In this document: positions 1 through 32,908 of the stretch, piece by piece | Position numbering within the stretch: position 1 is the first letter of the stretch | How the letters are laid out: each line of letters starts with the position of its first letter | NCBI GenBank assembly: GCA_021421665.1 | Contig: GCA_021421665.1_4698.1 | Strand: one strand, 5' to 3' | From: a phage | Length of the DNA stretch: 32,908 bases | Program-made: the position numbers and the translations under genes | Notes under the pieces: model-generated | The model's database searches: none | What the model was told of the DNA's origin: nothing | The model's input: the letters and a program-made list of their open reading frames with translations, nothing else

Positions 1-2
1 GT

Positions 3-137
3 TGTAAGCCTCTTGCAATAAAAGGTGCAGGTATGTCTGCTAACTCCCAATTGCAACTTTTTGGCAATTTCACAGAAGCGCAATTCCGCAATAAACATGA
101 AGTTATTGGTTCTTTTATGGTGAAACATGCAGAATAA
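3..137 (+). CDS. 3' end of an upstream gene (5'-partial), product unknown
   Basis: Frame open from the window edge to TAA at 135-137 (...GSFMVKHAE*); co-directional with the rest of the genome. Product not identifiable from 44 residues. Confidence 0.4.
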   Translation, partial: CKPLAIKGAGMSANSQLQLFGNFTEAQFRNKHEVIGSFMVKHAE

Positions 138-324
138 ACACAGTCTTAAGATGTTTGATGGTCATGAAGACCTGCAAGCACAAATCACTAACCAAGCCTT
201 CCTGTTTGCACAGTTAACTATGGCTGAAGCAAAGAAGAATAGTCTCACTCGTGAACAGATTATCAAGGAAGGTAGCCGTGGTGCTACTCGTCGTATCAAG
301 AACCACAGAAGTGGTGCTCGCTAG
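127..324 (+). CDS. hypothetical protein (65 aa)
   Basis: ORF-track ORF followed at 338-366 by a hairpin plus T-tract; no clear Shine-Dalgarno, and it overlaps the upstream ORF end by 11 nt. Confidence 0.35.
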   Translation: MQNKHSLKMFDGHEDLQAQITNQAFLFAQLTMAEAKKNSLTREQIIKEGSRGATRRIKNHRSGAR

Positions 325-337
325 TCGATAAGTCAAG

Positions 338-366
338 GGTTGTCTCACACCTGAGACAGCCTTTTA
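338..366 (+). terminator. hairpin (ggttgtctca / tgagacagcc, loop CACC) followed by TTTTA; terminator-like
   Basis: 10-bp stem with one G-U pair, seen directly; T-rich tract follows immediately. Member of a three-copy GTCTCAC...GTGAGAC hairpin family (also 5661 and 22195). Confidence 0.5.
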
Positions 367-388
367 TCATATTGATTGGAGGTGCATT

Positions 389-496
389 ATGCCACGTGAT
401 TATGATTCTGATTGGGACTACTATGACTCAATGAATCCAAAACCTGAACATTCAGATGATTATTATTGGGTGGAGGAAATGTATGAAAACTATTAA
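389..496 (+). CDS. small acidic hypothetical protein (35 aa)
   Basis: ATG at 389 preceded by GGAGGT; sequence MPRDYDSDWDYYDSMNPKPEHSDDYYWVEEMYENY; below the 60-aa ORF-track cutoff. Confidence 0.3.
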   Translation: MPRDYDSDWDYYDSMNPKPEHSDDYYWVEEMYENY

Positions 497-695
497 ACTA
501 AGCAAAGTTTGCTCTTGCGGTAAAGGCTATCGTAGTCGTATCGATGGTAAGTGTGAAAACTGTAGAAGCCAGAAGGATAAGGATGTGCTCTACTTATTCT
601 GGCGTGATGTATCAATACTTGATGTGAGTCCTGATTCTTTAAAAGGTAAAGTTCTAAGATTAAACACTTTTGGAGCAATCTATGAAATCAATTGA
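483..695 (+). CDS. small Cys-rich protein (70 aa), possible zinc ribbon
   Basis: ATG at 483 with GGAGGA 5 nt upstream; CSCGK...CENC four-Cys arrangement; the ORF-track start at 456 lacks an SD. Confidence 0.45.
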   Translation: MKTIKLSKVCSCGKGYRSRIDGKCENCRSQKDKDVLYLFWRDVSILDVSPDSLKGKVLRLNTFGAIYEIN

Positions 696-3228
696 TTGGA
701 AGAAGGAAGCAGAAGGTCGTATCCTCGTCATGGACGCCGAAAGTAAAGGTCTTCTTGATGCTATCCGCTATGGTCATCGTGAAGATGTACACATCATTTG
801 CTGCATGGATTTGCTTACTACCGAGGAGTTCTTATTCTTCGACCCGTATGAGATGCGTGACCCTGAAGCAAGGGAGCGCCTGAAGGAATGGGAAGGGCAT
901 CAAGATGGTGACTTGGTTGATGGTGTTAACTTCCTGAAGCACTGTGAAGCTATCGTGTCACAGAACTTCCTAGGATATGACGGTCTTCTCTTTGAGAAAG
1001 CATTCCCTGCTATCTGGAAAGGTTTTAACTATACCGAGAGGCGAGGCAAGGGCAGACTCCGCGCTGACCTGTGTCCTGTGCGAGTCATGGACACGCTGGT
1101 GATGAGTCGCCTGTTAAACCCCGATAGGCGCCTCCCTCCGCAAGCATACGCCAAAGGTATGGGTAACGTCGCCCCTCACTCAATTGAGGCGCACGGCATC
1201 CGTATAGGCCGCTATAAACCGGAGAACAAGGACTGGTCTAAGCTGACCGACCACATGGTTCACCGTGTACGTGAGGACGTGGCGATTGGTCGTGACTTTT
1301 TCCTGTGGCTGTATAACGGGGAATGGGTGGAGCACAAACGCCGTGGCGTGAATAAACGTACTGGCCTAGGCATTGAGACAGCCTTCCACATGGAATCCAT
1401 TGTGGCGCTGGAGATGAGCCGTCAGGCCGAGCGCGGATTCCGTCTGGACATCGACAAGGCGTTAGCGCGATGCGAAGAACTGGACGCTAAGGTTGATGAG
1501 ACAGTCGCAGCGTTCCGTCCGCACATGCCTATGCGTATCAAGTCTAAACCTTTTAAACCGGAAGAAAAGAATGAAGTATGCCAACGCGCAAATGAGTATG
1601 GAGCTAGCAACAATATACCTACTATCCTGGACCCCTCTCACTTTCTTCACACAGAGAGACGAGGAGATCGCAAGACAGTATGGAGTGTCACTACTAAGTC
1701 TGGTGATTGGTCAGCTAGTGTCAAGAAAGACTTTCCTCACCTTAGAGGAAACCGTAATGACACGCCAAGCATCAAGTGGATTGGTGCTTACTCGCCTGTT
1801 ACTTTCGAAGAAATTCCCTTGGGTAACAGGGATACAGTTAAGCAAGTGCTCTATGATTATGGATGGAAGGGTGTTGAATTTAACGATACCGAGCAAGCGC
1901 ATCTGGATGAGCACGGAGTGTTACCCAAACCTTGGAGTGGAAAGATAAATGAGAAGTCCCTTACTTTATGGCAGGAAAGAGCCGCACGTGAAGGTAAAAC
2001 AGTCCCTGATTGGTGCTTGGGTATCGCTGCATGGTACATACTCGTATCCCGTCGTGGTCAGATACTCAACCGTGGTGACGTTGAAGCCTTCAACGAGAAA
2101 GGAACGTGGCCCTCGCAGGCTGGTGTACGAAAGTGTCGCGGCCTTGTACCTGTAGCTTTTAACAAGGAGTTAGGGATCAATGCGCAGCAATACTACGAGA
2201 GGTATGGGTGTTGGCCTACGTCTGACAAGGATGACGGAGAGTGGCGTGTGCCAGCTATTGCTATTAGCATTGGCACTTCTACGTTCCGTATGCGTCATCG
2301 TAACGTGGTTAATATTCCTGCCCGTGGCTTGTATCCTTTACGTGATTTATTCATAGCAGGTGAAGGTAAGTTAATCCTAGGCTGTGATGGTGCAGGTCTT
2401 GAACTACGTGTACTATCTCACTTCATGAATGACCCTGAGTACCAAGATATTGTACTGCACGGTGACATACATACGCATAACCAGATGAAGGCTGGTCTTC
2501 CTAAGCGGGATATGGCGAAGACATTTATATATGCTTTCCTTTACGGATCTGGTATAGCAAACCTTGCAGCAGTATGTGGTGTTACTGAGGAAGAAATGAA
2601 GGAAGTTGTGGCAAGATTCGAGATTGAACTACCATCTCTTGCACGTCTTCGTGAGAATGTTATTGCACAAGGCAACAAGTTTGGCTACCTACAAGCACCT
2701 GATGGACACTGGGGTCGCATCCGTATGTCTGGTGGTGAACTTAAAGAGCACACTATGCTTAACGTATTGCTACAGATGACTGGTTCTTTGTGTATGAAAT
2801 ATGCATTGGTTAAGGCATTTGCAGTGATGCGCAAGGAAGGTGTGGCCTTAGATGGTATGGGAAACCCTTGTGGTGTAGCTAACGTGCACGATGAAATCCA
2901 GATGGAAGTACCTGAAGACGAGGTATTATATCTTAACTACGACTTACCTTTCACCCTAGAAGGGTTTGAAACAGAGAAGGCTGCTGTGAAGGCAGTGTTC
3001 GATGCAGAGGAGAAACGTGTTCATGTTGATTCCGAAGGGCGCATGTGGTCGGCTGCTAACTTGGTTGAAGTGGATGCTACTGCTGGTGTGTTGCGTTGTC
3101 AGCGTCGCTACCACAGGGCTGGTCATATTATCGCTGACGCAATGACTTGGGCTGGTCAGTATCTGAAGATGCGTTGCCCGATGGCAGGCGAATATAAGAT
3201 TGGTGCAAGTTGGAAGGAGACACACTAA
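682..3228 (+). CDS. DNA polymerase, family A (T7 gp5-like), with N-terminal 3'-5' exonuclease region
   Basis: Pol I motifs read in translation: DGAGLELRVLSHFMND (motif A), RDMAKTFIYAFLYGSG (motif B), VHDEIQMEV (motif C); resembles recalled T7 gp5 blocks GLELRCLAHFM and AKTFIYGFLYGAG. Start taken at ATG 682 (GGAG upstream) rather than the TTG at 670. Confidence 0.95.
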   Translation: MKSIDWKKEAEGRILVMDAESKGLLDAIRYGHREDVHIICCMDLLTTEEFLFFDPYEMRDPEARERLKEWEGHQDGDLVDGVNFLKHCEAIVSQNFLGYDGLLFEKAFPAIWKGFNYTERRGKGRLRADLCPVRVMDTLVMSRLLNPDRRLPPQAYAKGMGNVAPHSIEAHGIRIGRYKPENKDWSKLTDHMVHRVREDVAIGRDFFLWLYNGEWVEHKRRGVNKRTGLGIETAFHMESIVALEMSRQAERGFRLDIDKALARCEELDAKVDETVAAFRPHMPMRIKSKPFKPEEKNEVCQRANEYGASNNIPTILDPSHFLHTERRGDRKTVWSVTTKSGDWSASVKKDFPHLRGNRNDTPSIKWIGAYSPVTFEEIPLGNRDTVKQVLYDYGWKGVEFNDTEQAHLDEHGVLPKPWSGKINEKSLTLWQERAAREGKTVPDWCLGIAAWYILVSRRGQILNRGDVEAFNEKGTWPSQAGVRKCRGLVPVAFNKELGINAQQYYERYGCWPTSDKDDGEWRVPAIAISIGTSTFRMRHRNVVNIPARGLYPLRDLFIAGEGKLILGCDGAGLELRVLSHFMNDPEYQDIVLHGDIHTHNQMKAGLPKRDMAKTFIYAFLYGSGIANLAAVCGVTEEEMKEVVARFEIELPSLARLRENVIAQGNKFGYLQAPDGHWGRIRMSGGELKEHTMLNVLLQMTGSLCMKYALVKAFAVMRKEGVALDGMGNPCGVANVHDEIQMEVPEDEVLYLNYDLPFTLEGFETEKAAVKAVFDAEEKRVHVDSEGRMWSAANLVEVDATAGVLRCQRRYHRAGHIIADAMTWAGQYLKMRCPMAGEYKIGASWKETH

Positions 3229-3326
3229 TGAAAACTGCTTTTATCATTCTTGGTATTATATTATTTATGGTAGTGTTCTGGGCTTTCTCTGGCATTGACC
3301 CAGATTGTGATGGTAACTACGACTGA
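3228..3326 (+). CDS. small hydrophobic protein (32 aa), putative membrane peptide
   Basis: ATG overlaps the polymerase stop (taATGa); MKTAFIILGIILFMVVFWAFSGIDPDCDGNYD has one predicted transmembrane stretch; below ORF-track cutoff. Confidence 0.3.
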   Translation: MKTAFIILGIILFMVVFWAFSGIDPDCDGNYD

Positions 3327-3385
3327 GTTATACTCAAGGTCACTTACTAGTGGCCTTTATGAATAACTTAAATGAGGCAAATACT

Positions 3386-3646
3386 ATGATTAAATACACT
3401 GCTTATCAATTAACTAAAGACCGTAAGATAGGTGTTGAGGTTAAAGCTTGGAATGAAGGACACATCACTGTAGTTATAGAGTGTCTCCAAGACAATGGTG
3501 TGATGCTAAGAAGCTACCGTTGCTTCACCAAATTACGCTGCAAGGATTTAACTGAAGAATTATTCTTACGTTGTATTGTTGAATCTATTAAACTTATTAG
3601 ACCCTACGCCAAGCAAGTTGTAGGTAATGTCACAGTAGTACATTGA
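3386..3646 (+). CDS. hypothetical protein (86 aa)
   Basis: ORF-track ORF 3350..3646; ATG at 3386 is preceded by GAGG at a suitable distance; in-frame alternatives at 3350 (GTG) and 3359 (ATG). Confidence 0.5.
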   Translation: MIKYTAYQLTKDRKIGVEVKAWNEGHITVVIECLQDNGVMLRSYRCFTKLRCKDLTEELFLRCIVESIKLIRPYAKQVVGNVTVVH

Positions 3647-3668
3647 TTTACTGGACACTATAGAAGGA
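3646..3668 (+). promoter_or_regulatory. SP6-type phage RNAP promoter ATTTACTGGACACTATAGAAGGA
   Basis: Matches SP6 promoter consensus ATTTAGGTGACACTATAGAAGAG at 19 of 23 positions; predicted +1 G at 3663; intergenic. Confidence 0.8.
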
Positions 3669-3732
3669 ATGCCTAGGTAATCTAGGTTTATAAGGTAGTA
3701 TAGGTAGTTAAGTAAATATAGGAGGTATAAAT

Positions 3733-4059
3733 ATGTCTATGGTGACTACTCTGGTATTCGTGGCTCAATACTTTCGTGGCTTATCTAATAAGTTTAAGCA
3801 GAAGGCTATCTTTGCAATTCAAGAGCGTATCAATAAAATTGAAGAAGAACAAGTAGATGTAGAAGAACATCGTAGTTCTCAAATGATTGACTGCCACAAC
3901 CGCTACTATGCATCTCGTGATGACCTTAATGCGCGTCAAGTCAAAGAGGTTGAAGAGATGCTGGCCGCCACCAGCAAGAGCGTGACAAACTGGAAGCTGA
4001 CTTCGAAGAGAACAAGGCACCCATCGCCCTTGTACATCAAGCCGCATCTGACAGCTTGA
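3733..4059 (+). CDS. hypothetical coiled-coil-like protein; C-terminal part may continue in the -1 frame to 4109
   Basis: AGGAGG SD before ATG 3733. A second frame is open 3954..4109, lacks a start of its own, encodes a coiled-coil-like peptide and ends at the SD of the next gene. Confidence 0.5.
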   Translation: MSMVTTLVFVAQYFRGLSNKFKQKAIFAIQERINKIEEEQVDVEEHRSSQMIDCHNRYYASRDDLNARQVKEVEEMLAATSKSVTNWKLTSKRTRHPSPLYIKPHLTA

Positions 4060-4118
4060 AGAAAGAGATTGTTATGCTGGAGATTGAACTGGACAACCTA
4101 ACTAAGTAAGGAGTTATG

Positions 4119-4415
4119 ATGGAAGAAGTGATTCAAGCTAAACATGTAGGTATCATCTTTCGTGATCTAGAGCAGCGTAAAGTTGCAGGTCATACCCGTT
4201 TGGCTAAAGAAGATGATACAGCAATCGCTACTGTTGAACAAGCAGATGCCTATCGTGGGCCAGAGTTTACTCAAGGTGAAACTTGTCACCAATTGAGCCT
4301 GTCACTTTGTGACACTATGGCTAGTGTGAATGTGCAAGAAGTTGAAGATGGAGACTGTGTTAGCTACGTCTACCCTCTGGACACTGTTGCACGTATTAAA
4401 GTAATTCATAAATAA
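4119..4415 (+). CDS. hypothetical protein (98 aa)
   Basis: AAGGAG at 4108-4113 is 5 nt before ATG 4119 (ATG 4116 is also in frame); stop abuts the next promoter. Confidence 0.55.
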   Translation: MEEVIQAKHVGIIFRDLEQRKVAGHTRLAKEDDTAIATVEQADAYRGPEFTQGETCHQLSLSLCDTMASVNVQEVEDGDCVSYVYPLDTVARIKVIHK

Positions 4416-4436
4416 TTACTGGACACTATAGAACAA
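4414..4436 (+). promoter_or_regulatory. SP6-type phage RNAP promoter AATTACTGGACACTATAGAACAA
   Basis: Core GGACACTATAGAA conserved; predicted +1 G at 4431; intergenic. Confidence 0.75.
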
Positions 4437-4506
4437 TAGGACGTGGGTTTGTCAGAGACAGTAAATCCAAGGTGCTCAGTGAGCGTAAAGCCTAAGCACG
4501 TCCTAT
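4436..4506 (+). promoter_or_regulatory. large stem-loop at the 5' end of the transcript (RNase III-site-like)
   Basis: ataggacgtg (4436-4445) is a perfect 10-bp complement of cacgtcctat (4497-4506), enclosing 51 nt with sub-hairpins; further hairpins at 4531-4547 and 4551-4565; 188-nt untranslated leader before ATG 4625. Confidence 0.4.
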
Positions 4507-4624
4507 GATTGTAAAGTGTTTAACCGCCTTTTGTGCATCTTGCACAACCCGAATCAATCGGGCTTTCTAGTGAGTACATGCTTGTGCTCAGTACAAAGCT
4601 AACTGACAATAGGAGACTAAATAA

Positions 4625-5431
4625 ATGGCACGTGGTGATTTTGATTTTGGTGCTCAGGTTACTAAAGCTGAAGGTAAAGTATTTAAGAACCCTGAAGTTG
4701 GTGATCATGAAGCAGTAATCTCTGGCATCATTCATGTTGGTTCCTTCCAAGATATCTTTAAGAAAGGCAATACCACTGAAGTTAAGAAGCCAGCAAACTT
4801 TGTGCTTGTTAAGATTGTCCTGATGGGTGACGATGACAAGAACGAAGATGACTCTCGCATGGAACAATGGATGGCTGTGCCTCTGAAGTCTGGTGACAAG
4901 GCAACCTTGACTAAATTCCTGAATGCAGTTGACCCTAAAGAGTTGCTAGGTGGCTTCGATGACTTCATCGGCGAATGTCTGACTGCAACTATGGTTGGCT
5001 CTGGAGACAAGAATGACGATGGCTCATTCAAGTATGTCAACTGGAAGGGCTTTGGTGGTATGCCGGATAAGCTGAAGAAACTTGTCATTGCTCAGGTTGA
5101 AGAGGAAGGTCTGTCTATGACAGGTCACATTACCTTCGACAAGCTGACCAAAGAAATCCTTGATGATATTCCAGCTAACTTGGTGCGTCAATATTTCCTG
5201 AATGAGACACCTCGTGGTAAGAACCTGTCTGTTGCTGGCTCTCACGTAGAAGCAATCATTAAAGCTGCTCGTGAAGAAGACCCAGAGTGGAAGAAGTCTA
5301 AGAAGAAAGAGGATGAAGATGCTACCCCAGCTAATCGTAAGCCTCTTGATACTGGTGAGACTGTTCCTCAGGAAGTACCGGAAGCAGACAATGCGCCTGC
5401 ACCGGAAATGGATGAGGACGCGGAATACTAA
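4625..5431 (+). CDS. hypothetical protein (268 aa) with acidic C-terminal tail; candidate ssDNA-binding protein
   Basis: AGGAGA SD; C-terminus ...APEMDEDAEY is acidic and ends in an aromatic residue, as in T7 gp2.5 (...DGDF). Functional call is inference only. Confidence 0.55.
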   Translation: MARGDFDFGAQVTKAEGKVFKNPEVGDHEAVISGIIHVGSFQDIFKKGNTTEVKKPANFVLVKIVLMGDDDKNEDDSRMEQWMAVPLKSGDKATLTKFLNAVDPKELLGGFDDFIGECLTATMVGSGDKNDDGSFKYVNWKGFGGMPDKLKKLVIAQVEEEGLSMTGHITFDKLTKEILDDIPANLVRQYFLNETPRGKNLSVAGSHVEAIIKAAREEDPEWKKSKKKEDEDATPANRKPLDTGETVPQEVPEADNAPAPEMDEDAEY

Positions 5432-5440
5432 GGAGGTGGG

Positions 5441-5659
5441 ATGAAAGTACAAATCGTAACCCTGCATTGCAAGAAGGGCATTACAACGCTTGGCGGTAAC
5501 ACTTTTCACTCCTTCTCTGAGGGTGAGACATACGCCGACCTGCACTACATCTGGCGCGATGGACAGCACGTGGTGAACTATAGTGACCCCACTACGGGGA
5601 AACGCCACGGCGTATCGCTTCCGGCGCATGACATTGCGCAGGTGAACACAGTTTTATAA
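5441..5659 (+). CDS. hypothetical protein (72 aa)
   Basis: GGAGGTGGG SD immediately upstream of ATG 5441; tightly packed after the preceding gene. Confidence 0.55.
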   Translation: MKVQIVTLHCKKGITTLGGNTFHSFSEGETYADLHYIWRDGQHVVNYSDPTTGKRHGVSLPAHDIAQVNTVL

Positions 5660-5660
5660 A

Positions 5661-5676
5661 GTCTCACACGTGAGAC
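5661..5676 (+). other. hairpin gtctca-CACG-tgagac (family member)
   Basis: 6-bp stem with tetraloop seen directly; no T-tract follows; lies between a gene end and the promoter at 5692. Confidence 0.3.
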
Positions 5677-5691
5677 AAATAGGTGTCCGGT

Positions 5692-5714
5692 ATTTACTGG
5701 ACACTATAGAAGAG
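5692..5714 (+). promoter_or_regulatory. SP6-type phage RNAP promoter ATTTACTGGACACTATAGAAGAG
   Basis: 21 of 23 match to the canonical SP6 promoter; predicted +1 G at 5709. Confidence 0.8.
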
Positions 5715-5764
5715 AAGAATTTTAATCGGCGATAATGCCACAACCAACAAAAGGAGAATTTAAT

Positions 5765-6130
5765 ATGTTCAAGATTGAAACTATCGTAAACCGTGTTGTT
5801 AAAGGTGCTGCTCTGGTATCCGTTGAGTCTTTCATTATCGTCGATGAAGCCGACCAACTGGTAGCTGGTACTAAGGCTTATGATACTCGTGAAGAAGCTC
5901 AGGCTAAAATTGACAGCATGGGTAACTTCGCTGCTGGTCTGGAGTTTGCTCGTGCTTGTTTCCCTGAGCAGGCTGACAAAGCTCAGATTGGTAAGGCTAA
6001 CATCGTAGCTGAGTATCTGGATTGGATTGCTGCTGGTAAACCCGTGAAAGAAGCTAAGGCTGAAGAAGCTGAAGTAGTAGAAGACGTAGCTGCACCGGAA
6101 GTACCGGTAAGCGAAGAAGAAGAGTTTTAA
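5765..6130 (+). CDS. hypothetical protein (121 aa) with acidic C-terminal tail ending in Phe
   Basis: AAGGAG SD 8 nt before ATG 5765 (ORF-track start 5735 lacks an SD); C-terminus ...PEVPVSEEEEF; own promoter upstream and terminator-like hairpin downstream. Confidence 0.6.
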   Translation: MFKIETIVNRVVKGAALVSVESFIIVDEADQLVAGTKAYDTREEAQAKIDSMGNFAAGLEFARACFPEQADKAQIGKANIVAEYLDWIAAGKPVKEAKAEEAEVVEDVAAPEVPVSEEEEF

Positions 6131-6136
6131 TTGATG

Positions 6137-6168
6137 CCCTGTCTGCCTTAGTGTAGGCAGGGTCTTTT
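6137..6168 (+). terminator. terminator-like hairpin (ccctgtctgc / gtaggcaggg) followed by TCTTTT
   Basis: 10-bp stem with two G-U pairs, then a T-tract; same sequence family as the hairpin at 15316. Confidence 0.5.
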
Positions 6169-6194
6169 GCGTAATAGTTATTGGAGAATGAATT

Positions 6195-6500
6195 ATGCCG
6201 ACTATTGGATCTCGTTTAGTAGCAGACTATGTTTATGGTTGTGACTTAAAGCTGGGACAAGATTATTTTAAAGTAATCGTCTTGCTGGATGGAGAAGTGT
6301 TTCACACTAAAACATTCACCCTACCTGAGTTATTTGATTTAGGTTATTGGGGTTATACTTATCAGGCCATAGCAGACAAGGTGCTACTCAGTGTATTAGA
6401 GGAGTGGCCTACATGCGACCAAACTTCGACTTCGGAGCTACAGTATCGGAAGACAATAATCTCATCCTGTGGCCGACTGAAGGTAATCGAATCGCTTTAG
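6195..6500 (+). CDS. hypothetical protein (101 aa)
   Basis: GGAGA SD before ATG 6195; its 3' end overlaps the exonuclease start by 88 nt, so its true extent is uncertain. Confidence 0.4.
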   Translation: MPTIGSRLVADYVYGCDLKLGQDYFKVIVLLDGEVFHTKTFTLPELFDLGYWGYTYQAIADKVLLSVLEEWPTCDQTSTSELQYRKTIISSCGRLKVIESL

Positions 6501-7441
6501 TAGATGCTGATATGTTGCCTTATATCGTAGGGTATACAATCAGTGACATGACTTATGTACGAGCCACAACTCGTGTTAAGTCAGGGCAAGTCCCATCAAT
6601 CAAAGATACACCTGAGTGTAAGCAAGCGTGTGACCGTGTGAACTCCCTGCTTAACTCTTGGGTGTATGCAGCAGAGTGTGATGCTGCTAAGTTATTCATG
6701 ACGAAATCCGAAGCTAACTTCCGTGTTCGCCTAGCATTCACCAAGCCTTATAAGGGTCAACGTAAGACCGAGAAGCCTCCATTCTTCTATGAATTGCGAG
6801 AGCATCTCTTAGAGGTTCACGGTGCAATCTTGGCAGATGGAGAAGAGGCTGATGACCTTATGAGCATCGCACAATGGGACAGCCACCGACGCTTCCAGCA
6901 AGATACAGGTAACGAGTTTCCTATCGGTAGTCCAGAGCATAAAACATTCTCTGATACTTGCATCGTTTCCTTAGATAAGGATTTGATGATTGTTCCCGGT
7001 TGGCATCTTCAGCCGGGTCAAGAGAAGAAGTGGGTAGAGCCTATGGGTTGGCTTGAGCTACGCCGTAAGGCTAATGGTCAAGTCAAAGACCTAAAAGGTG
7101 CTGGCCTCATGTTCCATTATGCACAGATGATTATTGGTGATGATATCGATAACTACTCTGGCATACCGGGTCGTGGCGCTAAGTATGCCTATGATCTTCT
7201 CAAAGGATGTAAGACAGAGAAAGATTTGTACATGGCAGTTCTTGGTGCTTACAAGGCTAAGTTTGGACATGGACAAGTTAAGATTAAGAATTACCGAGGT
7301 GGTTATCGTATCGGCAAAGCCTTTGACTTGATGCTTGAATGTGGTCGCCTAGCTCACATGGCAAGATTCAAAGGTGATATATGGCGAGCCGATAAGAACC
7401 CAATCTTGTGGGGAGATGATGCGGAATGGTTAGCAAATTAA
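6413..7441 (+). CDS. 5'-3' exonuclease (T7 gp6-like, FEN family)
   Basis: GAGGAG SD before ATG 6413; blocks IALVDADMLPY, SLDKDLMIVP and IIGDDIDNYSGIPGRG resemble recalled T7 gp6 blocks ILVMDGDWL, SCDKDFKTIP and IKGDITDGYSGIAGWG. Confidence 0.8.
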   Translation: MRPNFDFGATVSEDNNLILWPTEGNRIALVDADMLPYIVGYTISDMTYVRATTRVKSGQVPSIKDTPECKQACDRVNSLLNSWVYAAECDAAKLFMTKSEANFRVRLAFTKPYKGQRKTEKPPFFYELREHLLEVHGAILADGEEADDLMSIAQWDSHRRFQQDTGNEFPIGSPEHKTFSDTCIVSLDKDLMIVPGWHLQPGQEKKWVEPMGWLELRRKANGQVKDLKGAGLMFHYAQMIIGDDIDNYSGIPGRGAKYAYDLLKGCKTEKDLYMAVLGAYKAKFGHGQVKIKNYRGGYRIGKAFDLMLECGRLAHMARFKGDIWRADKNPILWGDDAEWLAN

Positions 7442-7836
7442 AAGCATCGGAGGTGGCAGCTTATAAGAAGGAATTGCTAGATAAGCAAGGATGGAAGTGC
7501 CCTCTGTGCGGTGGCAGTCTAAAGGCTGTCGCCCCTAAAAACCGTGTACTTGATCATGATCATGAGACAGGCTTCTGCCGCGCTGTTGTATGCCGAGGCT
7601 GCAATGGTGCAGAAGGCCATATTAAGGGTGTTATCTCTGGTTATGGTAAGGCAGGTAACAGCCGTTATTTCCAGCTTCAATGGCTAGAGCGGCTATACGA
7701 ATACTGGAAGTTACATAGTACGCCTCAGACTGATAAGTTATATCACAAACATCAAACGGAGGCAGAGAAGCGCGAGGCTAAGAACCGTAAGGCACGCCTT
7801 GCTTATGCAAGAAAGAAGGAGGTTAAAGTTGGGTAA
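7426..7836 (+). CDS. endonuclease VII-like Holliday-junction resolvase
   Basis: CPLCGG...LDHDHETGFCRAVVCRGCNGAEG matches the T4 gp49 signature C-x2-C...DHDHE...G-x-C-x2-CN-x-AEG. Confidence 0.8.
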   Translation: MVSKLKASEVAAYKKELLDKQGWKCPLCGGSLKAVAPKNRVLDHDHETGFCRAVVCRGCNGAEGHIKGVISGYGKAGNSRYFQLQWLERLYEYWKLHSTPQTDKLYHKHQTEAEKREAKNRKARLAYARKKEVKVG

Positions 7837-8836
7837 GCTTCGCAGCTTGTACAAAGACTCCGAGGTACTTGATGCAATCGAGCAAGCTACCGACGAGAAA
7901 GGTAATGTTAATTATAAGGAGATGGCACGGGTGCTATCGTGTCATCCTGTGGGTAAGAAGATTACCCGCCAGTTGGCTCGATACTGGCACGGTCAATTCA
8001 AGAAGACCAAGAAGAATGGTGGTTATTACCAGACCCTTCTGCAAGAAGATAAGCGTATCAAAGAAGAGCGTAGGCTCAGGACTCCTGACCGCTACGAGGA
8101 TTTGGCTATTGTACCACTGCCTGACTCGCCTCATCGAAGTGTACTGGTAATCCCTGATACCCATGCGCCTTATGAGCATCCAGATACTTTAGAGTTCCTT
8201 GCAGCCGTGGCAGCACGTTATCGCCCAGACACAGTGGTACATCTTGGGGATGAGGCAGACAAACATGCCTTGTCATTCCACGACTCTGACCCCAATCTGG
8301 ATAGTGCTGGAGTGGAGTTAGAGAAGGCTCGTGTATTCATGCACAAATTGCACAAGATGTTTCCTGTGATGCGCCTGTGTCATTCTAACCACGGCTCTAT
8401 GCACTTCCGCAAGGCAAGCGCTAAGGGCATCCCTGTGCAATATCTACGTACCTATCGTGAGGTCTTCTTCCCGAATGGAGGTGGCGATCAGTGGGATTGG
8501 CAGCATACGCATGTACTTGAGTTGCCGAATGGCGAACAGGTAGCGTTCAAGCATCAACCTGCTGGCGTTGTCCTAGCAGATGCAGCGCATGAGCGTATGA
8601 ATCTTGTGTGTGGTCATCTGCATGGTAAGATGTCTGTGGAGTATGCACGTAATACTCATGAGCAGTATTGGGCTGTGCAGGGTGGCTGTCTGATTGATGA
8701 GTCGTCTCGTGCATTTGCCTATGGTCGTGAGTCTAAGTACAAGCCAGCATTAGGCTGTGTGGTTATTCTGGAGGGTGTACCACACATTGTCCCGATGCAG
8801 ACCAATAGCGACAATCGCTGGGTTGGTAAGATTTAG
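7829..8836 (+). CDS. calcineurin-like metallophosphoesterase
   Basis: Motifs VIPDTHAP (D-x-H), HLGDEAD (GD), SNHG (GNH-like) and CGHLHG; start placed at TTG 7829 after AGGAGG, with in-frame ATG 7805 as alternative. Confidence 0.7.
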   Translation: MGKLRSLYKDSEVLDAIEQATDEKGNVNYKEMARVLSCHPVGKKITRQLARYWHGQFKKTKKNGGYYQTLLQEDKRIKEERRLRTPDRYEDLAIVPLPDSPHRSVLVIPDTHAPYEHPDTLEFLAAVAARYRPDTVVHLGDEADKHALSFHDSDPNLDSAGVELEKARVFMHKLHKMFPVMRLCHSNHGSMHFRKASAKGIPVQYLRTYREVFFPNGGGDQWDWQHTHVLELPNGEQVAFKHQPAGVVLADAAHERMNLVCGHLHGKMSVEYARNTHEQYWAVQGGCLIDESSRAFAYGRESKYKPALGCVVILEGVPHIVPMQTNSDNRWVGKI

Positions 8837-8853
8837 TTGACACTATAGAACAA
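8831..8853 (+). promoter_or_regulatory. SP6-type phage RNAP promoter ATTTAGTTGACACTATAGAACAA
   Basis: Overlaps the stop codon of the preceding gene; predicted +1 G at 8848; a hairpin (aagggta...taccctt) follows within the first 30 nt of the transcript. Confidence 0.75.
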
Positions 8854-8903
8854 AGGGTAGGTGCTAGCTTACCCTTGATTGTATAGTGAATGGAGGAATT
8901 AAT

Positions 8904-9443
8904 ATGTCACACTATGTATGTAAGAAATGCCATAATCGCTATGATAATTGCACCTGTGATTATAGTAAAGGTGAAAGAATTAAAGCAGGTGATTATGTTA
9001 TACGACGTGCTGGCTGCCGCACTTTAGAGTGGAATAAGGTATGTAACCAATTAGGAAAGAAAGGGGATGCAACATTCAAAGTTACAAAGGATGAGCCTGT
9101 CAGCAGCGCTATTATGCTTGAAGGTATCGAAAATAGAGAATGGTATGCACCTTATTTCGAGCGAGTAGCTGCTCCCCAAGTTGTATCTGAGTCCAACATG
9201 TTGGAAAACAATATGGTTACTCAGCCTAAGCACTACGAGTTCTTCGAAGGTGTAGAAGCAATCACTATCATTGCCCGTAGTATGACCGAGAAGCAATTCG
9301 CTGGCTATTGCATGGGTAACGCCTTGAAGTACCGCCTGCGTGCAGGTAAGAAGTTCAACACTGAAGAAGACCTGAAGAAAGCAGATTACTACAAAGAGTT
9401 ATTCCAGAAGCATCGTCACGAATGTATTGATGAGGACATTTGA
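8904..9443 (+). CDS. T7 gp1.7-like protein (nucleotide kinase family) with N-terminal Cys cluster
   Basis: C-terminal block ARSMTEKQFAGYCMGNALKYRLRAGKK...KADYYKELFQKH resembles recalled T7 gp1.7 (ARSMTVEQFKGYCFGNILKYRLRAGKK...KADFYKELFEKH); N-terminal CKKCHNRYDNCTC; GGAGG SD. Confidence 0.6.
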   Translation: MSHYVCKKCHNRYDNCTCDYSKGERIKAGDYVIRRAGCRTLEWNKVCNQLGKKGDATFKVTKDEPVSSAIMLEGIENREWYAPYFERVAAPQVVSESNMLENNMVTQPKHYEFFEGVEAITIIARSMTEKQFAGYCMGNALKYRLRAGKKFNTEEDLKKADYYKELFQKHRHECIDEDI

Positions 9444-9444
9444 T

Positions 9445-9618
9445 ATGGAAGGTAAATTGTATCGAGGTTATTTCGGAAATCTATATAAGGTTAGCAGTAG
9501 AGGCTTTGTGTTGGCTTCCAATGATGAAGGTGCAACGTGGTATTTAAGTGCTTACGGTTCTAACTTAGCATACTTTAAAGCTGCAATATACAAAGGTGTT
9601 ATGAAGGAGGTTGGATGA
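9445..9618 (+). CDS. hypothetical protein (57 aa)
   Basis: ATG 9445 just after the upstream stop, GAGGA 8 nt upstream; stop overlaps the ligase start. Confidence 0.4.
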   Translation: MEGKLYRGYFGNLYKVSSRGFVLASNDEGATWYLSAYGSNLAYFKAAIYKGVMKEVG

Positions 9619-10562
9619 ACATCTTCCAATTCTTAGGTCTTCCAGAAGACCACCGCAATCACCCCTTCATGCTGGTGAAGCATCGCGGTGAAGTACCTGA
9701 GAAGAAACTTACTTTTCCATGTTATGCACAGGTGAAACGTGATGGAATATTTAGTGCTGTTGTGGTACGTAATGATGGTGCTGTTGCCATCTTTGGTCGT
9801 ACTGGTAAGAAGCTCGCAAATGTTGAAGACTTGGAAAAGTTATTTAGTGTATTTCCTGTCGGGTTGTATCTTGGTGAGTTGCAATCTATGGCTGTTGATA
9901 TATATCTTGAAGCTCTATCAGGGGTAGTAAATCCCAATCGCACTGAGCCACTCGATTTCATAGGCCAGCAGATTAAAGACAACCTGTATATCGACTTCTT
10001 CGATATGTTAACTATTAAGGCATTCCATGATGGATTCACTGATGTTTCTTATCTCAAACGTTACGATGCTTTACATCGTCGCATCGGCGCTCATCTTAGC
10101 GGGAACAACGCTATCCTCCCTATTACTCCTTGCCATAATGAGCGAGAAGTTGAAGCGTTTGCACAAGAGCAAATAGATGCAGGCCGAGAAGGTGCTGTGT
10201 TTAAACTGGACTGCGACTATGAAGCAGGTCACAAAGGTTATCGTCAGACTAAAGAAGTCCGTAAGGTAACTTATGACCTTACTTGTATTGGCTTTGAAGA
10301 AGGTAAAGGTAAGTACAAGGGTAAGGTAGCTAACCTCATTTTCAAATGGAAAGGAGGCAAGACAATCAAAGCTATGTTAGGTAAAGGGTGGACTCATGCA
10401 GATGCAGAACAGATGTTCCACGATATTAAACATGGCGGACGATTGAATGTCATTGGTAAAATCTTTGAAGTAAAAGGTCTTCAGGATTCAAGCAAGGGCA
10501 ACATTCGTCTGCCCAAAGCGGGAGAATTAAGACATGACAAAGATGAACCAGATTTCTTTTGA
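9615..10562 (+). CDS. ATP-dependent DNA ligase (T7 gp1.3-like)
   Basis: Adenylation motif KxDG present (AQVKRDGIF); AAGGAGG SD before ATG 9615. Confidence 0.88.
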   Translation: MNIFQFLGLPEDHRNHPFMLVKHRGEVPEKKLTFPCYAQVKRDGIFSAVVVRNDGAVAIFGRTGKKLANVEDLEKLFSVFPVGLYLGELQSMAVDIYLEALSGVVNPNRTEPLDFIGQQIKDNLYIDFFDMLTIKAFHDGFTDVSYLKRYDALHRRIGAHLSGNNAILPITPCHNEREVEAFAQEQIDAGREGAVFKLDCDYEAGHKGYRQTKEVRKVTYDLTCIGFEEGKGKYKGKVANLIFKWKGGKTIKAMLGKGWTHADAEQMFHDIKHGGRLNVIGKIFEVKGLQDSSKGNIRLPKAGELRHDKDEPDFF

Positions 10563-10749
10563 TAACATGAAGGCAACTCGTGCAGTTGAGGTGGCAGAAG
10601 CTATCTTCGAAACCTTATCCTGTGGCATGGAAGTGCCATATAACTTACTGGCTGATGCAGAAGAATTAGGTCTTTCTGTAGAAGCTATCCAAGAGAAAGT
10701 AGAGGAACTTTATGGTACAGATGAAGAAGAAACCGACGATTTCATTTGA
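10534..10749 (+). CDS. small acidic hypothetical protein (71 aa)
   Basis: ORF-track ORF with GGGAGA 8 nt upstream; acidic C-terminus ...DEEETDDFI; overlaps ligase end by 29 nt. Confidence 0.45.
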   Translation: MTKMNQISFDNMKATRAVEVAEAIFETLSCGMEVPYNLLADAEELGLSVEAIQEKVEELYGTDEEETDDFI

Positions 10750-10753
10750 AGGG

Positions 10754-10882
10754 ATGGAGATGCTTAAGAGGGTTCTCACTCCTTCCTCCCCTAAGCTAAC
10801 TAAGGCTCATGAAGAATTAATAGTTGATGAGGTGAAGCGTTACATCATGGAGTGTGTCAAGGCACAACTGGTGGTTCAATGA
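10754..10882 (+). CDS. small hypothetical protein (42 aa)
   Basis: Stop overlaps the start of the next gene in an ATGA arrangement (10879-10882); below ORF-track cutoff; weak SD. Confidence 0.3.
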   Translation: MEMLKRVLTPSSPKLTKAHEELIVDEVKRYIMECVKAQLVVQ

Positions 10883-11340
10883 TACGTCCCGCTTCCTTCC
10901 TAGATATTCCTGAGATTATAAACCTTGGGAATAAGTATGTGGAAGAGGAAGTCAAGGTAGTGGCTCATCACTCAGCCTCATGGAATGCAGAACAAAGCGC
11001 ACACAACCTTTGTGCATCTCTAAGTAGAGAAGATTTATTCCTGTGGGTGGCTGTTGATGAAGGGCAGATTGTAGGGTTCCTATGGGCTGGCTATCATGAG
11101 TTAGCCCCTTGGACACCTGTAAGAGTTGCCTCTGATATTCTCTTCTACATTGTACCAGAGAGGCGAGGGACACTGCTTGGTATGCGCCTTATCAAAGCAT
11201 TAAAGCAATGGGCCAGTGAAAGCAAGTGTGCCGAGGTTCGCCTGTCTATCGCCTCTGGTATTAATGAAGAACGTGTCGGACGTATGTATAAGCGACTTGG
11301 CTTTGAACCGTTTGGCACTGTGTATAACCTGAAGTTCTAA
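10879..11340 (+). CDS. GNAT-family N-acetyltransferase
   Basis: GNAT-like core QIVGFLWAGYHEL...ERRGTLLGMRLIKALKQWA...RMYKRLGFEPFG; start at ATG 10879 (ATGA-coupled) preferred over ORF-track start 10852. Confidence 0.65.
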   Translation: MIRPASFLDIPEIINLGNKYVEEEVKVVAHHSASWNAEQSAHNLCASLSREDLFLWVAVDEGQIVGFLWAGYHELAPWTPVRVASDILFYIVPERRGTLLGMRLIKALKQWASESKCAEVRLSIASGINEERVGRMYKRLGFEPFGTVYNLKF

Positions 11341-11349
11341 GGAGATAAC

Positions 11350-11556
11350 ATGGGTGTTGTAAAGAAAGCATTTAAGGCTGTAGGTCTTGCTCAAGATGCA
11401 CCACGTATTGAAGCTAAAGTACCAGCGCAGCAGCTTGAGCGTCAACCTGAAACTGAAGCAGAAGATATCCAGATTGGTGCAGGGGATGATGCCACTGCCT
11501 CTGCAAAAGGTAAGCGCGGACTTGTCCGTCCAGTGGCCTCTAGCCTGAAGGTGTAA
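11350..11556 (+). CDS. small basic virion protein (T7 gp6.7/gp7.3-like)
   Basis: AAGGAGA SD; MGVVKKAFKAV... with C-terminal GKRGLVRPVASS; sits directly before the portal gene as in T7. Homology recalled, not verified. Confidence 0.5.
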   Translation: MGVVKKAFKAVGLAQDAPRIEAKVPAQQLERQPETEAEDIQIGAGDDATASAKGKRGLVRPVASSLKV

Positions 11557-11557
11557 T

Positions 11558-13108
11558 ATGAAACAGAGCACAGATTTGGAGTATGGAGGTAAGCGGTCTA
11601 AGATACCTAAGCTATGGGAGAAGTTCTCCAATAAACGTAGCTCTTTCCTTGATAGGGCAAAGCATTACTCCAAATTAACCTTGCCCTATCTGATGAATGA
11701 CAAAGGTGATAACGAGACTTCGCAGAATGGATGGCAGGGTGTAGGTGCTCAGGCAACTAATCATCTGGCCAACAAGCTAGCGCAAGTGCTATTCCCTGCG
11801 CAGCGTTCCTTCTTCCGTGTAGACTTAACTGCACAAGGTGAGAAGATTCTTAACCAGCGTGGCCTGAAGAAGACAGAACTAGCTACTATCTTTGCTCAAG
11901 TAGAAACACGGGCGATGAAAGAGTTAGAGCAACGTCAATTCCGTCCTGCTGTAGTAGAAGCATTCAAGCATCTTATTGTTGCTGGTAGCTGTATGCTATA
12001 CAAGCCGAGTAAGGGTGCAATCAGTGCTATCCCAATGCATCACTACGTAGTTAACCGTGACACCAATGGCGACCTGTTAGACATTATCTTACTGCAAGAG
12101 AAAGCCTTACGTACATTTGACCCAGCTACACGTGCTGTAGTGGAGGTAGGCTTGAAAGGTAAGAAGTGCAAGGAAGATGACAGCATTAAGCTGTACACAC
12201 ATGCTAAGTATCTTGGTGATGGCTTTTGGGAACTTAAGCAATCTGCTGATGATATTCCTGTAGGTAAGGTGAGTAAAATCAAATCAGAAAAGCTACCTTT
12301 CATTCCACTGACTTGGAAGCGAAGCTATGGTGAGAGTTGGGGTCGCCCTCTTGCAGAGGATTACTCCGGTGATTTGTTCGTTATCCAATTCCTATCTGAA
12401 GCAGTTGCCCGTGGTGCTGCACTGATGGCAGACATTAAGTACCTGATTCGTCCTGGTGCTCAGACTGATGTTGACCACTTTGTTAACTCTGGCACTGGTG
12501 AGGTTGTCACTGGTGTAGAAGAAGATATCCATATTGTACAGTTAGGTAAGTATGCAGACCTCACACCTATTAGCGCGGTCCTAGAGGTGTACACTCGCCG
12601 TATTGGTGTTGTCTTCATGATGGAGACAATGACACGCCGTGACGCCGAACGTGTTACTGCTGTAGAAATCCAGCGAGATGCGTTAGAGATTGAGCAGAAC
12701 ATGGGTGGTGTATATTCCCTCTTCGCTACTACTATGCAATCGCCAGTAGCGATGTGGGGTCTGCTGGAGGCAGGAGAGTCCTTCACTAGTGACCTAGTGG
12801 ACCCTGTGATTATCACAGGTATTGAAGCTTTAGGGCGCATGGCTGAGTTGGATAAACTGGCTAACTTCGCTCAGTATATGTCACTGCCATTACAATGGCC
12901 TGAGCCTGTCCTAGCTGCTGTGAAATGGCCTGACTATATGGATTGGGTGCGTGGTCAAATCTCTGCTGAACTGCCGTTCCTTAAATCTGCTGAAGAGATG
13001 GCACAAGAACAGGAAGCGCAGATGCAAGCACAGCAAGCACAGATGCTTGAAGAAGGTGTGGCTAAGGCTATACCGGGTGTAATTCAACAAGAACTTAAGG
13101 AGGCGTAA
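11558..13108 (+). CDS. portal (head-tail connector) protein, T7 gp8-like
   Basis: N-terminal block WQGVGAQATNHLANKLAQVLFP resembles recalled T7 gp8 WQAVGARGLNNLASKLMLALFP; 516 aa; position before scaffold and capsid. Confidence 0.9.
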   Translation: MKQSTDLEYGGKRSKIPKLWEKFSNKRSSFLDRAKHYSKLTLPYLMNDKGDNETSQNGWQGVGAQATNHLANKLAQVLFPAQRSFFRVDLTAQGEKILNQRGLKKTELATIFAQVETRAMKELEQRQFRPAVVEAFKHLIVAGSCMLYKPSKGAISAIPMHHYVVNRDTNGDLLDIILLQEKALRTFDPATRAVVEVGLKGKKCKEDDSIKLYTHAKYLGDGFWELKQSADDIPVGKVSKIKSEKLPFIPLTWKRSYGESWGRPLAEDYSGDLFVIQFLSEAVARGAALMADIKYLIRPGAQTDVDHFVNSGTGEVVTGVEEDIHIVQLGKYADLTPISAVLEVYTRRIGVVFMMETMTRRDAERVTAVEIQRDALEIEQNMGGVYSLFATTMQSPVAMWGLLEAGESFTSDLVDPVIITGIEALGRMAELDKLANFAQYMSLPLQWPEPVLAAVKWPDYMDWVRGQISAELPFLKSAEEMAQEQEAQMQAQQAQMLEEGVAKAIPGVIQQELKEA

Positions 13109-14028
13109 TGTCTTTCTCATTTACTGAACCAACAACCACTCACCCTACTGCTGAAGGTAGTTCGGTAGAAACCAAGGAGGTAACAACTGATGCTGCTACT
13201 ACTGATATTCCTGCTGACACTGGCACTGATGTACAAGATGACAATGCTAGTGCGCAACCTACTGAAGACACCAGAGGAGAAGATTCTGGACAGCCTTCAG
13301 AAGAAGGAGACAATGGCGGAGAGAATGGTGAATCTAAGCCAGATGATACCAAGACCGACGCTGAGGAAGTGCAATACTTCTTCGGAGAACATGAAGTAAC
13401 AGTAGACATCCCACAGGATGTGACTGATAGCCTTAAAGAGAAAGGTATTGATGCTAAACAGGTTGCCAAGGAACTCTATTCAAAAGATGGCAAGTTTGAG
13501 CTGTCAGATGCAACCAAGCAGAAACTGTATGATGCCTTTGGGAAATTTGCGGTAGATGCTTACCTGTCTGGTCTTAAGGCGCAGAACGAGGCATTCTTCC
13601 TGAAAGAAGCCAATGCAGCTAAAGAGTTGGAAGCAGCTAATACCCAGCGATTCTCTGATGTTTCTAAGGAAGTTGGTGGGGAAGAAGGCTGGTCCCGTCT
13701 TGAGTCTTGGGCACTTGAGGCGTTGTCCGATGACGAACTCACGGCCTTCAATGAGGTTATGGCATCTGGCAACCAGTATCTCCAGCAGTACGCTGTGCGC
13801 GAACTGGAGAGCCGCCGTAAGGCCGCACAAGGTGATGACAAGCCAAACCTGATTGAGCCAACTGCACCTGCTGCCGCAACGGAAGACAACGGCCCACTTT
13901 CTCGTGAGCAATACATCCGTGAGATGATGACTCTTAATTCCCGCTTTGGTAAAGATAAGAAGGCGGCAGCAGAATATCAGGCTAAGCTGGATGCACGTCG
14001 TCGTGCGGGTATGGCTCGCGGATTGTAA
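13108..14028 (+). CDS. scaffolding protein (T7 gp9-like)
   Basis: 306 aa, strongly acidic and low-complexity N-terminus; start overlaps the portal stop (taATG); between portal and capsid. Confidence 0.8.
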   Translation: MSFSFTEPTTTHPTAEGSSVETKEVTTDAATTDIPADTGTDVQDDNASAQPTEDTRGEDSGQPSEEGDNGGENGESKPDDTKTDAEEVQYFFGEHEVTVDIPQDVTDSLKEKGIDAKQVAKELYSKDGKFELSDATKQKLYDAFGKFAVDAYLSGLKAQNEAFFLKEANAAKELEAANTQRFSDVSKEVGGEEGWSRLESWALEALSDDELTAFNEVMASGNQYLQQYAVRELESRRKAAQGDDKPNLIEPTAPAAATEDNGPLSREQYIREMMTLNSRFGKDKKAAAEYQAKLDARRRAGMARGL

Positions 14029-14034
14029 TTCAGT

Positions 14035-14057
14035 ATTTACTGGACACTATAGAAGGG
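14035..14057 (+). promoter_or_regulatory. SP6-type phage RNAP promoter ATTTACTGGACACTATAGAAGGG upstream of the capsid gene
   Basis: Predicted +1 G at 14052; the transcript begins with hairpin gggaga-AATG-tctccc at 14055-14070. Confidence 0.8.
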
Positions 14058-14107
14058 AGAAATGTCTCCCTAAATTATCAATTTGATTTATAAGGAGATC
14101 ATAATAC

Positions 14108-15307
14108 ATGTCTACACCGAATACTCTAACTAACGTTGCTGTATCCGCATCCGGTGAGGTTGACAGCCTTCTTATTGAGAAGTTTAACGGCAAGGTTAAT
14201 GAGCAGTACATGAAAGGCGAGAACATTCTTTCCTATTTTGATGTACAGACTGTAACTGGTACAAACACGGTTAGCAATAAATACTTAGGTGAGACTGAAT
14301 TGCAGGTGTTAGCACCGGGTCAGTCTCCTAGTGCTACACCAACTCAGGCAGATAAAAACCAGTTGGTGATTGATACTACGGTTATTGCCCGTAACACTGT
14401 AGCTCATATCCATGATGTGCAGGGTGACATTGATAGCCTGAAACCTAAGCTGGCTATGAACCAAGCCAAACAACTGAAGCGACTGGAAGACCAGATGGCA
14501 ATCCAGCAGATGCTGTTAGGCGGTATCGCTAATACCAAAGCCACACGCACTAAGCCGCGTGTTAAAGGTCACGGTTTCTCTATCAACGTTAACATCACCG
14601 AGAGTGAAGCACTTTCTAACCCTCAGTATGTTATGGCAGCAGTGGAGTACGCTCTGGAACAACAGCTTGAGCAGGAAGTAGATATCTCTGATGTGGCTAT
14701 CCTGATGCCGTGGAAGTTCTTCAATGCGCTGCGTGATGCAGACCGTATTGTAGATAAGACTTACACCATTAGTCAGTCAGGCAGCACGGTACAAGGGTTT
14801 GTATTGTCTTCTTACAATTGCCCTGTTATCCCGTCTAACCGTTTCCCTTCTTTTGCAGGGAGTGCACCTCACCACCTGTTATCTAACGCAGATAACGGGT
14901 ATCGCTATGACCCGACAGCAGAAATGAATGGTGCAGTTGCTGTACTGTTTACAGCGGATGCACTGTTGGTTGGTCGCACCATTGATGTAACTGGTGATAT
15001 CTTCTATGAGAAGAAAGAGAAGACTTACTACATCGATACCTTTATGGCAGAAGGTGCGATCCCTGACCGCTGGGAGGCTGTGTCTGTGGTTACAACCAAA
15101 CGCAACGCCAGTGGTGTTGCTGAAGGTGCAGGCACTGACCACGCTATTGTCCTGTCTCGTGCACAGCGTAAGGCGGTTTATGTCAAGAGCGCTAACCCGG
15201 CAGGTGCTTACGCTGCCTCTAGCCTGCAAGCGGAAGACTTGGTTGCTGCTGTACGTGCTGTAATGGCAAATGACATTAAGCCGACTGCAATGAAACCTGC
15301 TGAGTAA
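14108..15307 (+). CDS. major capsid protein (T7 gp10-like)
   Basis: 399-aa ORF with AAGGAGA SD, own promoter and a terminator-like hairpin downstream; position after scaffold. Confidence 0.88.
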   Translation: MSTPNTLTNVAVSASGEVDSLLIEKFNGKVNEQYMKGENILSYFDVQTVTGTNTVSNKYLGETELQVLAPGQSPSATPTQADKNQLVIDTTVIARNTVAHIHDVQGDIDSLKPKLAMNQAKQLKRLEDQMAIQQMLLGGIANTKATRTKPRVKGHGFSINVNITESEALSNPQYVMAAVEYALEQQLEQEVDISDVAILMPWKFFNALRDADRIVDKTYTISQSGSTVQGFVLSSYNCPVIPSNRFPSFAGSAPHHLLSNADNGYRYDPTAEMNGAVAVLFTADALLVGRTIDVTGDIFYEKKEKTYYIDTFMAEGAIPDRWEAVSVVTTKRNASGVAEGAGTDHAIVLSRAQRKAVYVKSANPAGAYAASSLQAEDLVAAVRAVMANDIKPTAMKPAE

Positions 15308-15315
15308 TACCTATG

Positions 15316-15348
15316 CCCTATCTACCTTGCGTAGGTAGGGTTCTTTTT
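15316..15348 (+). terminator. terminator-like hairpin (ccctatctac / gtaggtaggg) followed by TTCTTTTT
   Basis: 10-bp stem with one G-U pair, then a T-tract; immediately after the capsid gene, the position T-phi occupies in T7. Confidence 0.6.
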
Positions 15349-15361
15349 GTTAGGAGGATTC

Positions 15362-16099
15362 ATGCCTGTAATTAGACAAACAAGTAAAGTAGGCAACCTG
15401 ATGGAGGGTGTTGCCTTCCAGATTATTGATAGTAAACTTGAAGCGGTCAACTTATGTATGCGAGCTATTGGTCGTGAGGGTGTGGATTCTCTCGACTCAG
15501 GGGATCTCGATGCAGAAGATGCAAGCAAGATGATTGATATCGTGTCCCAGCGATTCCAGTACAATAAAGGTGGTGGCTGGTGGTTCAACCGCGAACCTAA
15601 CTGGCAACTTGCACCAGACACCAACGGTGAGGTTAACCTTCCTAATAATTGCCTTGCTGTGTTGCAGTGTTATGCTTTAGGTGAGAAGAAAGTACCCATG
15701 ACTATGCGTGCAGGTAAGTTGTACTCTACTTGGAGTCACACATTTGATATGCGTAAGCACGTAAATGCTAATGGTATGCTTCGTCTTACCTTGCTTACCC
15801 TCCTGCCATATGAGCACTTACCTACGAGTGTGATGCAAGCAATTGCATACCAAGCTGCTGTGGAGTTTATTGTGTCTAAGGATGCAGATAAGACTAAACT
15901 TGTCACCGCACAACAGATTGCCTCTCAGCTTCTTATGGATGTACAATCTGAACAAATGTCACAGAAGAGATTGAACATGCTGGTGCATAACCCCACCCAA
16001 CGCCAGTTCGGTATCATGGCAGGTGGCTCTCAGAATGTACCTGCTTACTCACACTCTCCATATGATAGTTGGACCCTTCGTCCTTGGGAGGATCGTTAA
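15362..16099 (+). CDS. tail tubular protein A (T7 gp11-like)
   Basis: TAGGAGGA SD before ATG 15362 (ORF-track start 15347 rejected); 245 aa; position between capsid and gp12-like gene. Confidence 0.8.
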   Translation: MPVIRQTSKVGNLMEGVAFQIIDSKLEAVNLCMRAIGREGVDSLDSGDLDAEDASKMIDIVSQRFQYNKGGGWWFNREPNWQLAPDTNGEVNLPNNCLAVLQCYALGEKKVPMTMRAGKLYSTWSHTFDMRKHVNANGMLRLTLLTLLPYEHLPTSVMQAIAYQAAVEFIVSKDADKTKLVTAQQIASQLLMDVQSEQMSQKRLNMLVHNPTQRQFGIMAGGSQNVPAYSHSPYDSWTLRPWEDR

Positions 16100-18504
16100 T
16101 GGAAGTACAAGGTTCATTAGGTAGACAAATCCAAGGCATAAGCCAGCAACCTCCAGCAGTGCGCTTAGATGGTCAGTGTACGGCTATGGTCAACATGGTC
16201 CCTGACGTAGTGAACGGAACACAATCCCGCATGGGTACAACTCACATTGCAAAGGTACTTGATGCAGGCACTGATGATATGGCTACTCATCATTATCGCA
16301 GGGGTGATGGTGATGAGGAGTATTTCTTTACTTTAAAGAAAGGACAAGTACCTGAAATCTTCGATAAGTATGGGCGTAAATGTAATGTAGCTTCTCAAGA
16401 TGCACCTATGACATATCTCAATGAAGTGGTTAACCCAAGAGAAGATGTGCAGTTCATGACTATTGCAGATGTGACATTTATGCTTAATCGTCGAAAGGTA
16501 GTTCGCACAAGGGAAGATCGTTCCCCTAATGTAGGTGCTACAGCTTTAGTCTTTTGCGCTTATGGTCAATATGGTACTATATATCAAATCATTATTAACG
16601 GTGCGGTGGCAGCAGAATATCGCACTAAAGATGGGGGAAGTGCAGACCACGTAGAGACAATACGAACAGAGGTTATAGCAGAACAGTTGTTTGTTAAGCT
16701 ACAGCAATGGTCCGGTGTAAGTGCATATGATGTATATCGAATGGGGACCACTATCGTTATCACCAGTAAATCCGGTGATACAGAGTTCACAGTAAACACA
16801 GAGGATGGTGCTAAAGGAAAAGATTTAGTTGCCATTAAATACAAGGTTAGCTCCACTGATCTTTTACCCAGTAAAGCGCCGGAAGGTTATAAAGTACAAA
16901 TATGGCCCACTGGAAGTAAACCTGAATCACGTTACTGGCTACAAGCCGAGAAGTCAGAGGGAAACCTTGTTACATGGAAAGAGACTATAGCTGCCGATGT
17001 TAAACTTGGTTTTGATAAAGGAACCATGCCTTACATTATTGAACGCACAGGAATCATTGATGGTATTGCGCAGTTTAGGATTAGACAAGGCGATTGGGAG
17101 GACCGCAAGGTAGGCGATGACCTTACTAACCCCATGCCCTCCTTCATTGATGATGAAGTTCCTCAGAAAATTGGTGGTATGTTTATGGTACAGAACCGCT
17201 TGTGCTTTACGGCAGGTGAAGCAGTCATTGCATCTCGTACTTCTTACTTCTTTGATTTCTTCCGATATACGGTGATCTCTGCTCTGGCCACAGACCCTTT
17301 CGACATCTTCTCCGATGCAAGTGAGGTTTATCAATTAAAACATGCAGTAACTCTTGACGGAGCTACGGTATTGTTCTCTGATAAATCCCAGTTCATCTTG
17401 CCGGGAGATAAGTCACTAGAGAAGGCTAATGCTTTACTTAAACCAGTAACAACTTTTGAAGTAAACAATAAGGTTAAGCCTGTTGCCACTGGTGAATCTG
17501 TGATGTTCGCTGCAAGTGATGGTGCATACTCTGGTGTGCGAGAGTTCTATACTGATTCTTATAGTGACACTAAGAAGGCACAGGCAATCACTAGCCATGT
17601 GAATAAACTCATTGAAGGCAACATTATAGGCATGGAGTCTAGTACGAATGTGAATAGACTACTTGTTACGACGGATAAGCATCGTAATATAATCTACTGT
17701 TATGACTGGCTATGGCAGGGCACAGATCGTGTTCAATCGGCTTGGCATATATGGGAGTGGCCTTTGGGTACAAAGGTGCGAGGTATGTTTTATTCTGGTG
17801 AACTGCTTTATCTGCTTCTTGAGAGAGGCAATGGTGTATATCTGGAGAAGATGGACACTGGTGATGCACTTACCTACGGTTTAAGTGATCGTATTAGAAT
17901 GGATAGGCAGGCAGAGTTGGTCTTCAACTATTTCAAAGCAGAAGATGAATGGATCTCTGAACCACTACCTTGGACCCCCACCCACCCAGAATTGTTGGAT
18001 TGTATCCTAATAGAGGGCTGGAACCCATATGTTGGAGGCTCTTTCTTATTCAGGTATAATTCCAGTAATAACACACTGTCTACAACTTTTGATATGCATG
18101 ATGGTGATCACGTAAAAGCAAAGGTTATTGTTGGACAACTTTACCACCAAGAGTTTGAACCAACACCTGTGGTTATCAGGGACAATCAAGACCGCGTATC
18201 ATATATTGATGTGCCTGTTGTGGGGTTGGTTCACCTCAACCTTGATATGTATCCCGATTTCTTAGTGGAAGTTAAGAATGTGAAGAGTGGTAAAGTGCGC
18301 AGAGTATTAGCGTCTAACCGCATAGGTGGTGCTCTCAACAATACAGTAGGTTATGTTAAACCTAGGGAAGGTGTCTTCAAGTTCCCACTGAGAGTTAAGA
18401 GCACTGATGTTGTTTATCGTATTATTGTAGAGTCGCCTCACACATTCCAGCTTCGTGATATTGAATGGGAGGGGAGTTATAATCCAACCAAGAGGAGGGT
18501 CTAA
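16099..18504 (+). CDS. tail tubular protein B (T7 gp12-like)
   Basis: N-terminus MEVQGSLGRQIQGISQQPPAVRLDGQ resembles recalled T7 gp12 MALISQSIKNLKGGISQQPDILRYPDQ; 801 aa; start overlaps upstream stop. Confidence 0.9.
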   Translation: MEVQGSLGRQIQGISQQPPAVRLDGQCTAMVNMVPDVVNGTQSRMGTTHIAKVLDAGTDDMATHHYRRGDGDEEYFFTLKKGQVPEIFDKYGRKCNVASQDAPMTYLNEVVNPREDVQFMTIADVTFMLNRRKVVRTREDRSPNVGATALVFCAYGQYGTIYQIIINGAVAAEYRTKDGGSADHVETIRTEVIAEQLFVKLQQWSGVSAYDVYRMGTTIVITSKSGDTEFTVNTEDGAKGKDLVAIKYKVSSTDLLPSKAPEGYKVQIWPTGSKPESRYWLQAEKSEGNLVTWKETIAADVKLGFDKGTMPYIIERTGIIDGIAQFRIRQGDWEDRKVGDDLTNPMPSFIDDEVPQKIGGMFMVQNRLCFTAGEAVIASRTSYFFDFFRYTVISALATDPFDIFSDASEVYQLKHAVTLDGATVLFSDKSQFILPGDKSLEKANALLKPVTTFEVNNKVKPVATGESVMFAASDGAYSGVREFYTDSYSDTKKAQAITSHVNKLIEGNIIGMESSTNVNRLLVTTDKHRNIIYCYDWLWQGTDRVQSAWHIWEWPLGTKVRGMFYSGELLYLLLERGNGVYLEKMDTGDALTYGLSDRIRMDRQAELVFNYFKAEDEWISEPLPWTPTHPELLDCILIEGWNPYVGGSFLFRYNSSNNTLSTTFDMHDGDHVKAKVIVGQLYHQEFEPTPVVIRDNQDRVSYIDVPVVGLVHLNLDMYPDFLVEVKNVKSGKVRRVLASNRIGGALNNTVGYVKPREGVFKFPLRVKSTDVVYRIIVESPHTFQLRDIEWEGSYNPTKRRV

Positions 18505-19232
18505 TGGCTATAGGTTCAGCCGTTATGGCTGGTATGTCTTCTATTGGCAGTATGTTTGCAGGTAGTGGTGCAGCAGCCGCTGCTGGAGGGACTGCCGCAA
18601 CAGTAGGTGGCGGAGGTTTACTAGGTTCCGTGGGAGGTTTCCTAAGTGGTTCCACTGGTGGCTTCTCCAATGCAGGCTTGCTTAGTGCAGGTATGCAAGG
18701 TCTAGGGCTTATAGGTAACCTTTTTGGTGGAAGGGATGAAGCCAAAGCTATGAAGAGGGCTCAGGAGGAGCAATGGCGGCAGCAGTTAATTGCTACGCAG
18801 GAGGCATACAAAACAGTGGCAGATGCAGAACGCTCTGCTGCTAAACAGTACCATGCCGACGCAATAAGTAATCAGGCTTCTCTGCTACAGCAGCGAGCAC
18901 AGGTTGCATTGCTTGCTGGTGCTACTGGTACTGGTGGTAACTCTGTGTCTTCTATGCTAAACGACTTAGCAGCAGAAGGCGGCAGGAACCAGAGTACAAT
19001 TATTGATAACTATGAGAATCAGAAGATTAACTTCACTAATCAGCTTAAGTCTATTCAGCGTGGCGGACAGATGCAAATGCGTGAGTTTAAGAAGCCTTCT
19101 GCTGTAAGCACCTTGGTTCAAGGTATCCCGAGTCTGGCTTCTGCCTATGTAACAGGTAGTAAATCGGGTATGGCATTAGGTAAAGCATTAACTGATTCTC
19201 GTACCTATTCATCTGGAACAAGAGGTATTTAA
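18504..19232 (+). CDS. internal virion protein (gp14-like)
   Basis: 242 aa with Gly/Ala-rich N-terminus and Gln-rich helical region; translationally coupled within the structural block. Confidence 0.65.
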   Translation: MAIGSAVMAGMSSIGSMFAGSGAAAAAGGTAATVGGGGLLGSVGGFLSGSTGGFSNAGLLSAGMQGLGLIGNLFGGRDEAKAMKRAQEEQWRQQLIATQEAYKTVADAERSAAKQYHADAISNQASLLQQRAQVALLAGATGTGGNSVSSMLNDLAAEGGRNQSTIIDNYENQKINFTNQLKSIQRGGQMQMREFKKPSAVSTLVQGIPSLASAYVTGSKSGMALGKALTDSRTYSSGTRGI

Positions 19233-22180
19233 TGGCAATTGAGCGACAAGCAGTACAAGGTCTGCCACAAGTGCAGGCCACTTCTCCTAATGTCATGACC
19301 TTTGCACCTCAGCGAGTTGGAGGTGTGGAGGCTGGCGTGGCTTCTACCTCCGGTAGTCGATTTATCGAAGACCTTATTCGAGCAGCCAGCAGTGTAGCTG
19401 ATGTTACCACTGGTATCCTTAATCAGAAGATTGAGGAAGATAAGGTTGTTCAAATGGAACGGGCATATAATGGACTGATGCCTTCTGAGGATGCAACTCG
19501 TGGCGGCGCTCGTGCTAACATGCTTGTCAAGGCTCAACTGCTGGCAAATGACGAAGCAGCACGGATGAAGGATATGGCTACTCGTTTCCAAGGAACGGAT
19601 GATGAGTGGACACAACTCATGGTTGATTCTCGTAATGAGATGCAGAATAAGCTGTTCCAGCAATACCCAGAGCTGCAAGGTGACAAAGATACAATGCGTA
19701 TGGTCACTAACGTCTTCCAAGAGCAGCAGCCTCAGATTTGGGCTACACGAACACAGCATAAACTTGACCGGGAACAGGCAGACCGTGAAGATACCTTTGA
19801 TGGGCGAGTGGCTTCTACTTGGGATTCCAGCATCGACCCAGAAGCCTCTGGTTATGCTTTACAGGAAAGAATCCGCGAAGGACTGACACAGGGCTTACTT
19901 CCTGAGCAGATGCACAAGAAGCTGGTGGCGCGGGCTATTTCACTTGCTCAGGGTGGTGATATCAGCATGGCTGAAGCCTTGAAGTACGTGAAGGACGATA
20001 AGGGTGTTTCTGTCTATGCTAAGAATCCGCAGCTTATCACAGCTATCACTAACGGTAATGCAGTTTGGGCTAGGAATAATGTTGCTGATGTGACTCGCAT
20101 GTCTTTTGAAGTCAAAGAATCCTATCTTGCAGGTGACTTGACGGATGAAGAATTACTGGAGCGAGCACAGCACATTAATAGCCTGACAGGGAACTCTGTT
20201 TTCTCTAATCCAGAACTAGAAGCATTGATGCGCCAACGAGCTAAGCAGAATGCAGAGCTAGGTGCAATGCAGGATATGCGACGTGAACTTTACTCTGACC
20301 GTATGACTGGCTTCCAAGGCAAGACGGATAAAGAGAAGAAAGCCTATGTTGATCTTATCAAGCAAGATAGTCAAACCTATGCAGACCAGCAAATCAAACA
20401 ACGAGGTGTGGACCCTTACAGCCAAGAGGCTGAAGCCATACGTGGTGAAGTAGAAGTACAGCGCCTGCAATTCATGAACTCAAAAGGGTTGGTGGATGAT
20501 ACCTTTGAATCCCGCATCAAAGCGATGGAGTCTTTGCTATCACCAGAGCACTTTGCTAAAGGTGAACCACAGGAATTACTGACCATTCGTAAATTGTGGG
20601 AGCAGCTACCTGAAGAGAGCCGAGGTGTCTTTGGTGACACTGTAAACGGTTATATGGATAATTACTCTACTGCCTTACAAATGGGTGAGACGCCTTTGCA
20701 GGCTGCAAGGTTTGCACGTGAAGCACAGCAGAAATTCTCTCGTACTGAGAAAGAAACTAAGAAGTTCAACTCAGCTATTGGAGATGCATTGGATGTAGTA
20801 TCAGGTGCTGGCTGGTTCGATGGTAAGACAGAAGTGTCTGACTTAGGTAAAGCTATTGCAGAAGAAGAACTACGGGCTAAGGCTAATATGTTGTGGTCTA
20901 GCGGTATGCGTAACATGGATTCCATCAAGAAGGCTTTAATTACTTGGGGCAATAAACGTTACACTCAATCAGAAGATGCAAAGACTTCCGGTGGCTATTT
21001 CATTAAAGGTGATTACACTTCTGCATCTGATATGCTTATGTCAGTTGGGAAAGGCGTAAATCCTACCGATGTACCTCTGGCACTTGGTAGGTATGTAGAA
21101 ACACAGATGCCAGAATTGAAGAAGGAACTTCAAGAGTGGGAAACTAAAGATGATATATACATTGATTACAATGAACAGAAAGGTACTTTCGTGATTCGTG
21201 CTGGTGCAGCAGGTCGCCCTCTTTCTGGAGTAACCCCTATAACCTCTTTAGATACCACTTCACTGCTAGATTCTGCCTATCAGAAGAAAGTAGAAGAACG
21301 AGATAAAGGTGAGTATGTTCACCCGTATCGTACAGATATTGGTGCACAAGAACCTATGCCAGCTAAGCCAACTGCCAAAGATATTGGTAAGTTTGGCCTA
21401 GCTAACTTTCTCATGTCTTCTGCTTTCGCCTCTGGTGAGAATCTACCTTCTAACTTCGAAATTAACTATCGAGGAAATATGCAACAATTCTATGACAAGT
21501 TAGCTATGGATGAGAACAAAGACAAGGTTGGCTTTAATAATGCAACTGGTACTTTTACTCCATACAAAGATGCTCACGGTGAATCTATTGGTTATGGTCA
21601 CTTCTTGACGGAGGAAGAGAAGCGGAACGGGTACATTAAGATCGGAGATGAATTAGTCCCGTATCGAGGGTCTATGTCTCAGCTTACAGAGAGCAAAGCT
21701 CGTGCTCTTATGGAGCAAGACGCTAAGAAGCATGTGCCACCCACTCGTGACTGGAAGATTCCATTTGACCAGATGCATCCTGCACAGCAACGTGGTTTGA
21801 TGGACTTAACCTACAATCTAGGTAAAGGTGGAATCCAAAATGCACCACGTGCTCTTGCTGCATTCAAGGCGGGTAAACTTACTGAAGGCTTTATCGAAAT
21901 GCTTGGCACTGCATCTAGTGAAGGTAAGCGTATCCCTGGCCTACTGAAGCGACGCGCTGAGGCTTACAATATGGCATCTGCTGGTGGTGTACCTAAGATT
22001 ACCGAAGTAGAAACTCGTGAAGATGGTTCTATGTGGGTTAAGTTCGGTGGACCTATGCCAGCAGGTTCTGTCTCAGCGTGGACTCATAAACGTATTGGTG
22101 CGGATGGCTGGTATCAAGTTTATGAGGCTGCACCTACCAAGTTAGCTAAAGGCTCTAAAGTAGGTAAAGTTAAGTTGTAG
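19232..22180 (+). CDS. internal virion (ejection) protein with C-terminal T4-lysozyme-like (GH24) domain
   Basis: 982 aa; C-terminal block YKDAHGESIGYGHFLT...GLMDLTYNLGKGG resembles recalled T4 lysozyme YKDTEGYYTIGIGHLLT...AINMVFQMGETG. Confidence 0.8.
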   Translation: MAIERQAVQGLPQVQATSPNVMTFAPQRVGGVEAGVASTSGSRFIEDLIRAASSVADVTTGILNQKIEEDKVVQMERAYNGLMPSEDATRGGARANMLVKAQLLANDEAARMKDMATRFQGTDDEWTQLMVDSRNEMQNKLFQQYPELQGDKDTMRMVTNVFQEQQPQIWATRTQHKLDREQADREDTFDGRVASTWDSSIDPEASGYALQERIREGLTQGLLPEQMHKKLVARAISLAQGGDISMAEALKYVKDDKGVSVYAKNPQLITAITNGNAVWARNNVADVTRMSFEVKESYLAGDLTDEELLERAQHINSLTGNSVFSNPELEALMRQRAKQNAELGAMQDMRRELYSDRMTGFQGKTDKEKKAYVDLIKQDSQTYADQQIKQRGVDPYSQEAEAIRGEVEVQRLQFMNSKGLVDDTFESRIKAMESLLSPEHFAKGEPQELLTIRKLWEQLPEESRGVFGDTVNGYMDNYSTALQMGETPLQAARFAREAQQKFSRTEKETKKFNSAIGDALDVVSGAGWFDGKTEVSDLGKAIAEEELRAKANMLWSSGMRNMDSIKKALITWGNKRYTQSEDAKTSGGYFIKGDYTSASDMLMSVGKGVNPTDVPLALGRYVETQMPELKKELQEWETKDDIYIDYNEQKGTFVIRAGAAGRPLSGVTPITSLDTTSLLDSAYQKKVEERDKGEYVHPYRTDIGAQEPMPAKPTAKDIGKFGLANFLMSSAFASGENLPSNFEINYRGNMQQFYDKLAMDENKDKVGFNNATGTFTPYKDAHGESIGYGHFLTEEEKRNGYIKIGDELVPYRGSMSQLTESKARALMEQDAKKHVPPTRDWKIPFDQMHPAQQRGLMDLTYNLGKGGIQNAPRALAAFKAGKLTEGFIEMLGTASSEGKRIPGLLKRRAEAYNMASAGGVPKITEVETREDGSMWVKFGGPMPAGSVSAWTHKRIGADGWYQVYEAAPTKLAKGSKVGKVKL

Positions 22181-22194
22181 TACCTAACTCAAGG

Positions 22195-22222
22195 CTTGTC
22201 TCACATGTGAGACAGGTCTTTA
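22195..22222 (+). other. hairpin cttgtctcac-AT-gtgagacagg followed by TCTTTAT (family member)
   Basis: 9 to 10-bp stem seen directly; T-rich tract follows; between the two large internal virion protein genes. Confidence 0.4.
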
Positions 22223-22244
22223 TGATAGGCACTATGGAGGAACT

Positions 22245-25200
22245 ATGGAACAAGATATTAAGACTAATTGGGCTGGATATGTCCAGTCTACTCCTGAGCC
22301 GTTTTCTATTGAGGCGGCTCCGGTATCGGCTCCTACGATACGCCAGCGTAATGAGTTACAAGAGCAAGTTCTTGAAGCTAAAGCGGACGCGGATATCTTA
22401 GGGGCCGTAGGTGCTGCCTTCCAGAATGAGTGGTTGGCATTCGGAGGTAAGAGGTGGTATGACCGTGCCACTGCTGATTTCCCACCTCAGCCTGACTTTG
22501 AAATCCAGCCAGATCGACGTGAAGCACTCCGCTTCAAATATGGCACAGATATGATGCAGAAAATCATAGAAGGAGTCAGATCCGAGGATGAGCTAAACTT
22601 CCGTATTCAGAATGCAGATGATGACCTTGAGCGTAACAAACGTATCGCTCAGGCAGGCTGGGTAGGATCTGTGGCAACGATTGGCGCTGCTGTGCTTGAC
22701 CCTGTGGGATGGGTTGCCTCTATCCCAACTGGCGGTGCAGCTAAGGTTGGACTTGTAGGGCGTGCTGTACGTGGTGCTGTCGCTGCTGGTGTGAGTAATG
22801 CCGCTATTGAGTCCGTATTAGTCCAAGGCGACATGACCCGTGATTTAGATGACATTATGGTAGCACTAGGCTCCGGTATGGCTATGGGTGGCGTCATTGG
22901 CGCTGTAGCGCGTGGTAGGGCCACTAAGCTCAGTGAGCAAGGGGATGACAGAGCGGCAAGCGTTGTGCGCAGTGCAGATGCAGGGGACCGCTATGTTCGC
23001 GCCGTTGCCGATGACAGTATCGGTGCGATGCGTGTTAAGGGCGCAGAGGTTCTCACTGAGGGTGCATTCGATATCCCCAGCAAAGGTGAAGATTTACTGA
23101 AAACCTTACAGCGAGAAGGTAATGCGATTGATATGACACCTCGCCGCTGGGCAGGAACTATGTCTGCCCTTGGTACTGTCGTGCATTCCTCTCAGGATGC
23201 AAGTATCCGAGGTCTTGGTGCTCGCCTGTTTGAATCTCCCCAAGGCTTAGGTATGCAGAAGGCATCTGCTAGTCTCATGCAGAATACTAACTTGAATCGC
23301 CTGAAGTCTGCCGATATGAACCGTTTTAATGATGGGTTTGATTTATGGCTTAAAGAGAATAACATCAATCCAGTGGCAGGGCATACCAACTCTCATTATA
23401 TACAGCAATACAATGAAAAGGTGTGGGAGGCAGTACGTATTGGCATGGACGAGTCTACACCTAAGTCTATCCGTATGGCGGCTGAGGGACAACAGACTAT
23501 GTACAGAGAGGCGCTGGCTTTACGTCAACGCTCTGGTGAAGCGGGGTTTGAAAAGGTAAAAGCTGACAACAAATATATGCCTGATATCTTTGATAGTATG
23601 AAAGCCAGAAGTCAATTTGCTATGCATGATAAAGAAGATATCATTGAGTTATTCTCTCGCGCTTACCAGAATGGCGCTCGTAAGATTCCAAAGGAAGCAG
23701 CAGATGAGATTGCACGAGCACAGGTAAATCGTGTTGCTGATGCTACCTTAACTGGACGGCTTAGTTTTGAAAAGGCAATGTCAGGTCAAACCAAGGCAGA
23801 GTATGAAGCTATCATGCGCAAGGCTGGCTTTAGTGATGAAGAGATTGAAAAGATGGTAGAAGCTCTGGATAACAAGGAAACCAGAGATAATATCTCTAAC
23901 CGAGCTAAGATGAGCCTAGGGTTAGATGTTACTCAAGAGTACAATGGCATTCGTATGCGTGATTTCATGAATACCAATGTGGAAGAGCTAACGGATAACT
24001 ATATGAAAGAGGCGGCAGGTGGTGCTGCATTGGCTCGCCAAGGTTTCTCTACCTATCAGGCGGCGCTTAATGCAATTGACCTTGTAGAACGAAATGCACG
24101 AAACGCCGCTAAGGATAGTAAAGCAAGCCTAGCCTTAGATGAAGAAATTCGACAGATGCGGGAAGGCATTCGTCTAATCATGGGCAAGTCTATTGATGCG
24201 GACCCTCAAGCGTTATCCACTAAAATGATGCGCCGTGGTCGTGATATAACGGGTGTACTCAGATTGGGCCAGATGGGGTTTGCACAGCTAGGCGAACTTG
24301 CTAACTTCATGGGTGAGTTTGGTGTTGCTGCAACCACTCTGGCTTTAGGTAAGCAATTCCGCTTCACCTCTAAGGCTTTGCGTAATGGCGATGGCTTCTT
24401 CCGAGATAAGAACTTGGCAGAAGTAGAGCGAATGGTAGGCTACATTGGTGAGGATAACTGGTTAACAACCAAGGGTGCACGTCCCGATGAGTTTGGTGAT
24501 GTAACCACAGTGCGAGGGATGATGGCCCACTTTGACCAATCCATGAACTCAATACGCCGTGCTCAGACAAACCTATCACTCTTCCGCATGGCTCAAGGTT
24601 CTCTGGAGCGAATGACTAATAGGCAAATAGCCCTATCTTTCATTGACCACCTTGAAGGTAAGAAGGTTATTCCTCAGAAGAAACTGGAGGAACTTGGTCT
24701 TACTCAAGAGTTCATGTCTAGTCTACAGAAGCACTACGATGCTAATTCTAAGGGTTCTGGTCTGCTTGGCTTCGATACCATGCCTTATGCAATGGGTGAA
24801 ACCTTAGCTAATGCTATCCGTCGTAAGTCTGGTTTAATTATTCAGCGTAACTTCATTGGTGATGAAGGTATTTGGATGAACAAAGCACTAGGTAAGACGT
24901 TTGCACAGCTTAAGTCATTCTCTCTGGTATCTGGTGAGAAGCAATTCGGCCGAGGTATCCGGCATGATAAGATCGGTCTAGCTAAGAAGACAGCCTTTGG
25001 CTTTGCTTTGGGTTCGATGGTGTATGCAGCGAAAGCCTATGTGAACTCTATCGGACGAGAAGACCAAGATGAATATCTTGAAGAGAAGTTATCGCCTAAA
25101 GGATTAGCCTTTGGTGCGATGGGCATGATGAGTACAACTGCTGTATTTAGTTTAGGTGGAGACTTCTTAGGCGGCCTAGGTGTTCTACCTTCTGAGTTAG

Positions 25201-25430
25201 TGCAATCCCGTTATGAGGCTGGCTTTCAGACTAAGGGTTTGATAGACCAAATACCATTAGTAGGTGTTGGTCAAGATGCATACCGTTTAGCAGATTCTAT
25301 AACTAAGTATGCAGAGGGTGATACAGATGGTGTAGATGTAGCACGTAGAGTTTTACGCTTAGTGCCACTGACTAATGTAATAGGTGTCCAAAACGCATTG
25401 CGTTATGGCTTAGATGAACTGGAGGACTGA
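22245..25430 (+). CDS. large internal virion / core protein (gp16-like)
   Basis: 1061 aa, largest gene of the block; GGAGG SD; Gly/Ala-rich segment suggests a membrane-interacting region; assignment by size and position. Confidence 0.75.
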   Translation: MEQDIKTNWAGYVQSTPEPFSIEAAPVSAPTIRQRNELQEQVLEAKADADILGAVGAAFQNEWLAFGGKRWYDRATADFPPQPDFEIQPDRREALRFKYGTDMMQKIIEGVRSEDELNFRIQNADDDLERNKRIAQAGWVGSVATIGAAVLDPVGWVASIPTGGAAKVGLVGRAVRGAVAAGVSNAAIESVLVQGDMTRDLDDIMVALGSGMAMGGVIGAVARGRATKLSEQGDDRAASVVRSADAGDRYVRAVADDSIGAMRVKGAEVLTEGAFDIPSKGEDLLKTLQREGNAIDMTPRRWAGTMSALGTVVHSSQDASIRGLGARLFESPQGLGMQKASASLMQNTNLNRLKSADMNRFNDGFDLWLKENNINPVAGHTNSHYIQQYNEKVWEAVRIGMDESTPKSIRMAAEGQQTMYREALALRQRSGEAGFEKVKADNKYMPDIFDSMKARSQFAMHDKEDIIELFSRAYQNGARKIPKEAADEIARAQVNRVADATLTGRLSFEKAMSGQTKAEYEAIMRKAGFSDEEIEKMVEALDNKETRDNISNRAKMSLGLDVTQEYNGIRMRDFMNTNVEELTDNYMKEAAGGAALARQGFSTYQAALNAIDLVERNARNAAKDSKASLALDEEIRQMREGIRLIMGKSIDADPQALSTKMMRRGRDITGVLRLGQMGFAQLGELANFMGEFGVAATTLALGKQFRFTSKALRNGDGFFRDKNLAEVERMVGYIGEDNWLTTKGARPDEFGDVTTVRGMMAHFDQSMNSIRRAQTNLSLFRMAQGSLERMTNRQIALSFIDHLEGKKVIPQKKLEELGLTQEFMSSLQKHYDANSKGSGLLGFDTMPYAMGETLANAIRRKSGLIIQRNFIGDEGIWMNKALGKTFAQLKSFSLVSGEKQFGRGIRHDKIGLAKKTAFGFALGSMVYAAKAYVNSIGREDQDEYLEEKLSPKGLAFGAMGMMSTTAVFSLGGDFLGGLGVLPSELVQSRYEAGFQTKGLIDQIPLVGVGQDAYRLADSITKYAEGDTDGVDVARRVLRLVPLTNVIGVQNALRYGLDELED

Positions 25431-26404
25431 TGGGTTATACTTTCACAGAACACACAGCCAACGGTACGCAAGTGACTTATCCTTTTAGGTTTGCTGGTAG
25501 GGATAAGGGTTATCTTCGTGCCTCAGATGTAAGAGTGGATACTCTTCAAGGTGATACTTGGACTAAGGTCACATCTGGCTGGCAACTAACTGGTACAAAC
25601 CAGATTACTTTTGATGTAGCACCAGCAGCAGGTTTGAAGATTCGTATTCGAAGGGAAGTACCAAAAGAGAACCCATATGCAGAGTTTGACCGTGGTGTTA
25701 CCCTTGATATGAAATCTTTGAATGGTTCCTTTATTCATAACCTAGAGGCAACCCAAGAACTTCTAGATGGGTTTTACCCTGAAGGGTACTACATCAAACA
25801 GAATGTATCATGGGGCGGTAATAAGATTACAGACCTAGCAGATGGTACAGCACCAAATGATGCAGTGAATAAAGGGCAGCTTGACTCCATTGATAAGAAA
25901 CACACAGACTGGAATAAGACGCAAGATGAGCAGATTGATGGTATCATTCGTAGCTTCGTCAGCAACGTATCCCACCGTTCTTTACCTTGGACCTATTCAG
26001 CAGTAGGTGGTGAAGATAAGGTAAAACCTCCTTTCTTCTTCCAAGCAGCACTAGTGTGGCGCGACGGTGTATATCAGGATGAGCAAGCTGGTGCTTTTGA
26101 AATCAGAGATAATACTATATTTCTAGCTAAGCCTTTGCTTAGAAAAGGTGAGCGCGTGTCTGTTCTCCTTGGCTCTCGTGTAGCAGTACCAGACAAAGGT
26201 GAGGTTCTCCAGCTTGAGTTCAACACAGTGGCAGGCTATACGGAGATAAATCTAGGTATGCGTGTATCAGAGGTGTCTGTCTTTCTTGATGGGCTTCTCC
26301 AATCTCTAGGCTCTTATAAGCTTATAGATGACAATAAGTTGGTATTTAGTGAGCCACTACCAGATTGCACCGTACTGGTTCAAGTTAAATCTGATACAAA
26401 GTAG
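25430..26404 (+). CDS. tail fiber/tailspike adaptor protein (T7 gp17 N-terminal-domain-like)
   Basis: 324 aa; N-terminus TANGTQVTYPFRFAGRDKGYLRASDVRV resembles the T7 gp17 N-terminal virion-attachment region; no long receptor-binding domain. Confidence 0.7.
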   Translation: MGYTFTEHTANGTQVTYPFRFAGRDKGYLRASDVRVDTLQGDTWTKVTSGWQLTGTNQITFDVAPAAGLKIRIRREVPKENPYAEFDRGVTLDMKSLNGSFIHNLEATQELLDGFYPEGYYIKQNVSWGGNKITDLADGTAPNDAVNKGQLDSIDKKHTDWNKTQDEQIDGIIRSFVSNVSHRSLPWTYSAVGGEDKVKPPFFFQAALVWRDGVYQDEQAGAFEIRDNTIFLAKPLLRKGERVSVLLGSRVAVPDKGEVLQLEFNTVAGYTEINLGMRVSEVSVFLDGLLQSLGSYKLIDDNKLVFSEPLPDCTVLVQVKSDTK

Positions 26405-26415
26405 GAGGTGTATTT

Positions 26416-26610
26416 GTGGTAGACTCAGATATCATCAATGATACGCTGAAGTGGGTTCCGGGTGGTATTGTAACCAGTACAACCCTCTTAGGTATCAGTT
26501 GGGAAAACTGGGTTTACATCTTAACCGCAATCTATACTATGTTGCAGATTGGGGAATGGGTATGGACCCGAGTTATAGGATGGAGGGAGAAGCGTGAGCG
26601 TACACAATAA
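26416..26610 (+). CDS. holin (T7 gp17.5-like)
   Basis: GTG start 7 nt after AGGAGG; 64 aa, one transmembrane segment; SWENWVYILTAIYTMLQIGEWV resembles recalled T7 gp17.5 SLNEWFYVAAIAYTVVQIGAKV. Confidence 0.8.
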   Translation: MVDSDIINDTLKWVPGGIVTSTTLLGISWENWVYILTAIYTMLQIGEWVWTRVIGWREKRERTQ

Positions 26611-26896
26611 ACATGCAGCTACAGAGGATGAGGTTGGCATTCTGCATGGTGCTATTACCAAAATCTTCAATAAGAAAGCACAGGCTATACTGGACACTAT
26701 AGAAGAAGACCCAGATGCAGCACTGCATTTAGTGTCTGGTAAAGACATTGGTGCTATGTGCAAATGGGTTCTTGATAATGGTATTACCGCTACACCTGCT
26801 GCACAGCAGGAAGAGTCCAAGTTGTCTAAGCGCCTCAAGGCTATCCGAGAGGCATCTAGTGGTAAGATTATTCAGTTTACAAAAGAGGACAATTAA
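26594..26896 (+). CDS. terminase small subunit (gp18-like)
   Basis: 100 aa, GTG start after GGAGGGAG, immediately upstream of the large terminase; positional assignment. Confidence 0.65.
   Translation: MSVHNKHAATEDEVGILHGAITKIFNKKAQAILDTIEEDPDAALHLVSGKDIGAMCKWVLDNGITATPAAQQEESKLSKRLKAIREASSGKIIQFTKEDN
26685..26707 (+). promoter_or_regulatory. intragenic SP6-promoter-like sequence CTATACTGGACACTATAGAAGAA
   Basis: Core CTGGACACTATAGAAGA is intact but the two upstream positions differ from all intergenic copies; lies inside the small terminase coding sequence. Confidence 0.35.
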
Positions 26897-28794
26897 TGGC
26901 TAAGGCAAGAGAATCACAAGCGGAGGCTCTTGCCAGATGGGAGATGCTACAGGAGTTACAGCAGACCTTTCCTTACACAGCGGAAGGTTTGCTTCTCTTT
27001 GCAGATACAGTTATTCATAATCTGATTGCAGGCAACCCTCATCTGATTCGTATGCAGGCCGATATCTTAAAGTTCCTATTCTATGGGCACAAGTATCGAC
27101 TCATCGAAGCGCCTCGTGGTATCGCTAAGACAACACTCTCAGCAATCTATACAGTCTTCCGTATCATCCATGAACCACATAAGCGTATCATGGTTGTATC
27201 CCAAAATGCCAAGCGAGCAGAGGAAATCGCCGGTTGGGTAGTTAAAATATTCCGTGGCCTAGACTTCCTTGAGTTTATGCTACCTGACATATACGCTGGA
27301 GATCGTGCATCCGTCAAAGCCTTTGAGATTCACTACACGTTACGCGGCAGTGATAAGTCGCCTTCTGTGTCCTGTTATTCTATTGAAGCAGGTATGCAGG
27401 GTGCTCGTGCGGATATTATCCTAGCAGATGACGTAGAGTCTATGCAGAATGCTCGTACAGCAGCAGGTCGAGCCTTACTTGAGGAATTAACCAAGGAGTT
27501 TGAATCTATCAACCAGTTTGGTGATATCATTTATCTTGGTACACCTCAGAACGTAAACTCTATCTACAACAACCTACCTGCTCGCGGCTACTCTGTTCGC
27601 ATCTGGACTGCACGTTACCCTTCGGTGGAGCAAGAGCAATGCTATAGTGACTTCCTTGCACCTATGATTGTGCAGGATATGAAGGACAACCCAGCACTTC
27701 GCTCAGGTTATGGCTTGGATGGCAACAGTGGTGCACCTTGTGCCCCTGAAATGTACGATGATGACGTCCTGATTGAGAAGGAAATATCGCAAGGTGCTGC
27801 TAAGTTCCAGCTCCAATTCATGCTTAACACTCGCATGATGGATGCAGACCGCTATCCTCTACGTCTGAATAACCTCATCTTCACCTCATTTGGCACAGAG
27901 GAAGTCCCTGTGATGCCTACATGGAGTAATGACTCTATTAACATCATTGGAGATGCACCTAAGTATGGCAATAAACCTACAGACTTCATGTATCGACCTG
28001 TTGCCAGACCATATGAATGGGGTGCTGTTACCCGTAAGATTATGTATATCGACCCGGCGGGTGGCGGTAAGAATGGGGACGAAACGGGTGTAGCGATTGT
28101 CTTCCTGCATGGCACATTCATTTACGTGTATCAGTGCTTCGGAGTACCGGGCGGATACCGTGAATCGTCTCTGAATCGCATTGTGCAGGCCGCAAAGCAG
28201 GCGGGTGTTAAAGAGGTATTCATTGAGAAAAACTTTGGTCATGGCGCGTTTGAGGCGGTAATTAAGCCATACTTTGAACGTGAGTGGCCCGTTACACTGG
28301 AAGAGGATTACGCTACCGGACAGAAAGAGTTGCGTATCATTGAGACGCTAGAGCCGCTCATGGCGGCGCACAGGCTCATCTTCAACGCTGAGATGGTCAA
28401 GTCTGACCTTGAGTCAGTACAGCACTATCCGCTTGAACTACGCATGTCCTATAGCCTTTTCAATCAAATGTCGAACATCACGATTGAGAAGAACAGCCTC
28501 CGGCACGATGACCGCTTAGACGCTCTGTACGGCGCTATACGGCAATTAACTTCTCAGATAGACTATGACGAGGTTACACGGATTAATCGCCTCAGAGCGC
28601 AGGAGATGCGCGATTATATCCAAGCTATGAATACACCTCACCTCCGCAGGGCAATGCTCTATGGAGATTATGGGACTGAGCGAAGAGTGACCAACACTTC
28701 TGTAGCGATGCAGCAGCGGGTTTATGGTCAGAACTACCGGAATAAGTCTTCCAATAGAAATACCATTTCTGCAAGGATTTCAAGGACTTATTAA
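26896..28794 (+). CDS. terminase large subunit (gp19-like)
   Basis: 632 aa; Walker A-like EAPRGIAKTT; acidic catalytic stretch ADIILADDVE; position after small terminase. Confidence 0.92.
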   Translation: MAKARESQAEALARWEMLQELQQTFPYTAEGLLLFADTVIHNLIAGNPHLIRMQADILKFLFYGHKYRLIEAPRGIAKTTLSAIYTVFRIIHEPHKRIMVVSQNAKRAEEIAGWVVKIFRGLDFLEFMLPDIYAGDRASVKAFEIHYTLRGSDKSPSVSCYSIEAGMQGARADIILADDVESMQNARTAAGRALLEELTKEFESINQFGDIIYLGTPQNVNSIYNNLPARGYSVRIWTARYPSVEQEQCYSDFLAPMIVQDMKDNPALRSGYGLDGNSGAPCAPEMYDDDVLIEKEISQGAAKFQLQFMLNTRMMDADRYPLRLNNLIFTSFGTEEVPVMPTWSNDSINIIGDAPKYGNKPTDFMYRPVARPYEWGAVTRKIMYIDPAGGGKNGDETGVAIVFLHGTFIYVYQCFGVPGGYRESSLNRIVQAAKQAGVKEVFIEKNFGHGAFEAVIKPYFEREWPVTLEEDYATGQKELRIIETLEPLMAAHRLIFNAEMVKSDLESVQHYPLELRMSYSLFNQMSNITIEKNSLRHDDRLDALYGAIRQLTSQIDYDEVTRINRLRAQEMRDYIQAMNTPHLRRAMLYGDYGTERRVTNTSVAMQQRVYGQNYRNKSSNRNTISARISRTY

Positions 28795-28815
28795 TTACTG
28801 GACACTATAGAAGGA
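28793..28815 (+). promoter_or_regulatory. SP6-type phage RNAP promoter AATTACTGGACACTATAGAAGGA
   Basis: Starts at the terminase stop; predicted +1 G at 28810; followed by a 130-nt AT-rich leader with TAGGT repeats and hairpin gggtgtac-TACT-gtacaccc (28887-28906). Confidence 0.8.
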
Positions 28816-28946
28816 AGGCCCAGAGAATAAGAGAAATAATAGGTAATATATAGGTTAACCTAGGTTATATAGGTATGCCTTAGTATGGGTGTACTACTGT
28901 ACACCCTATTCCTTCCTTACTATATTTACATAATAGGAGAGAGACA

Positions 28947-29225
28947 ATGGCTAATGATTATAGTAGTCAACCATTAACAGGTAAGTCTAAGAGAAAGCAG
29001 GTACAACCTGTAAGTGAAGCACTAATGCTTCCGGTAATCCCAAAAGAGGAAGCTAGTAAGAAAAGCAATGTTATTAATGATGCCACCAAATCAGGTAAAC
29101 AGAAAGGGGCAATGGTATGCCTTGAAGTGGACGATGGTGTATTGAAGATTGCTATCGCGGTTGATGGCAAAGAAGATTCAGAGTGGAAGTTAGTGACAGT
29201 GGAACCCACTGTTACCCCAGCTTAA
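28947..29225 (+). CDS. hypothetical protein (92 aa), paralog A of a tandem pair
   Basis: AGGAGAGAGA SD; shares the block SGKQKGAMV-LE--D--L-IA-A and C-terminal VTPA with the next gene. Confidence 0.6.
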   Translation: MANDYSSQPLTGKSKRKQVQPVSEALMLPVIPKEEASKKSNVINDATKSGKQKGAMVCLEVDDGVLKIAIAVDGKEDSEWKLVTVEPTVTPA

Positions 29226-29243
29226 GAAGAAGAGGAGGATTAC

Positions 29244-29528
29244 ATGGCTAAATATGGTGAAGGTTCTGTTACTGGTCAGGCTTTTCGAGTAAAAGCAGTA
29301 CAAACTATTGCAACGGCAATCCCTATGCCTGTTGTTAAAGAAGCAGACCTTAAGAGTAAAGATCACCCTATAAACATCAAACACCTGTCAGGTAAACAGA
29401 AAGGTGCAATGGTTGCTCTTGAGAAAGCGGACACAACCTTACATATTGCTGTTGCACGTGGTAGTGAACCAACAGACCCTTGGGATGTAACTGGTATGGA
29501 ATCGGACGCTGTTACTCCGGCAGGGTGA
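29244..29528 (+). CDS. hypothetical protein (94 aa), paralog B of a tandem pair
   Basis: GAGGAGGA SD; shares SGKQKGAMVALE and a VTPAG C-terminus with the preceding gene. Confidence 0.6.
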   Translation: MAKYGEGSVTGQAFRVKAVQTIATAIPMPVVKEADLKSKDHPINIKHLSGKQKGAMVALEKADTTLHIAVARGSEPTDPWDVTGMESDAVTPAG

Positions 29529-29532
29529 TACC

Positions 29533-29880
29533 ATGATGCTTAACAAATACTTCAAGCGTAAAGAGTTCGCTTGCCGTTGTGGATGCGGTACATCCACTGT
29601 TGATGCTGAGTTACTACAGGTAATCACAGATGTGCGTGAGCACTTTGGCGTACCTGTAGTTATCACCTCTGGTCATCGCTGCGTTAAGCACAATACCAGT
29701 GTAGGTGGGGCCAAGAACTCCATGCATCTTACAGGTAAGGCTGCTGATATTAAAGTATCTGGCATCTCACCTTCTGAAGTGCATAAGTATCTTACTGGCA
29801 AATACCAAGGTAAGTACGGCATTGGTAAGTATAATTCCTTCACGCACATTGATGTACGCGATGGGTGTGCACGATGGTAA
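29533..29880 (+). CDS. peptidase M15-family zinc peptidase, probable endolysin
   Basis: N-terminal EFACRCGCG and zinc-binding pattern SGHR...SMHLTGKAADI...THIDVRD; located in the lysis region. Confidence 0.75.
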   Translation: MMLNKYFKRKEFACRCGCGTSTVDAELLQVITDVREHFGVPVVITSGHRCVKHNTSVGGAKNSMHLTGKAADIKVSGISPSEVHKYLTGKYQGKYGIGKYNSFTHIDVRDGCARW

Positions 29881-29988
29881 GATGCATTGAATGGTGTGAA
29901 CGCATGGTTGCTAAGGCTTCAGAGGAAGGAAACTATGAGGATTGGCAGAACTATTCGGATTTGTTAGCTCAATGGAAAAGGAGATGCA

Positions 29989-30138
29989 ATGAAAAAGCTG
30001 TTTAAATCTAAGAAGGTGGTAGGTGCACTGATTGCACTGGTGATTGCCCTTGTTTCTGTAGGTCTTGGCGTAGACCTTGGTGAAGGTACTGAAGGTTCCG
30101 TAACTGACGTGGTATGCCAAGTAATCACCTGTGAATAA
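29989..30138 (+). CDS. small membrane protein (49 aa), lysis-cassette associated
   Basis: AAGGAG SD 6 nt before ATG 29989; one hydrophobic helix VVGALIALVIALVSVGLGV; below ORF-track cutoff. Confidence 0.4.
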   Translation: MKKLFKSKKVVGALIALVIALVSVGLGVDLGEGTEGSVTDVVCQVITCE

Positions 30139-30352
30139 TTTGCTTGAGGTGTTGGCAGGTCTTATTGGCCTGCTGCTTGCCGCTAAGAAGAAGAAAGAAG
30201 AGAAGGAGGCACAAAGTGAAGCGAATCATGTTAGCGACAACCCTGCTGATTGGTTCGCTGATCACTTCAGGGTGTCAGACGGCGTTACCAGAGAGTCAAA
30301 AGGTAAAGCCACTGAAGCCGACGCTGACGGAAGTGTACGAAGTGGACGATAA
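30131..30352 (+). CDS. putative i-spanin (Rz-like), short
   Basis: GTG start; N-terminal hydrophobic segment LLEVLAGLIGLLLAA followed by a charged region; overlaps the lipoprotein ORF in another frame. Only 73 aa, so uncertain. Confidence 0.4.
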   Translation: MNNLLEVLAGLIGLLLAAKKKKEEKEAQSEANHVSDNPADWFADHFRVSDGVTRESKGKATEADADGSVRSGR

Positions 30353-30425
30353 GGTCTGCTTTAGTAAGCCTGATGCTACAAAATTAGGTTTGTATATTCT
30401 TTCGCTAGAACGCGGTTACAAATAA
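30216..30425 (+). CDS. putative o-spanin (Rz1-like outer-membrane lipoprotein)
   Basis: Signal peptide with lipobox LITSGC after AAGGAGG (GTG 30216 or ATG 30228); Pro-rich mature region; begins inside the Rz-like ORF and extends past it. Confidence 0.55.
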   Translation: MKRIMLATTLLIGSLITSGCQTALPESQKVKPLKPTLTEVYEVDDKVCFSKPDATKLGLYILSLERGYK

Positions 30426-30454
30426 TACATTGCTTTATGTATCAATCACCTACG

Positions 30455-30477
30455 ATTTAGGTGACACTATAGAAGAG
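30455..30477 (+). promoter_or_regulatory. canonical SP6 promoter ATTTAGGTGACACTATAGAAGAG upstream of the tailspike genes
   Basis: Exact 23 of 23 identity to the SP6 promoter as used in cloning vectors; predicted +1 G at 30472. Confidence 0.9.
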
Positions 30478-30548
30478 ATAGAGTGGCGATCATTTGGTCG
30501 CCTTTACTCAAGGTGCTCATGGTGGGCGCTTTAAGTAAAGGAGGAAAC

Positions 30549-32444
30549 ATGGCTCTAACTAGACTAACGTCAGCCTTGGTTAGTATCAAGTCTTCCGTGG
30601 TAGGTACTGTCAAGAGAACCATTGCTAACAAGTTTGACCTTGATTTATCTCTGGAGGATTTTGGTGCAGACCCAACTGGCAATACAGACTCTACCGCGGC
30701 TGTTATAGCAGCCCTTAGTAGTCGTAAACGTATAGTCCAAAAAGGTGGAGGTATCTACCGACTGGATGGCGCGGTTGTTGTCCCAACAGGTGATGTCCAT
30801 TTTGAAGGGGCAGGTATAGGCAAGACTGTCTTCAGATTCAACCACTTCACACAAGGTTTCAGACTTGGTGATGAGGCTGACTCAGGTAACAGGTATATTC
30901 ATGTCTTCCGCAAAGCCACTATTGAACGGCCAAACTATGCATCATACACTGGACAGATTAGCCCTAAATCTTTGTATATCTCAAACTCTAGAAACGGATT
31001 GGTAGAAGATATTGATCTGTCAGGTTCTATCGGTTACGGGATACAGTTTGATTATTCAGACACCTACGTAATGGTTCGCAGGTGTTATGTGCATGATCAT
31101 TTCGGTGGTAGCTCCGTGGCGGTTGGTACTGATGGTATCCACTTCTATCGAACAAAAGACTTCTGGGCTATTGAAAATACAGTGGCTCGTGTTGGTGACG
31201 ACGCAATCAGTTGTGGTACTTTTAACTTTGCCTACCCTGTGAGTAATGGTCATATCTTATTTAACAAGATATACAATACACAGGGCACCATCAAGATTTA
31301 CACCAAAGTATCTGGTGTTACAGTCAAGGGTAACTATATTGATGGGTCAGTACAGGGCGGTGTGTATATCACGAACGATGCAAACGCACCAGAAAACGCG
31401 GCTATTAATGACATTACAATAGAAGACAACAAGTTCTACAACATCTTCCCAAACGTGGAAACAAATATAGAGGCTGGACCTTTACGTATCCGCGGTTGGA
31501 AGGGTGGTGCTTGCTCTTTTAACAATATCATTTTCAAGGACAACTACTGCTCAAACACTTACGCTGGAATTAACTTTCTTGTTAACTCTGCCAACCAACG
31601 ACTCAGAAACCTCTATGTAGAGGGGAACATCTTCTTTGTTCAAGCCTTGGGTACAACAAACTCAAGATCTGCAATAATGCTACAGTGCTGTGATGAGAAC
31701 TTAGTTGTTCGCAATAATACCTTCAAAGATACATCTGGTGGTCTCTTGCAGATTGACGCTGTTGGTTCTGGTTTCACTGCAGAACCTTCATCCAATGGTA
31801 GGTTTACCATCACAGGCAACCAAGTGGAAGGATGGAACAAATCAGTAACGGTTGGTCGTAGTGCGCTACGCGGTATCTTCTTACGGCAAAACTTATATGA
31901 CTGCATTGTTGAGATAACCAATAACAAACTTCAATATCAGTACACTAGTGGCTCTGCCGCAAAAGGTCGTGCAGTTGAGACGGCTGGTGTTCACCCTGAT
32001 AGCAGGTTTGAGAACAACGTACTAGATGGTAATGTGTTGTTTAACTCAAACAATGGCGGATACTTTGGTTCAAACAAAACCATAGCTGACCTAACAAGTG
32101 CACCGGGGCCGCGCTCTGGCACACACCAGCGTGGTAGCTCTTTGAGGACAGAAGTACCTACAGCTACAAGGTACAACGAGTATCTGATAGTTAAATCTGG
32201 AACTCTTGATACTATTTCCGCAACAGTAACAATAGACTCTGGTTCATACTCAGGGACTATAACATCTGGCTCATTACTACCCGGTGTATATGTGACAGTC
32301 GCAGGGTTGTCTGATGTGTTACGTGTATTGCGTGTGGCTGGTAGCTCTGTGTTATTTGACTCAAAGGCATCAGCTACTGTAACAGATGCTGCAACAGTAA
32401 ACTCCAACCCAACATGGTTGGCCCGTTCATTAGTACCAGCATAG
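30549..32444 (+). CDS. tailspike protein 1 (631 aa), probable beta-helix capsule depolymerase
   Basis: AAAGGAGG SD before ATG 30549 (ORF-track start 30483 has none); N-terminal DFGADPTGNTD motif typical of pectate-lyase-fold tailspikes; repetitive Asn/Gly/Thr-rich beta-strand-like sequence. Confidence 0.8.
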   Translation: MALTRLTSALVSIKSSVVGTVKRTIANKFDLDLSLEDFGADPTGNTDSTAAVIAALSSRKRIVQKGGGIYRLDGAVVVPTGDVHFEGAGIGKTVFRFNHFTQGFRLGDEADSGNRYIHVFRKATIERPNYASYTGQISPKSLYISNSRNGLVEDIDLSGSIGYGIQFDYSDTYVMVRRCYVHDHFGGSSVAVGTDGIHFYRTKDFWAIENTVARVGDDAISCGTFNFAYPVSNGHILFNKIYNTQGTIKIYTKVSGVTVKGNYIDGSVQGGVYITNDANAPENAAINDITIEDNKFYNIFPNVETNIEAGPLRIRGWKGGACSFNNIIFKDNYCSNTYAGINFLVNSANQRLRNLYVEGNIFFVQALGTTNSRSAIMLQCCDENLVVRNNTFKDTSGGLLQIDAVGSGFTAEPSSNGRFTITGNQVEGWNKSVTVGRSALRGIFLRQNLYDCIVEITNNKLQYQYTSGSAAKGRAVETAGVHPDSRFENNVLDGNVLFNSNNGGYFGSNKTIADLTSAPGPRSGTHQRGSSLRTEVPTATRYNEYLIVKSGTLDTISATVTIDSGSYSGTITSGSLLPGVYVTVAGLSDVLRVLRVAGSSVLFDSKASATVTDAATVNSNPTWLARSLVPA

Positions 32445-32555
32445 AGGTAATATGGAAGAAGATATTGATGTTGAAACTGTATCCTTGCAGGGTTACTTTT
32501 CGGCGCCTATGCCGCCAGAAGTTCCTAAAGAGGGTGCGATGGAAGAGTAATGTAT

Positions 32556-32580
32556 GTGCGGCGTAAGCCGCACTTTACGC
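32556..32580 (+). terminator. hairpin gtgcggc-GTAA-gccgcac followed by T-rich tract
   Basis: Perfect 7-bp GC-rich stem with GNRA-type loop, then TTTACGCGACTTTCTTTCTTC; between the two tailspike genes. Confidence 0.45.
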
Positions 32581-32635
32581 GACTTTCTTTCTTCATAGGC
32601 ACTCATGGTGGGTGTCTATAAACAAAGGAGGTTAC

Positions 32636-32908
32636 ATGGCTTTAACTGAAGCAACAAAGGTAGGCTCACACTTAGCTACTTACGCACCACAAGGTGTGCC
32701 TCGTACAGTTGAAGATAAATTAAAAGACATTGCATCCATTGTTGATTATGGTGCTGTGTCCGGTCAGGATTGTACTGAGGCGCTACAGAATGCCTGCCGA
32801 GAGGCTTGTACTGTAATAATCCCGAAAGGTGAGTTCTTAGTACGAGACTTCATTCTTGATAATGTGAACAATATAAATATCATTGGTATGGGTGGTATTA
32901 TTGTTCAA
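32636..32908 (+). CDS. tailspike protein 2 (3'-partial; runs off the window)
   Basis: AAAGGAGG SD and the same upstream leader module as tailspike 1; starts MALT...; DYGAVSG motif; open to the window end (91 codons, no stop). Confidence 0.7.
   Translation, partial: MALTEATKVGSHLATYAPQGVPRTVEDKLKDIASIVDYGAVSGQDCTEALQNACREACTVIIPKGEFLVRDFILDNVNNINIIGMGGIIVQ

Follow-up and report, generated by a model that had tools for sequence, protein, structure and literature searches.

Putative T7-type RNase III processing signals and a conserved 16-nt hairpin core between genes of a K1E-like phage

The DNA analysed here (the window, a stretch of 32,908 nucleotides) comes from a K1E/K1-5-like Vectrevirus, a member of the SP6 group. 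Three look-alike hairpins had been reported in it by a first-pass annotation, and all three are found where they were placed, sharing a near-identical core (Table 1). The exact motif GTCTCAC-N(0-20)-GTGAGAC occurs in the window at sites 2 and 3 and in none of 100 dinucleotide-preserving shuffles; the core of site 1, GTCTCACACCTGAGAC, repeats the 16-mer apart from a single mismatch. Adjacency to a stop codon also holds at all three hairpins: the TAG of gp11 falls within the lower stem of site 1, the TAA of gp17 (5657-5659) ends 1 nt ahead of the core of site 2, and the TAG of gp35 overlaps the lower stem of site 3. The T-rich tracts described after two of the hairpins are TTTTAT at site 1 and TCTTTAT at site 3. 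The original coordinates located the hairpins but covered only part of each structure at sites 1 and 3, where the complete elements consist of two helices.

Table 1. Positions of the hairpins and RNase III-type structures in the window; all cuts are predicted.
Feature	Position	Strand	Description
Site 1	323..377	+	Putative RNase III-type processing structure between gp11 (stop 322-324) and gp11.5 (ATG 389)
Site 1, lower stem	323-330/370-377	+	
Site 1, internal loop	331-334 and 365-369	+	AGUC and UAUCA
Site 1, upper stem	335-347/352-364	+	
Site 1, core	342-357	+	
Site 1, terminal loop	348-351	+	
Site 1, predicted cut	U367/C368	+	By analogy with T7 CCUUUAU↓GAU
Site 3	22179..22233	+	Putative RNase III-type processing structure between gp35 (stop 22178-22180) and gp36 (ATG 22245)
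Site 3, lower stem	22179-22186/22226-22233	+	One A.C mismatch
Site 3, internal loop	22187-22190 and 22221-22225	+	ACUC and UAUGA
Site 3, upper stem	22191-22220	+	
Site 3, core	22198-22213	+	Perfect 18-bp palindrome
Site 3, predicted cut	U22223/G22224	+	
Site 2	5661..5676	+	Core hairpin only, GTCTCAC-AC-GTGAGAC, 6-7 bp stem
Promoter hairpin	5682..5705	+	GGUGUCCGGU-AUUU-ACUGGACACU, 10 bp, adjoins site 2
Further site	3324..3370	+	Canonical T7-type RNase III site lacking the GTCTCAC core, downstream of the DNA polymerase gene
Further site, predicted cut	U3360/G3361	+	

Sites 1 and 3 display a common architecture, in which an 8-bp lower stem is separated by a 4/5-nt internal loop from a 13-14-bp upper stem tipped by GTCTCAC..GTGAGAC. 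Both prove stable when folded in 65-nt windows (-27.9 kcal/mol, z -5.9 at site 1; -26.3 kcal/mol, z -4.5 at site 3), and at the sites folded the + strand folds more strongly than the antisense. Site 2 alone folds weakly (-8.8 kcal/mol, z -1.2, 51-nt window). Among the site-1 orthologues of 10 phages, 99.1% of alignment cells are paired and compensatory changes affect 9/22 pairs, with at most one in slid controls. An alignment of 24 site-1, site-3, and post-helicase sequences, itself fitted to the model, has 98.3% of cells paired (36-42% in slid controls) and 11/22 pairs with compensatory changes. It also contains G.U pairs conserved at columns 9-62 (21/24 sequences) and 25-45 (20/24), and two adjacent conserved pairs, U-A (24/24) and U.G (20/24). 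A covariance model of site 1 (R1) matches site 3 with 55.6 bits (E 9.5e-10), as opposed to 22.3 bits in the antisense orientation. The conserved G.U pairs, the higher sense scores, and the stronger fold of the + strand together indicate a sense-strand RNA element. In Erwinia phage phiEa100 the orthologues of sites 1 and 3 carry unrelated tips, so the core is dispensable for the structure.

RNase III processing was among the functions first proposed for the hairpins, and for sites 1 and 3 it is well supported by their structure and covariation, by a flanking consensus shared with phages T7 and T3, and by a T7 covariance model validated on T3. Most canonical T7 sites have in common the arrangement ACTCAAGG-hairpin-CCTTTAT↓GAT (the arrow marks the cut), and the same flanks are found on most T3 stem-loops annotated 'RNase III recognition site'. 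Sites 1 and 3 agree with this pattern (ACTCAAGG...CTTTAT↓GAT): site 3 reads aACTCAAGG...TCTTTAT↓GATAGG, and site 1 is a variant, AGTCAAGG...CCTTTTAT↓CAT. The T7 consensus consists of 9 bp, a 4/5 loop, and 10 bp. The T7 cleavage coordinates, which reportedly derive from Dunn and Studier in 1983, are corroborated here by their own internal consistency and by the T3 annotation only. The RNAs on which Escherichia coli RNase III acts span about two helical turns; where an internal loop is present, cleavage is confined to a single phosphodiester and a 3' hairpin with a protective role stays behind (PMC1540722). A helix of roughly two turns with an asymmetric internal loop is present at sites 1 and 3, and the 6-7 bp of site 2 fall short of it. 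The 'distal box' favoured by the enzyme consists of adjacent U-A and U.G pairs (PMC1540722); in our structures this pair of base pairs sits 2 bp nearer the internal loop than in T7 R1.1. Because of this shift and the longer upper stem, the cut can be placed only approximately.

A second covariance model (R2), built from seven T7 sites only, recovers the held-out T7 site R6.5 and, in the first 8 kb of T3, matches exactly the 5/5 annotated RNase III sites with no other sense-strand match at E<1. Site 3 is matched by R2 over its full length on the sense strand (33.7 bits, E 1.9e-4), as are all site-3 orthologues. Site 1 yields a full-length match of the same architecture that is weak (19.6 bits; E ~0.05 if scaled from the 201-nt search to the whole window). 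R2 also points to a further site at 3314-3378 (46.1 bits, E 1.5e-7), where the sequence UGAGUUAU-ACUC-AAGGUCACU-UACU-AGUGGCCUU-UAU↓GA-AUAACUUA carries the flanking consensus exactly. It folds with -18.2 kcal/mol (z -3.5; antisense z -1.3) and is kept in K1-5, K1E, SP6, and CrRp3. No family for RNase III sites of the T7 group is present in Rfam, and our literature search returned no mention of RNase III sites in SP6-like phages.

Grouping the three hairpins as one family is justified for the shared 16-nt tip but does not extend to RNase III processing, as site 2 lacks the extended stem and full structure. It is flanked by AAA on both sides in place of the RNase III consensus, and models R1 and R2 match its 16-nt core alone or nothing (R2 at most 6 bits). 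By itself, site 2 does not reach the length that an RNase III substrate needs. Orthologues are found at the equivalent position in 11 phages, Vibrio phage phi-A318 among them. Next to site 2, an 'anti-promoter' situated upstream of the gp18 promoter (~5692-5714, +1 = G5709) pairs with its positions -13 to -4, and together this promoter hairpin and the core hairpin reach an MFE of -22.4 kcal/mol (z -4.8). The anti-promoter co-varies with the promoter in Pm5460 (GTGGTCT/AGACCAC) and PP1 (CCGCCC/GGGCGG), as well as in SP6 and phi-A318 (AGGGC/GCCCT). Site 2 would be the apical module alone, placed between the gp17 stop and a hairpin that would sequester the gp18 promoter in read-through RNA. Most likely it acts at the RNA level as an intercistronic hairpin, a 3'-end or insulating element before the promoter; of the whole account, this reading of site 2 is the least secure.

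The core itself is widespread, with 5-9 copies per genome across Molineuxvirinae and in a Vibrio phage of the Colwellvirinae. Sequence conservation of the stem, and not of its structure alone, had been suspected from the window and is borne out in other genera and another subfamily: identical 7+7 arms are found in Vectrevirus (5-6 copies), Erwinia phiEa100 (4), Vibrio phi-A318 of the Colwellvirinae (9), and an unrelated 44-kb metagenomic contig (4), all otherwise without nucleotide similarity to one another. In the annotated relative K1E, 6/6 core copies are intergenic, which would happen by chance with a probability of ~8e-7 given that non-coding DNA makes up 9.6% of the genome. Discrete variants exist (TCTCAC/GTGAGA, TCCAAC/GTTGGA, TCTAAC/GTTAGA, and the U.G form TCTAAC/GTTGGA) and are largely uniform within a genome, with mixtures in K1-5 (five of one form plus one each of two others) and CrRp3 (5 + 1). 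Copies are located at the tips of RNase III-type sites, alone and upstream of phage promoters by 0-26 nt in all genera examined, and in a few cases inside genes; phiEa100 keeps the core in stand-alone copies only. Across genera and subfamilies, core copies keep their places downstream of the RNAP and helicase genes, upstream of the polymerase gene, and at gp17/gp18 and gp35/gp36. In-gene copies follow the variant of their genome even where this changes an amino acid, as in the helicase of K1-5 and K1E (N->H). There the left arm has been converted to the local variant and the right arm has not, because a matching arm would create an in-frame TGA stop. The RNAP gene of UAB78 has gained a perfect core through three synonymous changes in the codons for VSNVLD.

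We propose that sites 1 and 3 are T7-type RNase III signals and that site 2 is the apical module alone, serving as an intercistronic hairpin, a joint reading to which we assign a probability of roughly two in three. Sites 1 and 3 would act as processing signals in long polycistronic phage transcripts, in which the sense RNA would form a helix of ~22 bp interrupted by the asymmetric 4/5-nt internal loop. On binding to it, host RNase III would introduce a single nick at the internal loop, on its 3' side. This would leave the upstream message (gp11 or gp35) with the stable upper hairpin at its end, blocking 3' exonucleases, and the downstream message (gp11.5-DNA polymerase, or gp36 onward) would start ~20 nt before its ribosome-binding site. 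The GTCTCAC..GTGAGAC core would form the apical part of the upper stem. Since RNase III requires no fixed apical sequence, the conservation of the core, its variants, and its promoter and in-gene copies are left unaccounted for by this mechanism.

Termination, also raised by the first-pass annotation, is not supported. Sites 1 and 3 could be intrinsic (class I) terminators or attenuators for phage or host RNAP, where a U-rich tract after a stable hairpin frees some transcripts and tunes, for example, gp36 relative to gp35. In favour of this, the hairpins are stable (-20 to -21 kcal/mol) with UUUUAU or UCUUUAU behind them, the post-helicase orthologue in the record of Proteus phage Pm5460 (9147-9189) is annotated 'rho-independent terminator', and SP6 is said to have seven RNAP terminators (PMC11347151), a number that would fit if such hairpins were counted. 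However, the RNase III motif itself includes the T-rich tracts: an A/G tract upstream pairs with their first three U's, the remainder lies in the internal loop, and the CCUUUAU↓GAU tail is that of the RNase III sites of T7 and T3, phages with a single phage-RNAP terminator each. At none of sites 1, 2, and 3 does a G+C-rich hairpin precede an unpaired run of at least five U, and termination has no use for the covarying lower stem and the 4/5 internal loop. The terminator type validated in this phage group is SP6 t5, a GC-rich stem followed by U5-6 (GCCCUAUCUACC...GGUAGGGUUCUUUU), which gives 85% termination with SP6 RNAP. Its homologue in the window lies at 15315-15341 with a look-alike at 6136-6163; both are listed by a terminator scan from which sites 1, 2, and 3 are absent, and neither resembles them. 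Moreover, site 3 precedes gp36, gp37, and others, with the next phage promoter only at ~26695; efficient termination there would starve essential genes. We consider a terminator function quite unlikely.

The identity of the arms in phages without other similarity, the discrete and mostly uniform variants, the stand-alone copies before promoters (the only ones to keep the core in phiEa100), and the in-gene copies that track the genome variant despite the helicase substitution would all suit a recognition element, RNA hairpin or DNA palindrome, for a trans-acting phage or host protein, which might control adjacent promoters or mark RNAs for processing or protection independently of RNase III. 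We judge this unlikely, as different variants coexist in K1-5 and CrRp3, recombination between copies could produce concerted evolution without any factor, and no candidate core-binding protein emerges among the neighbouring gp16-gp18, which have no Pfam or PDB relatives. For a DNA operator in particular the indications are mixed: the site-3 core is a perfect 18-bp palindrome, yet stems carry G.U pairs and the SP6/UAB78 form is asymmetric, its sense-strand U.G in 13/13 copies suiting an RNA stem better than a symmetric operator. Recombination or gene conversion could also by itself homogenise the copies as stem-loop-plus-promoter cassettes for modular exchange, with no sequence-specific function beyond the hairpin. 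The genome-wide uniformity, the half-converted helicase copy, the perfect core in the UAB78 RNAP gene, and the single 'foreign' variants at conserved sites of K1-5 and CrRp3 are consistent with such mosaic exchange, but 16 nt offers little length for homologous exchange to proceed efficiently, positions kept across genera and subfamilies imply function at each place rather than mobility, and identity among phages of different hosts demands selection or very frequent exchange. This explanation appears highly improbable. Beside the RNase III reading of sites 1 and 3, a tentative and rather doubtful extension would make the core (GUCUCAC-NN-GUGAGAC, with its co-varying forms) a separate sequence-specific RNA/DNA module of Autographiviridae, read by a conserved factor encoded by phage or host. 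Such a module may be used at RNase III tips, alone before single-subunit-RNAP promoters, and inside RNAP and primase-helicase genes, and its specificity may have switched in concert genome-wide several times. If true, this would reveal a new level at which the T7 supergroup controls gene expression.

The closest known counterparts are the T7 and T3 RNase III sites (R0.3, R0.5, R1.1, R4.7, R18.5, and others), which are likewise intergenic and on the sense strand, with a lower stem, a 4/5-nt internal loop, an upper stem, the same loop geometry, and flanks ACUCAAGG...CCUUUAU↓GAU, often just upstream of phage promoters. The upper stem here is 13-14 bp, 3-4 bp longer than their 9-10 bp, and where T7 has the tip GGUC...GUGGCC it carries a near-invariant palindrome-like module of 16 nt. 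Copies of this module are also found by themselves (site 2, promoter-proximal) and within genes, a pattern not described for T7, and cleavage here is predicted from sequence and fold. Class I terminators (T7 Tphi, SP6 t5) share a stable intergenic RNA hairpin followed by some U, and some database records label the present orthologues as terminators, whereas here the U's are few, interrupted, and partly paired, and a conserved lower stem and internal loop are added. The promoter-early stem-loop (PeSL) cassettes of T4-type phages and the REP-type palindromes of enterobacteria are short, near-identical intergenic hairpins in multiple copies, often found with a promoter and uniform within a genome, for which upstream-mRNA stabilisation or modular exchange has been proposed. 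The core resembles them in its multiple copies, promoter pairing, and uniformity, but it precedes single-subunit-RNAP promoters, gave no sign of mobility in our analysis, is embedded at some sites in RNase III-type structures, and retains the same arms across subfamilies and hosts.

The window matches Vectrevirus genomes of the K1E/K1-5-like type (SP6 group; Autographiviridae, Molineuxvirinae), with a nucleotide identity of 93% to NIC06P3 and ~89% to K1E over ~24 kb. It starts at gp11 and continues rightwards; of the full genome, the leftmost ~10 kb are absent. Gene names were taken from the K1E and K1-5 records, and eight SP6-type promoters (..CACTATAG..) are found on the + strand. The three hairpins described in the first-pass annotation lie where it had placed them, each abutting a stop codon. 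The exact pattern GTCTCAC-N-GTGAGAC is present at sites 2 and 3 and is not recovered in 100 shuffles, while the core of site 1 differs from it by one base. The extents originally assigned were too small, as sites 1 and 3 are far larger, with upper stems of 13 bp in the window folds and an additional outer helix. Folded as 65-mers, the two sites reach -27.9 kcal/mol (z -5.9, site 1) and -26.3 kcal/mol (z -4.5, site 3), and their antisense strands fold clearly worse. Site 2 forms a weak 6-7-bp hairpin when taken alone (z -1.2).

An alignment of site-1 orthologues (A1) supports two helices, an 8-bp lower stem and a 14-bp upper stem, separated by an internal loop of 4 nt on the 5' side and 5 nt on the 3' side. 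In A1, 99.1% of cells are paired and both-sided changes occur in 9/22 pairs; when the partners are slid by 1-3 columns as a control, 30-46% of cells pair, with at most one compensatory pair. A covariance model built from site 1 only (R1) matched site 3 and the post-helicase sites over their full length in every genome (E 1e-10 to 1e-4), scoring the sense strand far above the antisense strand. Its match to site 2 is confined to the 16 core positions (14 bits). Among 24 pooled sequences, whose alignment was fitted to the model and so favours structure, 98.3% of cells are paired, 11 of the 22 pairs are compensatory, and G.U pairs are conserved. Together, the pairing and covariation, the strand bias of R1 and the conserved G.U pairs point to a sense-strand RNA structure at sites 1 and 3.

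Dunn & Studier reportedly placed the RNase III cleavages of T7 transcripts at 890, 1468, 5887, 13892, 36856 and others. At most of these coordinates T7 has ACTCAAGG-hairpin-CCTTTAT|GAT. Site 3 reads aACTCAAGG[CTT-core-AGG]TCTTTAT|GATAGG and site 1 reads AGTCAAGG[GTT-core-AG]CCTTTTAT|CAT, and both resemble the T7 consensus structure in having the same 4/5 internal loop. No RNase III features are listed in the T7 records as displayed, whereas the first 8 kb of the T3 record carry five stem-loops annotated "RNase III recognition site", most of them with the T7 motif; T3 was therefore used for validation instead. A second covariance model, built from 7 T7 sites only (R2), recovered the held-out T7 site R6.5 and, in the first 8 kb of T3, all five annotated sites and no others on the sense strand at E<1. 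In the window, R2 matched site 3 (33.7 bits, E 1.9e-4), as it did all site-3 orthologues, and 3314-3378 (46.1 bits, E 1.5e-7), a fully canonical site that lacks the core and is conserved in K1-5, K1E, SP6 and CrRp3. Site 1 aligned over its full length with the same architecture, at only 19.6 bits, and site 2 gave no match to R2. In a part of the genome that falls outside the window, weak R2 matches (E 0.01-0.02) were seen at K1E 2267-2330, directly upstream of an ocr-like gene at the position of T7 R0.3, and at UAB_Phi78 2524-2587, further downstream and just before I132_gp11.

For E. coli RNase III, substrates span about two helical turns, internal loops confine cleavage to a single bond and leave behind a 3' hairpin that is protective, and the enzyme favours a U-A/U.G "distal box" (PMC1540722). 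Sites 1 and 3 fit these published rules. Multiple such sites are processed in T7 transcripts (PMC4858673), R0.5 and R1.1 being efficient ones (PMC3643576). The likeliest explanation of sites 1 and 3, and of the site at 3324-3370, is that they are T7-type RNase III processing signals that carry a distinctive apical module, a reading to which we give a probability of roughly 0.65. RNase III processing had been among the functions initially proposed for all three hairpins; structure and likeness to T7 and T3 support it well for sites 1 and 3, and it fails for site 2. Termination had been proposed as well, and T-rich tracts had been noted after two of the hairpins; some records, e.g. Pm5460, label orthologues as terminators. 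The tracts correspond to the CCUUUAU segment within the RNase III motif, part paired and part in the internal loop, and termination was rejected for sites 1 and 3. A terminator scan of the window lists the two strong terminators in the table and passes over sites 1, 2 and 3; beyond site 3, moreover, essential genes follow and the next promoter comes only at ~26695. The T7-type class II pause signal (ATCTGTT) is absent from the hairpins. The terminator after the major capsid gene is almost identical to SP6 t5, the sole difference being one base in the trailing T run, and SP6 RNAP terminates at t5 with 85% efficiency (PMC11347151 and supplement). Seven terminators are credited to SP6 (PMC11347151), and we suspect that core-bearing hairpins may be counted among them.

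Hairpin cores, RNase III-type sites and terminators in the window and related phages
Feature	Genome	Coordinates	Sequence or context
Site 1	Window	323-377	Core 342-357; upper stem 335-364; stop codon TAG 322-324
Canonical T7-type RNase III site without core	Window	3324-3370	GAGTTATACTCAAGGTCACTTACTAGTGGCCTTTAT|GAATAAC; downstream of DNA polymerase gene
Site 2	Window	5661-5676	Stop codon TAA 5657-5659
10-bp hairpin	Window	5682-5705	GGUGUCCGGU-AUUU-ACUGGACACU; 5 nt downstream of site 2
Strong terminator	Window	6136-6163	Similar to the next, GCCCTrTCTrCC...GGyAGGG + T run; after gp18
Strong terminator	Window	15315-15341	GCCCTrTCTrCC...GGyAGGG + T run; after major capsid gene
Site 3	Window	22179-22233	Core 22198-22213; upper stem 22191-22220; stop codon TAG 22178-22180
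Core copies	Vectrevirus (5-6 copies); phiEa100 (4)		GTCTCAC/GTGAGAC
Core copies	Kpp-61 (9 copies); Pm5460 (6); PP1 (7)		GTCCAAC/GTTGGAC
Core copies	SP6 (6/8 copies); UAB_Phi78 (7/8)		GTCTAAC/GTTGGAC (U.G form); remaining copies GTCCAAC
Core copies	phi-A318	2940, 4686, 6290, 6970, 9607, 14845, 18050, 25014, 41779	GTCTCAC-NNN-GTGAGAC
Classical T7-type RNase III sites (4)	phi-A318	937-1004, 1903-1969, 2872-2937, 38697-38763	Early region
Intragenic core	K1-5	7000-7020	
Intragenic core	SP6	7071	
Intragenic cores	UAB_Phi78	7640, 4964	
Intragenic cores	Kpp-61	6777, 18779	
Intragenic cores	PP1	8194, 20123	

Whole genomes of K1-5, K1E, NIC06P3, CrRp3, SP6, UAB_Phi78, Klebsiella phage Kpp-61, Proteus phage Pm5460, Pectobacterium phage PP1 and Erwinia phage phiEa100 were compared, and the core, in the general form GTC-xyz-C-N2-3-G-z'y'x'-GAC, is found in all ten. 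Its variants are nearly uniform within each genome, with single "foreign" forms in K1-5 and CrRp3. Conserved positions lie after the RNAP gene (two, each with a phage promoter just downstream), after the primase-helicase gene (one), and at gp11/gp12 (site 1), gp17/gp18 (site 2) and gp35/gp36 (site 3). All six copies in K1E are intergenic, although non-coding sequence makes up 9.6% of that genome (P ~8e-7); equal frequency in coding regions, which the first-pass annotation had said would count against its reading, is therefore not what is seen, and relatives carry a few intragenic copies. The nine copies in phi-A318 (NC_025822; Colwellvirinae) include a syntenic site-2 analogue with a co-varying anti-promoter, and this phage also has two extended core sites. 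A distant 44-kb metagenomic contig holds four stand-alone cores between stop codons and ribosome-binding sites. Single-copy IMG/VR matches of the 14-specified-base pattern, being close to the rough chance expectation, were ignored, and a search for loci related to gp36 returned close relatives only.

RNase III does not require a fixed apical tip. In phiEa100 the site-1 and site-3 orthologues are retained with tips unrelated to the core, and the core arms are identical across phages without other nucleotide similarity, being the same in coliphages, Erwinia phages and Vibrio phages. Intragenic cores occur in the primase-helicase, RNAP, ligase and kinase genes, with the peptide S-N-x-L-D nearly always, and have the variant of their own genome. 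In the primase-helicase gene the core occupies the same codons in SP6, UAB_Phi78, Kpp-61 and PP1, each in its own genome's variant. In the helicase copy of K1-5 and K1E the left arm has taken on the local variant, which costs an N->H change; the right arm is unconverted and is barred from conversion by the stop codon that would result. The RNAP gene has a core at the same place in UAB_Phi78 and phi-A318, in different reading frames. Two explanations are suggested by this pattern, a reader that is sequence-specific or active homogenisation among the copies. Among the neighbours gp11, gp12 and gp15-gp19 no candidate core-binding protein emerged. Pfam was uninformative for all of them, PHROGs of unknown function account for most, and no PDB relative turned up for gp16 or gp18. 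Familiar operators of the host (LexA, LacI-type and others), restriction sites and T7-type primase sites (GTC) are not known to fit the core; SP6 primase is reported to use GCA.

Site 2 consists of the core alone, 1 nt past the gp17 stop. In the hairpin that follows, an "anti-promoter" pairs with the gp18 promoter (+1 at 5709) over -13 to -4, and the two hairpins together reach -22.4 kcal/mol (z -4.8). Anti-promoter and promoter co-change to GTGGTCT/AGACCAC in Pm5460, CCGCCC/GGGCGG in PP1 and GUGUCUC/GGGACAC in SP6, a covariation read from individual folds, as the fixed columns of the alignment A5 misalign PP1 and Pm5460 owing to loop-length differences. At the syntenic gp17/gp18 position of the Vibrio phage phi-A318 the pair is AGGGC/GCCCT. 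The smallest RNase III substrate is a 34-nt hairpin, activity being lost in shorter ones, and the 7-bp stem of site 2 falls below this minimum. In every genome, the distance from a stand-alone core to the phage promoter downstream of it is 0-26 nt. Site 2 is therefore treated as a related, putative RNA-level intercistronic element.

The gp18 unit (5692-6170) is self-contained, with its own consensus promoter and its own terminator. The gene likely starts at 5765 and stops at 6130; its product belongs to a PHROG of unknown function and has no Pfam or PDB relative. The separate promoter and terminator suggest very high or separately controlled expression. Ahead of the phage promoters at ~30448-30470, 14028-14050 and 3639-3661 stands a short, inverted copy of the promoter's -12..-5 stretch (e.g., TCACCTA-cgatt-TAGGTGA at 30465 and TCAGTA-ttt-ACTGGA at 14045), so that read-through RNA would fold the promoter sequence into a hairpin. 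The strongest such case in the window is site 2. Transcripts of the first promoter after the RNAP gene (K1-5 ~6045-6060 and orthologues) start with a conserved 5' hairpin, CCGTC-GGA-GACGG, which co-varies to CCATC/GATGG in CrRp3, NIC06P3 and PP1.

A search of the whole window against Rfam returned no family, and the GenBank records of K1E, K1-5 and SP6 hold CDS features only. We found no literature description of the 16-mer or of RNase III in SP6-like phages; earlier ones may exist. Phages of this group are used for capsule-targeted therapy and are the source of SP6 RNA polymerase, yet their records lack RNA-processing signals and some call these hairpins terminators. Reading them as T7-type RNase III sites would correct the annotation, predict mRNA ends and imply conservation of the T7 processing signal between subfamilies of Autographiviridae. 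The RNase III part would be ordinary to a T7 specialist, though apparently unannotated in this group; the unusual part is the behaviour of the core. The apical 16-nt module can occur by itself upstream of promoters, its variants switch in concert across a genome, and even coding sequence has been made to conform to it. It gives a tangible and readily tested entry point to a possible new factor or homogenising process. In T7, R sites are likewise placed just before promoters (R1.1 before phi1.1B, R4.7 before phi4.7), as the stand-alone cores are here. Two cores in tandem at phiEa100 7068-7118, spaced 19 nt apart, form one 17-bp hairpin with a promoter-like sequence (ATTAACCACCCAGG) in its loop, resembling T7 R6.5, an RNase III site that has a promoter in its loop.

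Follow-up and report, generated by a model that had tools for sequence, protein, structure and literature searches.

Promoter sites of the window

The stretch of DNA analysed here (the window; 32,908 nucleotides) comes from a Vectrevirus genome, which it covers from the DNA polymerase to the tailspikes, and has about 89% identity to K1E and K1-5 and 93% to NIC06P3. A scan of the window for the core GACACTATAGAA returned eight sites, all on the + strand, and the core had no occurrence in 100 dinucleotide-preserving shuffles of the window. Beyond these eight, nothing in the window came within five mismatches of either 21-mer consensus except a four-mismatch site at 22843. Judged from sequence, each of the eight is a promoter for the single-subunit RNA polymerase of the phage itself, a K1E/K1-5-like Vectrevirus. 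With the G of GAAG numbered +1 and each site given from -17 to +6, the native form is ATTTAC(T/C)G-GACACTATAGAA. The sites vary at -12, -11 and -10, and at -16 in an AATTA form, and -9 is G throughout. An earlier sequence-only reading had seven of the sites exactly right in coordinates and sequence but overlooked the eighth. Its three promoter classes are incomplete, as the eight sites fall into five forms, and its variable stretch, given as -9 to -12, is shifted by one position.

Ahead of the gene 15 homologue lies ATTTACTGGACACTATAGAAGGA (3646..3668), the Vectrevirus consensus, whose A at -17 is the final base of the TGA stop of the ORF at 3350-3646 (1-nt overlap). The orthologous promoter has the same form in K1-5, K1E and NIC06P3 and reads ATTTAGGT in SP6 and in the Klebsiella phages compared. 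The gene 16 homologue is preceded by AATTACTGGACACTATAGAACAA (4414..4436), an AATTA form in which the AA at -17/-16 is the end of the TAA stop of the gene 15.5 homologue (ORF 4116-4415); all seven genomes compared have the AATTA form at this position. The sites ATTTACTGGACACTATAGAAGAG (5692..5714) and ATTTACTGGACACTATAGAAGGG (14035..14057) stand ahead of the gene 18 homologue and the major capsid gene (14108-15307), respectively. The promoter of the gene 23 homologue, ATTTAGTTGACACTATAGAACAA (8831..8853), is of the ATTTAGTT form and overlaps the gene 22 homologue (7799-8836) by 6 nt, with the TAG stop of that gene at -14 to -12; SP6 and the Klebsiella phages have TAA instead of TAG at the equivalent site, giving ATTTAAGT. 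Another AATTA form, AATTACTGGACACTATAGAAGGA (28793..28815), precedes the gene 41 homologue and takes its AA at -17/-16 from the TAA stop of the large-terminase gene (26896-28794), an overlap found likewise in SP6 and the Klebsiella phages. Four of the seven sites that had been described as intergenic (3646, 4414, 8831 and 28793) thus overlap the stop codon of the upstream ORF, and the term is a loose one.

The eighth, promoter-like site, CTATACTGGACACTATAGAAGAA (26685..26707), is wholly within the reading frame of the small-terminase gene (26594-26896), 211 nt upstream of the large-terminase start, and is made of the codons ATA CTG GAC ACT ATA GAA GAA (ILDTIEE). It is found in K1-5, K1E and NIC06P3 and is absent from SP6 and the Klebsiella phages; the equivalent peptide is ILAAVEE in SP6 and ILDAIED in the Klebsiella phages, close to ILDTIEE, yet the site is absent there. 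The site is specific to Vectrevirus.

The last site, ATTTAGGTGACACTATAGAAGAG (30455..30477), is the tailspike promoter. It is identical to the 23-bp SP6 consensus ATTTAGGTGACACTATAGAAGNG, has GAG at +4 to +6, and is the only one of the eight with no mismatch to the 20-mer ATTTAGGTGACACTATAGAA, so the earlier statement that it alone is the textbook SP6 promoter holds. The other seven are Vectrevirus (K1E-type) promoters: each has the core and a pyrimidine at -11, lies on the coding strand and, save for the one of the seven that is intragenic, sits at a gene boundary. They share their form with the orthologous positions of K1-5, K1E and NIC06P3, differing at most by single bases (AATTACTA in K1-5, for example, or CAATACTG vs CTATACTG).

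The four departures from the native form among these seven are due to coding constraints. The two AATTA variants arise because -17/-16 are given over to the upstream TAA stop codon, the ATTTAG variant because -14 to -12 are given over to TAG, and the remaining variant is the intragenic one. Promoters of the stop-codon variants recur at equivalent positions in K1-5, K1E, SP6 and the Klebsiella relatives, and the three stop-codon forms are inherited.

Position -11 and polymerase specificity

In T7-type polymerases the bases at -12 to -10 are read by the specificity loop, as established in work on T7 and T3. In the phages compared here, -11 is G in all 41 promoters of SP6 and the Klebsiella phages (31 of 31 in the Klebsiella phages alone) and T or C in 39 of 41 Vectrevirus promoters; only the tailspike promoters of the window and NIC06P3 deviate. 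Within the window, T occupies -11 at seven sites and G at the tailspike promoter alone. Identity at -11 covaries with the residue that the polymerase has in alignment with T7 N748, which is Arg in SP6 and the Klebsiella phages (G at -11) and Ser in K1-5, K1E and NIC06P3 (T or C). The RNA polymerase gene of the present phage lies outside the window, and we infer from NIC06P3, K1-5 and K1E that the resident enzyme is of the Ser type. The pattern resembles T7/T3 promoter discrimination through residue 748 (N748D) in that the lineage-specific bases of the phages compared here (-12 to -10, chiefly -11) covary with the equivalent residue; however, the residues in T7 and T3 are Asn and Asp rather than Arg and Ser, and the Ser-type enzyme may discriminate weakly. 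The literature places K1E and SP6 in separate specificity clusters (the 'K1E cluster'), and neither enzyme obeys the T7-derived recognition rules (PMC11880802).

The tailspike genes and the gp37 adaptor

The tailspike promoter is followed by a leader of 77 nt, a length that follows from placing the start of tailspike 1 at the ATG at 30549, which is the most likely start and is preceded by the ribosome-binding site AAAGGAGG. Tailspike 1 (30549..32444, + strand) encodes a protein of 631 amino acids predicted to be a depolymerase-type right-handed beta-helix (Pfam PF13229, E = 2e-12). The best relatives of this protein are Klebsiella phage proteins with 51% (a Klebsiella jumbo phage) and about 35% amino acid identity; the gene has no DNA-level match in Vectrevirus relatives, and no close relative of its body was found in anything searched, IMG/VR included. 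The + strand spacer that follows (32552..32635) is 96% identical to NIC06P3 and 85-91% identical to the Klebsiella phages, with no match in K1-5, K1E or SP6 at E <= 1e-3. Positions 32587-32647 repeat, over about 60 nt, the segment 30502-30560, which holds the leader of tailspike 1, its ribosome-binding site and its first codons. Tailspike 2 starts at 32636 on the + strand and runs past the end of the window, so that its first 91 amino acids (32636..32908) are present, with a weak pectate-lyase-like Pfam match below the curated cut-off. The arrangement is that of an SP6-group cassette, in which beta-helix tailspike genes at the right end stand behind a phage promoter and the segment of leader and docking end is repeated.

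The gp37 tail adaptor (25430..26404, + strand; T7 tail-fibre N-terminal domain PF03906, E = 4e-9; phrog_2710, E = 7e-121) is itself divided. Residues 1-180 are 72-90% identical to K1-5. From about 25970 (residues 181-324) the allele is not that of K1-5 and is found together with the SP6-type tailspike promoter. The gp37 of the window is 97% identical to that of NIC06P3 and about 64% identical to those of all other Vectrevirus. Locus L016 aligns without a break across gp37, also over 25914-26491, a part in which the K1-5-type loci L009 and L015 give no match. Over residues 181-324 the identity is 73-75% and then about 50% to the Klebsiella phages, and 50% and then 35% to K1-5. Because the identity to the Klebsiella phages is only 50-75%, the C-terminal domain did not enter together with the tailspike promoter in one recent event from one close donor.

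Distribution and origin of the tailspike promoter

K1-5 and K1E carry ATTTACTG as their tailspike promoter; at the orthologous site the window, NIC06P3 and SP6 all read ATTTAGGT. Ten of eleven IMG/VR loci with a Vectrevirus background have the CTG form ATTTACTG and one has GGT; in a Vectrevirus background, ATTTAGGT is thus found in the window, NIC06P3 and one metagenomic lineage. The K1-5-type segment of promoter and leader occurs in 59 Escherichia and 17 Vectrevirus records, and 27 phage records are at least 99% identical to it and must therefore carry ATTTACTG too. The window-type segment occurs among Vectrevirus records in NIC06P3 only, and metagenomes added three more chimeric contigs and five Klebsiella-type contigs. 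Most Vectrevirus relatives compared thus carry ATTTACTG at the orthologous promoter, and the SP6 form goes with one particular cassette. The pattern that would have spoken against the import proposal of the sequence-only reading, the same variants in related genomes without a link to the tailspike cassette, was therefore not observed.

The promoter lies in a tract with a sharp rise in identity. The minimal tract (30419..30561, + strand) starts 36 nt 5' of the promoter and runs through it and the leader into the first codons of tailspike 1; it is 94-97% identical to the Klebsiella phages K1-ULIP33, KpnP_HY and IME184 vs 77-78% to K1-5, K1E and SP6. In the adjoining backbone (30000-30399) the identity is 86-92% with K1-5/K1E and 74-77% with those two of the Klebsiella phages in which the region is present. 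The 12-nt flank upstream of the tailspike promoter is identical in the window and all three Klebsiella phages, as are the 17 nt directly downstream of the GACACTATAGAA core (caatcacctacg-ATTTAGGTGACACTATAGAA-gagatagagtggcgatc). Mapping of 105 informative sites gave a clean switch from the Vectrevirus to the Klebsiella type between 30399 and 30419. Three chimeric genomes have three switch points, at 30399-30419 in the window, about 30335-30374 in NIC06P3 and 30211-30275 in L016. The local jump (94-97% vs 74-77%) together with a donor signature foreign to the recipient, G at -11, is what horizontal transfer leaves behind, and recombination from an SP6-like Klebsiella phage is the best explanation, and a quite probable one, for the tailspike promoter and the start of the tailspike cassette.

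The proposal that cassette and promoter came together from an SP6-like donor is thereby upheld for the import but narrowed as to the donor. SP6 itself was considered and ruled out, since its tailspike flank and leader differ from those of the window and resemble those of K1-5, while the Klebsiella phages match at 94-97%. The import is demonstrated over about 140 bp and the spacer region 32552-32664, and the cassette as a whole, tailspike body included, could not be traced to a donor lineage. With no close relative of the tailspike 1 body found, the actual donor is therefore unsampled.

Alternative explanations

The GGT bases might instead have been selected or made in place, altering the strength or the timing of tailspike transcription by the resident polymerase. 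They lie within the region read by the specificity loop, residue 748 sets the preference at -11/-10 (PMC11880802), and three chimeric lineages, with tracts that differ by 3-6%, have all retained GGT. However, the three base differences accompany a flank and leader that match Klebsiella phages, for which ancestry alone suffices, and the tailspike promoter follows, in each lineage, the consensus of whichever lineage the cassette belongs to. In vitro, moreover, the SP6 and ATTTACTGG forms give similar output with a polymerase that has a Ser-type loop: for an enzyme with the loop LRVSTCLMGEIKM, the SP6 promoter yielded 3.5% signal and the enzyme's own ATTTACTGG-type consensus about 2% (PMC13029058), in a comparison that concerns a related-genus (Rodentiumvirus-like) polymerase with a near-identical specificity loop and promoters that differ beyond +1 too. 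Read-through from upstream promoters is likely as well. Tuning of the tailspike promoter is thus unlikely, and the broader suggestion that -9 to -12 set promoter strength finds no support, as the other variants fit overlap with stop codons and coding sequence.

Retention of an ancestral SP6-type promoter, with K1-5-like phages having switched to CTG, would agree with GGT at the tailspike promoter of SP6 and all Klebsiella phages compared. It is nevertheless highly improbable, as a tract at 94-97% beside flanking backbone at 74-77% to the Klebsiella phages is incompatible with vertical descent, the SP6 flank and leader are closer to those of K1-5 than to those of the window, and no other window promoter has G at -11. 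Least credible of all is an artefactual junction between a Vectrevirus and a co-assembled Klebsiella phage. While conserved repeats such as promoter and leader can mislead assemblers, junctions of this kind also occur in NIC06P3, which was deposited separately, and in four contigs of other data sets. Their breakpoints fall at three different places, and the linked C-terminal allele of gp37 is found 4 kb from the junction, surrounded by normal Vectrevirus sequence.

Relation to known systems and proposed exchange

The window combines features of three known groups. With K1E/K1-5 it shares the backbone and seven of eight promoters in form and position, including the intragenic one in gene 39, but those phages have ATTTACTG and another leader before their tailspikes and another gp37 C-terminal allele. 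With SP6 (Zindervirus SP6) it shares the -9 to +3 core at all eight sites and promoter positions that are orthologous gene by gene, whereas SP6 always has G at -11 and an Arg-type polymerase. The SP6-like Klebsiella phages K1-ULIP33, IME184 and vB_KpnP_HY (Molineuxvirinae, not assigned to a genus) match the window at 85-98% in promoter, 12-nt flank, leader, ribosome-binding site and inter-tailspike spacer; their promoters are of the GGT type genome-wide with an Arg-type polymerase, the remaining genome is about 65-80% identical, and their tailspike bodies are other genes.

Recombination from such a phage may have proceeded as follows. A donor lineage with an Arg-type enzyme and G at -11 would have met a resident with a Ser-type enzyme and T or C at its native promoters. 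Homologous recombination would have set the left crossover between 30399 and 30419, where the end of gene 45 is conserved, and the incoming tract would have brought the promoter of the donor with its leader, ribosome-binding site and tailspike docking end into a genome where a gp37 adaptor with a matching C-terminal domain is present. The Ser-type enzyme presumably still uses the imported promoter. The tailspike genes may also be covered by read-through from the promoter at 28793; no convincing terminator was found between 28793 and 30455.

Exchange of tailspike cassettes is reportedly known for K1-5, K1E, K5 and SP6 from work by Scholl and colleagues in 2001 and 2002 and by Leiman and colleagues in 2007. 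Those cassettes likewise pair the gp37 adaptor with one or two right-end tailspike genes behind a phage promoter, and homology between relatives ends at the start of the tailspike ORF. In the usual exchange the crossover lies downstream of promoter and leader and the resident promoter is therefore kept; in the window it lies upstream, and the donor promoter therefore came along. The imported promoter would then be a tolerated hitch-hiker rather than a tuned element, and the event, though clean, is an ordinary example of phage mosaicism, new as an instance but of a kind already known.

Promoter forms in the window

The window belongs to a K1E/K1-5-like phage (Vectrevirus, Molineuxvirinae) and covers the part from the DNA polymerase to the tailspikes. 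Over the first 25 kb, NIC06P3 matches it at 93% identity; K1E, K1-5 and many E. coli phages match it at about 89%. Megablast homology to all these relatives ends at 30477-30508, directly past the last promoter. The promoter core GACACTATAGAA occurs eight times, on the plus strand only, and 0 times in 100 shuffles. Seven of these sites had been listed by the sequence-only reading; all seven are real and their upstream octamers were given exactly, while an eighth, at 26685-26707, had been missed. As also claimed, the tailspike promoter alone has the textbook SP6 form, 30455 being the sole zero-mismatch site to the SP6 20-mer. The variable positions had been placed at -9 to -12, but with +1 set at the G of GAAG, -9 is invariant and the bases that vary are -12, -11 and -10, plus -16. 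Apart from 22843 (four mismatches), the window holds no further site within five mismatches of either consensus. That stretch, ATTTAGATGACATTATGGTAG at 22843-22863, lies within the gene 36 homologue and differs from the SP6 21-mer at four positions; it probably arises by chance.

The minor forms coincide with stop codons. At the AATTA promoters 4414 and 28793, which carry A at -16, the AA at -17/-16 ends the TAA stop of the gene that precedes them (gene 15.5 homologue at 4414, large terminase at 28793). At the ATTTAGTT promoter, 8831, the gene 22 homologue terminates with a TAG that occupies positions -14 to -12. K1-5, K1E, NIC06P3, SP6 and three Klebsiella phages show these overlaps and forms at their orthologous promoters too; in SP6-type genomes the gene 22 stop is TAA, which yields ATTTAAGT. 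Of the seven genomes compared, five share the AATTA overlap with the window. In K1-ULIP33 and IME184, the gene 16 promoter is still AATTA, yet merely a 32-codon open frame ends there. Stop-codon overlap is a sufficient explanation of the minor forms but, because AATTA is kept in these two phages, perhaps not the sole reason for its persistence.

The eighth promoter-like site, CTATACTGGACACTATAGAAGAA (26685-26707, plus strand), falls within the small-terminase reading frame, upstream of the large-terminase gene, where the codons ATA CTG GAC ACT ATA GAA GAA encode ILDTIEE. K1-5, K1E and NIC06P3 have the site as well, and the orthologous position in SP6 and the Klebsiella phages has no promoter. 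The equivalent peptide is near-identical in the Klebsiella phages (ILDAIED) and more divergent in SP6 (ILAAVEE). Because the Klebsiella phages have a near-identical peptide without the promoter, the site is specific to Vectrevirus and owes its sequence largely to synonymous codon choices; it has the look of a promoter born inside a coding region.

Promoter class and polymerase specificity

The tailspike promoters of the group carry CTG or GGT at -12 to -10, and across all promoters position -11 separates the lineages. In the window and seven complete genomes taken together, all 41 promoters belonging to SP6 and the Klebsiella phages carry G at -11. Of the 41 Vectrevirus promoters, 39 carry T or C there; the other two are those ahead of the tailspikes in the window and in NIC06P3. 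Between the two groups the polymerases share about 85% identity and show 45 fixed differences, among them the residue aligned to T7 N748: Arg in SP6 (R746) and the Klebsiella phages versus Ser in the Vectrevirus genomes. Residues aligned to R756 and Q758 are Lys and Ser in both groups, and the alignment register was confirmed with HMMER against T7 chain 1aro_P. It is residue 748 that contacts -11/-10 in T7-type enzymes (see also PMC11880802). PMC11880802 already sets the K1E cluster apart from the SP6 cluster in polymerase-promoter specificity. We infer that the polymerase of the window phage, whose gene lies outside the window, is of the Ser type.

Origin of the tailspike promoter

In K1-5 and K1E, the orthologous tailspike promoter reads cagtgtcttacg-ATTTACTG-GACACTATAGAA; in the window and NIC06P3 it reads caatcaccta(c/t)g-ATTTAGGT-GACACTATAGAA. 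The leader that follows is likewise of two types, one common to K1-5, K1E and SP6 and another in the window and NIC06P3. A search with 30446-30640 returned nine SP6-like Klebsiella phages matching the window type at 88-98% identity and, among Vectrevirus records, NIC06P3 only. Three of the Klebsiella phages, K1-ULIP33, KpnP_HY and IME184, have GGT-type promoters genome-wide, and their tailspike promoter shares with the window both the 12-nt upstream flank and the first 17 nt past the GACACTATAGAA core. The tract 30419-30561 is 94-97% identical to the Klebsiella phages and 77-78% to K1-5, K1E and SP6; for the backbone at 30000-30399 the values are 74-77% (the two Klebsiella phages that have the region) and 86-92% (K1-5 and K1E). 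Using 105 sites that separate 12 Vectrevirus from 6 Klebsiella-type sequences, the switch of type was mapped to 30399-30419 in the window, to about 30335-30374 in NIC06P3 and to 30211-30275 in L016, an IMG/VR locus of Vectrevirus background. The three chimeras have three different left junctions, each upstream of the promoter. Further along, the inter-tailspike spacer (32552-32664) is 85-96% identical to NIC06P3 and Klebsiella genomes and has no match at E ≤ 1e-3 in K1-5, K1E or SP6. As for structure, the leaders of the window (30472-30548) and K1-5 (39282-39366) differ in sequence; both form a pair of hairpins in about the same places (-33 and -34 kcal/mol), the folded stretches including the first codons.

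Mutation in situ of a resident promoter was rejected, as both of its flanks differ along with it. The sequence-only reading had proposed acquisition from an SP6-like donor, and transfer is right in substance; SP6 itself was rejected as the source because it has a K1-5-like flank and leader, leaving an SP6-like Klebsiella phage lineage as the donor. The distribution of the two types bears on the same proposal. The K1-5-type promoter and leader occur in 59 Escherichia and 17 Vectrevirus records, with 27 at ≥99% identity to K1-5. An IMG/VR scan with the unbiased pattern ATTTANNN yielded 18 loci: on Vectrevirus backgrounds, ten are CTG and one, L016, is GGT, and the Klebsiella-type (n=4) and SP6-type (n=3) loci are all GGT. 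Metagenomes scanned for the window-type junction yielded five Klebsiella-type backgrounds and three L016-like chimeras. Across records, IMG/VR and metagenomes, the variant distribution was not found unlinked to the tailspike cassette.

Tailspike genes and the gp37 adaptor

Tailspike 1 (30549-32444) has a beta-helix domain, and tblastn among phage records placed its best relatives in Klebsiella phages, with amino acid identities of 51% and about 35%. An IMG/VR protein-pattern scan gave no close relative of its body, nor was the body recovered by the metagenome DNA scan, which did recover the promoter/leader tract. Tailspike 2 starts at 32636 and is preceded by a 60-nt copy of the tailspike 1 leader, ribosome-binding site and first codons. 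The resulting direct repeat (30502-30560 and 32587-32647, roughly 60 nt, about 80% identical) spans, in both genes, the leader end, the ribosome-binding site AAAGGAGG and the opening codons ATGGCTYTAACT, and is likely a recombination and docking-end module. A small open frame, MEEDIDVETVSLQGYFSAPMPPEVPKEGAMEE (32453-32551), lies between tailspike 1 and the spacer, followed by a hairpin with a T-rich run at 32561-32590.

The gp37 adaptor is 97% identical to that of NIC06P3 and about 64% to that of every other Vectrevirus. Its residues 1-180 are Vectrevirus-like and residues 181-324 are nearer the Klebsiella phages. The latter stretch (25970-26404) is a distinct allele, with identities of 97% to NIC06P3, 50-75% to Klebsiella phages and 35-50% to K1-5. 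L016 aligns continuously with the window over gp37, also through 25914-26491, a stretch that K1-5-type loci do not match, and the C-terminal allele co-occurs with the SP6-type tailspike promoter in every case examined. That the tailspike-binding end of the adaptor and the docking end of the tailspike travel together, 4 kb apart, points to selection on docking compatibility; the promoter is merely included in the tract.

Other mosaic junctions

A second junction adjoins a promoter that kept its resident form. The segment 3371-3643 is SP6-like (about 91% identical to SP6 across 3301-3600), is absent in K1-5, K1E and NIC06P3, and reaches promoter 3646, which with everything downstream is of the Vectrevirus kind. 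Since the junction lies inside ATTTA, the CTG form was kept at 3646, and the side of the crossover on which a promoter lies seems to be all that decides between native and foreign. The 98-aa ORF at 3350-3646 has no Pfam match and a weak match to a PHROG of unknown function. Further patches were read from a 300-nt identity profile: 6001-6600 is nearer SP6 and NIC06P3 than K1-5/K1E; within 8700-9600, the stretch directly downstream of the 8831 promoter is unlike K1-5; 16501-16800 matches every Vectrevirus compared poorly; and 24001-24300 is another. Several patch boundaries adjoin promoters.

Use of the imported promoter

The SP6 form had alternatively been read as tuning of promoter strength, which found no support. 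A polymerase from a related genus, No. 2049, with loop LRVSTCLMGEIKM and a consensus promoter containing ATTTACTGGACACTATAG, gave a normalised signal of 3.5% on the SP6 promoter and about 2% on its own consensus, the promoters also differing downstream of +1 (PMC13029058). PMC6412113 and PMC4837284 gave no promoter cross-reactivity data. A plus-strand scan of 28793-30455 for a terminator isolating the tailspike promoter found one terminator-like hairpin only, at 28887-28906, directly downstream of the 28793 promoter; because this is its sole position, read-through transcripts should reach the tailspike genes. GGT has also been kept in three chimeric lineages. Together, the No. 2049 data, the terminator scan and the persistence of GGT speak more for a tolerated hitch-hiker than for a tuned element. 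A more speculative and rather unlikely extension is that the Ser-type, K1E-like polymerase reads -12 to -10 in a relaxed manner, so that SP6-type host-range cassettes can be captured with promoters intact, the reverse transfer (CTG into an Arg-type phage) is disfavoured, and promoter compatibility is one factor setting tailspike-module exchange between genera. If true, the disfavoured reverse transfer would fit the one-way pattern in the small sample here.

Implications

Tailspike cassette exchange in SP6-group phages is already known. The K1E/SP6 promoter split has been described too, so these results leave current understanding unchanged; the original observation is real but incomplete, and the case is a new, unusually legible instance of a known phenomenon. 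For SP6-group phages, -11 (G versus T/C) offers a simple lineage marker for spotting imports. The results also suggest that tailspike cassettes of SP6-type Klebsiella phages could be moved to K1E-type backbones in phage engineering without replacing the promoter. In the window phage, the aberrant promoter acts as an internal tag for a recombination tract, revealing the point at which a K1E-like phage gained a host-range module and that the module came from a phage group of a different polymerase specificity class.

Follow-up and report, generated by a model that had tools for sequence, protein, structure and literature searches.

Replication in phage T7 follows a paradigm in which origins need a promoter and AT-rich DNA, with no initiator recognition sequence. 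phiOL is said to have been described as a T7 origin by Rabkin and Richardson in 1988, and the RNase III site R1.1 lies between the promoters phi1.1A and phi1.1B. Other 5' leaders contain polypurine STAB-SD elements, which resemble Shine-Dalgarno (SD) sequences and act as 5' mRNA stabilisers or ribosome standby sites. The primary T7 origins are phi1.1A and phi1.1B and the secondary origins are phiOR and phi6.5; a T7 promoter is essential to every T7 origin, and a phiOR plasmid requires inactivation of rnhA (PMC8373140). The transcript-priming mechanism has been described in a preprint (10.1101/2024.07.25.605042).

The window (the whole stretch of 32,908 nucleotides that was analysed) is, by database comparison, approximately 88-92% identical to SP6/K1E/K1-5-like podophages (Autographiviridae, Molineuxvirinae). 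All of its large ORFs lie on the plus strand. Cumulative GC skew was considered as an origin marker and rejected: the skew is monotonic, and its inflection is uninformative because the genome is transcribed in one direction. Eight SP6-type phage promoters are predicted, with +1 positions (assigned from the start site of SP6 promoters) at 3663, 4431, 5709, 8848, 14052, 26702, 28810 and 30472. A tailspike-like gene begins at 30483 on the plus strand. Three promoter-associated sites are discussed here: site A, after the RNA polymerase gene and outside the window; site B, after the DNA polymerase gene (670-3228, plus strand); and site C, after the large terminase gene (26896-28794, plus strand). 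The site B promoter is of the SP6/K1E type (3646-3668, plus strand, predicted +1 at G3663; ATTTACTGGACACTATAGAAGGA). The site C promoter (28793-28815, plus strand, predicted +1 at G28810) overlaps the stop of the large terminase gene, and a 19-mer core is identical between the two promoters (28797-28815 at site C). Most relatives (K1E, K1-5 and many others) match the window from precisely the beginning of the site B promoter onwards (query positions 84-85, window 3643-3644), while the ORF upstream of it (3350-3646) is common only to SP6, PSK8 and a few others. This promoter, with its leader, is therefore a junction of mosaic recombination.

Four TAGGT-type repeats had been noticed downstream of the site B promoter, at 3669-3732, in a sequence-only reading of the window, and these are present as quoted and where they were placed. 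The array occupies 3674-3705 on the plus strand and consists of four 9-nt units (TAGGT at 3674, TAGGT at 3683, AAGGT at 3692 and TAGGT at 3701), the first of which starts 11 nt past the predicted +1. It is followed by a Shine-Dalgarno sequence (AGGAGGT, 3720-3726, plus strand) and the start codon (ATG, 3733-3735) of a small plus-strand gene (3733-4059, 108 amino acids). The product belongs to PHROG 7450, for which "polysaccharide chain length determinant" is an annotation only. No host sigma-70 promoters were found in the site B leader. At site C, the array (28840-28874, plus strand) starts 30 nt past the predicted +1 and has four exact TAGGT units (28840, 28851, 28861 and 28870), an inverted unit ACCTA (28858-28862) and the palindromes AGGTTAACCT and TAACCTAGGTTA. 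The small gene after site C (28947-29225, plus strand) encodes a 92-amino acid protein of PHROG 2725 and has a paralog at 29244-29528. Between the SD and ATG of this gene is a (GA)n microsatellite (28935-28946), the length of which differs among relatives (AGGAGAGAGACAATG in the window versus AGGAGAGAGAGAGAGAGAGAATG in K1E). Such differences alter the SD-to-start spacing and could provide tuning or phase variation of translation. Domain searches of the genes downstream of or neighbouring the arrays revealed no DNA-binding, RNA-binding or initiator domains.

The description of segment 3669-3732 as AT-rich is correct (70% A+T versus approximately 55% in the window), but the enrichment is modest and similar to that of other leaders. 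The segment is distinctive in its depletion of C (5% C) and its many TA steps. The same motif order had been proposed to recur after the promoter at 28793; the two leaders are indeed alike in unit type and layout, but cannot be aligned outside of the repeats. Genome-wide, the TAGGT word is not rare, with 57 copies on the plus strand and 39 on the minus strand against 37 +/- 6 in dinucleotide shuffles. Clusters of the word are found at the two leaders only: at least three copies within 45 nt occur at just two places in 32.9 kb, the site B and site C leaders. In 1000 dinucleotide shuffles, the mean was 0.023 clusters per window, two or more clusters occurred in one shuffle and a four-unit cluster occurred in none.

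The site B and C leaders are conserved in more than 100 database phages of E. coli, Salmonella, Klebsiella, Citrobacter and Raoultella, with Proteus phages carrying site C only. In eight complete genomes, TAGGT clusters occupy the transcribed strand at no more than three fixed positions, each just downstream of a phage promoter; the one exception is a minus-strand cluster in K1E. TAGGT clusters within coding regions are unrelated runs of GGT codons. Counted as five or more WAGGW motifs within 90 nt of the start, arrays follow only two of the eight promoters in the window and 2-3 of the 8-11 promoters per genome in the eight complete relatives. The first 90 nt of the A, B and C leaders contain 4-7 WAGGW motifs (at least five in all but one), whereas every other phage-promoter leader contains 0-2. 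The repeat array is a real, conserved, promoter-coupled element. A second promoter-leader family (4431-4520 and 8848-8900), kept in all relatives examined, has a 5' stem-loop right after +1 followed by a conserved box, GATTGTAWAGTG. The terminator after the major capsid gene (15308-15345) has a stem of the same words (CCCTATCTACC/TAGGTAGGG), followed by TTCTTTTTGT.

An array that travels with its promoter might have no selected function at all, being low-complexity DNA made by slippage and carried with the promoter cassette as a recombination linker of mosaic modules. The mosaic junction at the site B promoter, the identity of the B and C promoters over 19 nt, and the signs of TA and GA dinucleotide slippage in the leaders at site C are consistent with this. 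However, the arrays keep three fixed positions across E. coli, Salmonella, Klebsiella and Proteus phages, are also found in more distant contigs with different promoters and have invariant AGG cores while their spacers vary, and the chance expectation for clusters given above is low. A lack of function is thus considered very unlikely.

A unit consensus of wwATAGGTArT (core wATAGGTArT) was derived from 124 units, in which the base following GG is T in 78% and A in 19%. Of 102 spacings between units, 85 are 9 or 10 nt; site B shows 9 nt throughout, and the range at site C is 8-20 nt. When 14 diverse site C leaders were aligned, the invariant columns of the array were the TAGG cores and the CCTAGG palindrome, while the spacers, the spacer length (9, 11 or 15 nt through TA slippage) and the copy number (4-8) were variable. 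A collection-wide scan for three phased TAGGT units at fixed spacing returned 120 loci, mostly unrelated arrays or chance matches, and was thus of little use for characterising this family. Unrelated viral contigs bear their own tandem arrays, some of CCTAGGT(G/A)G (5-7 units) and others of TTTAGGTT, so short arrays of the TAGGT type also occur outside SP6-like phages.

Several identities for the units were rejected. AGGTA arrays are kept in clades with differing promoter sequences at -12 to -8 (TACTGGACAC, TAGGTGACAC, TAAAGACCAC, GTGGCGAGTA and GGGCGGAC); because the motif persists across these clades and does not co-vary with the promoter specificity region, the units are not decoy or partial phage promoters. 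A CsrA/Rsm-type sponge RNA was rejected because the core is GGT and not the GGA needed by CsrA. Helical phasing was rejected because the modal spacing of 9-10 nt varies by TA slippage, such that the array has no fixed geometry. Iteron theta-type origins of plasmids and phages also have direct short repeats beside easily melted DNA. In contrast to iterons, the units described here are 9-10 nt long (versus approximately 17-22 bp), are unphased and variable in spacing and copy number, have no Rep or other initiator gene adjacent and are strictly coupled to a phage RNA polymerase promoter. The suggestion that the segment is a "binding array" is not supported, given these same features and the lack of co-variation with promoter specificity.

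A related possibility is that the repeats, as DNA or as RNA, are bound sequence-specifically by a conserved protein. This might be a phage regulator or road-block, a primase-helicase loader, or a host factor that the abundant leader RNA titrates. The invariance of the AGGTA core amid variable spacers and copy number, the retention of the motif in clades of quite different promoter specificity, and the presence of overlapping palindromes at all sites (ACCTAGGT, TAGGTATACCTA and TAACCTAGGTTA) agree with this possibility. The variable spacing, the GGT core, the absence of binding or initiator domains among the products of the neighbouring genes and the loss of single units in some relatives all speak against it. 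We know of no candidate factor for array binding, and a protein site of this kind appears improbable.

The layout of site A is the same in 25 loci. The RNA polymerase gene is followed by a terminator, a 16-bp palindrome, promoter 1, a 5' hairpin, the AGG array, a pyrimidine tract, the palindrome again, promoter 2 and a gene whose product starts with MRNFEK. This gene is a member of the Pfam family Phage_1_1 (E-value: 4e-10) and a homolog of T7 gene 1.1. With 5-8 units located between tandem promoters (e.g. 6100-6330 in sequence L001), the site A array is the largest of the three. Its position matches that of the T7 primary origin (gene 1, phi1.1A, phi1.1B, AT-rich leader and gene 1.1). The large terminase gene is immediately followed by site C, as T7 gene 19 is by phiOR; site B has no positional counterpart in T7. 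Of the candidates for a primary origin and/or an RNase III site in SP6-like phages, site A is the strongest.

The palindrome preceding both tandem site A promoters belongs to a family of 16-bp perfect palindromes (GTCTCACATGTGAGAC) with three copies in the window (342-357, 5661-5676 and 22198-22213) versus 0.16 expected. All three copies are intergenic, and one is just upstream of the promoter at 5692. Compensatory substitutions are found in relatives (GTCCAACGTGTTGGAC in SP6-type phages), and the palindrome could either fold as a hairpin in the RNA or act as an operator for a dimeric protein.

Duplex stability was calculated in sliding windows using nearest-neighbour DNA parameters (nominally those of SantaLucia 1998). 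The least stable 60-bp segment of the window is 3674-3733 (-64.3 kcal/mol, compared to a mean of -81.1 and sd of 4.6), which ranks first or second at segment lengths of 40-100 bp. The second least stable is 28826-28885 (-65.0 kcal/mol). The site B and C segments have a z of about 3.6 at 60 bp and rank 1-3 at 40-100 bp, whereas the leaders of the other six promoters rank 3-250. Among the complete relatives, site B is first or second whatever the window size, and at 60 bp the ranks are 1-7 for site C and 3-15 for site A (z about 2.6-4.2). At other window sizes, site A falls as low as rank 27 and site C as low as rank 23 in the two Proteus phages. In Proteus phages that lack the site B array and the gene that follows it, the leader of the post-DNA-polymerase promoter is still a top minimum: this array-less leader comes first in PM85, and in Pm5460 it ranks 4-6 at 40-80 bp.

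In T7, which served as a control, the four 60-bp segments of lowest stability coincide exactly with the leaders of phiOL (rank 1), phi1.1B (rank 2), phi6.5 (rank 3) and phiOR (rank 4), and these origin leaders rank 1-5 at all window sizes. The other 12 T7 phage promoters rank 7-230 at 60 bp, with the phi10 leader rising to rank 4 at 40 bp. A metric that recovers the T7 origins thus also selects the TAGGT leaders in the window. The four T7 minima are located at 405-480, 5923-6006, 18545-18620 and 39229-39330 of the T7 genome. Three of the four T7 origin leaders also contain short repeats of the ACTTAAAG/TTAAG type approximately 10 nt apart: phiOL is followed by ACTTAAAG repeated every 10 nt, phi1.1B by four copies of TTAAG and phi6.5 by CTTTAAG/CTCTAAG. 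R-loop thermodynamics was considered as a property that might unify the three sites. As measured by RNA:DNA hybrid-minus-duplex free energy (parameters nominally those of Sugimoto 1995), sites A and C fall in the top 0-4.5% of windows and site B in only the top 6-23%. Because site B is ordinary on this measure, the property was rejected as a unifying one.

The explanation favoured here, with confidence a little short of even, is that the arrays function as T7-type transcription-primed replication origins or as DNA-unwinding elements. It is favoured because the arrays are the two least stable segments of the window by a metric that marks the T7 origins. The promoter-coupled origin first suggested by the sequence-only reading is strengthened by the restriction of the arrays to two of eight promoters and by the synteny of sites A and C, in addition to the two stability minima and the T7 control. 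It is weakened by the lack of a T7 counterpart for site B and by conserved RNA hairpins at site C (discussed below). The stability of the window's capsid leader (rank 3-27) and the smooth tail of the stability distribution also count against an origin, as do the ordinary RNA:DNA hybrid value of site B and the AGGTA core, which is kept across genera more strictly than AT-richness alone would need. An informal look for a conserved primase site (5'-GCA-3' in SP6) found none.

Compared to the T7 primary origin, the promoters of the arrays likewise fire into a leader that is a genome-wide stability minimum (rank 2 in T7, ranks 1 and 2 in the window). In both cases the leader has short repeats approximately 10 nt apart and ends at the SD of a small gene, and at site A the genome position is identical (RNA polymerase gene, tandem promoters and Phage_1_1 gene). 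The two systems differ in the repeat itself (wATAGGTArT here, YTTAAG in T7), in the placing of the site A array, which sits between the two promoters instead of following the second, and in that sites B and C are elsewhere than the primary-origin position. Origin activity is an experimental finding in T7 and a prediction for the arrays. The secondary origins phiOR and phi6.5 and the phiOL origin resemble the arrays in having a single phage promoter followed by low-stability DNA (ranks 4, 3 and 1 in T7, respectively), and all three leaders also precede small non-essential genes. phiOR further shares with site C its location right after the large terminase gene, but its leader has palindromes and no comparable direct-repeat array. 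phi6.5 follows the exonuclease gene, whereas site B follows the DNA polymerase gene. Although site B is not found at the position of a T7 origin, it may provisionally be classed as working like one.

The main alternative is that the arrays act at the RNA level only, as a module of the 5' leader involved in processing, stability or translation. Duplex instability would in that case simply follow from the A/U-richness of the leader, and low stability could have arisen through selection for a translation leader that is A/U-rich and free of structure. This alternative takes two forms. In the first, the AGG repeats pair with CCUA or pyrimidine tracts, producing an RNase III-type site at A, a closed multi-hairpin structure at C and a small 5' hairpin at B. 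In the second, the repeats are unstructured SD-like landing sites located before the true SD. The confinement of the arrays to the transcribed strand, within 5' leaders, fits both forms and counts against the origin explanation.

With regard to the first form, site A RNAs form long imperfect hairpins in which the array is the 5' arm and a clade-matched pyrimidine tract is the 3' arm (z -1.9 to -4.6). The site is syntenic with R1.1 of T7, and the R1.1 region shares ACCUUCUUCC with the K1E-type pyrimidine tract of this hairpin. T7 RNase III sites such as R1.1 have a similar form, being imperfect hairpins located between genes and next to promoters, in which a purine-rich 5' arm pairs with a pyrimidine-rich 3' one; cleavage at site A is predicted by analogy. 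The consensus fold across clades lacks the long pairing, however, and all that it retains is the 5' hairpin, a small hairpin of UAGG with CCUA and the palindrome. It is not recovered because the register of the array/pyrimidine pairing differs in each clade.

At site C, the consensus structure proposed by RNAalifold has three elements: a closing stem, a self-fold of the array via the inverted ACCUA unit, and a GC-rich hairpin. The closing stem pairs AAGGAAGG (28811-28818, plus strand) with CCTTCCTT (28911-28918), encloses the array and the hairpin and has G-U variants in relatives. The GC-rich hairpin (28887-28906, plus strand; GGGTGTAC-TACT-GTACACCC) is followed by a pyrimidine tract (TATTCCTTCCTTAC), has a terminator-like score and shows compensatory changes between clades. 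In 14 sequences, 94% of cells are paired, compared to 42-63% when the partners are slid. The covariation is 0.286, versus at most 0.128 for slid partners, and is reached in none of 500 shuffles; these values are subject to the cautions that the structure was itself derived from this alignment and that few clades account for the changes. As many of the pairs are G-U, the structure is strand-specific. This covariation-supported RNA structure counts against the origin explanation, while the fold of the single site C sequence is unexceptional (z -0.92).

At site B, an RNA structure is weakly supported. A candidate 5' hairpin (arms 3669-3676 and 3682-3689, plus strand, loop GUAAU; AAGCCUAG[GUAAU]CUAGGUUU) has the core CCUAG/CUAGG and includes repeat units 1 and 2. 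One of its pairs is compensatory (AU/GC/GU), and a TAGGT to TAGAC change in some relatives sits in the loop with the stem kept. However, the covariation is not significant because there is little variation, and the fold is no better than those of shuffles (z -0.48). In Klebsiella-type site B leaders, AGGT is kept in units 1 and 2 while inner pairs of the stem are lost. No pyrimidine partner was found for the site B array, and a transcript-wide search gave no outstanding duplex. Measured against the approximately 20 bp or more of local, imperfect double-stranded RNA of a T7-type RNase III site, site B has a hairpin of 6-8 bp (at most 8 bp, with no pyrimidine arm), site A has a duplex of sufficient length and site C corresponds in part, being multi-branched rather than one long duplex. 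A search of Rfam 15 gave no match at the gathering threshold anywhere in the window.

With respect to the second form, the units resemble the phage's own SD context (TATAGGAG), and like STAB-SD elements they are AGG-containing, purine-rich repeats in a 5' leader. They differ from STAB-SD elements in having only 4 nt of complementarity to the anti-SD, with consistent and conserved mismatches in the flanks. In addition, a second promoter separates the site A array from the next gene, placing the array away from the start codon, so the array is not a translation enhancer at that site. An RNA-level function also leaves unexplained why these leaders, like the T7 origins, are genome-wide stability minima. 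As the sole explanation of the arrays, it is judged possible but somewhat unlikely. The two functions are not mutually exclusive: the array DNA also encodes a hairpin-bearing 5' UTR, and so a second, RNA-level role alongside that of an origin is likely.

The proposed model for replication from the arrays as T7-type origins is as follows. Phage RNA polymerase would start at the promoter and enter DNA rich in TA steps, which is held open more readily than any other part of the genome. Phage DNA polymerase would then take over the nascent transcript as a primer, and the primase-helicase would load onto the displaced strand. We infer both the start of replication at the arrays and this mode of initiation from the parallels with T7. 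The AGGTA repeats might go beyond providing meltable DNA and be specific recognition elements, although this is doubtful. They could, for example, direct loading of the primase-helicase or DNA polymerase on the displaced strand, or be sites for a conserved host factor on the abundant leader RNA. If so, the origins or regulatory leaders of SP6-like phages would be defined by sequence, which would depart from the T7 paradigm.

To our knowledge, this array family is new, although the kind of element is already known. Full-text searches of the accessible literature returned nothing on origins, leaders or RNA processing in SP6-like phages. SP6 RNA polymerase comes from the SP6/K1E group (Molineuxvirinae), to which therapeutic K1-capsule phages also belong; as far as we know and the searchable literature indicates, the origins of this group have never been mapped. 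The arrays provide three precise candidate origins per genome. They also suggest a simple origin predictor, namely a phage promoter followed by a genome-wide minimum of duplex stability, which recovers all four known T7 origins; we have not seen such a predictor stated for T7-like phages. If the arrays are origins, it would be of interest why each subfamily keeps its own short leader repeat (wATAGGTArT as opposed to YTTAAG in T7). The promoter and array could then be used as orthogonal promoter-plus-origin cassettes for replication systems based on SP6 polymerase, and the T7 model of transcription-primed initiation would extend to a distant subfamily.

Follow-up and report, generated by a model that had tools for sequence, protein, structure and literature searches.

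Gene 15 of an SP6/K1E-like phage contig probably carries a very recent single-base deletion

The locus and its reading frames

The window, that is, the whole stretch of 32,908 nucleotides analysed here, represents a contig from a lytic podophage of the SP6/K1E type (Autographiviridae, Molineuxvirinae, Vectrevirus/Zindervirus) and is 88-93% identical to NIC06P3, mutPK1A2, K1E and other phages across most of its length. This strictly lytic Autographiviridae genome is present both in a TPA 'Escherichia coli' isolate assembly, where it forms a contig, and, as a complete 44,291-nt contig, in the Logan run ERR5432339; a lytic phage contig in a bacterial isolate assembly implies either phage contamination or a carrier-state culture.

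The gene at 3733-4109 (Table 1) occupies a conserved position: the DNA polymerase gene and a few small ORFs precede it, gene 15.5 and the 268-aa gene 16 follow, and the same order is found in PSK8, SP6, K1E, K1-5, mutPK1A2 and an ENA contig described below as the sister. Six copies of an SP6/K1E-type promoter with the core ACTGGACACTATAGAAG lie on the plus strand of the window, at 3646-3668, 4414-4436, 5692-5714, 14035-14057, 26685-26707 and 28793-28815. The copies at 3646 and 4414 bracket genes 15 and 15.5, which make up a unit driven by the first of these two promoters.

An ORF of 86-98 aa at 3350-3646, between gene 14 and the promoter, is common to PSK8 and the sister contig, but K1E, K1-5 and SP6 lack it; as this mosaic insertion is missing from them, these three phages cover only 73% of the query. 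The tailspike ORF (30483-32444, about 650 aa) resembles the K1 endosialidase tailspike of mutPK1A2 only in its first ~60 residues (43% identity), and the phage probably targets a different capsule or O-antigen than mutPK1A2 does. Between the small and large terminase genes (26890-26896), the HNH homing endonuclease and small ORF of mutPK1A2 have no counterpart in the window.

Table 1. Features at and around gene 15 in the window
Feature	Coordinates	Strand	Description
Phage RNA-polymerase promoter upstream of gene 15	3646..3668	+	ATTTACTGGACACTATAGAAGGA, read as the SP6-type promoter consensus; one of six copies, 0 expected by chance
Native 5' part of the gene 15 ortholog	3733..3965	+	Codons 1-77 and the first two bases of Ala78; collinear with intact SP6, K1E, K1-5, PSK8 and other orthologs
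Site of the 1-nt deletion	3965..3966	+	A absent between the two bases; GGC-CGCC in the window, GGCACGCC or GGCACGTC in intact genes
Out-of-frame tail, now translated	3966..4059	+	Residues 79-108, ATSKSVTNWKLTSKRTRHPSPLYIKPHLTA, then TGA
Ancestral 3' part of gene 15	3966..4109	+	Codons 79-125 and TAA; lies in the -1 frame today, outside the translated part; corresponds to residues 79-125 in the alignment with all orthologs
T replaced by C compared with the sister allele	4020..4020	+	Exchanges Ser97 for Pro in the old reading frame and is silent (His) in the new one
Downstream gene 15.5	4116..4415	+	98-99 aa; Shine-Dalgarno GGAG at 4110-4113 abuts the ancestral stop of gene 15

Gene 15 is preceded by the Shine-Dalgarno sequence AGGAGG at 3720-3725 on the plus strand, as read directly, with the ATG at 3733 following 7 nt downstream, and the 0 frame runs from this ATG to a TGA at 4057-4059 to give 108 aa. 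The product is on record as HBM9312983.1 (locus tag L0114_004008), a TPA 'Escherichia coli' protein. In the -1 frame, an open stretch without a start codon extends from 3954, just after a TGA at 3951-3953, to a TAA at 4107-4109 and reads RDAGRHQQERDKLEADFEENKAPIALVHQAASDSLKKEIVMLEIELDNLTK; this last codon overlaps TAAGGAG, the Shine-Dalgarno of the next gene (ATG 4116/4119). An earlier note, made from the letters of the window alone, had described precisely this arrangement, a 0-frame ORF at 3733-4059 behind AGGAGG together with a startless -1 frame at 3954-4109 ending on the Shine-Dalgarno of the next gene, and all its coordinates hold. The chance that an alternative frame stays open for 52 codons is (61/64)^52, or about 0.08, which is not rare; the openness of the -1 frame is meaningful because of its homology to intact orthologs, not because of its length.

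Intact orthologs and the missing base

SP6 gene 15 (SP6p17, NP_853577.1), K1E gp15 (YP_424991.1) and K1-5 gp15 (YP_654115.1) are the orthologs of this gene, which belongs to PHROG 7450. When one base is restored, the encoded protein matches the PHROG 7450 profile over positions 1-125 of 125 (E = 9.7e-66), while for the unrepaired ORF the match is limited to positions 1-88 (E = 3.8e-40). The repaired protein is 85-88% identical to gene 15 of SP6, K1E and K1-5 and has the same start, Shine-Dalgarno and position. However, gene 15 of these phages encodes 125 aa, and the copy in the window, without one A, encodes 78 native and 30 frameshifted residues, so that in place of a single uninterrupted ORF of about 125 codons there is a frame broken at 3965/3966. 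Judged by sequence comparison, the gene is a disrupted member of the SP6 gene 15/K1E gp15 family (PHROG 7450).

The disruption amounts to one nucleotide. The gene is 377 nt long in the window versus 378 nt (125 aa) in PSK8, SP6, K1E and K1-5, and a MAFFT alignment shows one gap, at GGC-CGCC versus GGCACGTC (GGC-CGC versus GGCACGT). The same deletion is seen as blastn gaps against mutPK1A2 and NIC06P3 and in the site context of 20 orthologs. The 0-frame product matches the orthologs up to Ala78; from Arg79 on, it is the -1-frame product that agrees with them, as far as the last residue. The earlier note had seen the coiled-coil character of the N-terminal part carried on in the -1-frame peptide; from position 3966 on this peptide aligns with residues 79-125 of the intact orthologs, but its first four residues (RDAG) are overlap and do not belong to the ancestral protein.

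Intact copies are the rule among relatives. Each of the 109 phage records with the gene has 80% or more of it at a single location, and among the 60 of these records that were listed the gene is uninterrupted in 59. In IMG/VR, 13 of 13 loci match residues 1-125. The orthologs extracted from fetched loci are uninterrupted in 20 of 20 cases and exactly 378 nt long in 19, the exception being that of mutPK1A2, which is 387 nt long with a slightly different end; the site context is GCA-CGT in 18 of the 20. In addition, the protein collection holds 75 clusters of the family, nearly all of 123-127 aa, with listed member counts summing to about 400 sequences. In the same collection of 15 billion proteins, the 108-aa product forms a singleton cluster and its tail is shared with no other protein. 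A degenerate pattern search of IMG/VR for the deletion junction gave a sole match, in an unrelated high-GC phage gene, and this was rejected as a chance match.

A comparison of the two C-termini with those of orthologs had been proposed in the earlier note as one way to tell which frame is conserved. The C-terminus now lying in the -1 frame is indeed kept in the orthologs, but as the normal continuation of a single 125-codon ORF, and the two-frame layout is private to the window. No conservation of the 0-frame C-terminus was seen: the equivalent frame has stops in mutPK1A2, the sole relative translated in three frames, and the 108-aa product is a singleton.

The closest intact allele is the sister in the contig NODE_496 of the ENA assembly ERZ19243454 (44,733 nt), which is 98.5% identical to the window over 4 kb and about 99% identical in gene 15. 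Its gene 15 is intact, encodes 125 aa and differs from that of the window at only three positions: a synonymous A/G difference at 3744, an A between 3965 and 3966 (GGCACGCC, where the window has GGCCGCC), and T instead of C at 4020. Because the sister has GCA-CGC (Ala78-Arg79), the lost base is the A of these two codons; loss of a C from a CCC run (ancestor GCC-CGC) was also considered and is rejected on the same ground. Since the sister allele is intact, the deletion is younger than the ~1% divergence between the two phages. As for the third difference, position 97 is S, T, A or I and never P in 38 diverse homologs, of which 37 are free of proline over their whole length.

Origin of the frame switch

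The most satisfactory explanation, and a likely one, is a genuine and very recent single-base deletion in gene 15, which leaves what is probably a loss-of-function allele of an accessory gene. With almost the same confidence we infer that the deletion is in the phage DNA rather than in the reads, and that it is fixed or in the majority. An independent assembly, the Logan contig ERR5432339_92 (44,291 nt), shows no difference from the window over 6,327 nt, deletion included, and since it repeats the deletion, the latter is not an artefact of one assembler. Moreover, gene 15 alone has stop codons in the alignment among the ~40 genes (~33 kb) compared with mutPK1A2, and all other indels of a length not divisible by three, relative to mutPK1A2 or NIC06P3, either have a compensating change only a few bases away or are intergenic. 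As no other uncompensated frameshift occurs in these ~33 kb, the data are not indel-prone.

The main competitor, which we consider improbable, is a sequencing or assembly artefact, in which the phage DNA would carry GGCACGCC and an intact 125-codon gene and the A would have been lost in the reads or the consensus. The singleton status of the allele among 15 billion proteins speaks for it, as does the GC-rich local context GGCCGCC. The two assemblies are identical, which counts against an artefact, but both are probably from the same reads, and a systematic read artefact would then repeat in both. The old-frame C-terminal part has a pN/pS of about 0.1 against relatives and looks fully constrained, as expected if nothing had happened; under a genuine deletion the same value shows only that the deletion is recent. 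Against an artefact stand the lack of any further uncompensated frameshift and the position of the site outside a homopolymer, which is not the commonest context of slippage deletions and yet also argues against a sequencing error. The change of Ser97 to Pro, although a single substitution, fits, if faintly, a relaxed constraint on the old frame downstream of a real deletion. TPA isolate assemblies of this type would derive from Illumina reads, where indels in the consensus are very rare, and this likewise speaks against an artefact.

Somewhat less probable still is a mixed population, in which intact and deleted alleles would be present together in the sample and the assemblers would report the majority one. 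Phage stocks and carrier cultures are often heterogeneous, which would be in keeping with such a mixture; both assemblies cross the site as one unbroken contig, which speaks against it only weakly because assemblers pop such bubbles.

The earlier note had offered three readings of the locus, namely a programmed -1 shift, an indel and a pseudogene. The last two are borne out by orthologs with one uninterrupted ORF, and the first is not. A programmed -1 frameshift or transcriptional slippage at GCC-GCC would allow part of the ribosomes or transcripts to give the full 125-aa protein, and it may count in favour of this reading that the open part of the -1 frame reaches from precisely the junction to the ancestral stop and codes for the conserved C-terminus; any fresh deletion, however, leaves the same. 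Well-known cases of such recoding are T7 gene 10A/10B, the lambda G/GT tail chaperone and E. coli dnaX, which rely on a slippery heptamer and stimulatory elements and whose two-frame layout is conserved among relatives. They are like the window in that a second frame continues the protein past the 0-frame stop, but heptamer, stimulatory elements and conserved layout are all absent from the window. The X_XXY_YYZ heptamer is found nowhere in the gene, in agreement with the earlier note, and the longest homopolymer in the frame overlap is 3 nt, so that transcriptional slippage has no substrate. As read from the sequence, the conserved protein would be produced only if tRNA-Ala moved from GCC to GGC, and this pairing is not slippery. 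Folding of the 100 nt downstream is no better than in shuffled sequence (z = -0.78), 41 of 200 shuffles folding at least as well, and the value in an intact relative is similar (z = -0.51). Upstream, the only internal Shine-Dalgarno is a weak GAGG at 3946, 18 nt before the site. In addition, no relative examined has the two-frame layout, and the ~99%-identical sister is a plain single ORF. Programmed frameshifting is thus effectively excluded.

The protein, its family and the loss of gene 15

The orthologs in PHROG 7450 carry the RefSeq/PHROG product name 'polysaccharide chain length determinant protein', which has been widely propagated. Wzz-type chain length determinants have two transmembrane helices flanking a periplasmic domain, and this layout would not fit the gene 15 protein, which has 125 aa and, in an AlphaFold2 model, one continuous helix (residues 3-124). 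The Wzz profile TIGR03007, a 13-21-bit match to which is the basis of the name, has a cut-off of 278.85 bits, and the scores are 13.4 for the repaired protein of the window and 20.7 for that of K1E; the match is a coiled-coil stretch covering 105 of 498 positions. In searches of the Pfam and NCBIfam profiles, no Pfam family was found above threshold and there was only sub-threshold coiled-coil noise. Judging from these comparisons, the name is without support and is not to be trusted. Nothing in BFVD matched the single-helix model by Foldseek, a lone helix carrying no fold information, and literature searches on SP6/K1E gene 15, Vectrevirus frameshifts, the chain-length-determinant name and the run accession returned nothing about the gene.

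The AlphaFold2 model was made on an intact homolog with an alignment of 38 homologs, and its uninterrupted helix of ~122 residues has a mean pLDDT of 95.6; the intact protein is probably a long coiled-coil-forming protein. With one A lost from GCA-CGC in gene 15 of this Vectrevirus phage, ribosomes would start at 3733, read 78 native residues and then 30 unrelated ones, and terminate at 4059. The mutant would lack the 47 conserved C-terminal residues (3966-4106, -1 frame), among them the most conserved stretch (…IALVHQAASDSLKKEIVMLEIELDNLTK). The 30-residue new tail contains three prolines, and the mutant would keep ~60% of the predicted helix. On this model the accessory gene is a dispensable one, and the deletion has most likely abolished or crippled its function. 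A second consequence may concern gene 15.5. The distance from the stop of gene 15 to the start of gene 15.5 is 0-12 nt in relatives, whereas ribosomes in the window would now stop ~57 nt upstream of that start, and because of this distance translational coupling to gene 15.5 is probably weakened.

The window is not the only place where gene 15 is broken. Four other public sequences have independent frame-breaking indels in this gene: a deletion at nt 10 in the Logan run SRR28469831, an insertion near nt 72 in the Logan run SRR6278411, a deletion at nt 22 in the ENA assembly ERZ25891908, which is K1E-like and otherwise agrees with K1E wherever the two align, and, in Klebsiella phage pKP-M186-2.1 (OP413828.1), a change of frame within the first third of the gene, which is annotated there as two separate CDSs that lie in different frames. 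In the first three, as in the window, single-base indels break gene 15 in otherwise normal SP6-like genomes. The deletion in the window is at nt 234, whereas the breaks in the four others are all near the 5' end. A comparable case within the genus is gp56 of Vectrevirus mutPK1A2, whose record notes that a 'deletion at position 41265 results in premature termination'; there, too, a single deletion truncates a small accessory gene, but the gene is a different one and the deletion was documented by the depositors.

These alleles suggest that gene 15 tolerates null alleles and is hence dispensable. It is conceivable, but unlikely, that gene 15 is a recurrent target of inactivation, with five independent single-base indels in a gene of 378 nt; the alternative is plain tolerance of null alleles. 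Two genes were taken as controls. Gene 15.5 has only three clusters, all full length, which are too few for comparing the rate of broken alleles, and for a 121-aa gene the best 120 of 212 clusters are all 118-128 aa long, truncated ones being expected to rank below those listed.

For annotation, HBM9312983.1 ('hypothetical protein', 108 aa) is better regarded as a frameshifted allele or pseudogene of the 125-aa SP6 gene 15 family and not as a new protein or a recoding site. The frame switch in itself implies no new biology and would be an ordinary frameshift mutation. Should gene 15 nevertheless prove to be a recurrent target of inactivation, there might be selection for its loss on certain hosts, for example as an escape from a defence that senses the long-helix protein, or the gene might be costly in carrier-state cultures.

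Follow-up and report, generated by a model that had tools for sequence, protein, structure and literature searches.

On balance, the base of the first hairpin in the gp16 leader of this phage would be a T7-type RNase III processing site, lying across the gp16 promoter and formed in full only by transcripts that read through from upstream. The hairpin is most likely an ordinary, unannotated mRNA-processing signal with two optional extra RNA modules (called A and B below). It is intergenic in a polycistronic transcript, between gp15.5 and gp16, with upstream promoters at 3652 and earlier, and our literature search found no RNase III sites described for SP6-like phages.

The window (i.e., the whole stretch of phage DNA that was analysed, 32,908 nucleotides) is assigned by comparison with phage records to Vectrevirus, the K1E/K1-5 group of the Autographiviridae (subfamily Molineuxvirinae), and 84 phage records match the 800 bases around the leader at 80-99% identity. 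The leader lies between homologues of K1E gp15.5 (4116-4415) and gp16 (4625-5431) and follows an SP6-type promoter whose core, TGGACACTATAGAA, has six exact occurrences in the window. Its first nucleotide (+1) we take to be G4431, by analogy with the SP6 promoter; it is 194 nt long, and its +2 to +10 sequence, ACAATAGGA (at 4433), is repeated at 4606. The first Shine-Dalgarno sequence, which the earlier note had placed at about 4612, is indeed there as GGAG (4612-4615), and the ATG of gp16 (4625) has an in-frame TAA directly 5′ of it (4622-4624). The promoter, the parts of the first hairpin, the linker that follows it and the start of the gene are arranged as follows:

4414-4431, + strand: SP6-type phage RNA polymerase promoter, ATTACTGGACACTATAG, kept 5′ of gp16 in relatives
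4422-4433, + strand: 5′ strand of the lower helix (promoter -9 to -1 plus +2/+3), pairing with 4509-4520
4434-4435, + strand: 5′ side of the internal loop, CA, facing GA at 4507-4508
4436-4445, + strand: 5′ strand of the 10-bp upper stem, ATAGGACGTG, exact reverse complement of 4497-4506
4446-4496, + strand: module A, an optional apical insert of 51 nt, with two predicted sub-hairpins and a three-way junction
4497-4506, + strand: 3′ strand of the 10-bp upper stem, CACGTCCTAT, exact complement of 4436-4445
4507-4520, + strand: 3′ side of the internal loop and 3′ strand of the lower helix, GATTGTAAAGTGTT, placed by motif conservation and by the register of the T7 model
4520-4530, + strand: hypervariable linker, which in relatives has indels and 0-2 extra GTTGAT repeats
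4605-4615, + strand: segment containing the Shine-Dalgarno sequence, AACAATAGGAG
4625-5431, + strand: gp16, the gene served by the leader, 268 aa with an acidic C-terminal tail (phrog_862, unknown function)

The 10-bp stem, which the earlier note had called perfect, is exact by sequence, and its description of a long structured leader agrees with structure prediction, as the RNA 4431-4630 folds at -58.9 kcal/mol (z = -2.69) and only 4 of 200 shuffles fold equally well. The inverted repeat exceeds what was first reported, however: 4423-4445 is complementary to 4497-4519 at 19 of its 23 nt (83%), which carries the repeat into the promoter. The read-through form of the RNA (4421-4521) folds into a lower helix of 6+2 bp, a further 2 bp and the 10-bp upper stem, separated by 1x1 mismatches (in the lower helix, G4431 faces G4511) and one 2x2 loop, and none of 200 shuffles folds as well (z = -3.84); the transcript from +1 does less well against its shuffles (z = -2.52). 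It is the read-through RNA, and not the transcript starting at 4431, that has the two-helix layout of an RNase III site (i.e., a lower and an upper helix with a small internal loop). Since the lower helix is built in part from promoter bases upstream of +1, the full helix of ~20 bp forms only in RNA read through from upstream promoters, or in DNA, and the 10-bp stem of the 4431-start transcript is too short for RNase III. Read-through into the gp16 promoter is to be expected, as our scan found no terminator-like site on the + strand between the promoters at 3652 and 4420.

The same arrangement recurs elsewhere. A conserved core, consisting of a phage promoter, GAACAA, a covarying stem of 8-10 bp and then TGATTGTAxxGT, is found in at least five genera (Vectrevirus, Zindervirus, Tuodvirus, Axomammavirus and Acadevirus, as well as unclassified Klebsiella phages), at 2-3 promoters of each genome, where it precedes unrelated genes. 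TGATTGT is invariant in 35 of 35 distinct motif copies, and GAACA in every copy. The window itself holds a second one:

8832-8892, + strand: motif copy of the short form, 5′ of a DUF3310 protein, scoring 78.8 bits with motif model R2, among whose source rows is this same copy

Pairing in the motif was counted in an alignment of 24 distinct copies (A2), and it is conserved across the related phages. All cells of the upper stem (100%) are paired, both sides having changed at 6 of its 9 pairs, and ~15% of them hold G.U on the + strand, where the opposite strand would have A/C mismatches; this is a sign that the pairing matters in an RNA of the + strand. In the window's own upper stem, comparison with relatives gives one compensatory change, from C-G to U-A, plus wobble changes. 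The lower helix (promoter -8 to -1 against the right flank) is paired in 87.5% of its cells, as opposed to 30-45% in slid controls. Its unpaired cells fall at -3, -4, -5 and -6 (2, 5, 4 and 1 of the 24 copies, respectively), and at -8, which is paired in only half of the copies. The pair at -7 is never unpaired and it covaries (CG in 20 copies, GU in 2, GC in 1 and UA in 1), being C:G in Vectrevirus, Zindervirus and Acadevirus, G:C or G:U in the POP72 group and U:A in phD2B; this covariation is backed by no more than two or three independent lineages, which, like the imperfect pairing of the lower helix, counts against reading the motif as an RNase III site.

For comparison, ten RNase III sites of the T7 genome were folded. 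The annotation tables of the T7 record list no RNase III features; promoter coordinates were confirmed against that annotation, and the cleavage coordinates, which we take to be those of Dunn and Studier (1983), were checked here by consensus and fold only. ACUCAAGG-stem-CCUUUAUGAUU is common to seven of the sites, as is a layout of 9-bp lower stem, 4x5 loop and 10-bp upper stem. The motif has a lower helix of 7-8 bp, a loop region of ~5x5 with two A-U pairs in it and an upper stem of 9-10 bp, edged by AAGG...CCUU and followed by UGAUUG. Motif copies other than the window's have edges AAAGGUCAUC...GGUGGCCUUGAUUG, matching T7 R1 at 19 of 22 positions, as seen in POP72_c (AAGGTCATCTTCGGGTGGCCTT), the 5′ loop being different (GAACA vs ACUC). 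The window's own edges read AAUAGG ... CCUAUGAUUG, and the UAUGAUUG within them is identical in T7 R1.1. The likeness to T7 RNase III sites proposed in the earlier note is thus best supported for the first hairpin, by way of its read-through lower helix. It does not extend to the 10-bp stem of the transcript alone, nor to the two short hairpins further downstream, which are no part of the site; they belong to a separate optional module of three hairpins that many close relatives lack.

A covariance model of the seven T7 sites (R1) finds the motif in the predicted register (i.e., with the lower stem's 5′ strand supplied by the promoter) in phD2B (20.5 bits, E = 0.022), in POP72 (16.5 and 13.1 bits) and in the second copy of the window (8840-8893, 12.1 bits). 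These in-register matches are marginal, with E = 0.02 to 2.7, compared with 23-54 bits at canonical sites. The short Vectrevirus gp16 form scores 5 bits, and the window's own gp16-leader copy gives no match to R1, because its apical insert breaks the model. In the reciprocal comparison, the motif model gives six weak local matches in T7, four of which fall on R0.3, R1.1 and R18.5, two of these four being on the opposite strand. The register of the R1 matches speaks for the processing site, whereas their low scores, the missing match of the gp16-leader copy and the weak reciprocal matches count against it. R1 also finds sites of the canonical kind in the window:

3322-3376, + strand: canonical T7-type RNase III-like site (R1 49.3 bits, E = 2e-9), also found in K1E, ACG-C91 and SP6
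22177-22239: canonical T7-type RNase III-like site (R1 29.8 bits, E = 1e-4)
321-383: canonical T7-type RNase III-like site (R1 22.7 bits, E = 7e-3)

All three are located in short intergenic gaps right before a ribosome-binding site. Judging by these model matches, the phage group carries putative T7-type sites that are annotated in none of the records examined. They resemble the gp16 motif in this intergenic location, in their AAGG...CCUU edges and in the host enzyme presumed to act on them, and differ from it in having no promoter part, simple loops and a strong match to the T7 model (23-49 bits).

The closest parallel within T7 is the order phi1.3-R1.3-gene 1.3, where the hairpin comes a few bases past the promoter, as it does in the short gp16 leader, and where the AAGG...CCUU edges are alike; the region of the gene 1.3 ribosome-binding site, TAACCAATAGGAGAT, resembles TAACAATAGGAGAC here. 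Both R1.3 and R1.1 share with the leader a UGAUU/GUCAUU 3′ loop, a short spacer and the sequence of lower helix, internal loop and 10-bp upper helix. In these two T7 sites (R1.1 comes after phi1.1A), however, most of the 5′ strand of the lower helix lies within the transcript of the adjacent promoter, whereas here this strand is the -8 to -1 region of the promoter itself. The loops also differ in sequence (GAACA/GAUUG here, ACUC/UAUGA in T7), the 51-nt branched apical insert of the window's copy sets it apart from R1.3 and R1.1, and the promoter-embedded motif scores 5-20 bits with R1, compared with ~50 bits for canonical sites. Promoters inside or adjoining such hairpins are known in T7 from phi6.5, phi13, phi1.3 and phi1.1A. 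In R6.5 and R13, just as here, a phage promoter lies within a hairpin that only read-through RNA can form, but its place varies, being apical in R6.5, on the 3′ strand in R13 and on the 5′ strand of the lower helix here; and the present design recurs, each time with the same flank sequence, at 2-3 promoters of a genome.

RNase III cleavage, the position of the cut and the consequences for gp16 expression we infer as follows. Transcripts started upstream (e.g., at the promoter at 3652) would run through the gp16 promoter, and in the resulting RNA the promoter's -8 to -1 (4423-4430) would pair with 4512-4519, and A4432-A4433 with U4509-U4510. Lower helix and 10-bp upper stem together would give ~20 bp with a small conserved internal loop (GAACA / GAUUG), and the predicted cut by host RNase III falls within this loop or beside it, at ~4506-4511, a position obtained by alignment to the T7 cut in CCUUUAU^GAUU. 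Such cutting would separate the upstream message, left with a protective 3′ hairpin, from the gp16 message. Transcripts started at G4431 should escape cutting, since one strand of the lower helix (the 5′ one) is missing from them, and a hairpin would remain near their triphosphate 5′ end. The three hairpins of module B would be accessory cassettes, gained, lost and exchanged between phages, and most likely affect mRNA stability or the protection of the 5′ end.

If this interpretation is correct, SP6/K1E-like phages use host RNase III as T7 does, a feature missing from every genome record examined, and they do so by a compact design in which a promoter doubles as one strand of a processing site. 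The read-through and the local gp16 messages would then differ in their 5′ ends, and probably in stability or translation. These phages serve in phage therapy against K1 E. coli, and SP6 RNA polymerase comes from them; the coordinates given here can serve for the mapping of RNA ends and for a better annotation of the subfamily, and the optional modules offer a natural deletion series for structured 5′ leaders.

The hairpin could instead be purely a 5′-terminal stabiliser, protecting the 4431-start transcript against RppH and RNase E in the manner of the ompA and T7 gene 10 leaders, with the extra hairpins adding stability and the complementarity to the promoter being incidental. As a replacement for the processing site we find this unlikely, yet it deserves to be taken seriously, since the 4431-start hairpin may also stabilise, and the two roles, being compatible, may coexist; this makes the stabiliser as much a partner as a rival. 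Hairpins directly follow other promoters of the window too (14041, 26691, 30461), the upper stem covaries strongly, and the first paired base of the stem is +6, or +2 when A4432-A4433 are paired with U4509-U4510. This last point matters, as classic 5′ stabilisers tolerate fewer than five unpaired 5′ nucleotides: the primary transcript has five in its minimum-energy fold, which speaks against a stabiliser, and one if these pairs form, as they do in the read-through fold. The ompA and gene 10 stem-loops resemble the present one in being stable hairpins near the 5′ end of a primary transcript, but they need neither conserved flanks nor complementarity to untranscribed promoter bases. A stabiliser thus leaves unexplained why TGATTGTAxxGT is invariant when the sequence of the stem is free to change, why the flank can pair with bases that precede +1 and changes in step with -7, and why the motif is like the T7 RNase III sites in sequence.

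The modules invite another reading, in which A and B are a horizontally exchanged cassette of structured RNA with a function of its own, either as a stable trans-acting RNA of ~75 nt that RNase III would release from the 5′ end of the gp16 message (i.e., a decoy, sponge or anti-defence RNA) or as an RNA operator for gp16; we regard it as rather doubtful. The sequence of the core plus module A is identical between the window and SP6 at 88 of 89 positions, compared with 79.5% for the coding sequence of gp16, and on this reading the near identity would mean selection on the RNA. Within the genus, L024 diverges by more than the window and SP6 differ in core plus module A. On sequence grounds, such near identity points to horizontal cassette exchange, to strong constraint, or to both. 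Module A is present in the window, PSK8, NIC06P3, mutPK1A2, P433.1, CrRp3, SP6 and the contig L035, and in most relatives a loop of 6-8 nt replaces it, K1E, K1-5, ACG-C91 and UAB78 having the short loop. The earlier note was right to draw sub-hairpins enclosed by the 10-bp stem, in so far as two are predicted in the fold, but they are not exceptional, as 4446-4496 folds at chance level on its own (z = -0.25). Covariation within module A does not rise above chance, 131 of 500 shuffles reaching the observed score, and there is too little variation in it. The module starts right after the tenth base pair of the upper stem, so that the helix length needed by RNase III would be left intact. At this place a metagenomic Tuodvirus-like contig (L201) carries another apical expansion, unrelated to module A, between the same flanks and on a stem of 12 bp.

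Module B consists of three hairpins downstream of the linker:

4531-4547, + strand: hairpin 1 (hB1), TTGTGCA-TCT-TGCACAA, 7 bp with a 3-nt loop (z = -3.66)
4548-4562, + strand: hairpin 2 (hB2), CCCGA-ATCAA-TCGGG followed by CTTTCT, with the look of a weak terminator (z = -3.1)
4563-4599, + strand: hairpin 3 (hB3), 5+2+8 bp (z = -3.22)

Two short hairpins had been reported here in the earlier note, the first of which stands exactly, the second being misplaced by 3 nt (it is at 4548-4562, not 4551-4565), and hB3 had been missed. In 19 relatives the stem of hB1 is invariant except for two breaks of the outermost pair, and its loop has four variants; hB2 has a compensatory change to CCCCA/TGGGG in NTNC80A; and three of three stem substitutions in hB3 keep the pairing, through wobble. 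In the phages that have module B, its structures are thus maintained. The module would be closed by a predicted pairing between AUUGU (4508-4512) and ACAAU (4606-4610). K1E, K1-5, SP6 and the window have module B; phages of the ACG-C91 type and UAB78 do not. A and B occur in each of the four possible combinations (A alone is seen in the contig L035), and the two are optional and independently present cassettes. Module B is in addition dispensable, since many relatives with a gp16 that is 96-97% identical are without it.

Turning back to the first hairpin, its complementarity could act at the level of DNA, as a palindrome that binds or pauses the polymerase, that signals replication or recombination, or that forms a hairpin in single-stranded DNA. 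We consider this improbable, even though the complementarity takes in promoter bases that are not transcribed and the right flank, read backwards, mimics the -7 to -1 of each phage's own promoter. Effects at the DNA level do have a precedent, as the palindromes of T7 RNase III sites are sensed as DNA and trigger the Lamassu DdmABC defence (PMC11707656); if the processing site is real, the palindromes described here are of the kind known to do so. Against such a role, G.U pairs are frequent on the + strand only, and the G.U/U.G variants of the lower helix (TATAGTT in POP72, TGTAGTG in ACG-C91) fit pairing in RNA better than mimicry of a promoter. Moreover, the inverted copy is without the -8 to -12 specificity region, and the centre covaries instead of being conserved, which is atypical for a DNA palindrome bound by protein; the arms in the window are 51 nt apart, which would be unfavourable for a cruciform.

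We give equally little credence to a control element specific for gp16, be it an operator to which gp16 or some other protein of the phage binds, or an attenuator formed by the hairpin at 4548-4562 and the CUUUCU that follows it. The leader is unusually long and structured, and CCUAU (4502-4506) is the complement of two AUAGG segments, one at 4437-4441 and one in the Shine-Dalgarno region (4610-4614). Hairpin 2, with its 5 bp (4 of them G-C), was picked up by the terminator scan, and the record of one relative annotates it as a putative terminator found by ARNOLD (-8.5 kcal/mol). Terminator-like sites are not enriched over shuffles, though, as 3 were found where 2.4 are expected. Acidic C-terminal tails like that of gp16 occur in single-strand DNA-binding proteins of phages, and some of these proteins regulate their own mRNA. 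Yet gp16 has no profile similarity to T7 gp2.5, nor a match in Pfam, or in the PDB by sequence or profile, and its single-sequence AlphaFold model (pLDDT 40) is unusable. Control specific for gp16 is made unlikely by the core preceding unrelated genes and by the modules being optional: both A and B are absent in many close relatives with nearly the same gp16, and are hence not required. The earlier note had also spoken of a regulatory RNA element, and here no known family came to its aid, since in Rfam the whole window gives no match at gathering score, and 4350-4700 only noise at E <= 10.

That the modules are merely debris, an insertion or recombination scar in a hot spot which happens to fold, is very improbable: insertions do occur here (HNH homing endonuclease genes lie between motif and gp16 in K1-ULIP33 and related contigs, the number of GTTGAT repeats in the linker varies, and the apical expansion in L201 is independent) and the fold of module A is at chance level, but each hairpin of module B is significantly stable (z about -3.1 to -3.7), all but three of the substitutions in its stems among the 19 relatives keep the pairing (in one case by a compensatory change), and between genera modules A and B have diverged less than the neighbouring genes.

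Several other classes of sequence were considered for this stretch. The leader holds no tRNA or tmRNA according to ARAGORN, and the judgement of the earlier note that it has no convincing open reading frame agrees with what relatives show, since the two small frames (4516-4602 and 4533-4718, 28 and 61 aa) are broken by indels of 1, 2 and 5 nt, and the module is absent in many of them. A dispersed mobile element (MITE-like) was rejected, as 42 of 42 matching phage records have one copy at the orthologous position, and so was an origin in the host, with no match in 5,426 E. coli genomes. A minus-strand promoter at 4507-4530 was likewise rejected, its -8 to -12 specificity region not matching. 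A further point against the processing site is that the promoter sequence is itself fixed by polymerase recognition, so that its complementarity to the flank could also reflect an inverted partial copy of the promoter acting on the DNA.

Insertions recur at the intergenic position between gp16 and the conserved promoter-hairpin motif of its leader (a phage promoter followed by a hairpin with stem 4436-4445/4497-4506), making it an insertion hot spot. K1-ULIP33 (L012, locus 734-1201) carries a gene for an HNH homing endonuclease there, as do the relatives L033 and L193. The linker 4520-4530, which joins the core hairpin to the optional three hairpins of module B (4531-4599), varies even among close relatives: the repeat GTTGAT is present in zero to two additional copies, and further short indels occur, the comparison being that of K1E (L001), K1-5 (L002), ULINTec7 (L008) and Sem1 (L187). 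The core hairpin itself is enlarged in the Tuodvirus-like metagenome contig SXGQ01097635.1 (L201, locus ~190-330), by an unrelated and independent apical expansion of about 40 nt; this hairpin has unchanged flanks and a 12-bp upper stem, and it includes a partial second copy of the UGAUUGUAU flank. The gp16 leader of the Klebsiella S16a-like phages (L016, L199, L200 and L205) is of a different type, where promoter and hairpin are followed by a long-range stem, GUAUCUGGGUG / CACCACAGAUAC, enclosing a 60-70 nt insert that differs among otherwise similar phages.

At the downstream end of the leader, the Shine-Dalgarno is overlapped by one copy (4606-4614) of a direct repeat, ACAATAGGA, whose other copy (4433-4441) lies within the 5′ arm of the hairpin. 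As both copies are complementary to UCCUAU...UUGU (4501-4512), it is conceivable, judging from the sequence, that alternative pairing with this segment could hide or free the gp16 RBS. The RBS region of T7 gene 1.3 is very similar to that at 4606-4614.

The protein encoded downstream (gp16, 4625-5431, 268 aa) is conserved in the Molineuxvirinae and in more distant podophages (216 phage records). Its C-terminal tail is acidic and ends in an aromatic residue (..MDEDAEY), likewise a characteristic of phage single-strand DNA-binding proteins; a search for sequence similarity to T7 gp2.5 detected none.

Canonical hairpins of the T7 type are found elsewhere in the window, scored here with the covariance model built from seven T7 RNase III sites.

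T7-type RNase III-like hairpins in the window
3322-3376: 49.3 bits
22177-22239: 29.8 bits
321-383: 22.7 bits

All three share the pattern ACUCAAGG...CCUUUAUGA, and each sits in a short intergenic gap with an RBS directly downstream; none is annotated among the records examined. The first has a counterpart in K1E, ACG-C91 and SP6. Between it and the promoter at 3652 there is an ORF (3386-3646). The annotations of K1E and K1-5 leave this slot empty; those of PSK8 and ULINTec7 place a hypothetical protein in it (locus 785-1045).

The promoter-embedded motif recurs in short form at 8832-8892, upstream of a DUF3310 protein (8886/8904-9443), and reaches three copies per genome in POP72-like phages. 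At the promoter 30461 (30461-30540), UAGAGUG, complementary to the promoter's CACUAUA, occurs 6 nt past +1 and is followed by a hairpin, ACUCAAGGUGCUCA...UGGGCGCUUUAAG, whose edges resemble T7 sites. This region has CAAGGTGCTCA in common with module A, the optional apical insert of the core hairpin (4468-4478 within 4446-4496).

Follow-up and report, generated by a model that had tools for sequence, protein, structure and literature searches.

In phage T7, gp2.5 is both the protein that binds single-stranded DNA (ssDNA), called SSB, and the annealing protein. The C-terminal tail of T7 gp2.5 binds the polymerase and the helicase, and it is also a competitor of ssDNA for the groove of the OB fold (PMC10359462; PMC5686142). 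A hallmark of T7-type SSBs is an OB barrel which is capped by a long helix right after strand beta2 (PMC5686142).

Here we describe a locus in a phage DNA stretch of 32,908 nucleotides, called the window in the following, which belongs to a Vectrevirus (SP6/K1E/K1-5-like Autographiviridae). The original prediction was that two of its proteins, of 268 and 121 amino acids, carry acidic C-terminal tails ending in an aromatic residue as T7 gp2.5 and the T7 helicase gp4 do, and that they may be the SSB and another polymerase-interacting replication accessory factor. We consider it probable that the 268-residue protein is a phage SSB with a docking tip; the 121-residue protein, with a third such tip, may be an accessory of the replisome. 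By predicted function, the 268-residue family is most likely a sequence family new as SSB, and the assignment would fill in a replication protein that has been missing in Molineuxvirinae and Colwellvirinae, and also in further lineages, Nankokuvirus among them. Phages of the SP6, K1E and K1-5 types have found wide use: SP6 RNA polymerase (RNAP) serves as a laboratory tool, and therapy makes use of K1 and Klebsiella phages.

Layout of the replication module

The genes and promoters of the module are the following.

682-3228, + strand: family-A DNA polymerase (T7 gp5-like), named DNA polymerase in relatives
4116-4415: ORF of 99 residues, phrog_8057
4416-4433, + strand: phage RNAP promoter TTACTGGACACTATAGAA, immediately 5' of the 268-residue gene
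4625-5431, + strand: gene of the SSB-like 268-residue protein, SP6 gene 16 homologue, phrog_862
5441-5659, + strand: ORF of 72 residues separating the 268- and 121-residue genes, phrog_5791
5694-5711, + strand: phage RNAP promoter, exact match to the 18-mer, immediately 5' of the 121-residue gene
5765-6130, + strand: gene of the acidic 121-residue protein, SP6_20 homologue, phrog_4429
6413-7441, + strand: 5'-3' exonuclease (FEN/PIN-like), labelled exonuclease in relatives, with weak matches to 5'-3' exonuclease NCBIfam models

The 268-residue gene follows the DNA polymerase and precedes the exonuclease. Both it and the 121-residue gene have their own consensus phage promoter, an 18-mer that is observed 8 times in the window compared to 0.02 expected occurrences. 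The order DNA polymerase, 268-residue gene, small gene, exonuclease and endonuclease VII is kept in Molineuxvirinae, Colwellvirinae and unclassified Autographiviridae, and remote members of the 268-residue family are found directly 3' of a PolA and primase/helicase pair. The 121- and 268-residue genes co-occur in a nearly identical set of phage records (213 and 216, respectively), with near-identical genus counts. In every row listed from the 216 GenBank phage records the 268-residue gene is annotated as 'hypothetical' or 'unknown function'. A weak match to phrog_8057 indicates that the 72-residue ORF could be a paralogue of the 99-residue ORF.

As comparison genome we used mutPK1A2, a complete, 92%-identical relative with 59 CDS. 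Neither its annotation nor the PHROGs assignments of its remaining unknown proteins revealed another recognisable SSB.

Predicted fold of the 268-residue protein

The AlphaFold2 (AF2) model divides the protein into four parts.

4625-4678, + strand: N-terminal peptide MARGDFDFGAQVTKAEGK, residues 1-18, pLDDT ~40, predicted disordered
4679-5065, + strand: predicted OB-fold core, residues 19-147
5066-5305, + strand: C-terminal alpha/beta subdomain, residues 148-227, with confident AF2 helices at 148-161, 176-190 and 207-218
5306-5428, + strand: Pro/acid-rich disordered linker with the acidic tip ...PEMDEDAEY (tip at 5405-5428), residues 228-268

In the folded part (residues 19-227) the block pLDDT is mostly between 84 and 94, and the core has the topology beta1-beta2-beta3-helix-beta4-beta5. 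The closest structural matches of the model are OB-fold ssDNA binders. The predicted OB fold, whose absence had been set beforehand as counting against the SSB assignment, is therefore present both in the model and by structural comparison. A point against an SSB is that the core is not basic, with a net charge of -5, although T7 gp2.5 is likewise acidic.

The proposal that this protein is the SSB gains support from the predicted OB fold, the ssDNA-binding structural matches, the position in the module and the lack of another SSB candidate. By this modelling and by analogy, the protein is most likely the phage-encoded SSB of SP6/K1E-like phages, for which ssDNA binding would be expected. Such an SSB would be built from an FDFGA peptide, the OB core with its alpha/beta subdomain, a linker of ~40 residues and an acidic tip whose last residue is Tyr or Phe. 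The analogy to T7 gp2.5 and to bacterial SSB suggests that the OB core would coat ssDNA of the lagging strand and of recombination.

Sequence searches and existing annotations

No Pfam family was found for the 268-residue protein at E-values up to 1, nor for 10 of its remote members. Sequence and profile searches against the PDB (phmmer and hmmsearch, three queries) matched no characterised SSB, and hhalign comparisons of the family profiles with T7 gp2.5 and with the N4 SSB (N4 gp45) gave probabilities of 0.1% and 0.4%, which is noise. This lack of similarity to a characterised SSB counts against the assignment. PHROGs matches were limited to families without an assigned function, namely 862, 6599, 2544, 32668 and 4429, the last being that of the 121-residue protein. 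A profile search over 1.8 billion proteins detected 102 remote relatives, with a terminal Phe or Tyr in 62 of 101. About 25 of the remote relatives carry a tip of the bacterial SSB-Ct type, [DE][DE]x[IVL]P[FY], such as DDDIPF or DDEIPF.

Only one curated model detects the superfamily: NF046043 of NCBIfam, entitled 'phage replication initiation protein, NGO0469 family', which matches 51 of 55 superfamily members with a best E-value of 1.3e-63. The window protein itself is matched over residues 20-107 with 19 bits (E-value 8.5e-4), far below the curated cut-off of 75 bits. From these profile matches, it is a remote relative of the NF046043 family. The earlier statement that neither protein is recognisable by sequence alone thus holds for Pfam, PHROGs and the PDB, but not for NCBIfam, where the remote relatives of the 268-residue protein are modelled.

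Taken at its word, the family name would make the 268-residue protein an initiator of replication, an origin binder or a primase-like protein, which we regard as very improbable. The matches to most of the superfamily speak for it, but the match of the window protein is weak and the name itself originates from a table published in 2007, in which NGO0469 was labelled by marginal BLAST similarity and not by experiment (PMC1931599). The table lists 26% identity with the Rep protein of banana bunchy top virus (over 109 residues) and 32% with a primase of phage A2 (over 87 residues) (PMC1931599). The label was repeated in PMC12186493, and as propagated to the relatives of the 268-residue protein it appears to be without foundation. 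Moreover, the predicted barrel is an OB fold, unlike the initiator folds of the Rep/HUH, primase or AAA+ type, and the SSB-type C-terminal tips suit an SSB, not an initiator. Finally, we know of no dedicated initiator in T7-group phages, in which replication begins from RNAP transcripts, and this too speaks against an initiator.

The literature search returned no earlier characterisation of SP6 gp16 or gp20 or of a Vectrevirus SSB, a prior remark on the tails still being possible, and nothing relevant on phage helicases with SSB-Ct tips.

Conservation of the acidic C-terminal tails

Both of the predicted tails are real. The 268-residue ORF on the + strand (4625-5431) ends in ...NAPAPEMDEDAEY. 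Its last 40 residues have a net charge of -12 and residues 228-268 are predicted to be disordered (pLDDT <50). Among 46 homologues from the database, which reach down to 35% identity, 44 have an acidic stretch followed by a terminal Tyr or Phe; of the remaining two, one is a fragment and the other has a single extra residue.

The second tail belongs to the 121-residue protein on the + strand (5765-6130), which ends in ...PVSEEEEF. This protein is the shorter reading of an ORF of 131 residues opening at 5735, and an AAGGAG ribosome-binding site is located 8 nt upstream of its ATG at 5765. All 120 close homologues end in ...EEEF. Among more diverse homologues (34-60% identity), the terminal residue is Phe or Tyr in 104 of 116 and an aromatic residue is found within the last three positions in 115 of 116. 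The terminal Phe or Tyr is kept across >100 homologues in each of the two families. It is one of the few almost invariant columns, while the preceding 25-40 residues are free to vary in sequence and length, and judged from the sequences the acidic-aromatic tails are not the result of chance.

In mutPK1A2, a net-acidic last decapeptide combined with a terminal aromatic residue is found in only four of the 59 proteins. Three of these four belong to the replication module, namely the primase/helicase (...NFDEESEF) and the homologues of the 268- and 121-residue proteins.

The 121-residue protein

The 121-residue protein is a small, very acidic predicted alpha/beta protein with a net charge of -13 and a pI of 4.3. 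Residues 1-97 are folded and the Ala/Glu/Pro tail, which ends in EEEEF, comprises residues 98-121 (6056-6127, + strand), predicted by AF2 to be disordered with pLDDT <50. K72, K77 and N79 are conserved in its helices. Its AF2 model has no OB fold and no informative structural match, and the protein has no Pfam family. DUF1508/UPF0339 (YegP-like, Pfam: PF07411) was touched by one of 44 family members with an E-value of 0.09, which is noise, and no clear fold match resulted. To our knowledge, UPF0339 is a family without known function.

By its model this protein is not an OB-fold SSB. With neither an OB fold nor an informative structural or family match, the polymerase-interacting accessory factor of the original prediction is no more than a reasonable guess. 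The protein could be an accessory or regulator of the replisome that binds the same receptor as the other tips, as an adaptor or competitor.

A different role would be that of an acidic decoy or anti-host protein, a mimic of DNA or of the tail which titrates a host nuclease or a host SSB-interacting protein. The T7 gp5.9 gene sits between genes 5 and 6. The 121-residue gene occupies a comparable slot between polymerase and exonuclease, which is home to small host-directed proteins in T7-like modules, and at one locus (L011) a gp5.9-like ORF follows the 268-residue family member. The strong acidity fits such a decoy, and the fold matches no replication protein. On the other hand, the protein does not match the Pfam gp5.9 family, and its tip resembles the tips of the phage helicase and SSB-like protein (EEF), not that of the host SSB (IPF). 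In Uliginvirus the tip changes in step with that of the SSB-like protein, the two genes co-occur, and the conserved K72, K77 and N79 would be expected of a specific binding surface more than of a simple mimic. We therefore see the decoy as possible but doubtful.

Matching tips within genomes

The T7 gp4-like primase/helicase of this phage group, whose gene lies outside the window, has an acidic tail with a terminal Phe, as in mutPK1A2, which strengthens the T7 analogy drawn for the 268-residue protein. The tips compare as follows.

T7: gp4 ...NDTDF; gp2.5 ...EDGDF
Vectrevirus: helicase ...EESEF; SSB-like ...EDAEY; small protein ...EEEEF
AS51: helicase ...DTQEF; SSB-like ...EEQEF; small protein ...EDEEF
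Njord: helicase ...PKTFE; SSB-like ...EQTFD; small protein ...EESFS; one residue past Phe in all three
PAK_P5: helicase ...GDDDIPF; 268-residue family member ...FDDDIPF

In these five lineages the helicase tip and the SSB or SSB-like tip are alike. Strict co-variation of all three tips was considered and rejected; it is true in Njord and fails in Nerthus and Achelous, where the helicase retains its terminal Tyr and the other two tails are extended by 1-2 residues past the Phe. Because of this difference, a strictly common receptor for the three tips is unproven.

It might be argued that both tails lack a docking role and are low-complexity ends of an incidental kind, given that acidic, Ala/Pro-rich disordered ends are common and that nine of the 59 mutPK1A2 proteins end in an aromatic residue. 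We give this hardly any credence, with the aromatic residue kept in >100 homologues per family despite a hypervariable linker and with like tips on helicase and SSB-like protein in all five lineages.

The tip of the 268-residue protein would instead be a short linear docking motif, which may fold onto the protein's own DNA-binding groove or plug a basic pocket of a partner, most plausibly the phage DNA polymerase. With a primase/helicase that carries the same kind of tip, SSB and helicase would share or compete for the receptor. By analogy to T7, the window polymerase is a candidate receptor for the acidic tails. It aligns to T7 gp5 with 34% identity over palm and fingers only, the thumb/TBD region being unaligned, and of the four basic residues in the T7 'front basic patch' only two have an aligned counterpart in it (WGRIR vs KWKRR), so that the patch is only half conserved. 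Tips that are matched within genomes, of the EEF type in those nearest to the window protein and of the IPF type in PAK_P5, represent a natural experiment on the specificity of tail and receptor, and could offer a route to receptor mapping and orthogonal replisomes.

An N-terminal peptide common to the SSB-like protein and the exonuclease

Besides the C-terminal tips, there is a motif at the N-terminus of the 268-residue protein, in which F6, D7, G9 and A10 are invariant or nearly so in the family. The same motif is found at the start of the exonuclease.

6413-6466, + strand: first 18 residues of the exonuclease, MRPNFDFGATVSEDNNLI

This FDFGA/FDYGG peptide, which co-varies between the two N-termini, is new here. 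A recent DNA duplication was rejected as its origin, with the two coding stretches differing at nearly every synonymous position. The co-variation suggests that the SSB-like protein and the exonuclease are recruited to each other or to one partner.

The shared peptide also bears on whether the 268-residue protein is mainly the single-strand annealing partner of the exonuclease, comparable to Red-beta and lambda Exo, with the 121-residue protein in the same recombination module. In each lineage examined its gene lies two genes 5' of the exonuclease and endonuclease VII, and T7 gp2.5 doubles as SSB and annealing protein and is so annotated. However, annealing is compatible with an SSB and does not exclude it. 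A place in the replisome is indicated by the match to the primase/helicase tail and, in remote lineages, by the position directly behind PolA, and no similarity to Erf, RecT/Red-beta, Rad52 or Sak4 was found in Pfam or PHROGs. A mainly annealing function is thus unlikely, and we continue with the SSB as the preferred assignment.

Speculatively, and with rather little confidence, the replication-recombination machine of SP6-like phages and Colwellvirinae might be wired by two sets of short linear motifs, with the clade-specific 121-residue protein as adaptor. The C-terminal acidic-aromatic tip would be carried by the primase/helicase, the SSB-like protein and the 121-residue protein, and the N-terminal FDFGA/FDYGG peptide by the SSB-like protein and the exonuclease. 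The folded domain of the 121-residue protein would receive the N-terminal peptides while its tail docks on the polymerase, so that exonuclease and SSB would be handed to the fork. If true, this adaptor would represent a phage replisome hub protein of a new kind, without T7 counterpart. As to how a minimal replisome brings in its nuclease for Okazaki fragments and recombination, leads are offered by the N-terminal peptide and the small tailed protein.

Comparison with known SSB systems

The N4 SSB ends in ...KSLFGKK and therefore differs from the 268-residue protein in having no acidic tail, and there is no profile similarity between them. PrgE of plasmid pCF10 (PDB: 8s4s), a phage-derived atypical SSB, has 15% identity to the 268-residue protein, with no match at the sequence level. 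It is shorter (144 aa), has no long acidic aromatic-tipped tail and binds not only ssDNA but also dsDNA.

Bacterial SSBs (Pfam: PF00436) share the overall plan of an OB core, a disordered linker and an acidic tip ending in Phe, which serves as a protein-interaction hub, and remote relatives of the 268-residue protein end in DDDIPF, DDEIPF or DDEVPF. In contrast, the window protein has no Pfam SSB match and its tip DEDAEY is without the I-P-F signature.

The differences to T7 gp2.5 concern sequence, fold and gene order. No sequence or profile homology to T7 gp2.5 or DUF2815 was detected in the 268-residue family, and neither T7 gp2.5 nor Enc34 ORF6 (DUF2815) is among the top structural matches of the model. 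The helix after beta2 of T7-type SSBs is absent from the AF2 model, which has none between beta2 (37-47) and beta3 (57-66); its first helix (94-102) comes after beta3 and before beta4, which is the arrangement of classical OB folds. Two parts of the 268-residue protein are extra, the alpha/beta subdomain on the C-terminal side and the conserved peptide at the N-terminus, and its gene follows the polymerase, whereas T7 gene 2.5 does not and precedes the helicase.

In its overall organisation the 268-residue protein is nevertheless like T7 gp2.5. Both are phage-encoded proteins of ~230-270 aa with a single OB domain in an Autographiviridae replication module, and both genes have their own phage promoter (phi2.5 for T7 gene 2.5). 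Both proteins also have a C-terminal tail that is long, disordered and acidic and whose last residue is aromatic, with a matching tail on the cognate gp4-like helicase. By this analogy, the 268-residue protein is expected to work like T7 gp2.5.

Conservation of the acidic tails

The original prediction of two proteins with acidic, aromatic-ended C-termini holds for both proteins and both tails: the 268-aa SSB-like protein (4625-5431) ends in ...DEDAEY and the 121-aa protein (5765-6130) in ...EEEEF. The terminal residue is Tyr or Phe in 44 of 46 homologues of the 268-aa protein, and all 120 close homologues of the 121-aa protein end in ...EEEF. Among 116 diverse homologues of the latter, 104 have a terminal Phe or Tyr and 115 have an aromatic within the last three residues. 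In both family alignments the final residue is among the best-kept columns, the linker ahead of the tip differs between homologues in length as well as sequence, and AlphaFold2 predicts both tails to be disordered. Of the 59 proteins of one complete related genome, just four have a last decapeptide that is acidic and closes with an aromatic residue; three of them are the primase/helicase (...NFDEESEF), the 268-aa and the 121-aa protein. The tail feature of both proteins is thus confirmed as real and beyond chance.

Gene order and promoters

Vectrevirus genomes (mutPK1A2, NIC06P3, VEc3 and the ULINTec phages) are 92-93% identical to the 2-kb stretch around both tailed genes, and by sequence similarity the phage is a member of the SP6/K1E/K1-5 group (Autographiviridae, subfamily Molineuxvirinae). 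Every gene of the window is on the + strand, and the local order is as follows:

682-3228, +, DNA polymerase, first in the local order
between DNA polymerase and 268-aa gene, +, three small ORFs
4625-5431, +, 268-aa SSB-like gene
5441-5659, +, 72-aa ORF
5765-6130, +, 121-aa gene, start backed by an AAGGAG ribosome-binding site
6195-6500, +, 101-aa ORF, overlapping the exonuclease start
6413-7441, +, 5'-3' exonuclease
7426-7836, +, endonuclease VII
downstream of endonuclease VII, +, metallophosphoesterase, kinase and ligase
3648, 4416, 5694, 8833, 14037, 26687, 28795, 30457, +, phage promoters (TTACTGGACACTATAGAA)

The SP6/K1E-type promoter 18-mer TTACTGGACACTATAGAA occurs in eight copies (0-3 mismatches), against 0.02 expected. 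One copy directly precedes the 268-aa gene (4416-4433), one the 121-aa gene (5694-5711), and another lies ahead of the major capsid gene. Dedicated promoters fit proteins that are required in quantity; in T7, too, gene 2.5 is served by a promoter of its own. The 193-nt leader between promoter and SSB-like start codon (4432-4624) is more stably folded than its shuffles (-57 kcal/mol, z -2.7), and its 5' end forms a long imperfect hairpin. By analogy with T7 transcripts, the leader might act as an element for RNase III-type processing or for stability.

The 99-aa (4116-4415) and 72-aa ORFs, which flank the SSB-like gene, are apparent paralogues (phrog_8057) with similar C-terminal ends, ...YPLDTVARIKVIHK and ...LPAHDIAQVNTVL, and a comparable 91-aa ORF ending in ...FPMHTVARVKRWV follows the SSB-like gene in Uliginvirus. 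In RefSeq relatives the 101-aa ORF goes under the PHROG-derived name 'DNA repair protein' and the 108-aa ORF (3733-4059) under 'polysaccharide chain length determinant protein'; Pfam and NCBIfam gave no backing for either, and the names look unreliable. The exonuclease C-terminus (7400-7441) and most of its orthologues in the comparison phage loci L005-L015 show an acidic stretch followed by Trp one or two residues from the end (...GDDAEWLAN, ...EEAAEWN, ...SDPEWNE, ...EDSVWTE, ...VDASWNA), while in AS51 the Trp sits at a greater distance from the end (...DKEFWHDRTA). The feature may be one more terminal motif or just where the fold ends.

Predicted fold of the 268-aa protein

The 268-aa protein matches no Pfam family and no PDB sequence, even with family profiles, and belongs to phrog_862, a PHROG without known function. 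We surveyed 60 of the 216 matching phage records, picked evenly along the ranking, and all annotated rows shown read 'hypothetical protein' or 'unknown function', including SP6 gene 16. The AlphaFold2 model (alignment of 20 sequences; mean pLDDT 78, pTM 0.72) is confident over residues 19-227, with residues 1-18 and 228-268 predicted to be disordered. It has the canonical OB order, with strands 26-36/37-47, 57-66, 118-125 and 138-144 and helix 94-102, plus an additional strand (80-86) between strand 57-66 and the helix, and an alpha/beta subdomain (148-227) after the OB core. In Foldseek, RPA-ssDNA complexes are on top (probability up to 0.94), bacterial SSBs and PriB appear further down, and T7 gp2.5 and Enc34 ORF6 are absent among the matches listed. 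An OB fold had been guessed for one of the tailed proteins, and the predicted model bears this out.

The hallmark of T7-type SSBs, a long helix straight after beta2 (PMC5686142), is missing in the predicted model, and hhalign of the family against T7 gp2.5 and N4 SSB gave probabilities of 0.4% or lower. Given these two results and the lack of a gp2.5 or Enc34 ORF6 match, the 268-aa protein is, as modelled, an OB-fold protein for which no membership in the T7-type, N4-type or bacterial SSB families can be detected.

Remote relatives and matched tips

Searching 1.8 billion representative proteins with a profile returned 102 relatives. Closer ones keep a ...[DE]x[DE]E[FY] tip, and about 25 remote ones end in [DE][DE]x[IVL]P[FY] (DDDIPF, DDEIPF, DDEVPF, DDDLPF), the type of end that is the C-terminal signature of bacterial SSBs. 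The two remote relatives that could be placed on contigs lie directly 3' of a family-A DNA polymerase plus a primase/helicase, as well as 5' of an exonuclease. One is PAK_P500054 of the Pseudomonas phage PAK_P5 (Nankokuvirus).

C-terminal tips of primase/helicase, SSB-like protein and small protein
T7: gp4 helicase ...NDTDF; gp2.5 ...EDGDF
Vectrevirus: helicase ...EESEF (mutPK1A2, L004 6707-8695, upstream of the window region, T7 gp4-like, ...NFDEESEF); SSB-like ...EDAEY; small ...EEEEF
Vibrio phage AS51: helicase ...DTQEF (L010 3996-6092, T7 gp4-like, ...DVDDTQEF); SSB-like ...EEQEF; small ...EDEEF
Pseudomonas phage Njord: helicase ...PKTFE (L015 881-3019, T7 gp4-like, ...DEPKTFE); SSB-like ...EQTFD; small ...EESFS
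PAK_P5: helicase ...GDDDIPF (L012/L016 748-2700, tip DDDIPF); PAK_P500054 ...FDDDIPF

All three Njord tips have one residue past the Phe. In Nerthus and Achelous the helicase keeps its terminal Tyr, whereas the other two tails are lengthened (...EQEFGE; ...ETFE or ...ESFEG), so the co-variation of the three tips between phages is suggestive, not strict. An OB fold, a polymerase neighbour and a disordered acidic tip that tracks that of the cognate helicase are what would be expected of a replisomal SSB.

The NCBIfam model NF046043 picks up 51 of the 55 superfamily members, at best with E 1.3e-63; the window protein matches it weakly, with 19 bits against a cut-off of 75. Its full name, 'phage replication initiation protein, NGO0469 family', would make these proteins replication initiators. 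Its origin is an annotation table of 2007 for the Neisseria prophage that carries NGO0469, which relied on matches to a plant nanovirus Rep (26% identity over 109 residues) and to a phage primase (32% over 87 residues); elsewhere that paper (PMC1931599) guesses that the gene 'probably encodes the primase'. No experiment supporting the name was found. As the name rests on marginal BLAST hits, and the predicted fold and the tails suit an SSB and not an initiator, we give the initiator reading a low probability; the label is probably wrong for the remote relatives, which appear to be SSB-like OB proteins.

The small tailed partner

The 121-aa protein (phrog_4429, again without known function; counterpart SP6_20) is encoded in 213 phage records against 216 for the 268-aa gene, essentially the same set, with identical genus counts save three Pseudomonas records. 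In every locus examined, its gene is placed between those of the SSB-like protein and the exonuclease. The AlphaFold2 model (44 sequences, pLDDT 79) shows a long beta-hairpin (3-26), short strands, helices 42-51, 55-65 and 71-89, and finally a tail rich in Ala, Glu and Pro (98-121) that is predicted to be disordered. D27, F61, K72, K77 and N79 are among its conserved positions. In Uliginvirus its tip changes jointly with the SSB-like tip. This joint change, the tail, the co-occurrence and the own promoter are most economically explained by a putative replisome accessory or regulator that acts on the same tail receptor. The protein is strongly acidic (net -13, pI 4.3), and an acidic decoy aimed at the host also has to be reckoned with. 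In the metagenomic phage contig L011, an ORF (6869-7027) similar to the RecBCD inhibitor T7 gp5.9 lies two genes 3' of a remote SSB-like member, indicating that the slot from polymerase/SSB to exonuclease also houses anti-host proteins.

A shared N-terminal peptide

The SSB-like protein and the exonuclease share a conserved N-terminal peptide (encoded at 4625-4678 and 6413-6466, respectively), which co-varies between phages (FDFGA vs FDYGG). The consensus in the window and loci L005, L008, L009, L010, L014 and L015 is Mx(2-7)F[DN][FY]G[AG]x[VIL][AST][EKQ].

Shared peptide in SSB-like protein and exonuclease
Window: MARGDFDFGAQVTKAEG; MRPNFDFGATVSEDNN
Aer_P220: FDFGAELES; FDFGAELSQ
Reminis: FDYGADVAE; FNFGAELSE
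AS51: FDYGGEVAE; FDYGGGIAE
Nerthus: FDYGGSVAE; FNYGGEIAE

Six-frame scanning for F[DN][FY]G[AG] of the window, the entire mutPK1A2 genome and four other loci gave no site beyond these two in each of them. F6, G9, P23 and G26 are invariant in 12 sequences of the two unrelated families. The coding DNA of the two peptides is dissimilar, which rules out a recent duplication and indicates selection on the peptide. The peptide occurs in 23 of 101 family representatives, mainly in those nearest to the window protein, and almost all 23 have EEF/EEY-type tips. In the two remote loci both the family member and the exonuclease lack it, and no nearby ORF has an acidic tail with terminal Phe, judged by the tail end only.

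The peptide, predicted to be disordered in the monomer model of the SSB-like protein, is probably a second docking motif, one that recruits SSB and exonuclease to a partner they share, for which the 121-aa protein is a speculative candidate. Alternatively, it could contact the neighbouring SSB subunit, as in the plasmid pCF10 SSB PrgE, with the exonuclease borrowing the same handle.

Proposed mechanism and comparison with known systems

Genes, predicted folds and disorder, conservation, synteny, matched tips and promoters were obtained directly; for the mechanism we draw on established T7 and E. coli knowledge (PMC10359462, PMC5686142). The OB core of the 268-aa protein would coat ssDNA, with the acidic tip rivalling DNA for the OB groove and its terminal aromatic docking in a basic site of the polymerase, possibly also of the helicase. 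The helicase tip would occupy the same site, and the 121-aa protein would offer a third tip. Alignment of the window polymerase with T7 gp5, which covers palm and fingers only and keeps two of the four basic residues of the T7 front patch, did not locate the receptor.

The SSB-like assignment is of use to annotators and offers concrete starting points for studying how the replisome is wired. SSBs that combine an OB fold with an acidic tail and an aromatic tip are well known, and this one would not surprise a T7 specialist; the tails may have been remarked on earlier. What is new is an SSB-like family that is not linked to any characterised SSB family and that databases leave unannotated or misname, with its added C-terminal subdomain, an N-terminal peptide found also on the exonuclease and a co-conserved small tailed partner.

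Follow-up and report, generated by a model that had tools for sequence, protein, structure and literature searches.

Two related hairpins, probable class I terminators, behind the capsid gene and a small conserved gene of an SP6-like phage

Phage-polymerase terminators in SP6 and its relatives

The genome of phage SP6 was reportedly described by Scholl et al. 2004 and Dobbins et al. 2004. Its terminator t5 (CCTATGCCCTATCTACCTTGCGTAGGTAGGGTTCTTTT), which follows the major capsid gene and belongs to class I, stops SP6 RNA polymerase in vitro with an efficiency of 85.3 ± 2.2% and at a nearly single stop site, compared to just 16.2% termination for T7 polymerase at the same terminator (Song et al. 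2024, PMC11347151). T7 has one phage-polymerase terminator by the count of these authors (PMC11347151), whereas SP6-like phages carry a second such terminator after a gene of the DNA-metabolism region. Putative terminators at orthologous sites, after the same two genes, are already annotated in Escherichia phage R4596 (MK373771.1, 14871-14896 and 23931-23955) and Proteus phage Premi (OR798392.1, 14353-14387 and 23083-23115), as software predictions only and in records that are silent on the two being one family. Paired terminators are therefore no novelty; they are an ordinary and already known feature, and all of this has been described earlier for SP6-like phages.

The DNA analysed here (a stretch of 32,908 nucleotides, contig GCA_021421665.1_4698.1, called the window in the following) is that of an SP6-like phage in the K1E/K1-5 group. 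It carries one hairpin after a small gene (S, plus strand, 6136..6163) and one after the capsid gene (C, plus strand, 15315..15341). C is the orthologue of SP6 t5, as 38 nt of t5 including the whole stem-loop are identical to window positions 15310-15347. Like t5 it is located between the capsid and tail tubular A genes and has the same U-rich tail, except that the run in the window is one T longer (T5 G vs T4 G in SP6). The first-pass annotation had taken C for a terminator in the position of T7 T-phi, and this is borne out by the experiment on the identical SP6 stem-loop. The efficiency of about 85% was measured on SP6 DNA with SP6 polymerase, whereas the cognate polymerase of the window phage is of the K1E/K1-5 type and its promoter (ATTTACTGGACAC) departs from the SP6 consensus (ATTTAGGTGACAC). 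S together with its whole spacer is identical to SP6 over 78 nt (window 6128-6205, from the stop codon), and when the first 25.5 kb of SP6 were scanned, it was located at 14733-14760. Because of this position, the sequence comparison suggests that the counterpart of S among the seven SP6 terminators t1-t7 is one of t1-t4. The terminator sequences of R4596 are nearly identical to those of the window as well. A literature search found no direct termination assay of the S equivalent in any phage, no termination data on the polymerase of the window phage and no transcriptome study of the SP6-like K1E/K1-5 group; phage vB_Eco_K1B4 turned out to be unrelated.

More distant systems share part of this architecture. 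The 'T-phi analogue' of Vibrio phage phiA318 (GCCCCTGCCtactttGGTAGGGGCTTATTTTT) adjoins the capsid gene and has the GCCC...GGGC base and the TTATTTT tail, but its stem interior differs from that of the window hairpins and no small-gene terminator was reported there (PMC4099482). C also resembles T-phi of T7 and T3 in lying after the capsid gene and before a tail tubular gene, in its hairpin and U-run ending in G, in having a 5' arm rich in C and a 3' arm rich in G that form G.U pairs, and in a partial efficiency with downstream genes depending on read-through. Unlike in the SP6-type hairpins, the stem of T-phi is longer and includes an internal loop, and only its base aligns with the SP6-type model (11 bits). 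We therefore rejected a common family and regard T-phi as an analogue, not as an alignable homologue.

Structure and conservation of the two hairpins

S consists of 11 pairs including three G.U and a loop of 6 (GCCCUGUCUGC/CUUAGU/GUAGGCAGGGU, -17.9 kcal/mol, z = -4.9) and was obtained by folding, terminator scan and covariance model; the U-tract CUUUUG follows directly (CTTTTG, plus strand, 6164..6169). C likewise has 11 pairs, with a loop of 5 (GCCCUAUCUAC/CUUGC/GUAGGUAGGGU, -16.0 kcal/mol, z = -4.9), and runs into UCUUUUUG (TCTTTTTG in the DNA, plus strand, 15342..15349), both U-tracts being evident from the sequence and the terminator scan. The hairpins begin 6 nt (S) and 8 nt (C) past the stop codons. 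They had initially been placed at 6137-6162 and 15316-15340, and both are present there as CCC...GGG cores that a closing G.U pair widens to the limits given above. The common form GCCCT(R)TCT(R)CC...GG(Y)AGGG proposed for them is correct for both, and the T-tract said to follow exists at both sites, albeit as a short one at S with four T's after TC. Between S and C one pair changes from G-C to A-U, which is compensatory, and another from G.U to A-U. The two hairpins are not a product of chance, because a degenerate pattern of the hairpin gave no match in 100 shuffles, S and C are the two best plus-strand matches of the terminator scan, and a covariance model finds them with 51.3 bits (E 1e-11) and 40.2 bits (E 1e-8), while every other site of the window stays at or below 9 bits.

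The plus-strand RNA folds with -18.3 and -16.4 kcal/mol at the two sites vs -9.8 and -12.2 kcal/mol for the opposite strand, and the presence of G.U pairs shows that the element acts as RNA and not as DNA. An RNase III site or a DNA cruciform was rejected because of the short stems, their G.U pairs and the asymmetry between the strands. As sense-strand RNA both elements fold into a stable GC-rich hairpin, and they have a U-rich run directly 3' of the stem (shorter in S) and are intergenic on the same strand within a transcription unit of the phage polymerase, so they are very probably class I intrinsic terminators, built from hairpin and U-run, for an SP6-type single-subunit RNA polymerase. 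A class II signal had been suggested by the TCT in the 5' arms, which read TGTCTGCC and TATCTACC. It was rejected, since the plus strand of the whole window lacks the class II pause/termination motif, which is ATCTGTT in the non-template strand ahead of a U-rich stretch, and since other lineages do not keep the TCT. Across the whole window no Rfam family matched at its gathering score.

In 28 distinct homologous sequences, taken from both sites and from the two subfamilies Molineuxvirinae and Colwellvirinae, 99.3% of the cells pair and compensatory changes are found in 8 of the 11 base pairs, compared to just 38-62% pairing in controls in which one arm was shifted against the other. Among relatives the hairpins and tails are 89-97% identical vs 53-77% for the flanking coding sequence, with 97% conservation for the tail and spacer of S. 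Both sites were found in phages of Vibrio, Pseudomonas, Marinomonas, Aeromonas, Klebsiella, Erwinia and Proteus, and the U-rich tail has the consensus TT[A/C]TTTTG in all lineages. The covariance model built in this analysis, which combines the stem (AT)GCCC[T/C]...[A/G]GGG[C/T] with this tail, has exactly two matches in the window, which follow the gp20-like gene and the capsid gene. Two strong matches at the same two sites were also obtained for each of Premi, R4596 and Vc1, and Nerthus gave one strong match after the small gene and a weak one after the capsid gene (11.4 bits, E 5.5); as these sequences went into the model, the informative result is the absence of further matches, apart from an extra weak one in Vc1 (18.7 bits) behind the polymerase gene.

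Taken together, we put the probability that the two hairpins are genuine and conserved signals at which the phage's own RNA polymerase terminates at roughly 90%. For the hairpin after the small gene, prediction, conservation with covariation and existing annotation agree with the earlier assignment as a terminator. Here we infer both termination and its efficiency, and S may be a weak terminator because its U-tract is short (UCUUUUG).

A stable 3' stem-loop shields mRNA from 3' exonucleases. The hairpins could thus mainly be elements of 3'-end stability or processing, which raise the level of the upstream mRNA by blocking 3' exonucleases or mark endonuclease cuts without stopping the polymerase, and both indeed come after seemingly highly expressed genes. 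We consider such a role very unlikely as the main one, as the identical SP6 t5 stem-loop stops purified SP6 polymerase at 85% in a nuclease-free reaction, and as the conserved tail TT[A/C]TTTTG is required for termination but not for protection. From established knowledge, stems of 11 pairs should also be too short to serve as T7-type RNase III sites. A stabilizing effect does not conflict with termination and probably accompanies it.

Two cassettes and the genes behind them

The small gene (plus strand, 5765..6130) encodes 121 aa of unknown function and corresponds to gp20 of SP6 in AY288927, to gene 18 in AY370673 and to phrog_4429. It is preceded by a phage-polymerase promoter (GTATTTACTGGACACTATAGAAG, plus strand, 5690..5712, +1 inferred at 5709) that matches the K1E/K1-5-type SP6-like promoter core exactly and ties for the best score (37.6 bits) among the 8 promoters of the window, and by a Shine-Dalgarno sequence GGAG read from the sequence at 5753..5756 (plus strand), 8 nt before the ATG. 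The own promoter and strong Shine-Dalgarno sequence claimed for this gene are therefore both found. The major capsid protein gene (399 aa, plus strand, 14108..15307, Shine-Dalgarno AAGGAG at 14092-14097) has the same 23-nt promoter (plus strand, 14033..14055, +1 inferred at 14052), and in both cases it lies 75 nt upstream of the ATG. The small gene has the strongest codon bias of the 37 genes in the window, with a Fop of 0.737 compared to 0.575 for the capsid gene. Identical promoter and spacing, the joint-top promoter score and the highest Fop give indirect support to the earlier proposal that the small gene is expressed at a capsid-like level. Both codon bias and promoter identity reflect expression only indirectly. 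Among eight divergent genomes a phage promoter is found upstream of both genes in seven. Its distance to the start is up to about 80 nt in six of them, and in the seventh it is about 200 nt for one of the genes.

The promoter map also bears on the polymerase that is stopped. A hairpin with a U-run is a signal for bacterial polymerase as well, and programs that were trained on bacterial terminators (ARNold and TransTerm-type tools) pick up both hairpins, which might accordingly be rho-independent terminators for the host RNA polymerase that insulate the middle and late regions from host transcription. This is very improbable, as both are located directly downstream of phage-polymerase promoters, sigma-70-like sites are not above chance (28 found vs 32.7 expected), the hairpin sequences co-vary with the phage lineage rather than with the host, and SP6 polymerase is stopped efficiently at t5.

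Four genes follow S on the plus strand (6195..8836), annotated by transfer from SP6 as a phrog 'DNA repair protein', an exonuclease, an endonuclease VII and a 335-aa protein. They have a low Fop (0.39-0.42) and no promoter of their own, none being present between 5712 and 8829 and thus none for 2.7 kb after S. Behind C, genes for the tail tube, internal virion proteins and tail-fibre adaptor fill about 11 kb (plus strand, 15362..26404) without a strong promoter; the next one lies at 26683-26705, 11.3 kb after C, and the best candidate before it (22841) reaches 13.4 bits vs at least 30.8 bits for real promoters. Because no promoter lies within these 2.7 and 11.3 kb, the genes behind S and C depend on read-through. 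Genes just downstream of both terminators have a Fop of 0.39-0.44.

For termination by the phage polymerase we propose the following model. Each hairpin would close a short cassette that opens with a consensus phage promoter, continues with a leader of about 55 nt and a strong Shine-Dalgarno sequence, and holds a single gene ahead of the terminator, with the major capsid gene in one cassette and the small conserved gene in the other. The nascent RNA would fold into the 11-pair stem, the base of which is formed by three C-G pairs, and the stem directly before the U-rich stretch would dislodge the polymerase there. Termination would be partial, at about 85% if the value for the identical SP6 t5 stem-loop applies. 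As a rationale for gene dosage, each cassette gene would be transcribed into abundant monocistronic mRNA whose 3' end is protected, and a minority of read-through transcripts would feed the promoter-less genes behind each terminator, which encode nucleases in the case of S and low-copy proteins of the tail and the internal virion in the case of C.

Likeness of S and C within a genome

S and C of the same genome are nearer to each other (mean edit distance 0.27) than S and C of different genomes (0.39) or the same site in different genomes (0.40-0.43). In an exact permutation this gave p = 0.001 for 8 lineages and p = 0.008 without a near-identical Marinomonas pair, the two sites being near-identical in Marinomonas phage CPP1m. 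Any two GC-rich terminators might look alike by coincidence, since both need only a GC-rich stem base and a U-run, and T7 T-phi likewise has CCCC...GGGG and U6G. Such a coincidence is unlikely, as it accounts neither for the smaller distance within genomes than to the terminators of other lineages nor for the other annotated terminators in R4596 and Premi, which are unrelated in sequence.

The likeness within genomes exceeding that of the same site between genera, the near-identity in CPP1m and the termination at t5 of 85% vs 16% led us to a tentative and rather doubtful proposal, that the terminators of each genome are a co-evolving pair tuned to their own polymerase, in a lineage-specific termination code added to the general scheme of hairpin and U-run. 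In connection with this, the small gene, which has promoter and terminator type in common with the capsid gene, would encode a very abundant replication-associated factor. The small protein has an acidic tail ending in EEEEF, and distant homologues keep such a tail with an aromatic residue at or near its end. This tail would dock on DNA polymerase or SSB in the manner of the tails of T7 gp2.5 and gp4. The small protein gave no significant Pfam match, and PDB sequence searches were empty. Its AlphaFold model is mediocre (pLDDT 65 overall, about 83 for the first 50 residues); weak matches of this fold to DUF1508/YegP-like proteins (3bid at a probability of 0.35, DUF1508 proteins in BFVD at about 0.9 over roughly 55 residues) are a hint at such a fold and not an assignment.

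In summary, the result is mainly a sanity check, in which the raw sequence alone gave two functional terminators and a high-expression cassette, and for SP6-like phages it repeats the known transcription map. New but minor are the likeness of S and C within a genome and the conserved acidic tail of the small protein with its final aromatic residue. Terminator and polymerase seem to fit each other within a lineage, a point of use for the design of orthogonal phage-polymerase expression systems, where T7 T-phi is often reused uncritically. Furthermore, the small protein, deeply conserved and seemingly expressed like the capsid protein, is a sensible target for functional study.

Two related hairpins behind the small gene and the capsid gene

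By megablast and blastn we assigned the window to the SP6-like phages (Autographiviridae, Molineuxvirinae), with Vectrevirus (K1E/K1-5-like) genomes as its nearest relatives (94–96% identity) and SP6 at 79–87% identity. It extends from near the DNA polymerase gene through the structural genes. Two look-alike terminators had been proposed in the first-pass annotation, one behind a small gene (5765–6130, 121 aa) and one behind the major capsid gene (14108–15307). Both hairpins are indeed present, the coordinates assigned at that time being those of the CCC...GGG cores, which a closing G·U pair lengthens to 6136–6163 (hairpin S) and 15315–15341 (hairpin C), and their shared degenerate pattern never arose in shuffled sequence. 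As RNA each forms 11 pairs, with −17.9 kcal/mol for S and −16.0 kcal/mol for C (z about −4.9 for both), and none of the shuffles folds as well. Directly 3' of S follows CUUUUG and directly 3' of C UCUUUUUG, the U-tract of S being the shorter one. The opposite strand folds much worse (−9.8 and −12.2 kcal/mol) because the stems contain G·U pairs, which makes RNA of the sense strand the acting form. The window contains neither the class II signal ATCTGTT (+ strand) nor a match to any Rfam family.

The sequences that follow the small gene (site S) and the capsid gene (site C) were taken from IMG/VR contigs and from phages in GenBank with Escherichia, Salmonella, Citrobacter, Proteus, Erwinia, Klebsiella, Vibrio, Pseudomonas, Marinomonas and Aeromonas as hosts, and every genome with both regions recovered carries a hairpin and U-run at both sites. 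The consensus is (AT)GCCC[T/C]...[A/G]GGG[C/T] followed by TT[A/C]TTTTG. With 28 distinct sequences aligned, 99.3% of the cells pair and 8 of the 11 pairs show compensatory changes, versus 38–62% pairing when one arm was slid out of register as a control. Among Molineuxvirinae relatives the hairpins and tails are 89–97% identical to the window, whereas the adjacent coding sequence reaches 53–77%. A covariance model built from the hairpin alignment was run on the window and four complete genomes. It found exactly two matches in the window (51.3 and 40.2 bits) and two strong ones in three of the four genomes; Nerthus has one strong match, its capsid site being weak only, and Vibrio phage Vc1 has one extra weak match after the polymerase gene. 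The remaining annotated terminators of these genomes are unrelated in sequence to S and C.

In IMG/VR contig 3300045988_000861 a gene for a 145-aa HNH homing endonuclease (1178–1615) lies between the small gene and its terminator, with the terminator kept directly 3' of the insert, and several Vectrevirus genomes have an insert of about 57 nt at the same spot instead. A different hairpin family with the base GTCTCAC-N4-GTGAGAC, probably the ‘first terminator family’ of the first-pass annotation, occurs at 337–366, 5661–5676 and 22191–22221, one copy being immediately 5' of the small-gene promoter. These hairpins are often extended to GG(N)TTGTCTCAC...GTGAGACAGCC, with a short T-rich stretch behind; the R4596 record lists homologues as terminators (8643–8666), and Proteus phage Premi has three copies.

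Relation to the known terminators of SP6 and T7

The feature itself is already known for SP6-like phages. In the template of t5, a class I terminator of SP6, CCTATGCCCTATCTACCTTGCGTAGGTAGGGTTCTTTT precedes the start of the tail tubular gene (Song et al. 2024, PMC11347151, supplement); this stretch is identical to 15310–15347 and represents the SP6 orthologue of hairpin C. At t5 SP6 polymerase terminates with 85.3 ± 2.2% at a nearly single stop site and T7 polymerase with 16.2 ± 2.2%, and seven phage-polymerase terminators are listed for SP6 citing two genome papers (PMC11347151). In UAB_Phi78 terminators follow the polymerase gene, two genes of unknown function and the capsid gene, at positions as in SP6 (PMC4837284). 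For Escherichia phage R4596 and Proteus phage Premi, GenBank also lists putative terminators at both orthologous sites. The 78 nt from the small-gene stop codon, which run through hairpin S and its tail and across the spacer into the start of the next gene, are identical in the window and SP6. Termination at S and its efficiency are inferred.

T7 T-phi shares with the capsid terminator its position, a CCCC...GGGG base and a U-run ending in G, but its stem is longer and interrupted by an internal loop, and only the stem base matches the SP6-type model (11 bits). T-phi is thus an analogue by function and position rather than a member that can be aligned.

The two terminators of a genome resemble each other more than terminators do across lineages, with a mean normalised edit distance of 0.27, compared to 0.39 for the two sites between genomes and 0.40–0.43 for one and the same site across genera. 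The exact permutation p is 0.001 for 8 lineages and 0.008 without the Marinomonas phage, for a small sample uncorrected for phylogeny and base composition. In this phage, CPP1m, the terminators after the small gene (11820–11858) and the capsid gene (20829–20867) are the same but for a single base in the loop (AACCCCAGAGGCCA[G/T]TAGGCTTTTGGGGTTTCTTTTG); no other genome shows duplication or conversion between the sites as clearly. Together with the 85% versus 16% at t5, the likeness suggests that the terminators are either tuned to the cognate polymerase or subject to gene conversion between the sites. At a modest level it may be new.

The small protein and its acidic-tailed neighbour

The small protein belongs to phrog_4429 (function unknown) and was found in 213 phage records by tblastn, with a conserved gene order of 268-aa acidic-tailed protein, small gene, exonuclease and endonuclease VII. 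Its acidic C-terminal tail has an aromatic residue at or near the end in all 8 divergent homologues aligned (EEEEF, EEF, EDF, GQF, EAF, ETFE, DAAY), and this is kept across Escherichia, Vibrio, Pseudomonas and Marinomonas phages. In T7, gp2.5 and gp4 contact the DNA polymerase through their tails; the small-protein tail recalls these, which may serve as a lead. The structure prediction is mediocre, and weak fold matches to DUF1508-like proteins give a weak hint that roughly the first 55 residues may have a DUF1508/YegP-like fold. The 268-aa protein (4625–5431; phrog_862, function unknown) ends in ...PEMDEDAEY and could plausibly be an analogue of the single-stranded DNA-binding protein gp2.5 of T7; a sequence search of the PDB gave no matching chain.

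Promoter map and a proposed dosage step

Eight promoters for the phage polymerase, with the core GGACACTATAGAAG, lie in the window and stand cleanly apart from all other sites in a position weight matrix scan (at least 30.8 bits; next best site 13.4 bits). The two top scores belong to the small-gene promoter (5690–5712) and the capsid promoter (14033–14055), which share the same 23-mer GTATTTACTGGACACTATAGAAG and each lie 75 nt before the start codon. Both genes are preceded by a phage promoter in 7 of 8 divergent genomes, and within one genome the two promoters agree at 19–20 of 20 positions. The 13.4-bit site, a degenerate 23-mer TGATTTAGATGACATTATGGTAG at 22841–22863 inside a 1061-aa gene (22245–25430), could be an internal promoter, weak or decayed, within the long region without promoters 3' of the capsid terminator. 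Hairpins at or just past the predicted +1 follow the promoter 8829–8851 (AAAGGGTAGGTGCTAGCTTACCCTT, 8853–8877) and the capsid promoter (GGGAGAAATGTCTCCC, 14053–14069) and would form stem-loops at the 5' ends of the transcripts.

Each hairpin closes a one-gene cassette with its promoter upstream. The same scan of the window found no promoter between S and 8829, so four genes including exonuclease and endonuclease VII depend on read-through, and no strong promoter between C and 26683, so the same applies to ~11 kb of tail-tube, internal-virion and adaptor genes. Scoring codon bias as Fop with E. coli optimal codons, the small gene is the highest among 37 genes (0.737; Ala GCT 20/22, Gly GGT 6/6, Arg CGT 3/3, Leu CTG 4/4), with 0.58 for the 268-aa protein (third-highest), 0.575 for the capsid gene and 0.39–0.44 for the genes directly behind each terminator. 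The first-pass observation is thereby confirmed and its interpretation supported, indirectly in the case of capsid-like expression of the small gene. Because cassette layout, promoter map and codon bias fit, we suggest that S and C are partial terminators setting a dosage step, with abundant monocistronic mRNA upstream of each and a trickle of read-through downstream, which would be the same logic as that of T7 T-phi.

Follow-up and report, generated by a model that had tools for sequence, protein, structure and literature searches.

The gene 22 metallophosphoesterase of a K1E-like phage belongs to the PHROG 221 clade of Bxb1 gp47 and carries a putative DNA-binding N-terminal domain

To which subfamily does the calcineurin-like phosphoesterase in the replication module of this phage belong, and on which substrate would it act? 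The window analysed here, a stretch of 32,908 nucleotides (contig GCA_021421665.1_4698.1), is as a whole a Vectrevirus (K1E-like) genome. A sequence-only reading had placed a metallophosphoesterase (MPE) with D-x-H, GD, GNH-like and GHLHG motifs at 7829-8836, between a resolvase and a nucleotide kinase, and had proposed an Mre11-like nuclease, a polynucleotide phosphatase or a protein phosphatase as its role. The open reading frame and its motifs confirmed the gene, and both neighbours were found as described. The gene and its surroundings are as follows.

7426-7836: endonuclease VII gene (the resolvase), upstream of the MPE gene
7816..7823, plus strand: Shine-Dalgarno sequence AAGGAGGT, about 5-6 nt before the TTG, read from the sequence
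7829..7836, plus strand: 8-nt overlap of the MPE start with the stop region of the endonuclease VII gene, from the ORF coordinates
7829..8836, plus strand: complete MPE coding sequence, 335 aa plus stop, from the ORF list, ribosome-binding site, homologue N-termini and K1E annotation
8886-9443: DUF3310 / gp1.7-like 'nucleotide kinase' gene, downstream of the MPE gene
9615-10562: ATP-dependent DNA ligase gene, two genes downstream of the MPE gene

The enclosing ORF spans 7799..8836 on the plus strand. The TTG codon at 7829 is supported as the start because it is preceded by the ribosome-binding site AAGGAGGT, situated within the 3' end of the endonuclease VII gene, and because the N-terminus read from it (MGKLRSLY...) aligns with those of 34 homologues. 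The two genes overlap by 8 nt, which suggests that their translation is coupled; the overlap is identical in K1E, where endonuclease VII overlaps gene 22, and the corresponding overlap in Aeromonas phage R1 is 4 nt. The gene is real, and it is an ordinary, already annotated K1E/SP6-like gene 22 'metallo-phosphoesterase'. Its product is the orthologue of K1E gene 22 (YP_424999; orthologues in Vectrevirus, Zindervirus and related genera), which has the same length of 335 aa and occupies the same slot between endonuclease VII and the gp1.7-like kinase. Protein identity was 99.1% to Vectrevirus NIC06P3 and 93% to SP6, with several deposited phages at 97-99%. There is no substantive difference from these orthologues, and the window represents another isolate. 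The label 'metallo-phosphoesterase' is given in many GenBank records; the sequence-only reading had overlooked this existing annotation in K1E. Literature searches on gp22-type Autographiviridae proteins, including those of SP6, K1E and KP34, returned only annotations and genome announcements. The expectation that T7 has no counterpart held: no match below E 0.5 appeared when T7 was searched in six frames with three profiles of the family.

The protein is composed of two domains, an organisation recognised here. Alignment A1 comprises 35 sequences with identities down to 48%, and alignment A3 combines the gp22-type and gp47-type proteins. The domains and motifs, all on the plus strand, are as follows.

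7829..8083, plus strand: N-terminal domain, about residues 1-85, a three-helix Myb/homeodomain-like module plus a basic helix
8129..8833, plus strand: metallophosphoesterase catalytic domain, about residues 101-335
8156..8164, plus strand: motif I, D110-T-H112 (IPDTHAPY), invariant in A1
8246..8251, plus strand: motif II, G140-D141 (LGDEAD), invariant in A1
8387..8392, plus strand: motif III, N187-H188 (SNHG), invariant in A1 and A3
8552..8554, plus strand: candidate motif IV, H242 (FKHQ), invariant in A1 and A4, located where strand 237-241 ends
8612..8623, plus strand: motif V, G262-H263-L-H265 (CGHLHG), invariant in A1

All five signature motifs of calcineurin-like MPEs are intact and invariant in the 35 homologues, and none of the metal-binding motifs was lost in this alignment. 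In motif I, D110 is encoded at 8156-8158 and H112 at 8162-8164. Residues E142, D144 and H146 following motif II are likewise invariant in A1, and the aspartate of motif II and both histidines of motif V are unchanged even across A3. In motif III a serine replaces the glycine of the GNH(D/E) signature, and H242 probably represents motif IV. The catalytic domain shows the beta-alpha-beta-alpha-beta sandwich fold of the MPE superfamily. The Pfam family PF00149 was matched marginally above its gathering cut-off (22.1 against 21.5 bits), and 29 of the 35 homologues matched it at E<=1. Relatives possess inteins placed exactly after motif I or motif II, including right after GDE, which argues for the functional importance of the active site. 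Homologues of gp47 also bear inteins (PMC5050341), and insertions in the MPE domain are found in both the gp22-type and the gp47-type family.

The N-terminal module resembles Myb/homeodomain folds and is predicted from the structural model to be a DNA-binding domain; this separate HTH-like domain had gone unnoticed in the sequence-only reading. Among 60 family representatives with an extended N-terminus, every non-MPE Pfam match was a DNA-binding module (HTH_23 in 11, along with HTH_psq, HTH_SB, HTH_28, HTH_3, HTH_24 and HNH_repeat), showing that the clade acquires such domains repeatedly.

Subfamily placement was analyzed by fold and profile-profile comparison, since no solved MPE was found by sequence: searches of the PDB with the single protein, a 35-sequence profile and a 96-sequence gp22 + gp47 profile returned no MPE at E<=10. 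The PHROG 221 profile gave a significant full-length match to the window protein (E 1.2e-104), and its parts also matched separately, with E 5.6e-83 for the catalytic domain and 4.6e-15 for the N-terminal domain. Bxb1 gp47 matched the same profile at E 4.5e-116. PHROG 221, which contains about 3000 clusters at 50% identity, unites the window protein with Bxb1 gp47, D29 gp54 and A10ZJ24 Gp48. In hhalign, the gp22-type catalytic domain was aligned to the gp47 family with 99.0% probability (E 3.7e-18, 216 columns), and to the single sequences of gp47 and D29 gp54 with 97.7% and 98.1%. Controls were much weaker (53% for lambda NinI, 16% for E. coli SbcD, 1% for D29 gp66). HMM scores were 41-61 bits for the gp22/gp47 family comparison against 3-8 bits for the controls, and the gp47-family HMM, run on the six-frame translated window, selected precisely the MPE ORF (E 9e-7). 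At the level of sequence, the homology to gp47/gp54 is specific and goes beyond generic MPE similarity. The gene itself was already known; its membership in PHROG 221 and the Bxb1 gp47-like clade is new here. The comparisons place the protein outside Mre11/SbcD, the lambda-type protein phosphatases and PdeM. The placement in PHROG 221 is a modest gain, which ties the Autographiviridae MPE to the sole experimentally studied members of the clade, Bxb1 gp47 and A10ZJ24 Gp48. These nearest studied relatives had been missed in the earlier reading.

The homology to Bxb1 gp47, L5-D29 gp54 and A10ZJ24 Gp48 covers the entire MPE domain. The gp47-type and gp22-type proteins have in common P-Y/F after motif I, a GDxxD...S segment, and the GCLID / GxLMD and AF.Y.K segments. 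The gp47-type genes too lie among polymerase, primase, endonuclease VII and exonuclease genes, and the nearest solved folds of both types are DP1 and Mre11. Identity between the two types is only about 20%, however, and the gp47-type proteins are 255 aa long without the N-terminal HTH-like domain; Bxb1 gp47 possesses Q where the gp22-type proteins have the motif I histidine. The hosts also differ, being Actinobacteria for the gp47 type and Enterobacteria for the gp22 type. Bxb1 gp47 is a recombination directionality factor that needs a serine integrase, whereas K1E-like phages are virulent and use none. Even among gp47 homologues, not all act as directionality factors.

The Mre11-like nuclease of the earlier reading survives in spirit and fails as family membership. 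Mre11/SbcD proteins possess a capping domain and a Rad50/SbcC partner, whereas the window protein has neither and ends with the MPE core; the hhalign match to E. coli SbcD extended over 43 columns. Contig L015 encodes SbcD and SbcC alongside a PHROG 221 MPE, and this coexistence of a relative with true SbcCD in one viral genome also disfavours such an identity.

Genomic context was compared across phages. The gene is situated in a replication / nucleotide-metabolism module, and the order DNA polymerase ... exonuclease - endonuclease VII - MPE is kept in Molineuxvirinae, Colwellvirinae and Melnykvirinae. The MPE gene adjoins the DNA polymerase gene in Drulisvirus, lies near MazG and RNR in a Nitrincola phage, and adjoins dNMP kinase, primase-helicase and PolA genes in an uncultured virus. 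Its conservation extends over at least four subfamilies of Autographiviridae and to a crAss-like phage. A single-protein scan for related loci gave 4 loci only.

We favour, with confidence evenly balanced, the reading that the protein is a Mn2+/divalent-metal-dependent DNA phosphodiesterase (nuclease) that works beside the exonuclease and endonuclease VII of the phage. The ORF encodes a middle-gene (DNA-metabolism) protein in which a basic linker joins the N-terminal module to a putatively binuclear MPE domain. According to this reading, the MPE domain would hydrolyse DNA as an exo- and/or endonuclease, and the N-terminal domain would tether the enzyme to DNA or to a partner bound to DNA. Co-expressed with the T7-gp6-like exonuclease and endonuclease VII, it would act jointly with both in host DNA breakdown and/or trimming of replication/recombination intermediates, and the released dNMPs may supply the adjacent gp1.7-like nucleotide kinase.

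A DNA-directed activity is favoured because relatives repeatedly carry N-terminal HTH DNA-binding domains, because A10ZJ24 Gp48, a relative within the clade, degrades DNA, and because the replication-module context is conserved. Gp48 is a phosphodiesterase on bis-pNPP; in vitro it breaks down linear, plasmid and genomic DNA, and in vivo the DNA of the host, and its motif-I mutant is dead (PMC12287305). Nuclease/phosphodiesterase activity and the requirement in phage DNA replication have been reported for mycobacteriophage members only (PMC12287305, PMC11795197). Several points count against the DNA phosphodiesterase reading. Identity to the gp47 family is low, and its role is seen differently in the two studies that examined this family. 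Bxb1 gp47, with the glutamine in place of the motif I histidine, was reported to be without phosphoesterase activity and to show weak nuclease activity only, for which contamination was not excluded. It does not bind DNA according to Ghosh et al., and it is without the HTH-like domain. Moreover, the phage encodes two other nucleases, an exonuclease and endonuclease VII, and host DNA breakdown in T7 proceeds without any MPE. The proposal gives a testable hypothesis, namely an Mn-dependent nuclease directed at DNA and serving replication or the breakdown of host DNA; the E. coli and Salmonella phages are genetically tractable, and the K1E/SP6-type proteins could help to reconcile the conflicting mycobacteriophage reports.

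A bolder and more doubtful version is that an HTH-tethered nuclease may have, in T7-supergroup phages of Gram-negative hosts, the function by which gp47 is indispensable to Bxb1 DNA replication, or may shred host DNA like Gp48 against inducible defences. In either role, PHROG 221 would be a widespread, overlooked core replication or counter-defence nuclease common to podophages, crAss-like phages and actinophages.

Among the alternatives, a small-molecule phosphodiesterase of the YfcE/MJ0936 type survives best, though we consider it unlikely. MJ0936 and YfcE are, with the PolD DP1 exonuclease, the nearest folds to the MPE domain, and such an enzyme would act on a compound derived from nucleotides, for instance cyclic or linear (oligo)nucleotides, dinucleoside polyphosphates or ADP-ribose derivatives, serving nucleotide salvage or the destruction of a host immune signalling molecule. 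The N-terminal fusions of the family are, however, exclusively DNA-binding modules, the closest relatives that have been studied work on DNA or in its replication, and D29 gp66 is unrelated beyond the superfamily. We also know of no anti-signalling phage enzyme that is an MPE of the PHROG 221 clade, which counts against this explanation.

An editing or accessory 3'-5' exonuclease docking on the phage replisome, as DP1 does in archaeal PolD, has been proposed earlier for Bxb1 gp47 and is improbable for the window protein. DP1 (PDB 5ihe) is an Mre11-like proofreading exonuclease, and it shares 13% identity over the MPE core alone (188 residues); PDB searches with the single protein and with profiles gave no sequence-level relation between the two. 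DP1 possesses an OB domain and binds DP2 and PCNA, whereas the model of the window protein contains no OB fold or polymerase-docking domain. Proofreading is already supplied, since the family-A polymerase of the window has an N-terminal ExoI-like MDAES motif and Pfam assigns a 3'-5' exonuclease domain to the Bxb1 polymerase. For gp47, a virtual pulldown gave no partner.

Slightly less probable still is an end-healing enzyme, a 3'-phosphatase or 2',3'-cyclic phosphodiesterase serving the nearby DNA ligase in the manner of the MPE domain of bacterial Pnkp. The polynucleotide phosphatase suggested earlier persists here as a minor possibility. The ligase gene two genes downstream is in its favour, as is Aeromonas phage R1, where a gene for a HAD PNKP-type 3'-phosphatase overlaps that of the MPE and is followed by a weak P-loop protein. 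A weak NCBIfam match to the ligase-associated PdeM (TIGR04123, E 7e-4) points the same way, but PdeM itself was rejected at 19 bits against a cut-off of 150, the match covering 33 residues around motif II. A healing set of MPE, kinase and ligase was also considered and rejected: the 'polynucleotide kinase' neighbours in Drulisvirus and Ahphunavirus are HAD PNKP 3'-phosphatase domains, which weakens the idea as they are not kinases.

A lambda NinI-like Ser/Thr (or Tyr) protein phosphatase that targets phosphoproteins of the host or the phage is very improbable. The label 'protein phosphatase 2a-like' in some GenBank records, the superfamily fold and binuclear metal centre in common with PPP phosphatases, and the hhalign match to NinI over the first 74 columns speak for it. 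Nevertheless, the GDxHG, GDxVDRG and GNHE signature motifs of PPP phosphatases are missing, similarity in structure and profile is low, and the protein is not of the lambda type. Least probable of all is a mainly non-catalytic scaffold or regulator, comparable to gp47 as directionality factor or to the inactive MPE B-subunits of eukaryotic polymerases, because the metal-ligand motifs are all invariant in the orthologues and are the targets of inteins, and the part of K1E that was inspected carries no annotated integrase.

One further element was found at the 3' end of the gene.

8831..8850, plus strand: SP6-type phage RNA polymerase promoter ATTTAGTTGACACTATAGAA, from a pattern scan and the sequence

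By comparison with the SP6 consensus, ATTTAGTTGACACTATAGAA is an SP6-type promoter. It overlaps the TAG stop of the MPE gene and opens the next transcription unit, and it is part of the context, not of the enzyme.

The long open reading frames of the window are all on the + strand and its GC skew is positive almost everywhere, while the minus strand holds short reading frames only, without support. The window extends from the DNA polymerase gene to the tail genes. A pattern scan found eight promoter cores GACACTATAG, which we take to be of SP6 type by comparison with the SP6 consensus; seven are at 3654, 4422, 5700, 14043, 26693, 28801 and 30463, and the eighth is listed below. Over window 7000-10000, identity was 97.6% with Vectrevirus NIC06P3, against about 89-92% with K1E and related phages. 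On these cores and identities, the window is classed by sequence as K1E/K1-5-like Autographiviridae, subfamily Molineuxvirinae.

Plus-strand features around the metallophosphoesterase (MPE) gene
6347-7441, +, gp6-like exonuclease, upstream of the MPE gene
7426-7836, +, endonuclease VII, upstream of the MPE gene
7829-8836, +, MPE gene
8831-8850, +, SP6-type phage promoter ATTTAGTTGACACTATAGAA, overlapping the MPE stop codon (TAG), at the head of the next transcription unit
8886-9443, +, DUF3310/gp1.7-like nucleotide kinase, downstream of the MPE gene
9615-10562, +, ATP-dependent DNA ligase, downstream of the MPE gene

The MPE gene is real. Its open reading frame spans 7799-8836 (+), and the TTG start at 7829, six bases 3' of AAGGAGGT, yields a 335-aa protein, as long as the product of K1E gene 22 (YP_424999, 'metallo-phosphoesterase'); the N-terminus MGK(L/I)R is common to the window protein and its homologues. 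The calcineurin-like motifs named in the sequence-only reading were all found (IPD110TH112APY, LG140D141EAD, SN187H188G and CG262H263LH265G), as was FKH242Q, and far from being lost in a proper alignment, the metal-binding motifs are invariant in 35 sequences with identities down to 48%. The statistics back the assignment strongly: PHROG 221 'metallo-phosphoesterase' matched the protein at E 1.2e-104, and Pfam Metallophos passed its threshold narrowly (22.1 against 21.5 bits). Homologues numbered 2771 in a word-indexed search and 3075 as representatives at 50% clustering. The same reading held that T7 has no counterpart; in agreement, T7 six-frame translation searched with three profiles (K1E gene 22 clade, stand-alone relatives, gp47 family) gave nothing better than E 0.5.

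PDB sequence searches with the single protein, the 35-sequence profile and a broad 96-sequence profile gave no MPE at E<=10. In structural comparison with solved structures, the PolD DP1 proofreading exonuclease (5ihe) ranked top at 13.4, followed by MJ0936 (13.1), YfcE (12.8), polymerase delta B-subunit (3e0j, 6p1h; 11.5-11.9), Vps29 (11.5-11.6), LpxH (11.0), polymerase alpha and epsilon B-subunits (3flo, 5vbn; 10.9-11.0), Mre11/SbcD (about 10.6), PPP protein phosphatases (8.6-9.5) and the C. thermocellum Pnkp phosphatase domain (8.6). The PPP signatures GDxHG, GDxVDRG and GNHE are absent from the protein, and PdeM, the sole notable NCBIfam match, reached 19 bits over 33 residues against a 150-bit cut-off. 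The protein is therefore not a lambda-type phosphatase, PdeM or a member of Mre11/SbcD, the last ranking below DP1, MJ0936 and YfcE. In an uncultured virus (IMGVR_UViG_3300030410_000060, 12-11105), genes for a UvsX-like recombinase, SbcD, SbcC, HNH and a stand-alone PHROG 221 MPE are followed by transglycosylase and, two genes from the MPE, a T4-type dNMP kinase, then primase-helicase and PolA close by; thus the two MPE kinds coexist, this clade occurring alongside a genuine Mre11/Rad50-type nuclease.

By profile, the window protein falls in PHROG 221 together with the mycobacteriophage MPE Bxb1 gp47. With hhalign, the 35-sequence alignment matched the single gp47 sequence at 87.7% (E 3e-6), and the stand-alone gene 22-type profile matched a 120-member gp47 family profile at 99.0% (E 3.7e-18) over 216 columns, the whole domain. 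Controls with the same query profile gave 53% over 74 columns (lambda NinI), 16% over 43 columns (E. coli SbcD) and 1% (D29 gp66, the second cluster-A phosphoesterase). The stand-alone profile HMM scored 54-61 bits on its best gp47-family matches; that of the 35-sequence alignment matched all 120 members, at best about 34 bits. In reverse, the gp47-family HMM, run on the window translated in six frames, hit precisely this reading frame (E 9e-7). Independently, Bxb1 gp47 matched PHROG 221 at E 4.5e-116, so public clustering already unites both proteins. Judged by these profiles the homology is specific, although identity to the Bxb1 gp47/A10ZJ24 Gp48 family is only about 20% and the motif I His is replaced by Q in Bxb1 gp47. 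Phosphodiesterase activity was shown for A10ZJ24 Gp48 on bis-pNPP in Mn-containing buffer; the protein also cuts up DNA of linear, plasmid and genomic form, destroys that of the host in vivo and is inactivated by motif I mutation (PMC12287305). Bxb1 gp47, encoded among replication genes, is the recombination directionality factor of that phage, with homologues also in phages with tyrosine integrases (PMC1470463). Two studies of the gp47 family assign differing roles.

An AF2 model from the 35-sequence alignment (mean pLDDT 84, pTM 0.75) placed the MPE sandwich at residues ~101-335, preceded by a separate helical module (residues 1-85; helices 10-20, 29-37, 47-57 and 71-81) and a basic linker of lower confidence. 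What is shown is that a three-helix module is appended to a binuclear MPE catalytic domain that is intact and belongs to the PHROG 221 clade. Among the best 150 family representatives in an exhaustive search, about half are stand-alone proteins of ~235 aa matching residues ~100-335 only, and 64 others are extended at the N-terminus by at least 45 aa. In 60 more distant extended members, the non-MPE Pfam matches were DNA-binding modules in every case: HTH_23 in 11 (best E 3e-8), and otherwise HTH_psq, HTH_SB, HTH_28, HTH_3, HTH_24, MarR_2 and HNH_repeat. Of the computational evidence, such repeated, independent fusions point most strongly to DNA as substrate or platform. Certain deposited genomes list the N-terminal and MPE domains as proteins of their own, as in the BFVD entries for Escherichia phage K1E (A0A2I4Q1Z7, 104 aa; A0A2I4Q1Y4, 237 aa) and in P0046 (229 aa) of Klebsiella phage IME184. 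Such records could stem from a different choice of start, a frameshift or a true split, and are consistent with two independent modules.

The MPE gene lies together with those for the exonuclease and endonuclease VII, beside the nucleotide kinase gene, bearing out its earlier placement between resolvase and kinase. The endonuclease VII and MPE genes share 8 nt at the MPE start, identically in K1E, and in both the MPE ribosome-binding site sits within the endonuclease VII coding sequence; this stop/start overlap suggests translational coupling of resolvase and MPE. The order exonuclease, endonuclease VII, MPE is kept in K1E (Molineuxvirinae), Pseudomonas phage Achelous (Colwellvirinae) and Aeromonas phage R1 (Melnykvirinae). 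Stop/start overlaps occur in K1E and R1; those of R1, 4 nt each, join endonuclease VII, MPE and HAD phosphatase (L003 4540-6475). Klebsiella phage KpV48 (Slopekvirinae) has DNA polymerase, an HNH gene, then MPE; a Nitrincola phage has it between MazG and ribonucleotide reductase genes; in Bxb1 and D29 the gp47-type gene lies among polymerase, primase, endonuclease VII, RNR and exonuclease genes. The exception is crAss-like Cellulophaga phage phi14:2 (L004 4722-5645), where the MPE, with its own N-terminal extension, lies amid structural and lysis genes. The 'polynucleotide kinase' genes of KpV48 (L002 9992-10486) and R1 (L003 5924-6475) hold the HAD PNKP 3'-phosphatase domain only (PF25109), so this annotation is probably wrong. 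The window kinase has a Cys-rich N-terminal segment CKKCHNRYDNCTC before its DUF3310 (gp1.7/SaV-like) domain.

We lean evenly between accepting and doubting that the protein is a DNA phosphodiesterase that depends on divalent metal and acts jointly with the exonuclease and endonuclease VII. Such an enzyme would degrade the DNA of the host, trim intermediates of replication and recombination, or both. Editing in the manner of DP1 is less likely, because an ExoI-like MDAES motif is present in the window polymerase and a Pfam 3'-5' exonuclease domain in that of Bxb1. In the window polymerase (family A, 852 aa, 670-3228) this motif is near the N-terminus; Pfam covers the polymerase domain only (residues 537-756), and the rest of the long N-terminal region has no match. 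Phosphodiesterase action on small molecules or signalling nucleotides is compatible with the fold but rather unlikely, and end healing as a phosphatase clearly more so. A protein phosphatase is very improbable, and a non-catalytic role slightly more so still.

Dozens of deposited genomes already carry an annotation of the gene, its family is in PHROGs, and the window copy has no unusual feature. Linking it explicitly to gp47 and Gp48, describing its domain architecture and excluding several subfamilies refine the picture of this widespread clade and are no discovery.

Five relatives (P0121, P0131, P0155, P0156 and P0270) carry LAGLIDADG-type inteins exactly after motif I (between DLH and C) or motif II (between GDE and C); one of them, P0121, shares the N-terminal domain of the window protein. 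Homologues of gp47 also have inteins within the MPE domain, and inteins typically occupy positions critical to function in proteins of replication and repair (PMC5050341). A 637-aa Proteus phage version of the intein-bearing MPE is also present in BFVD.
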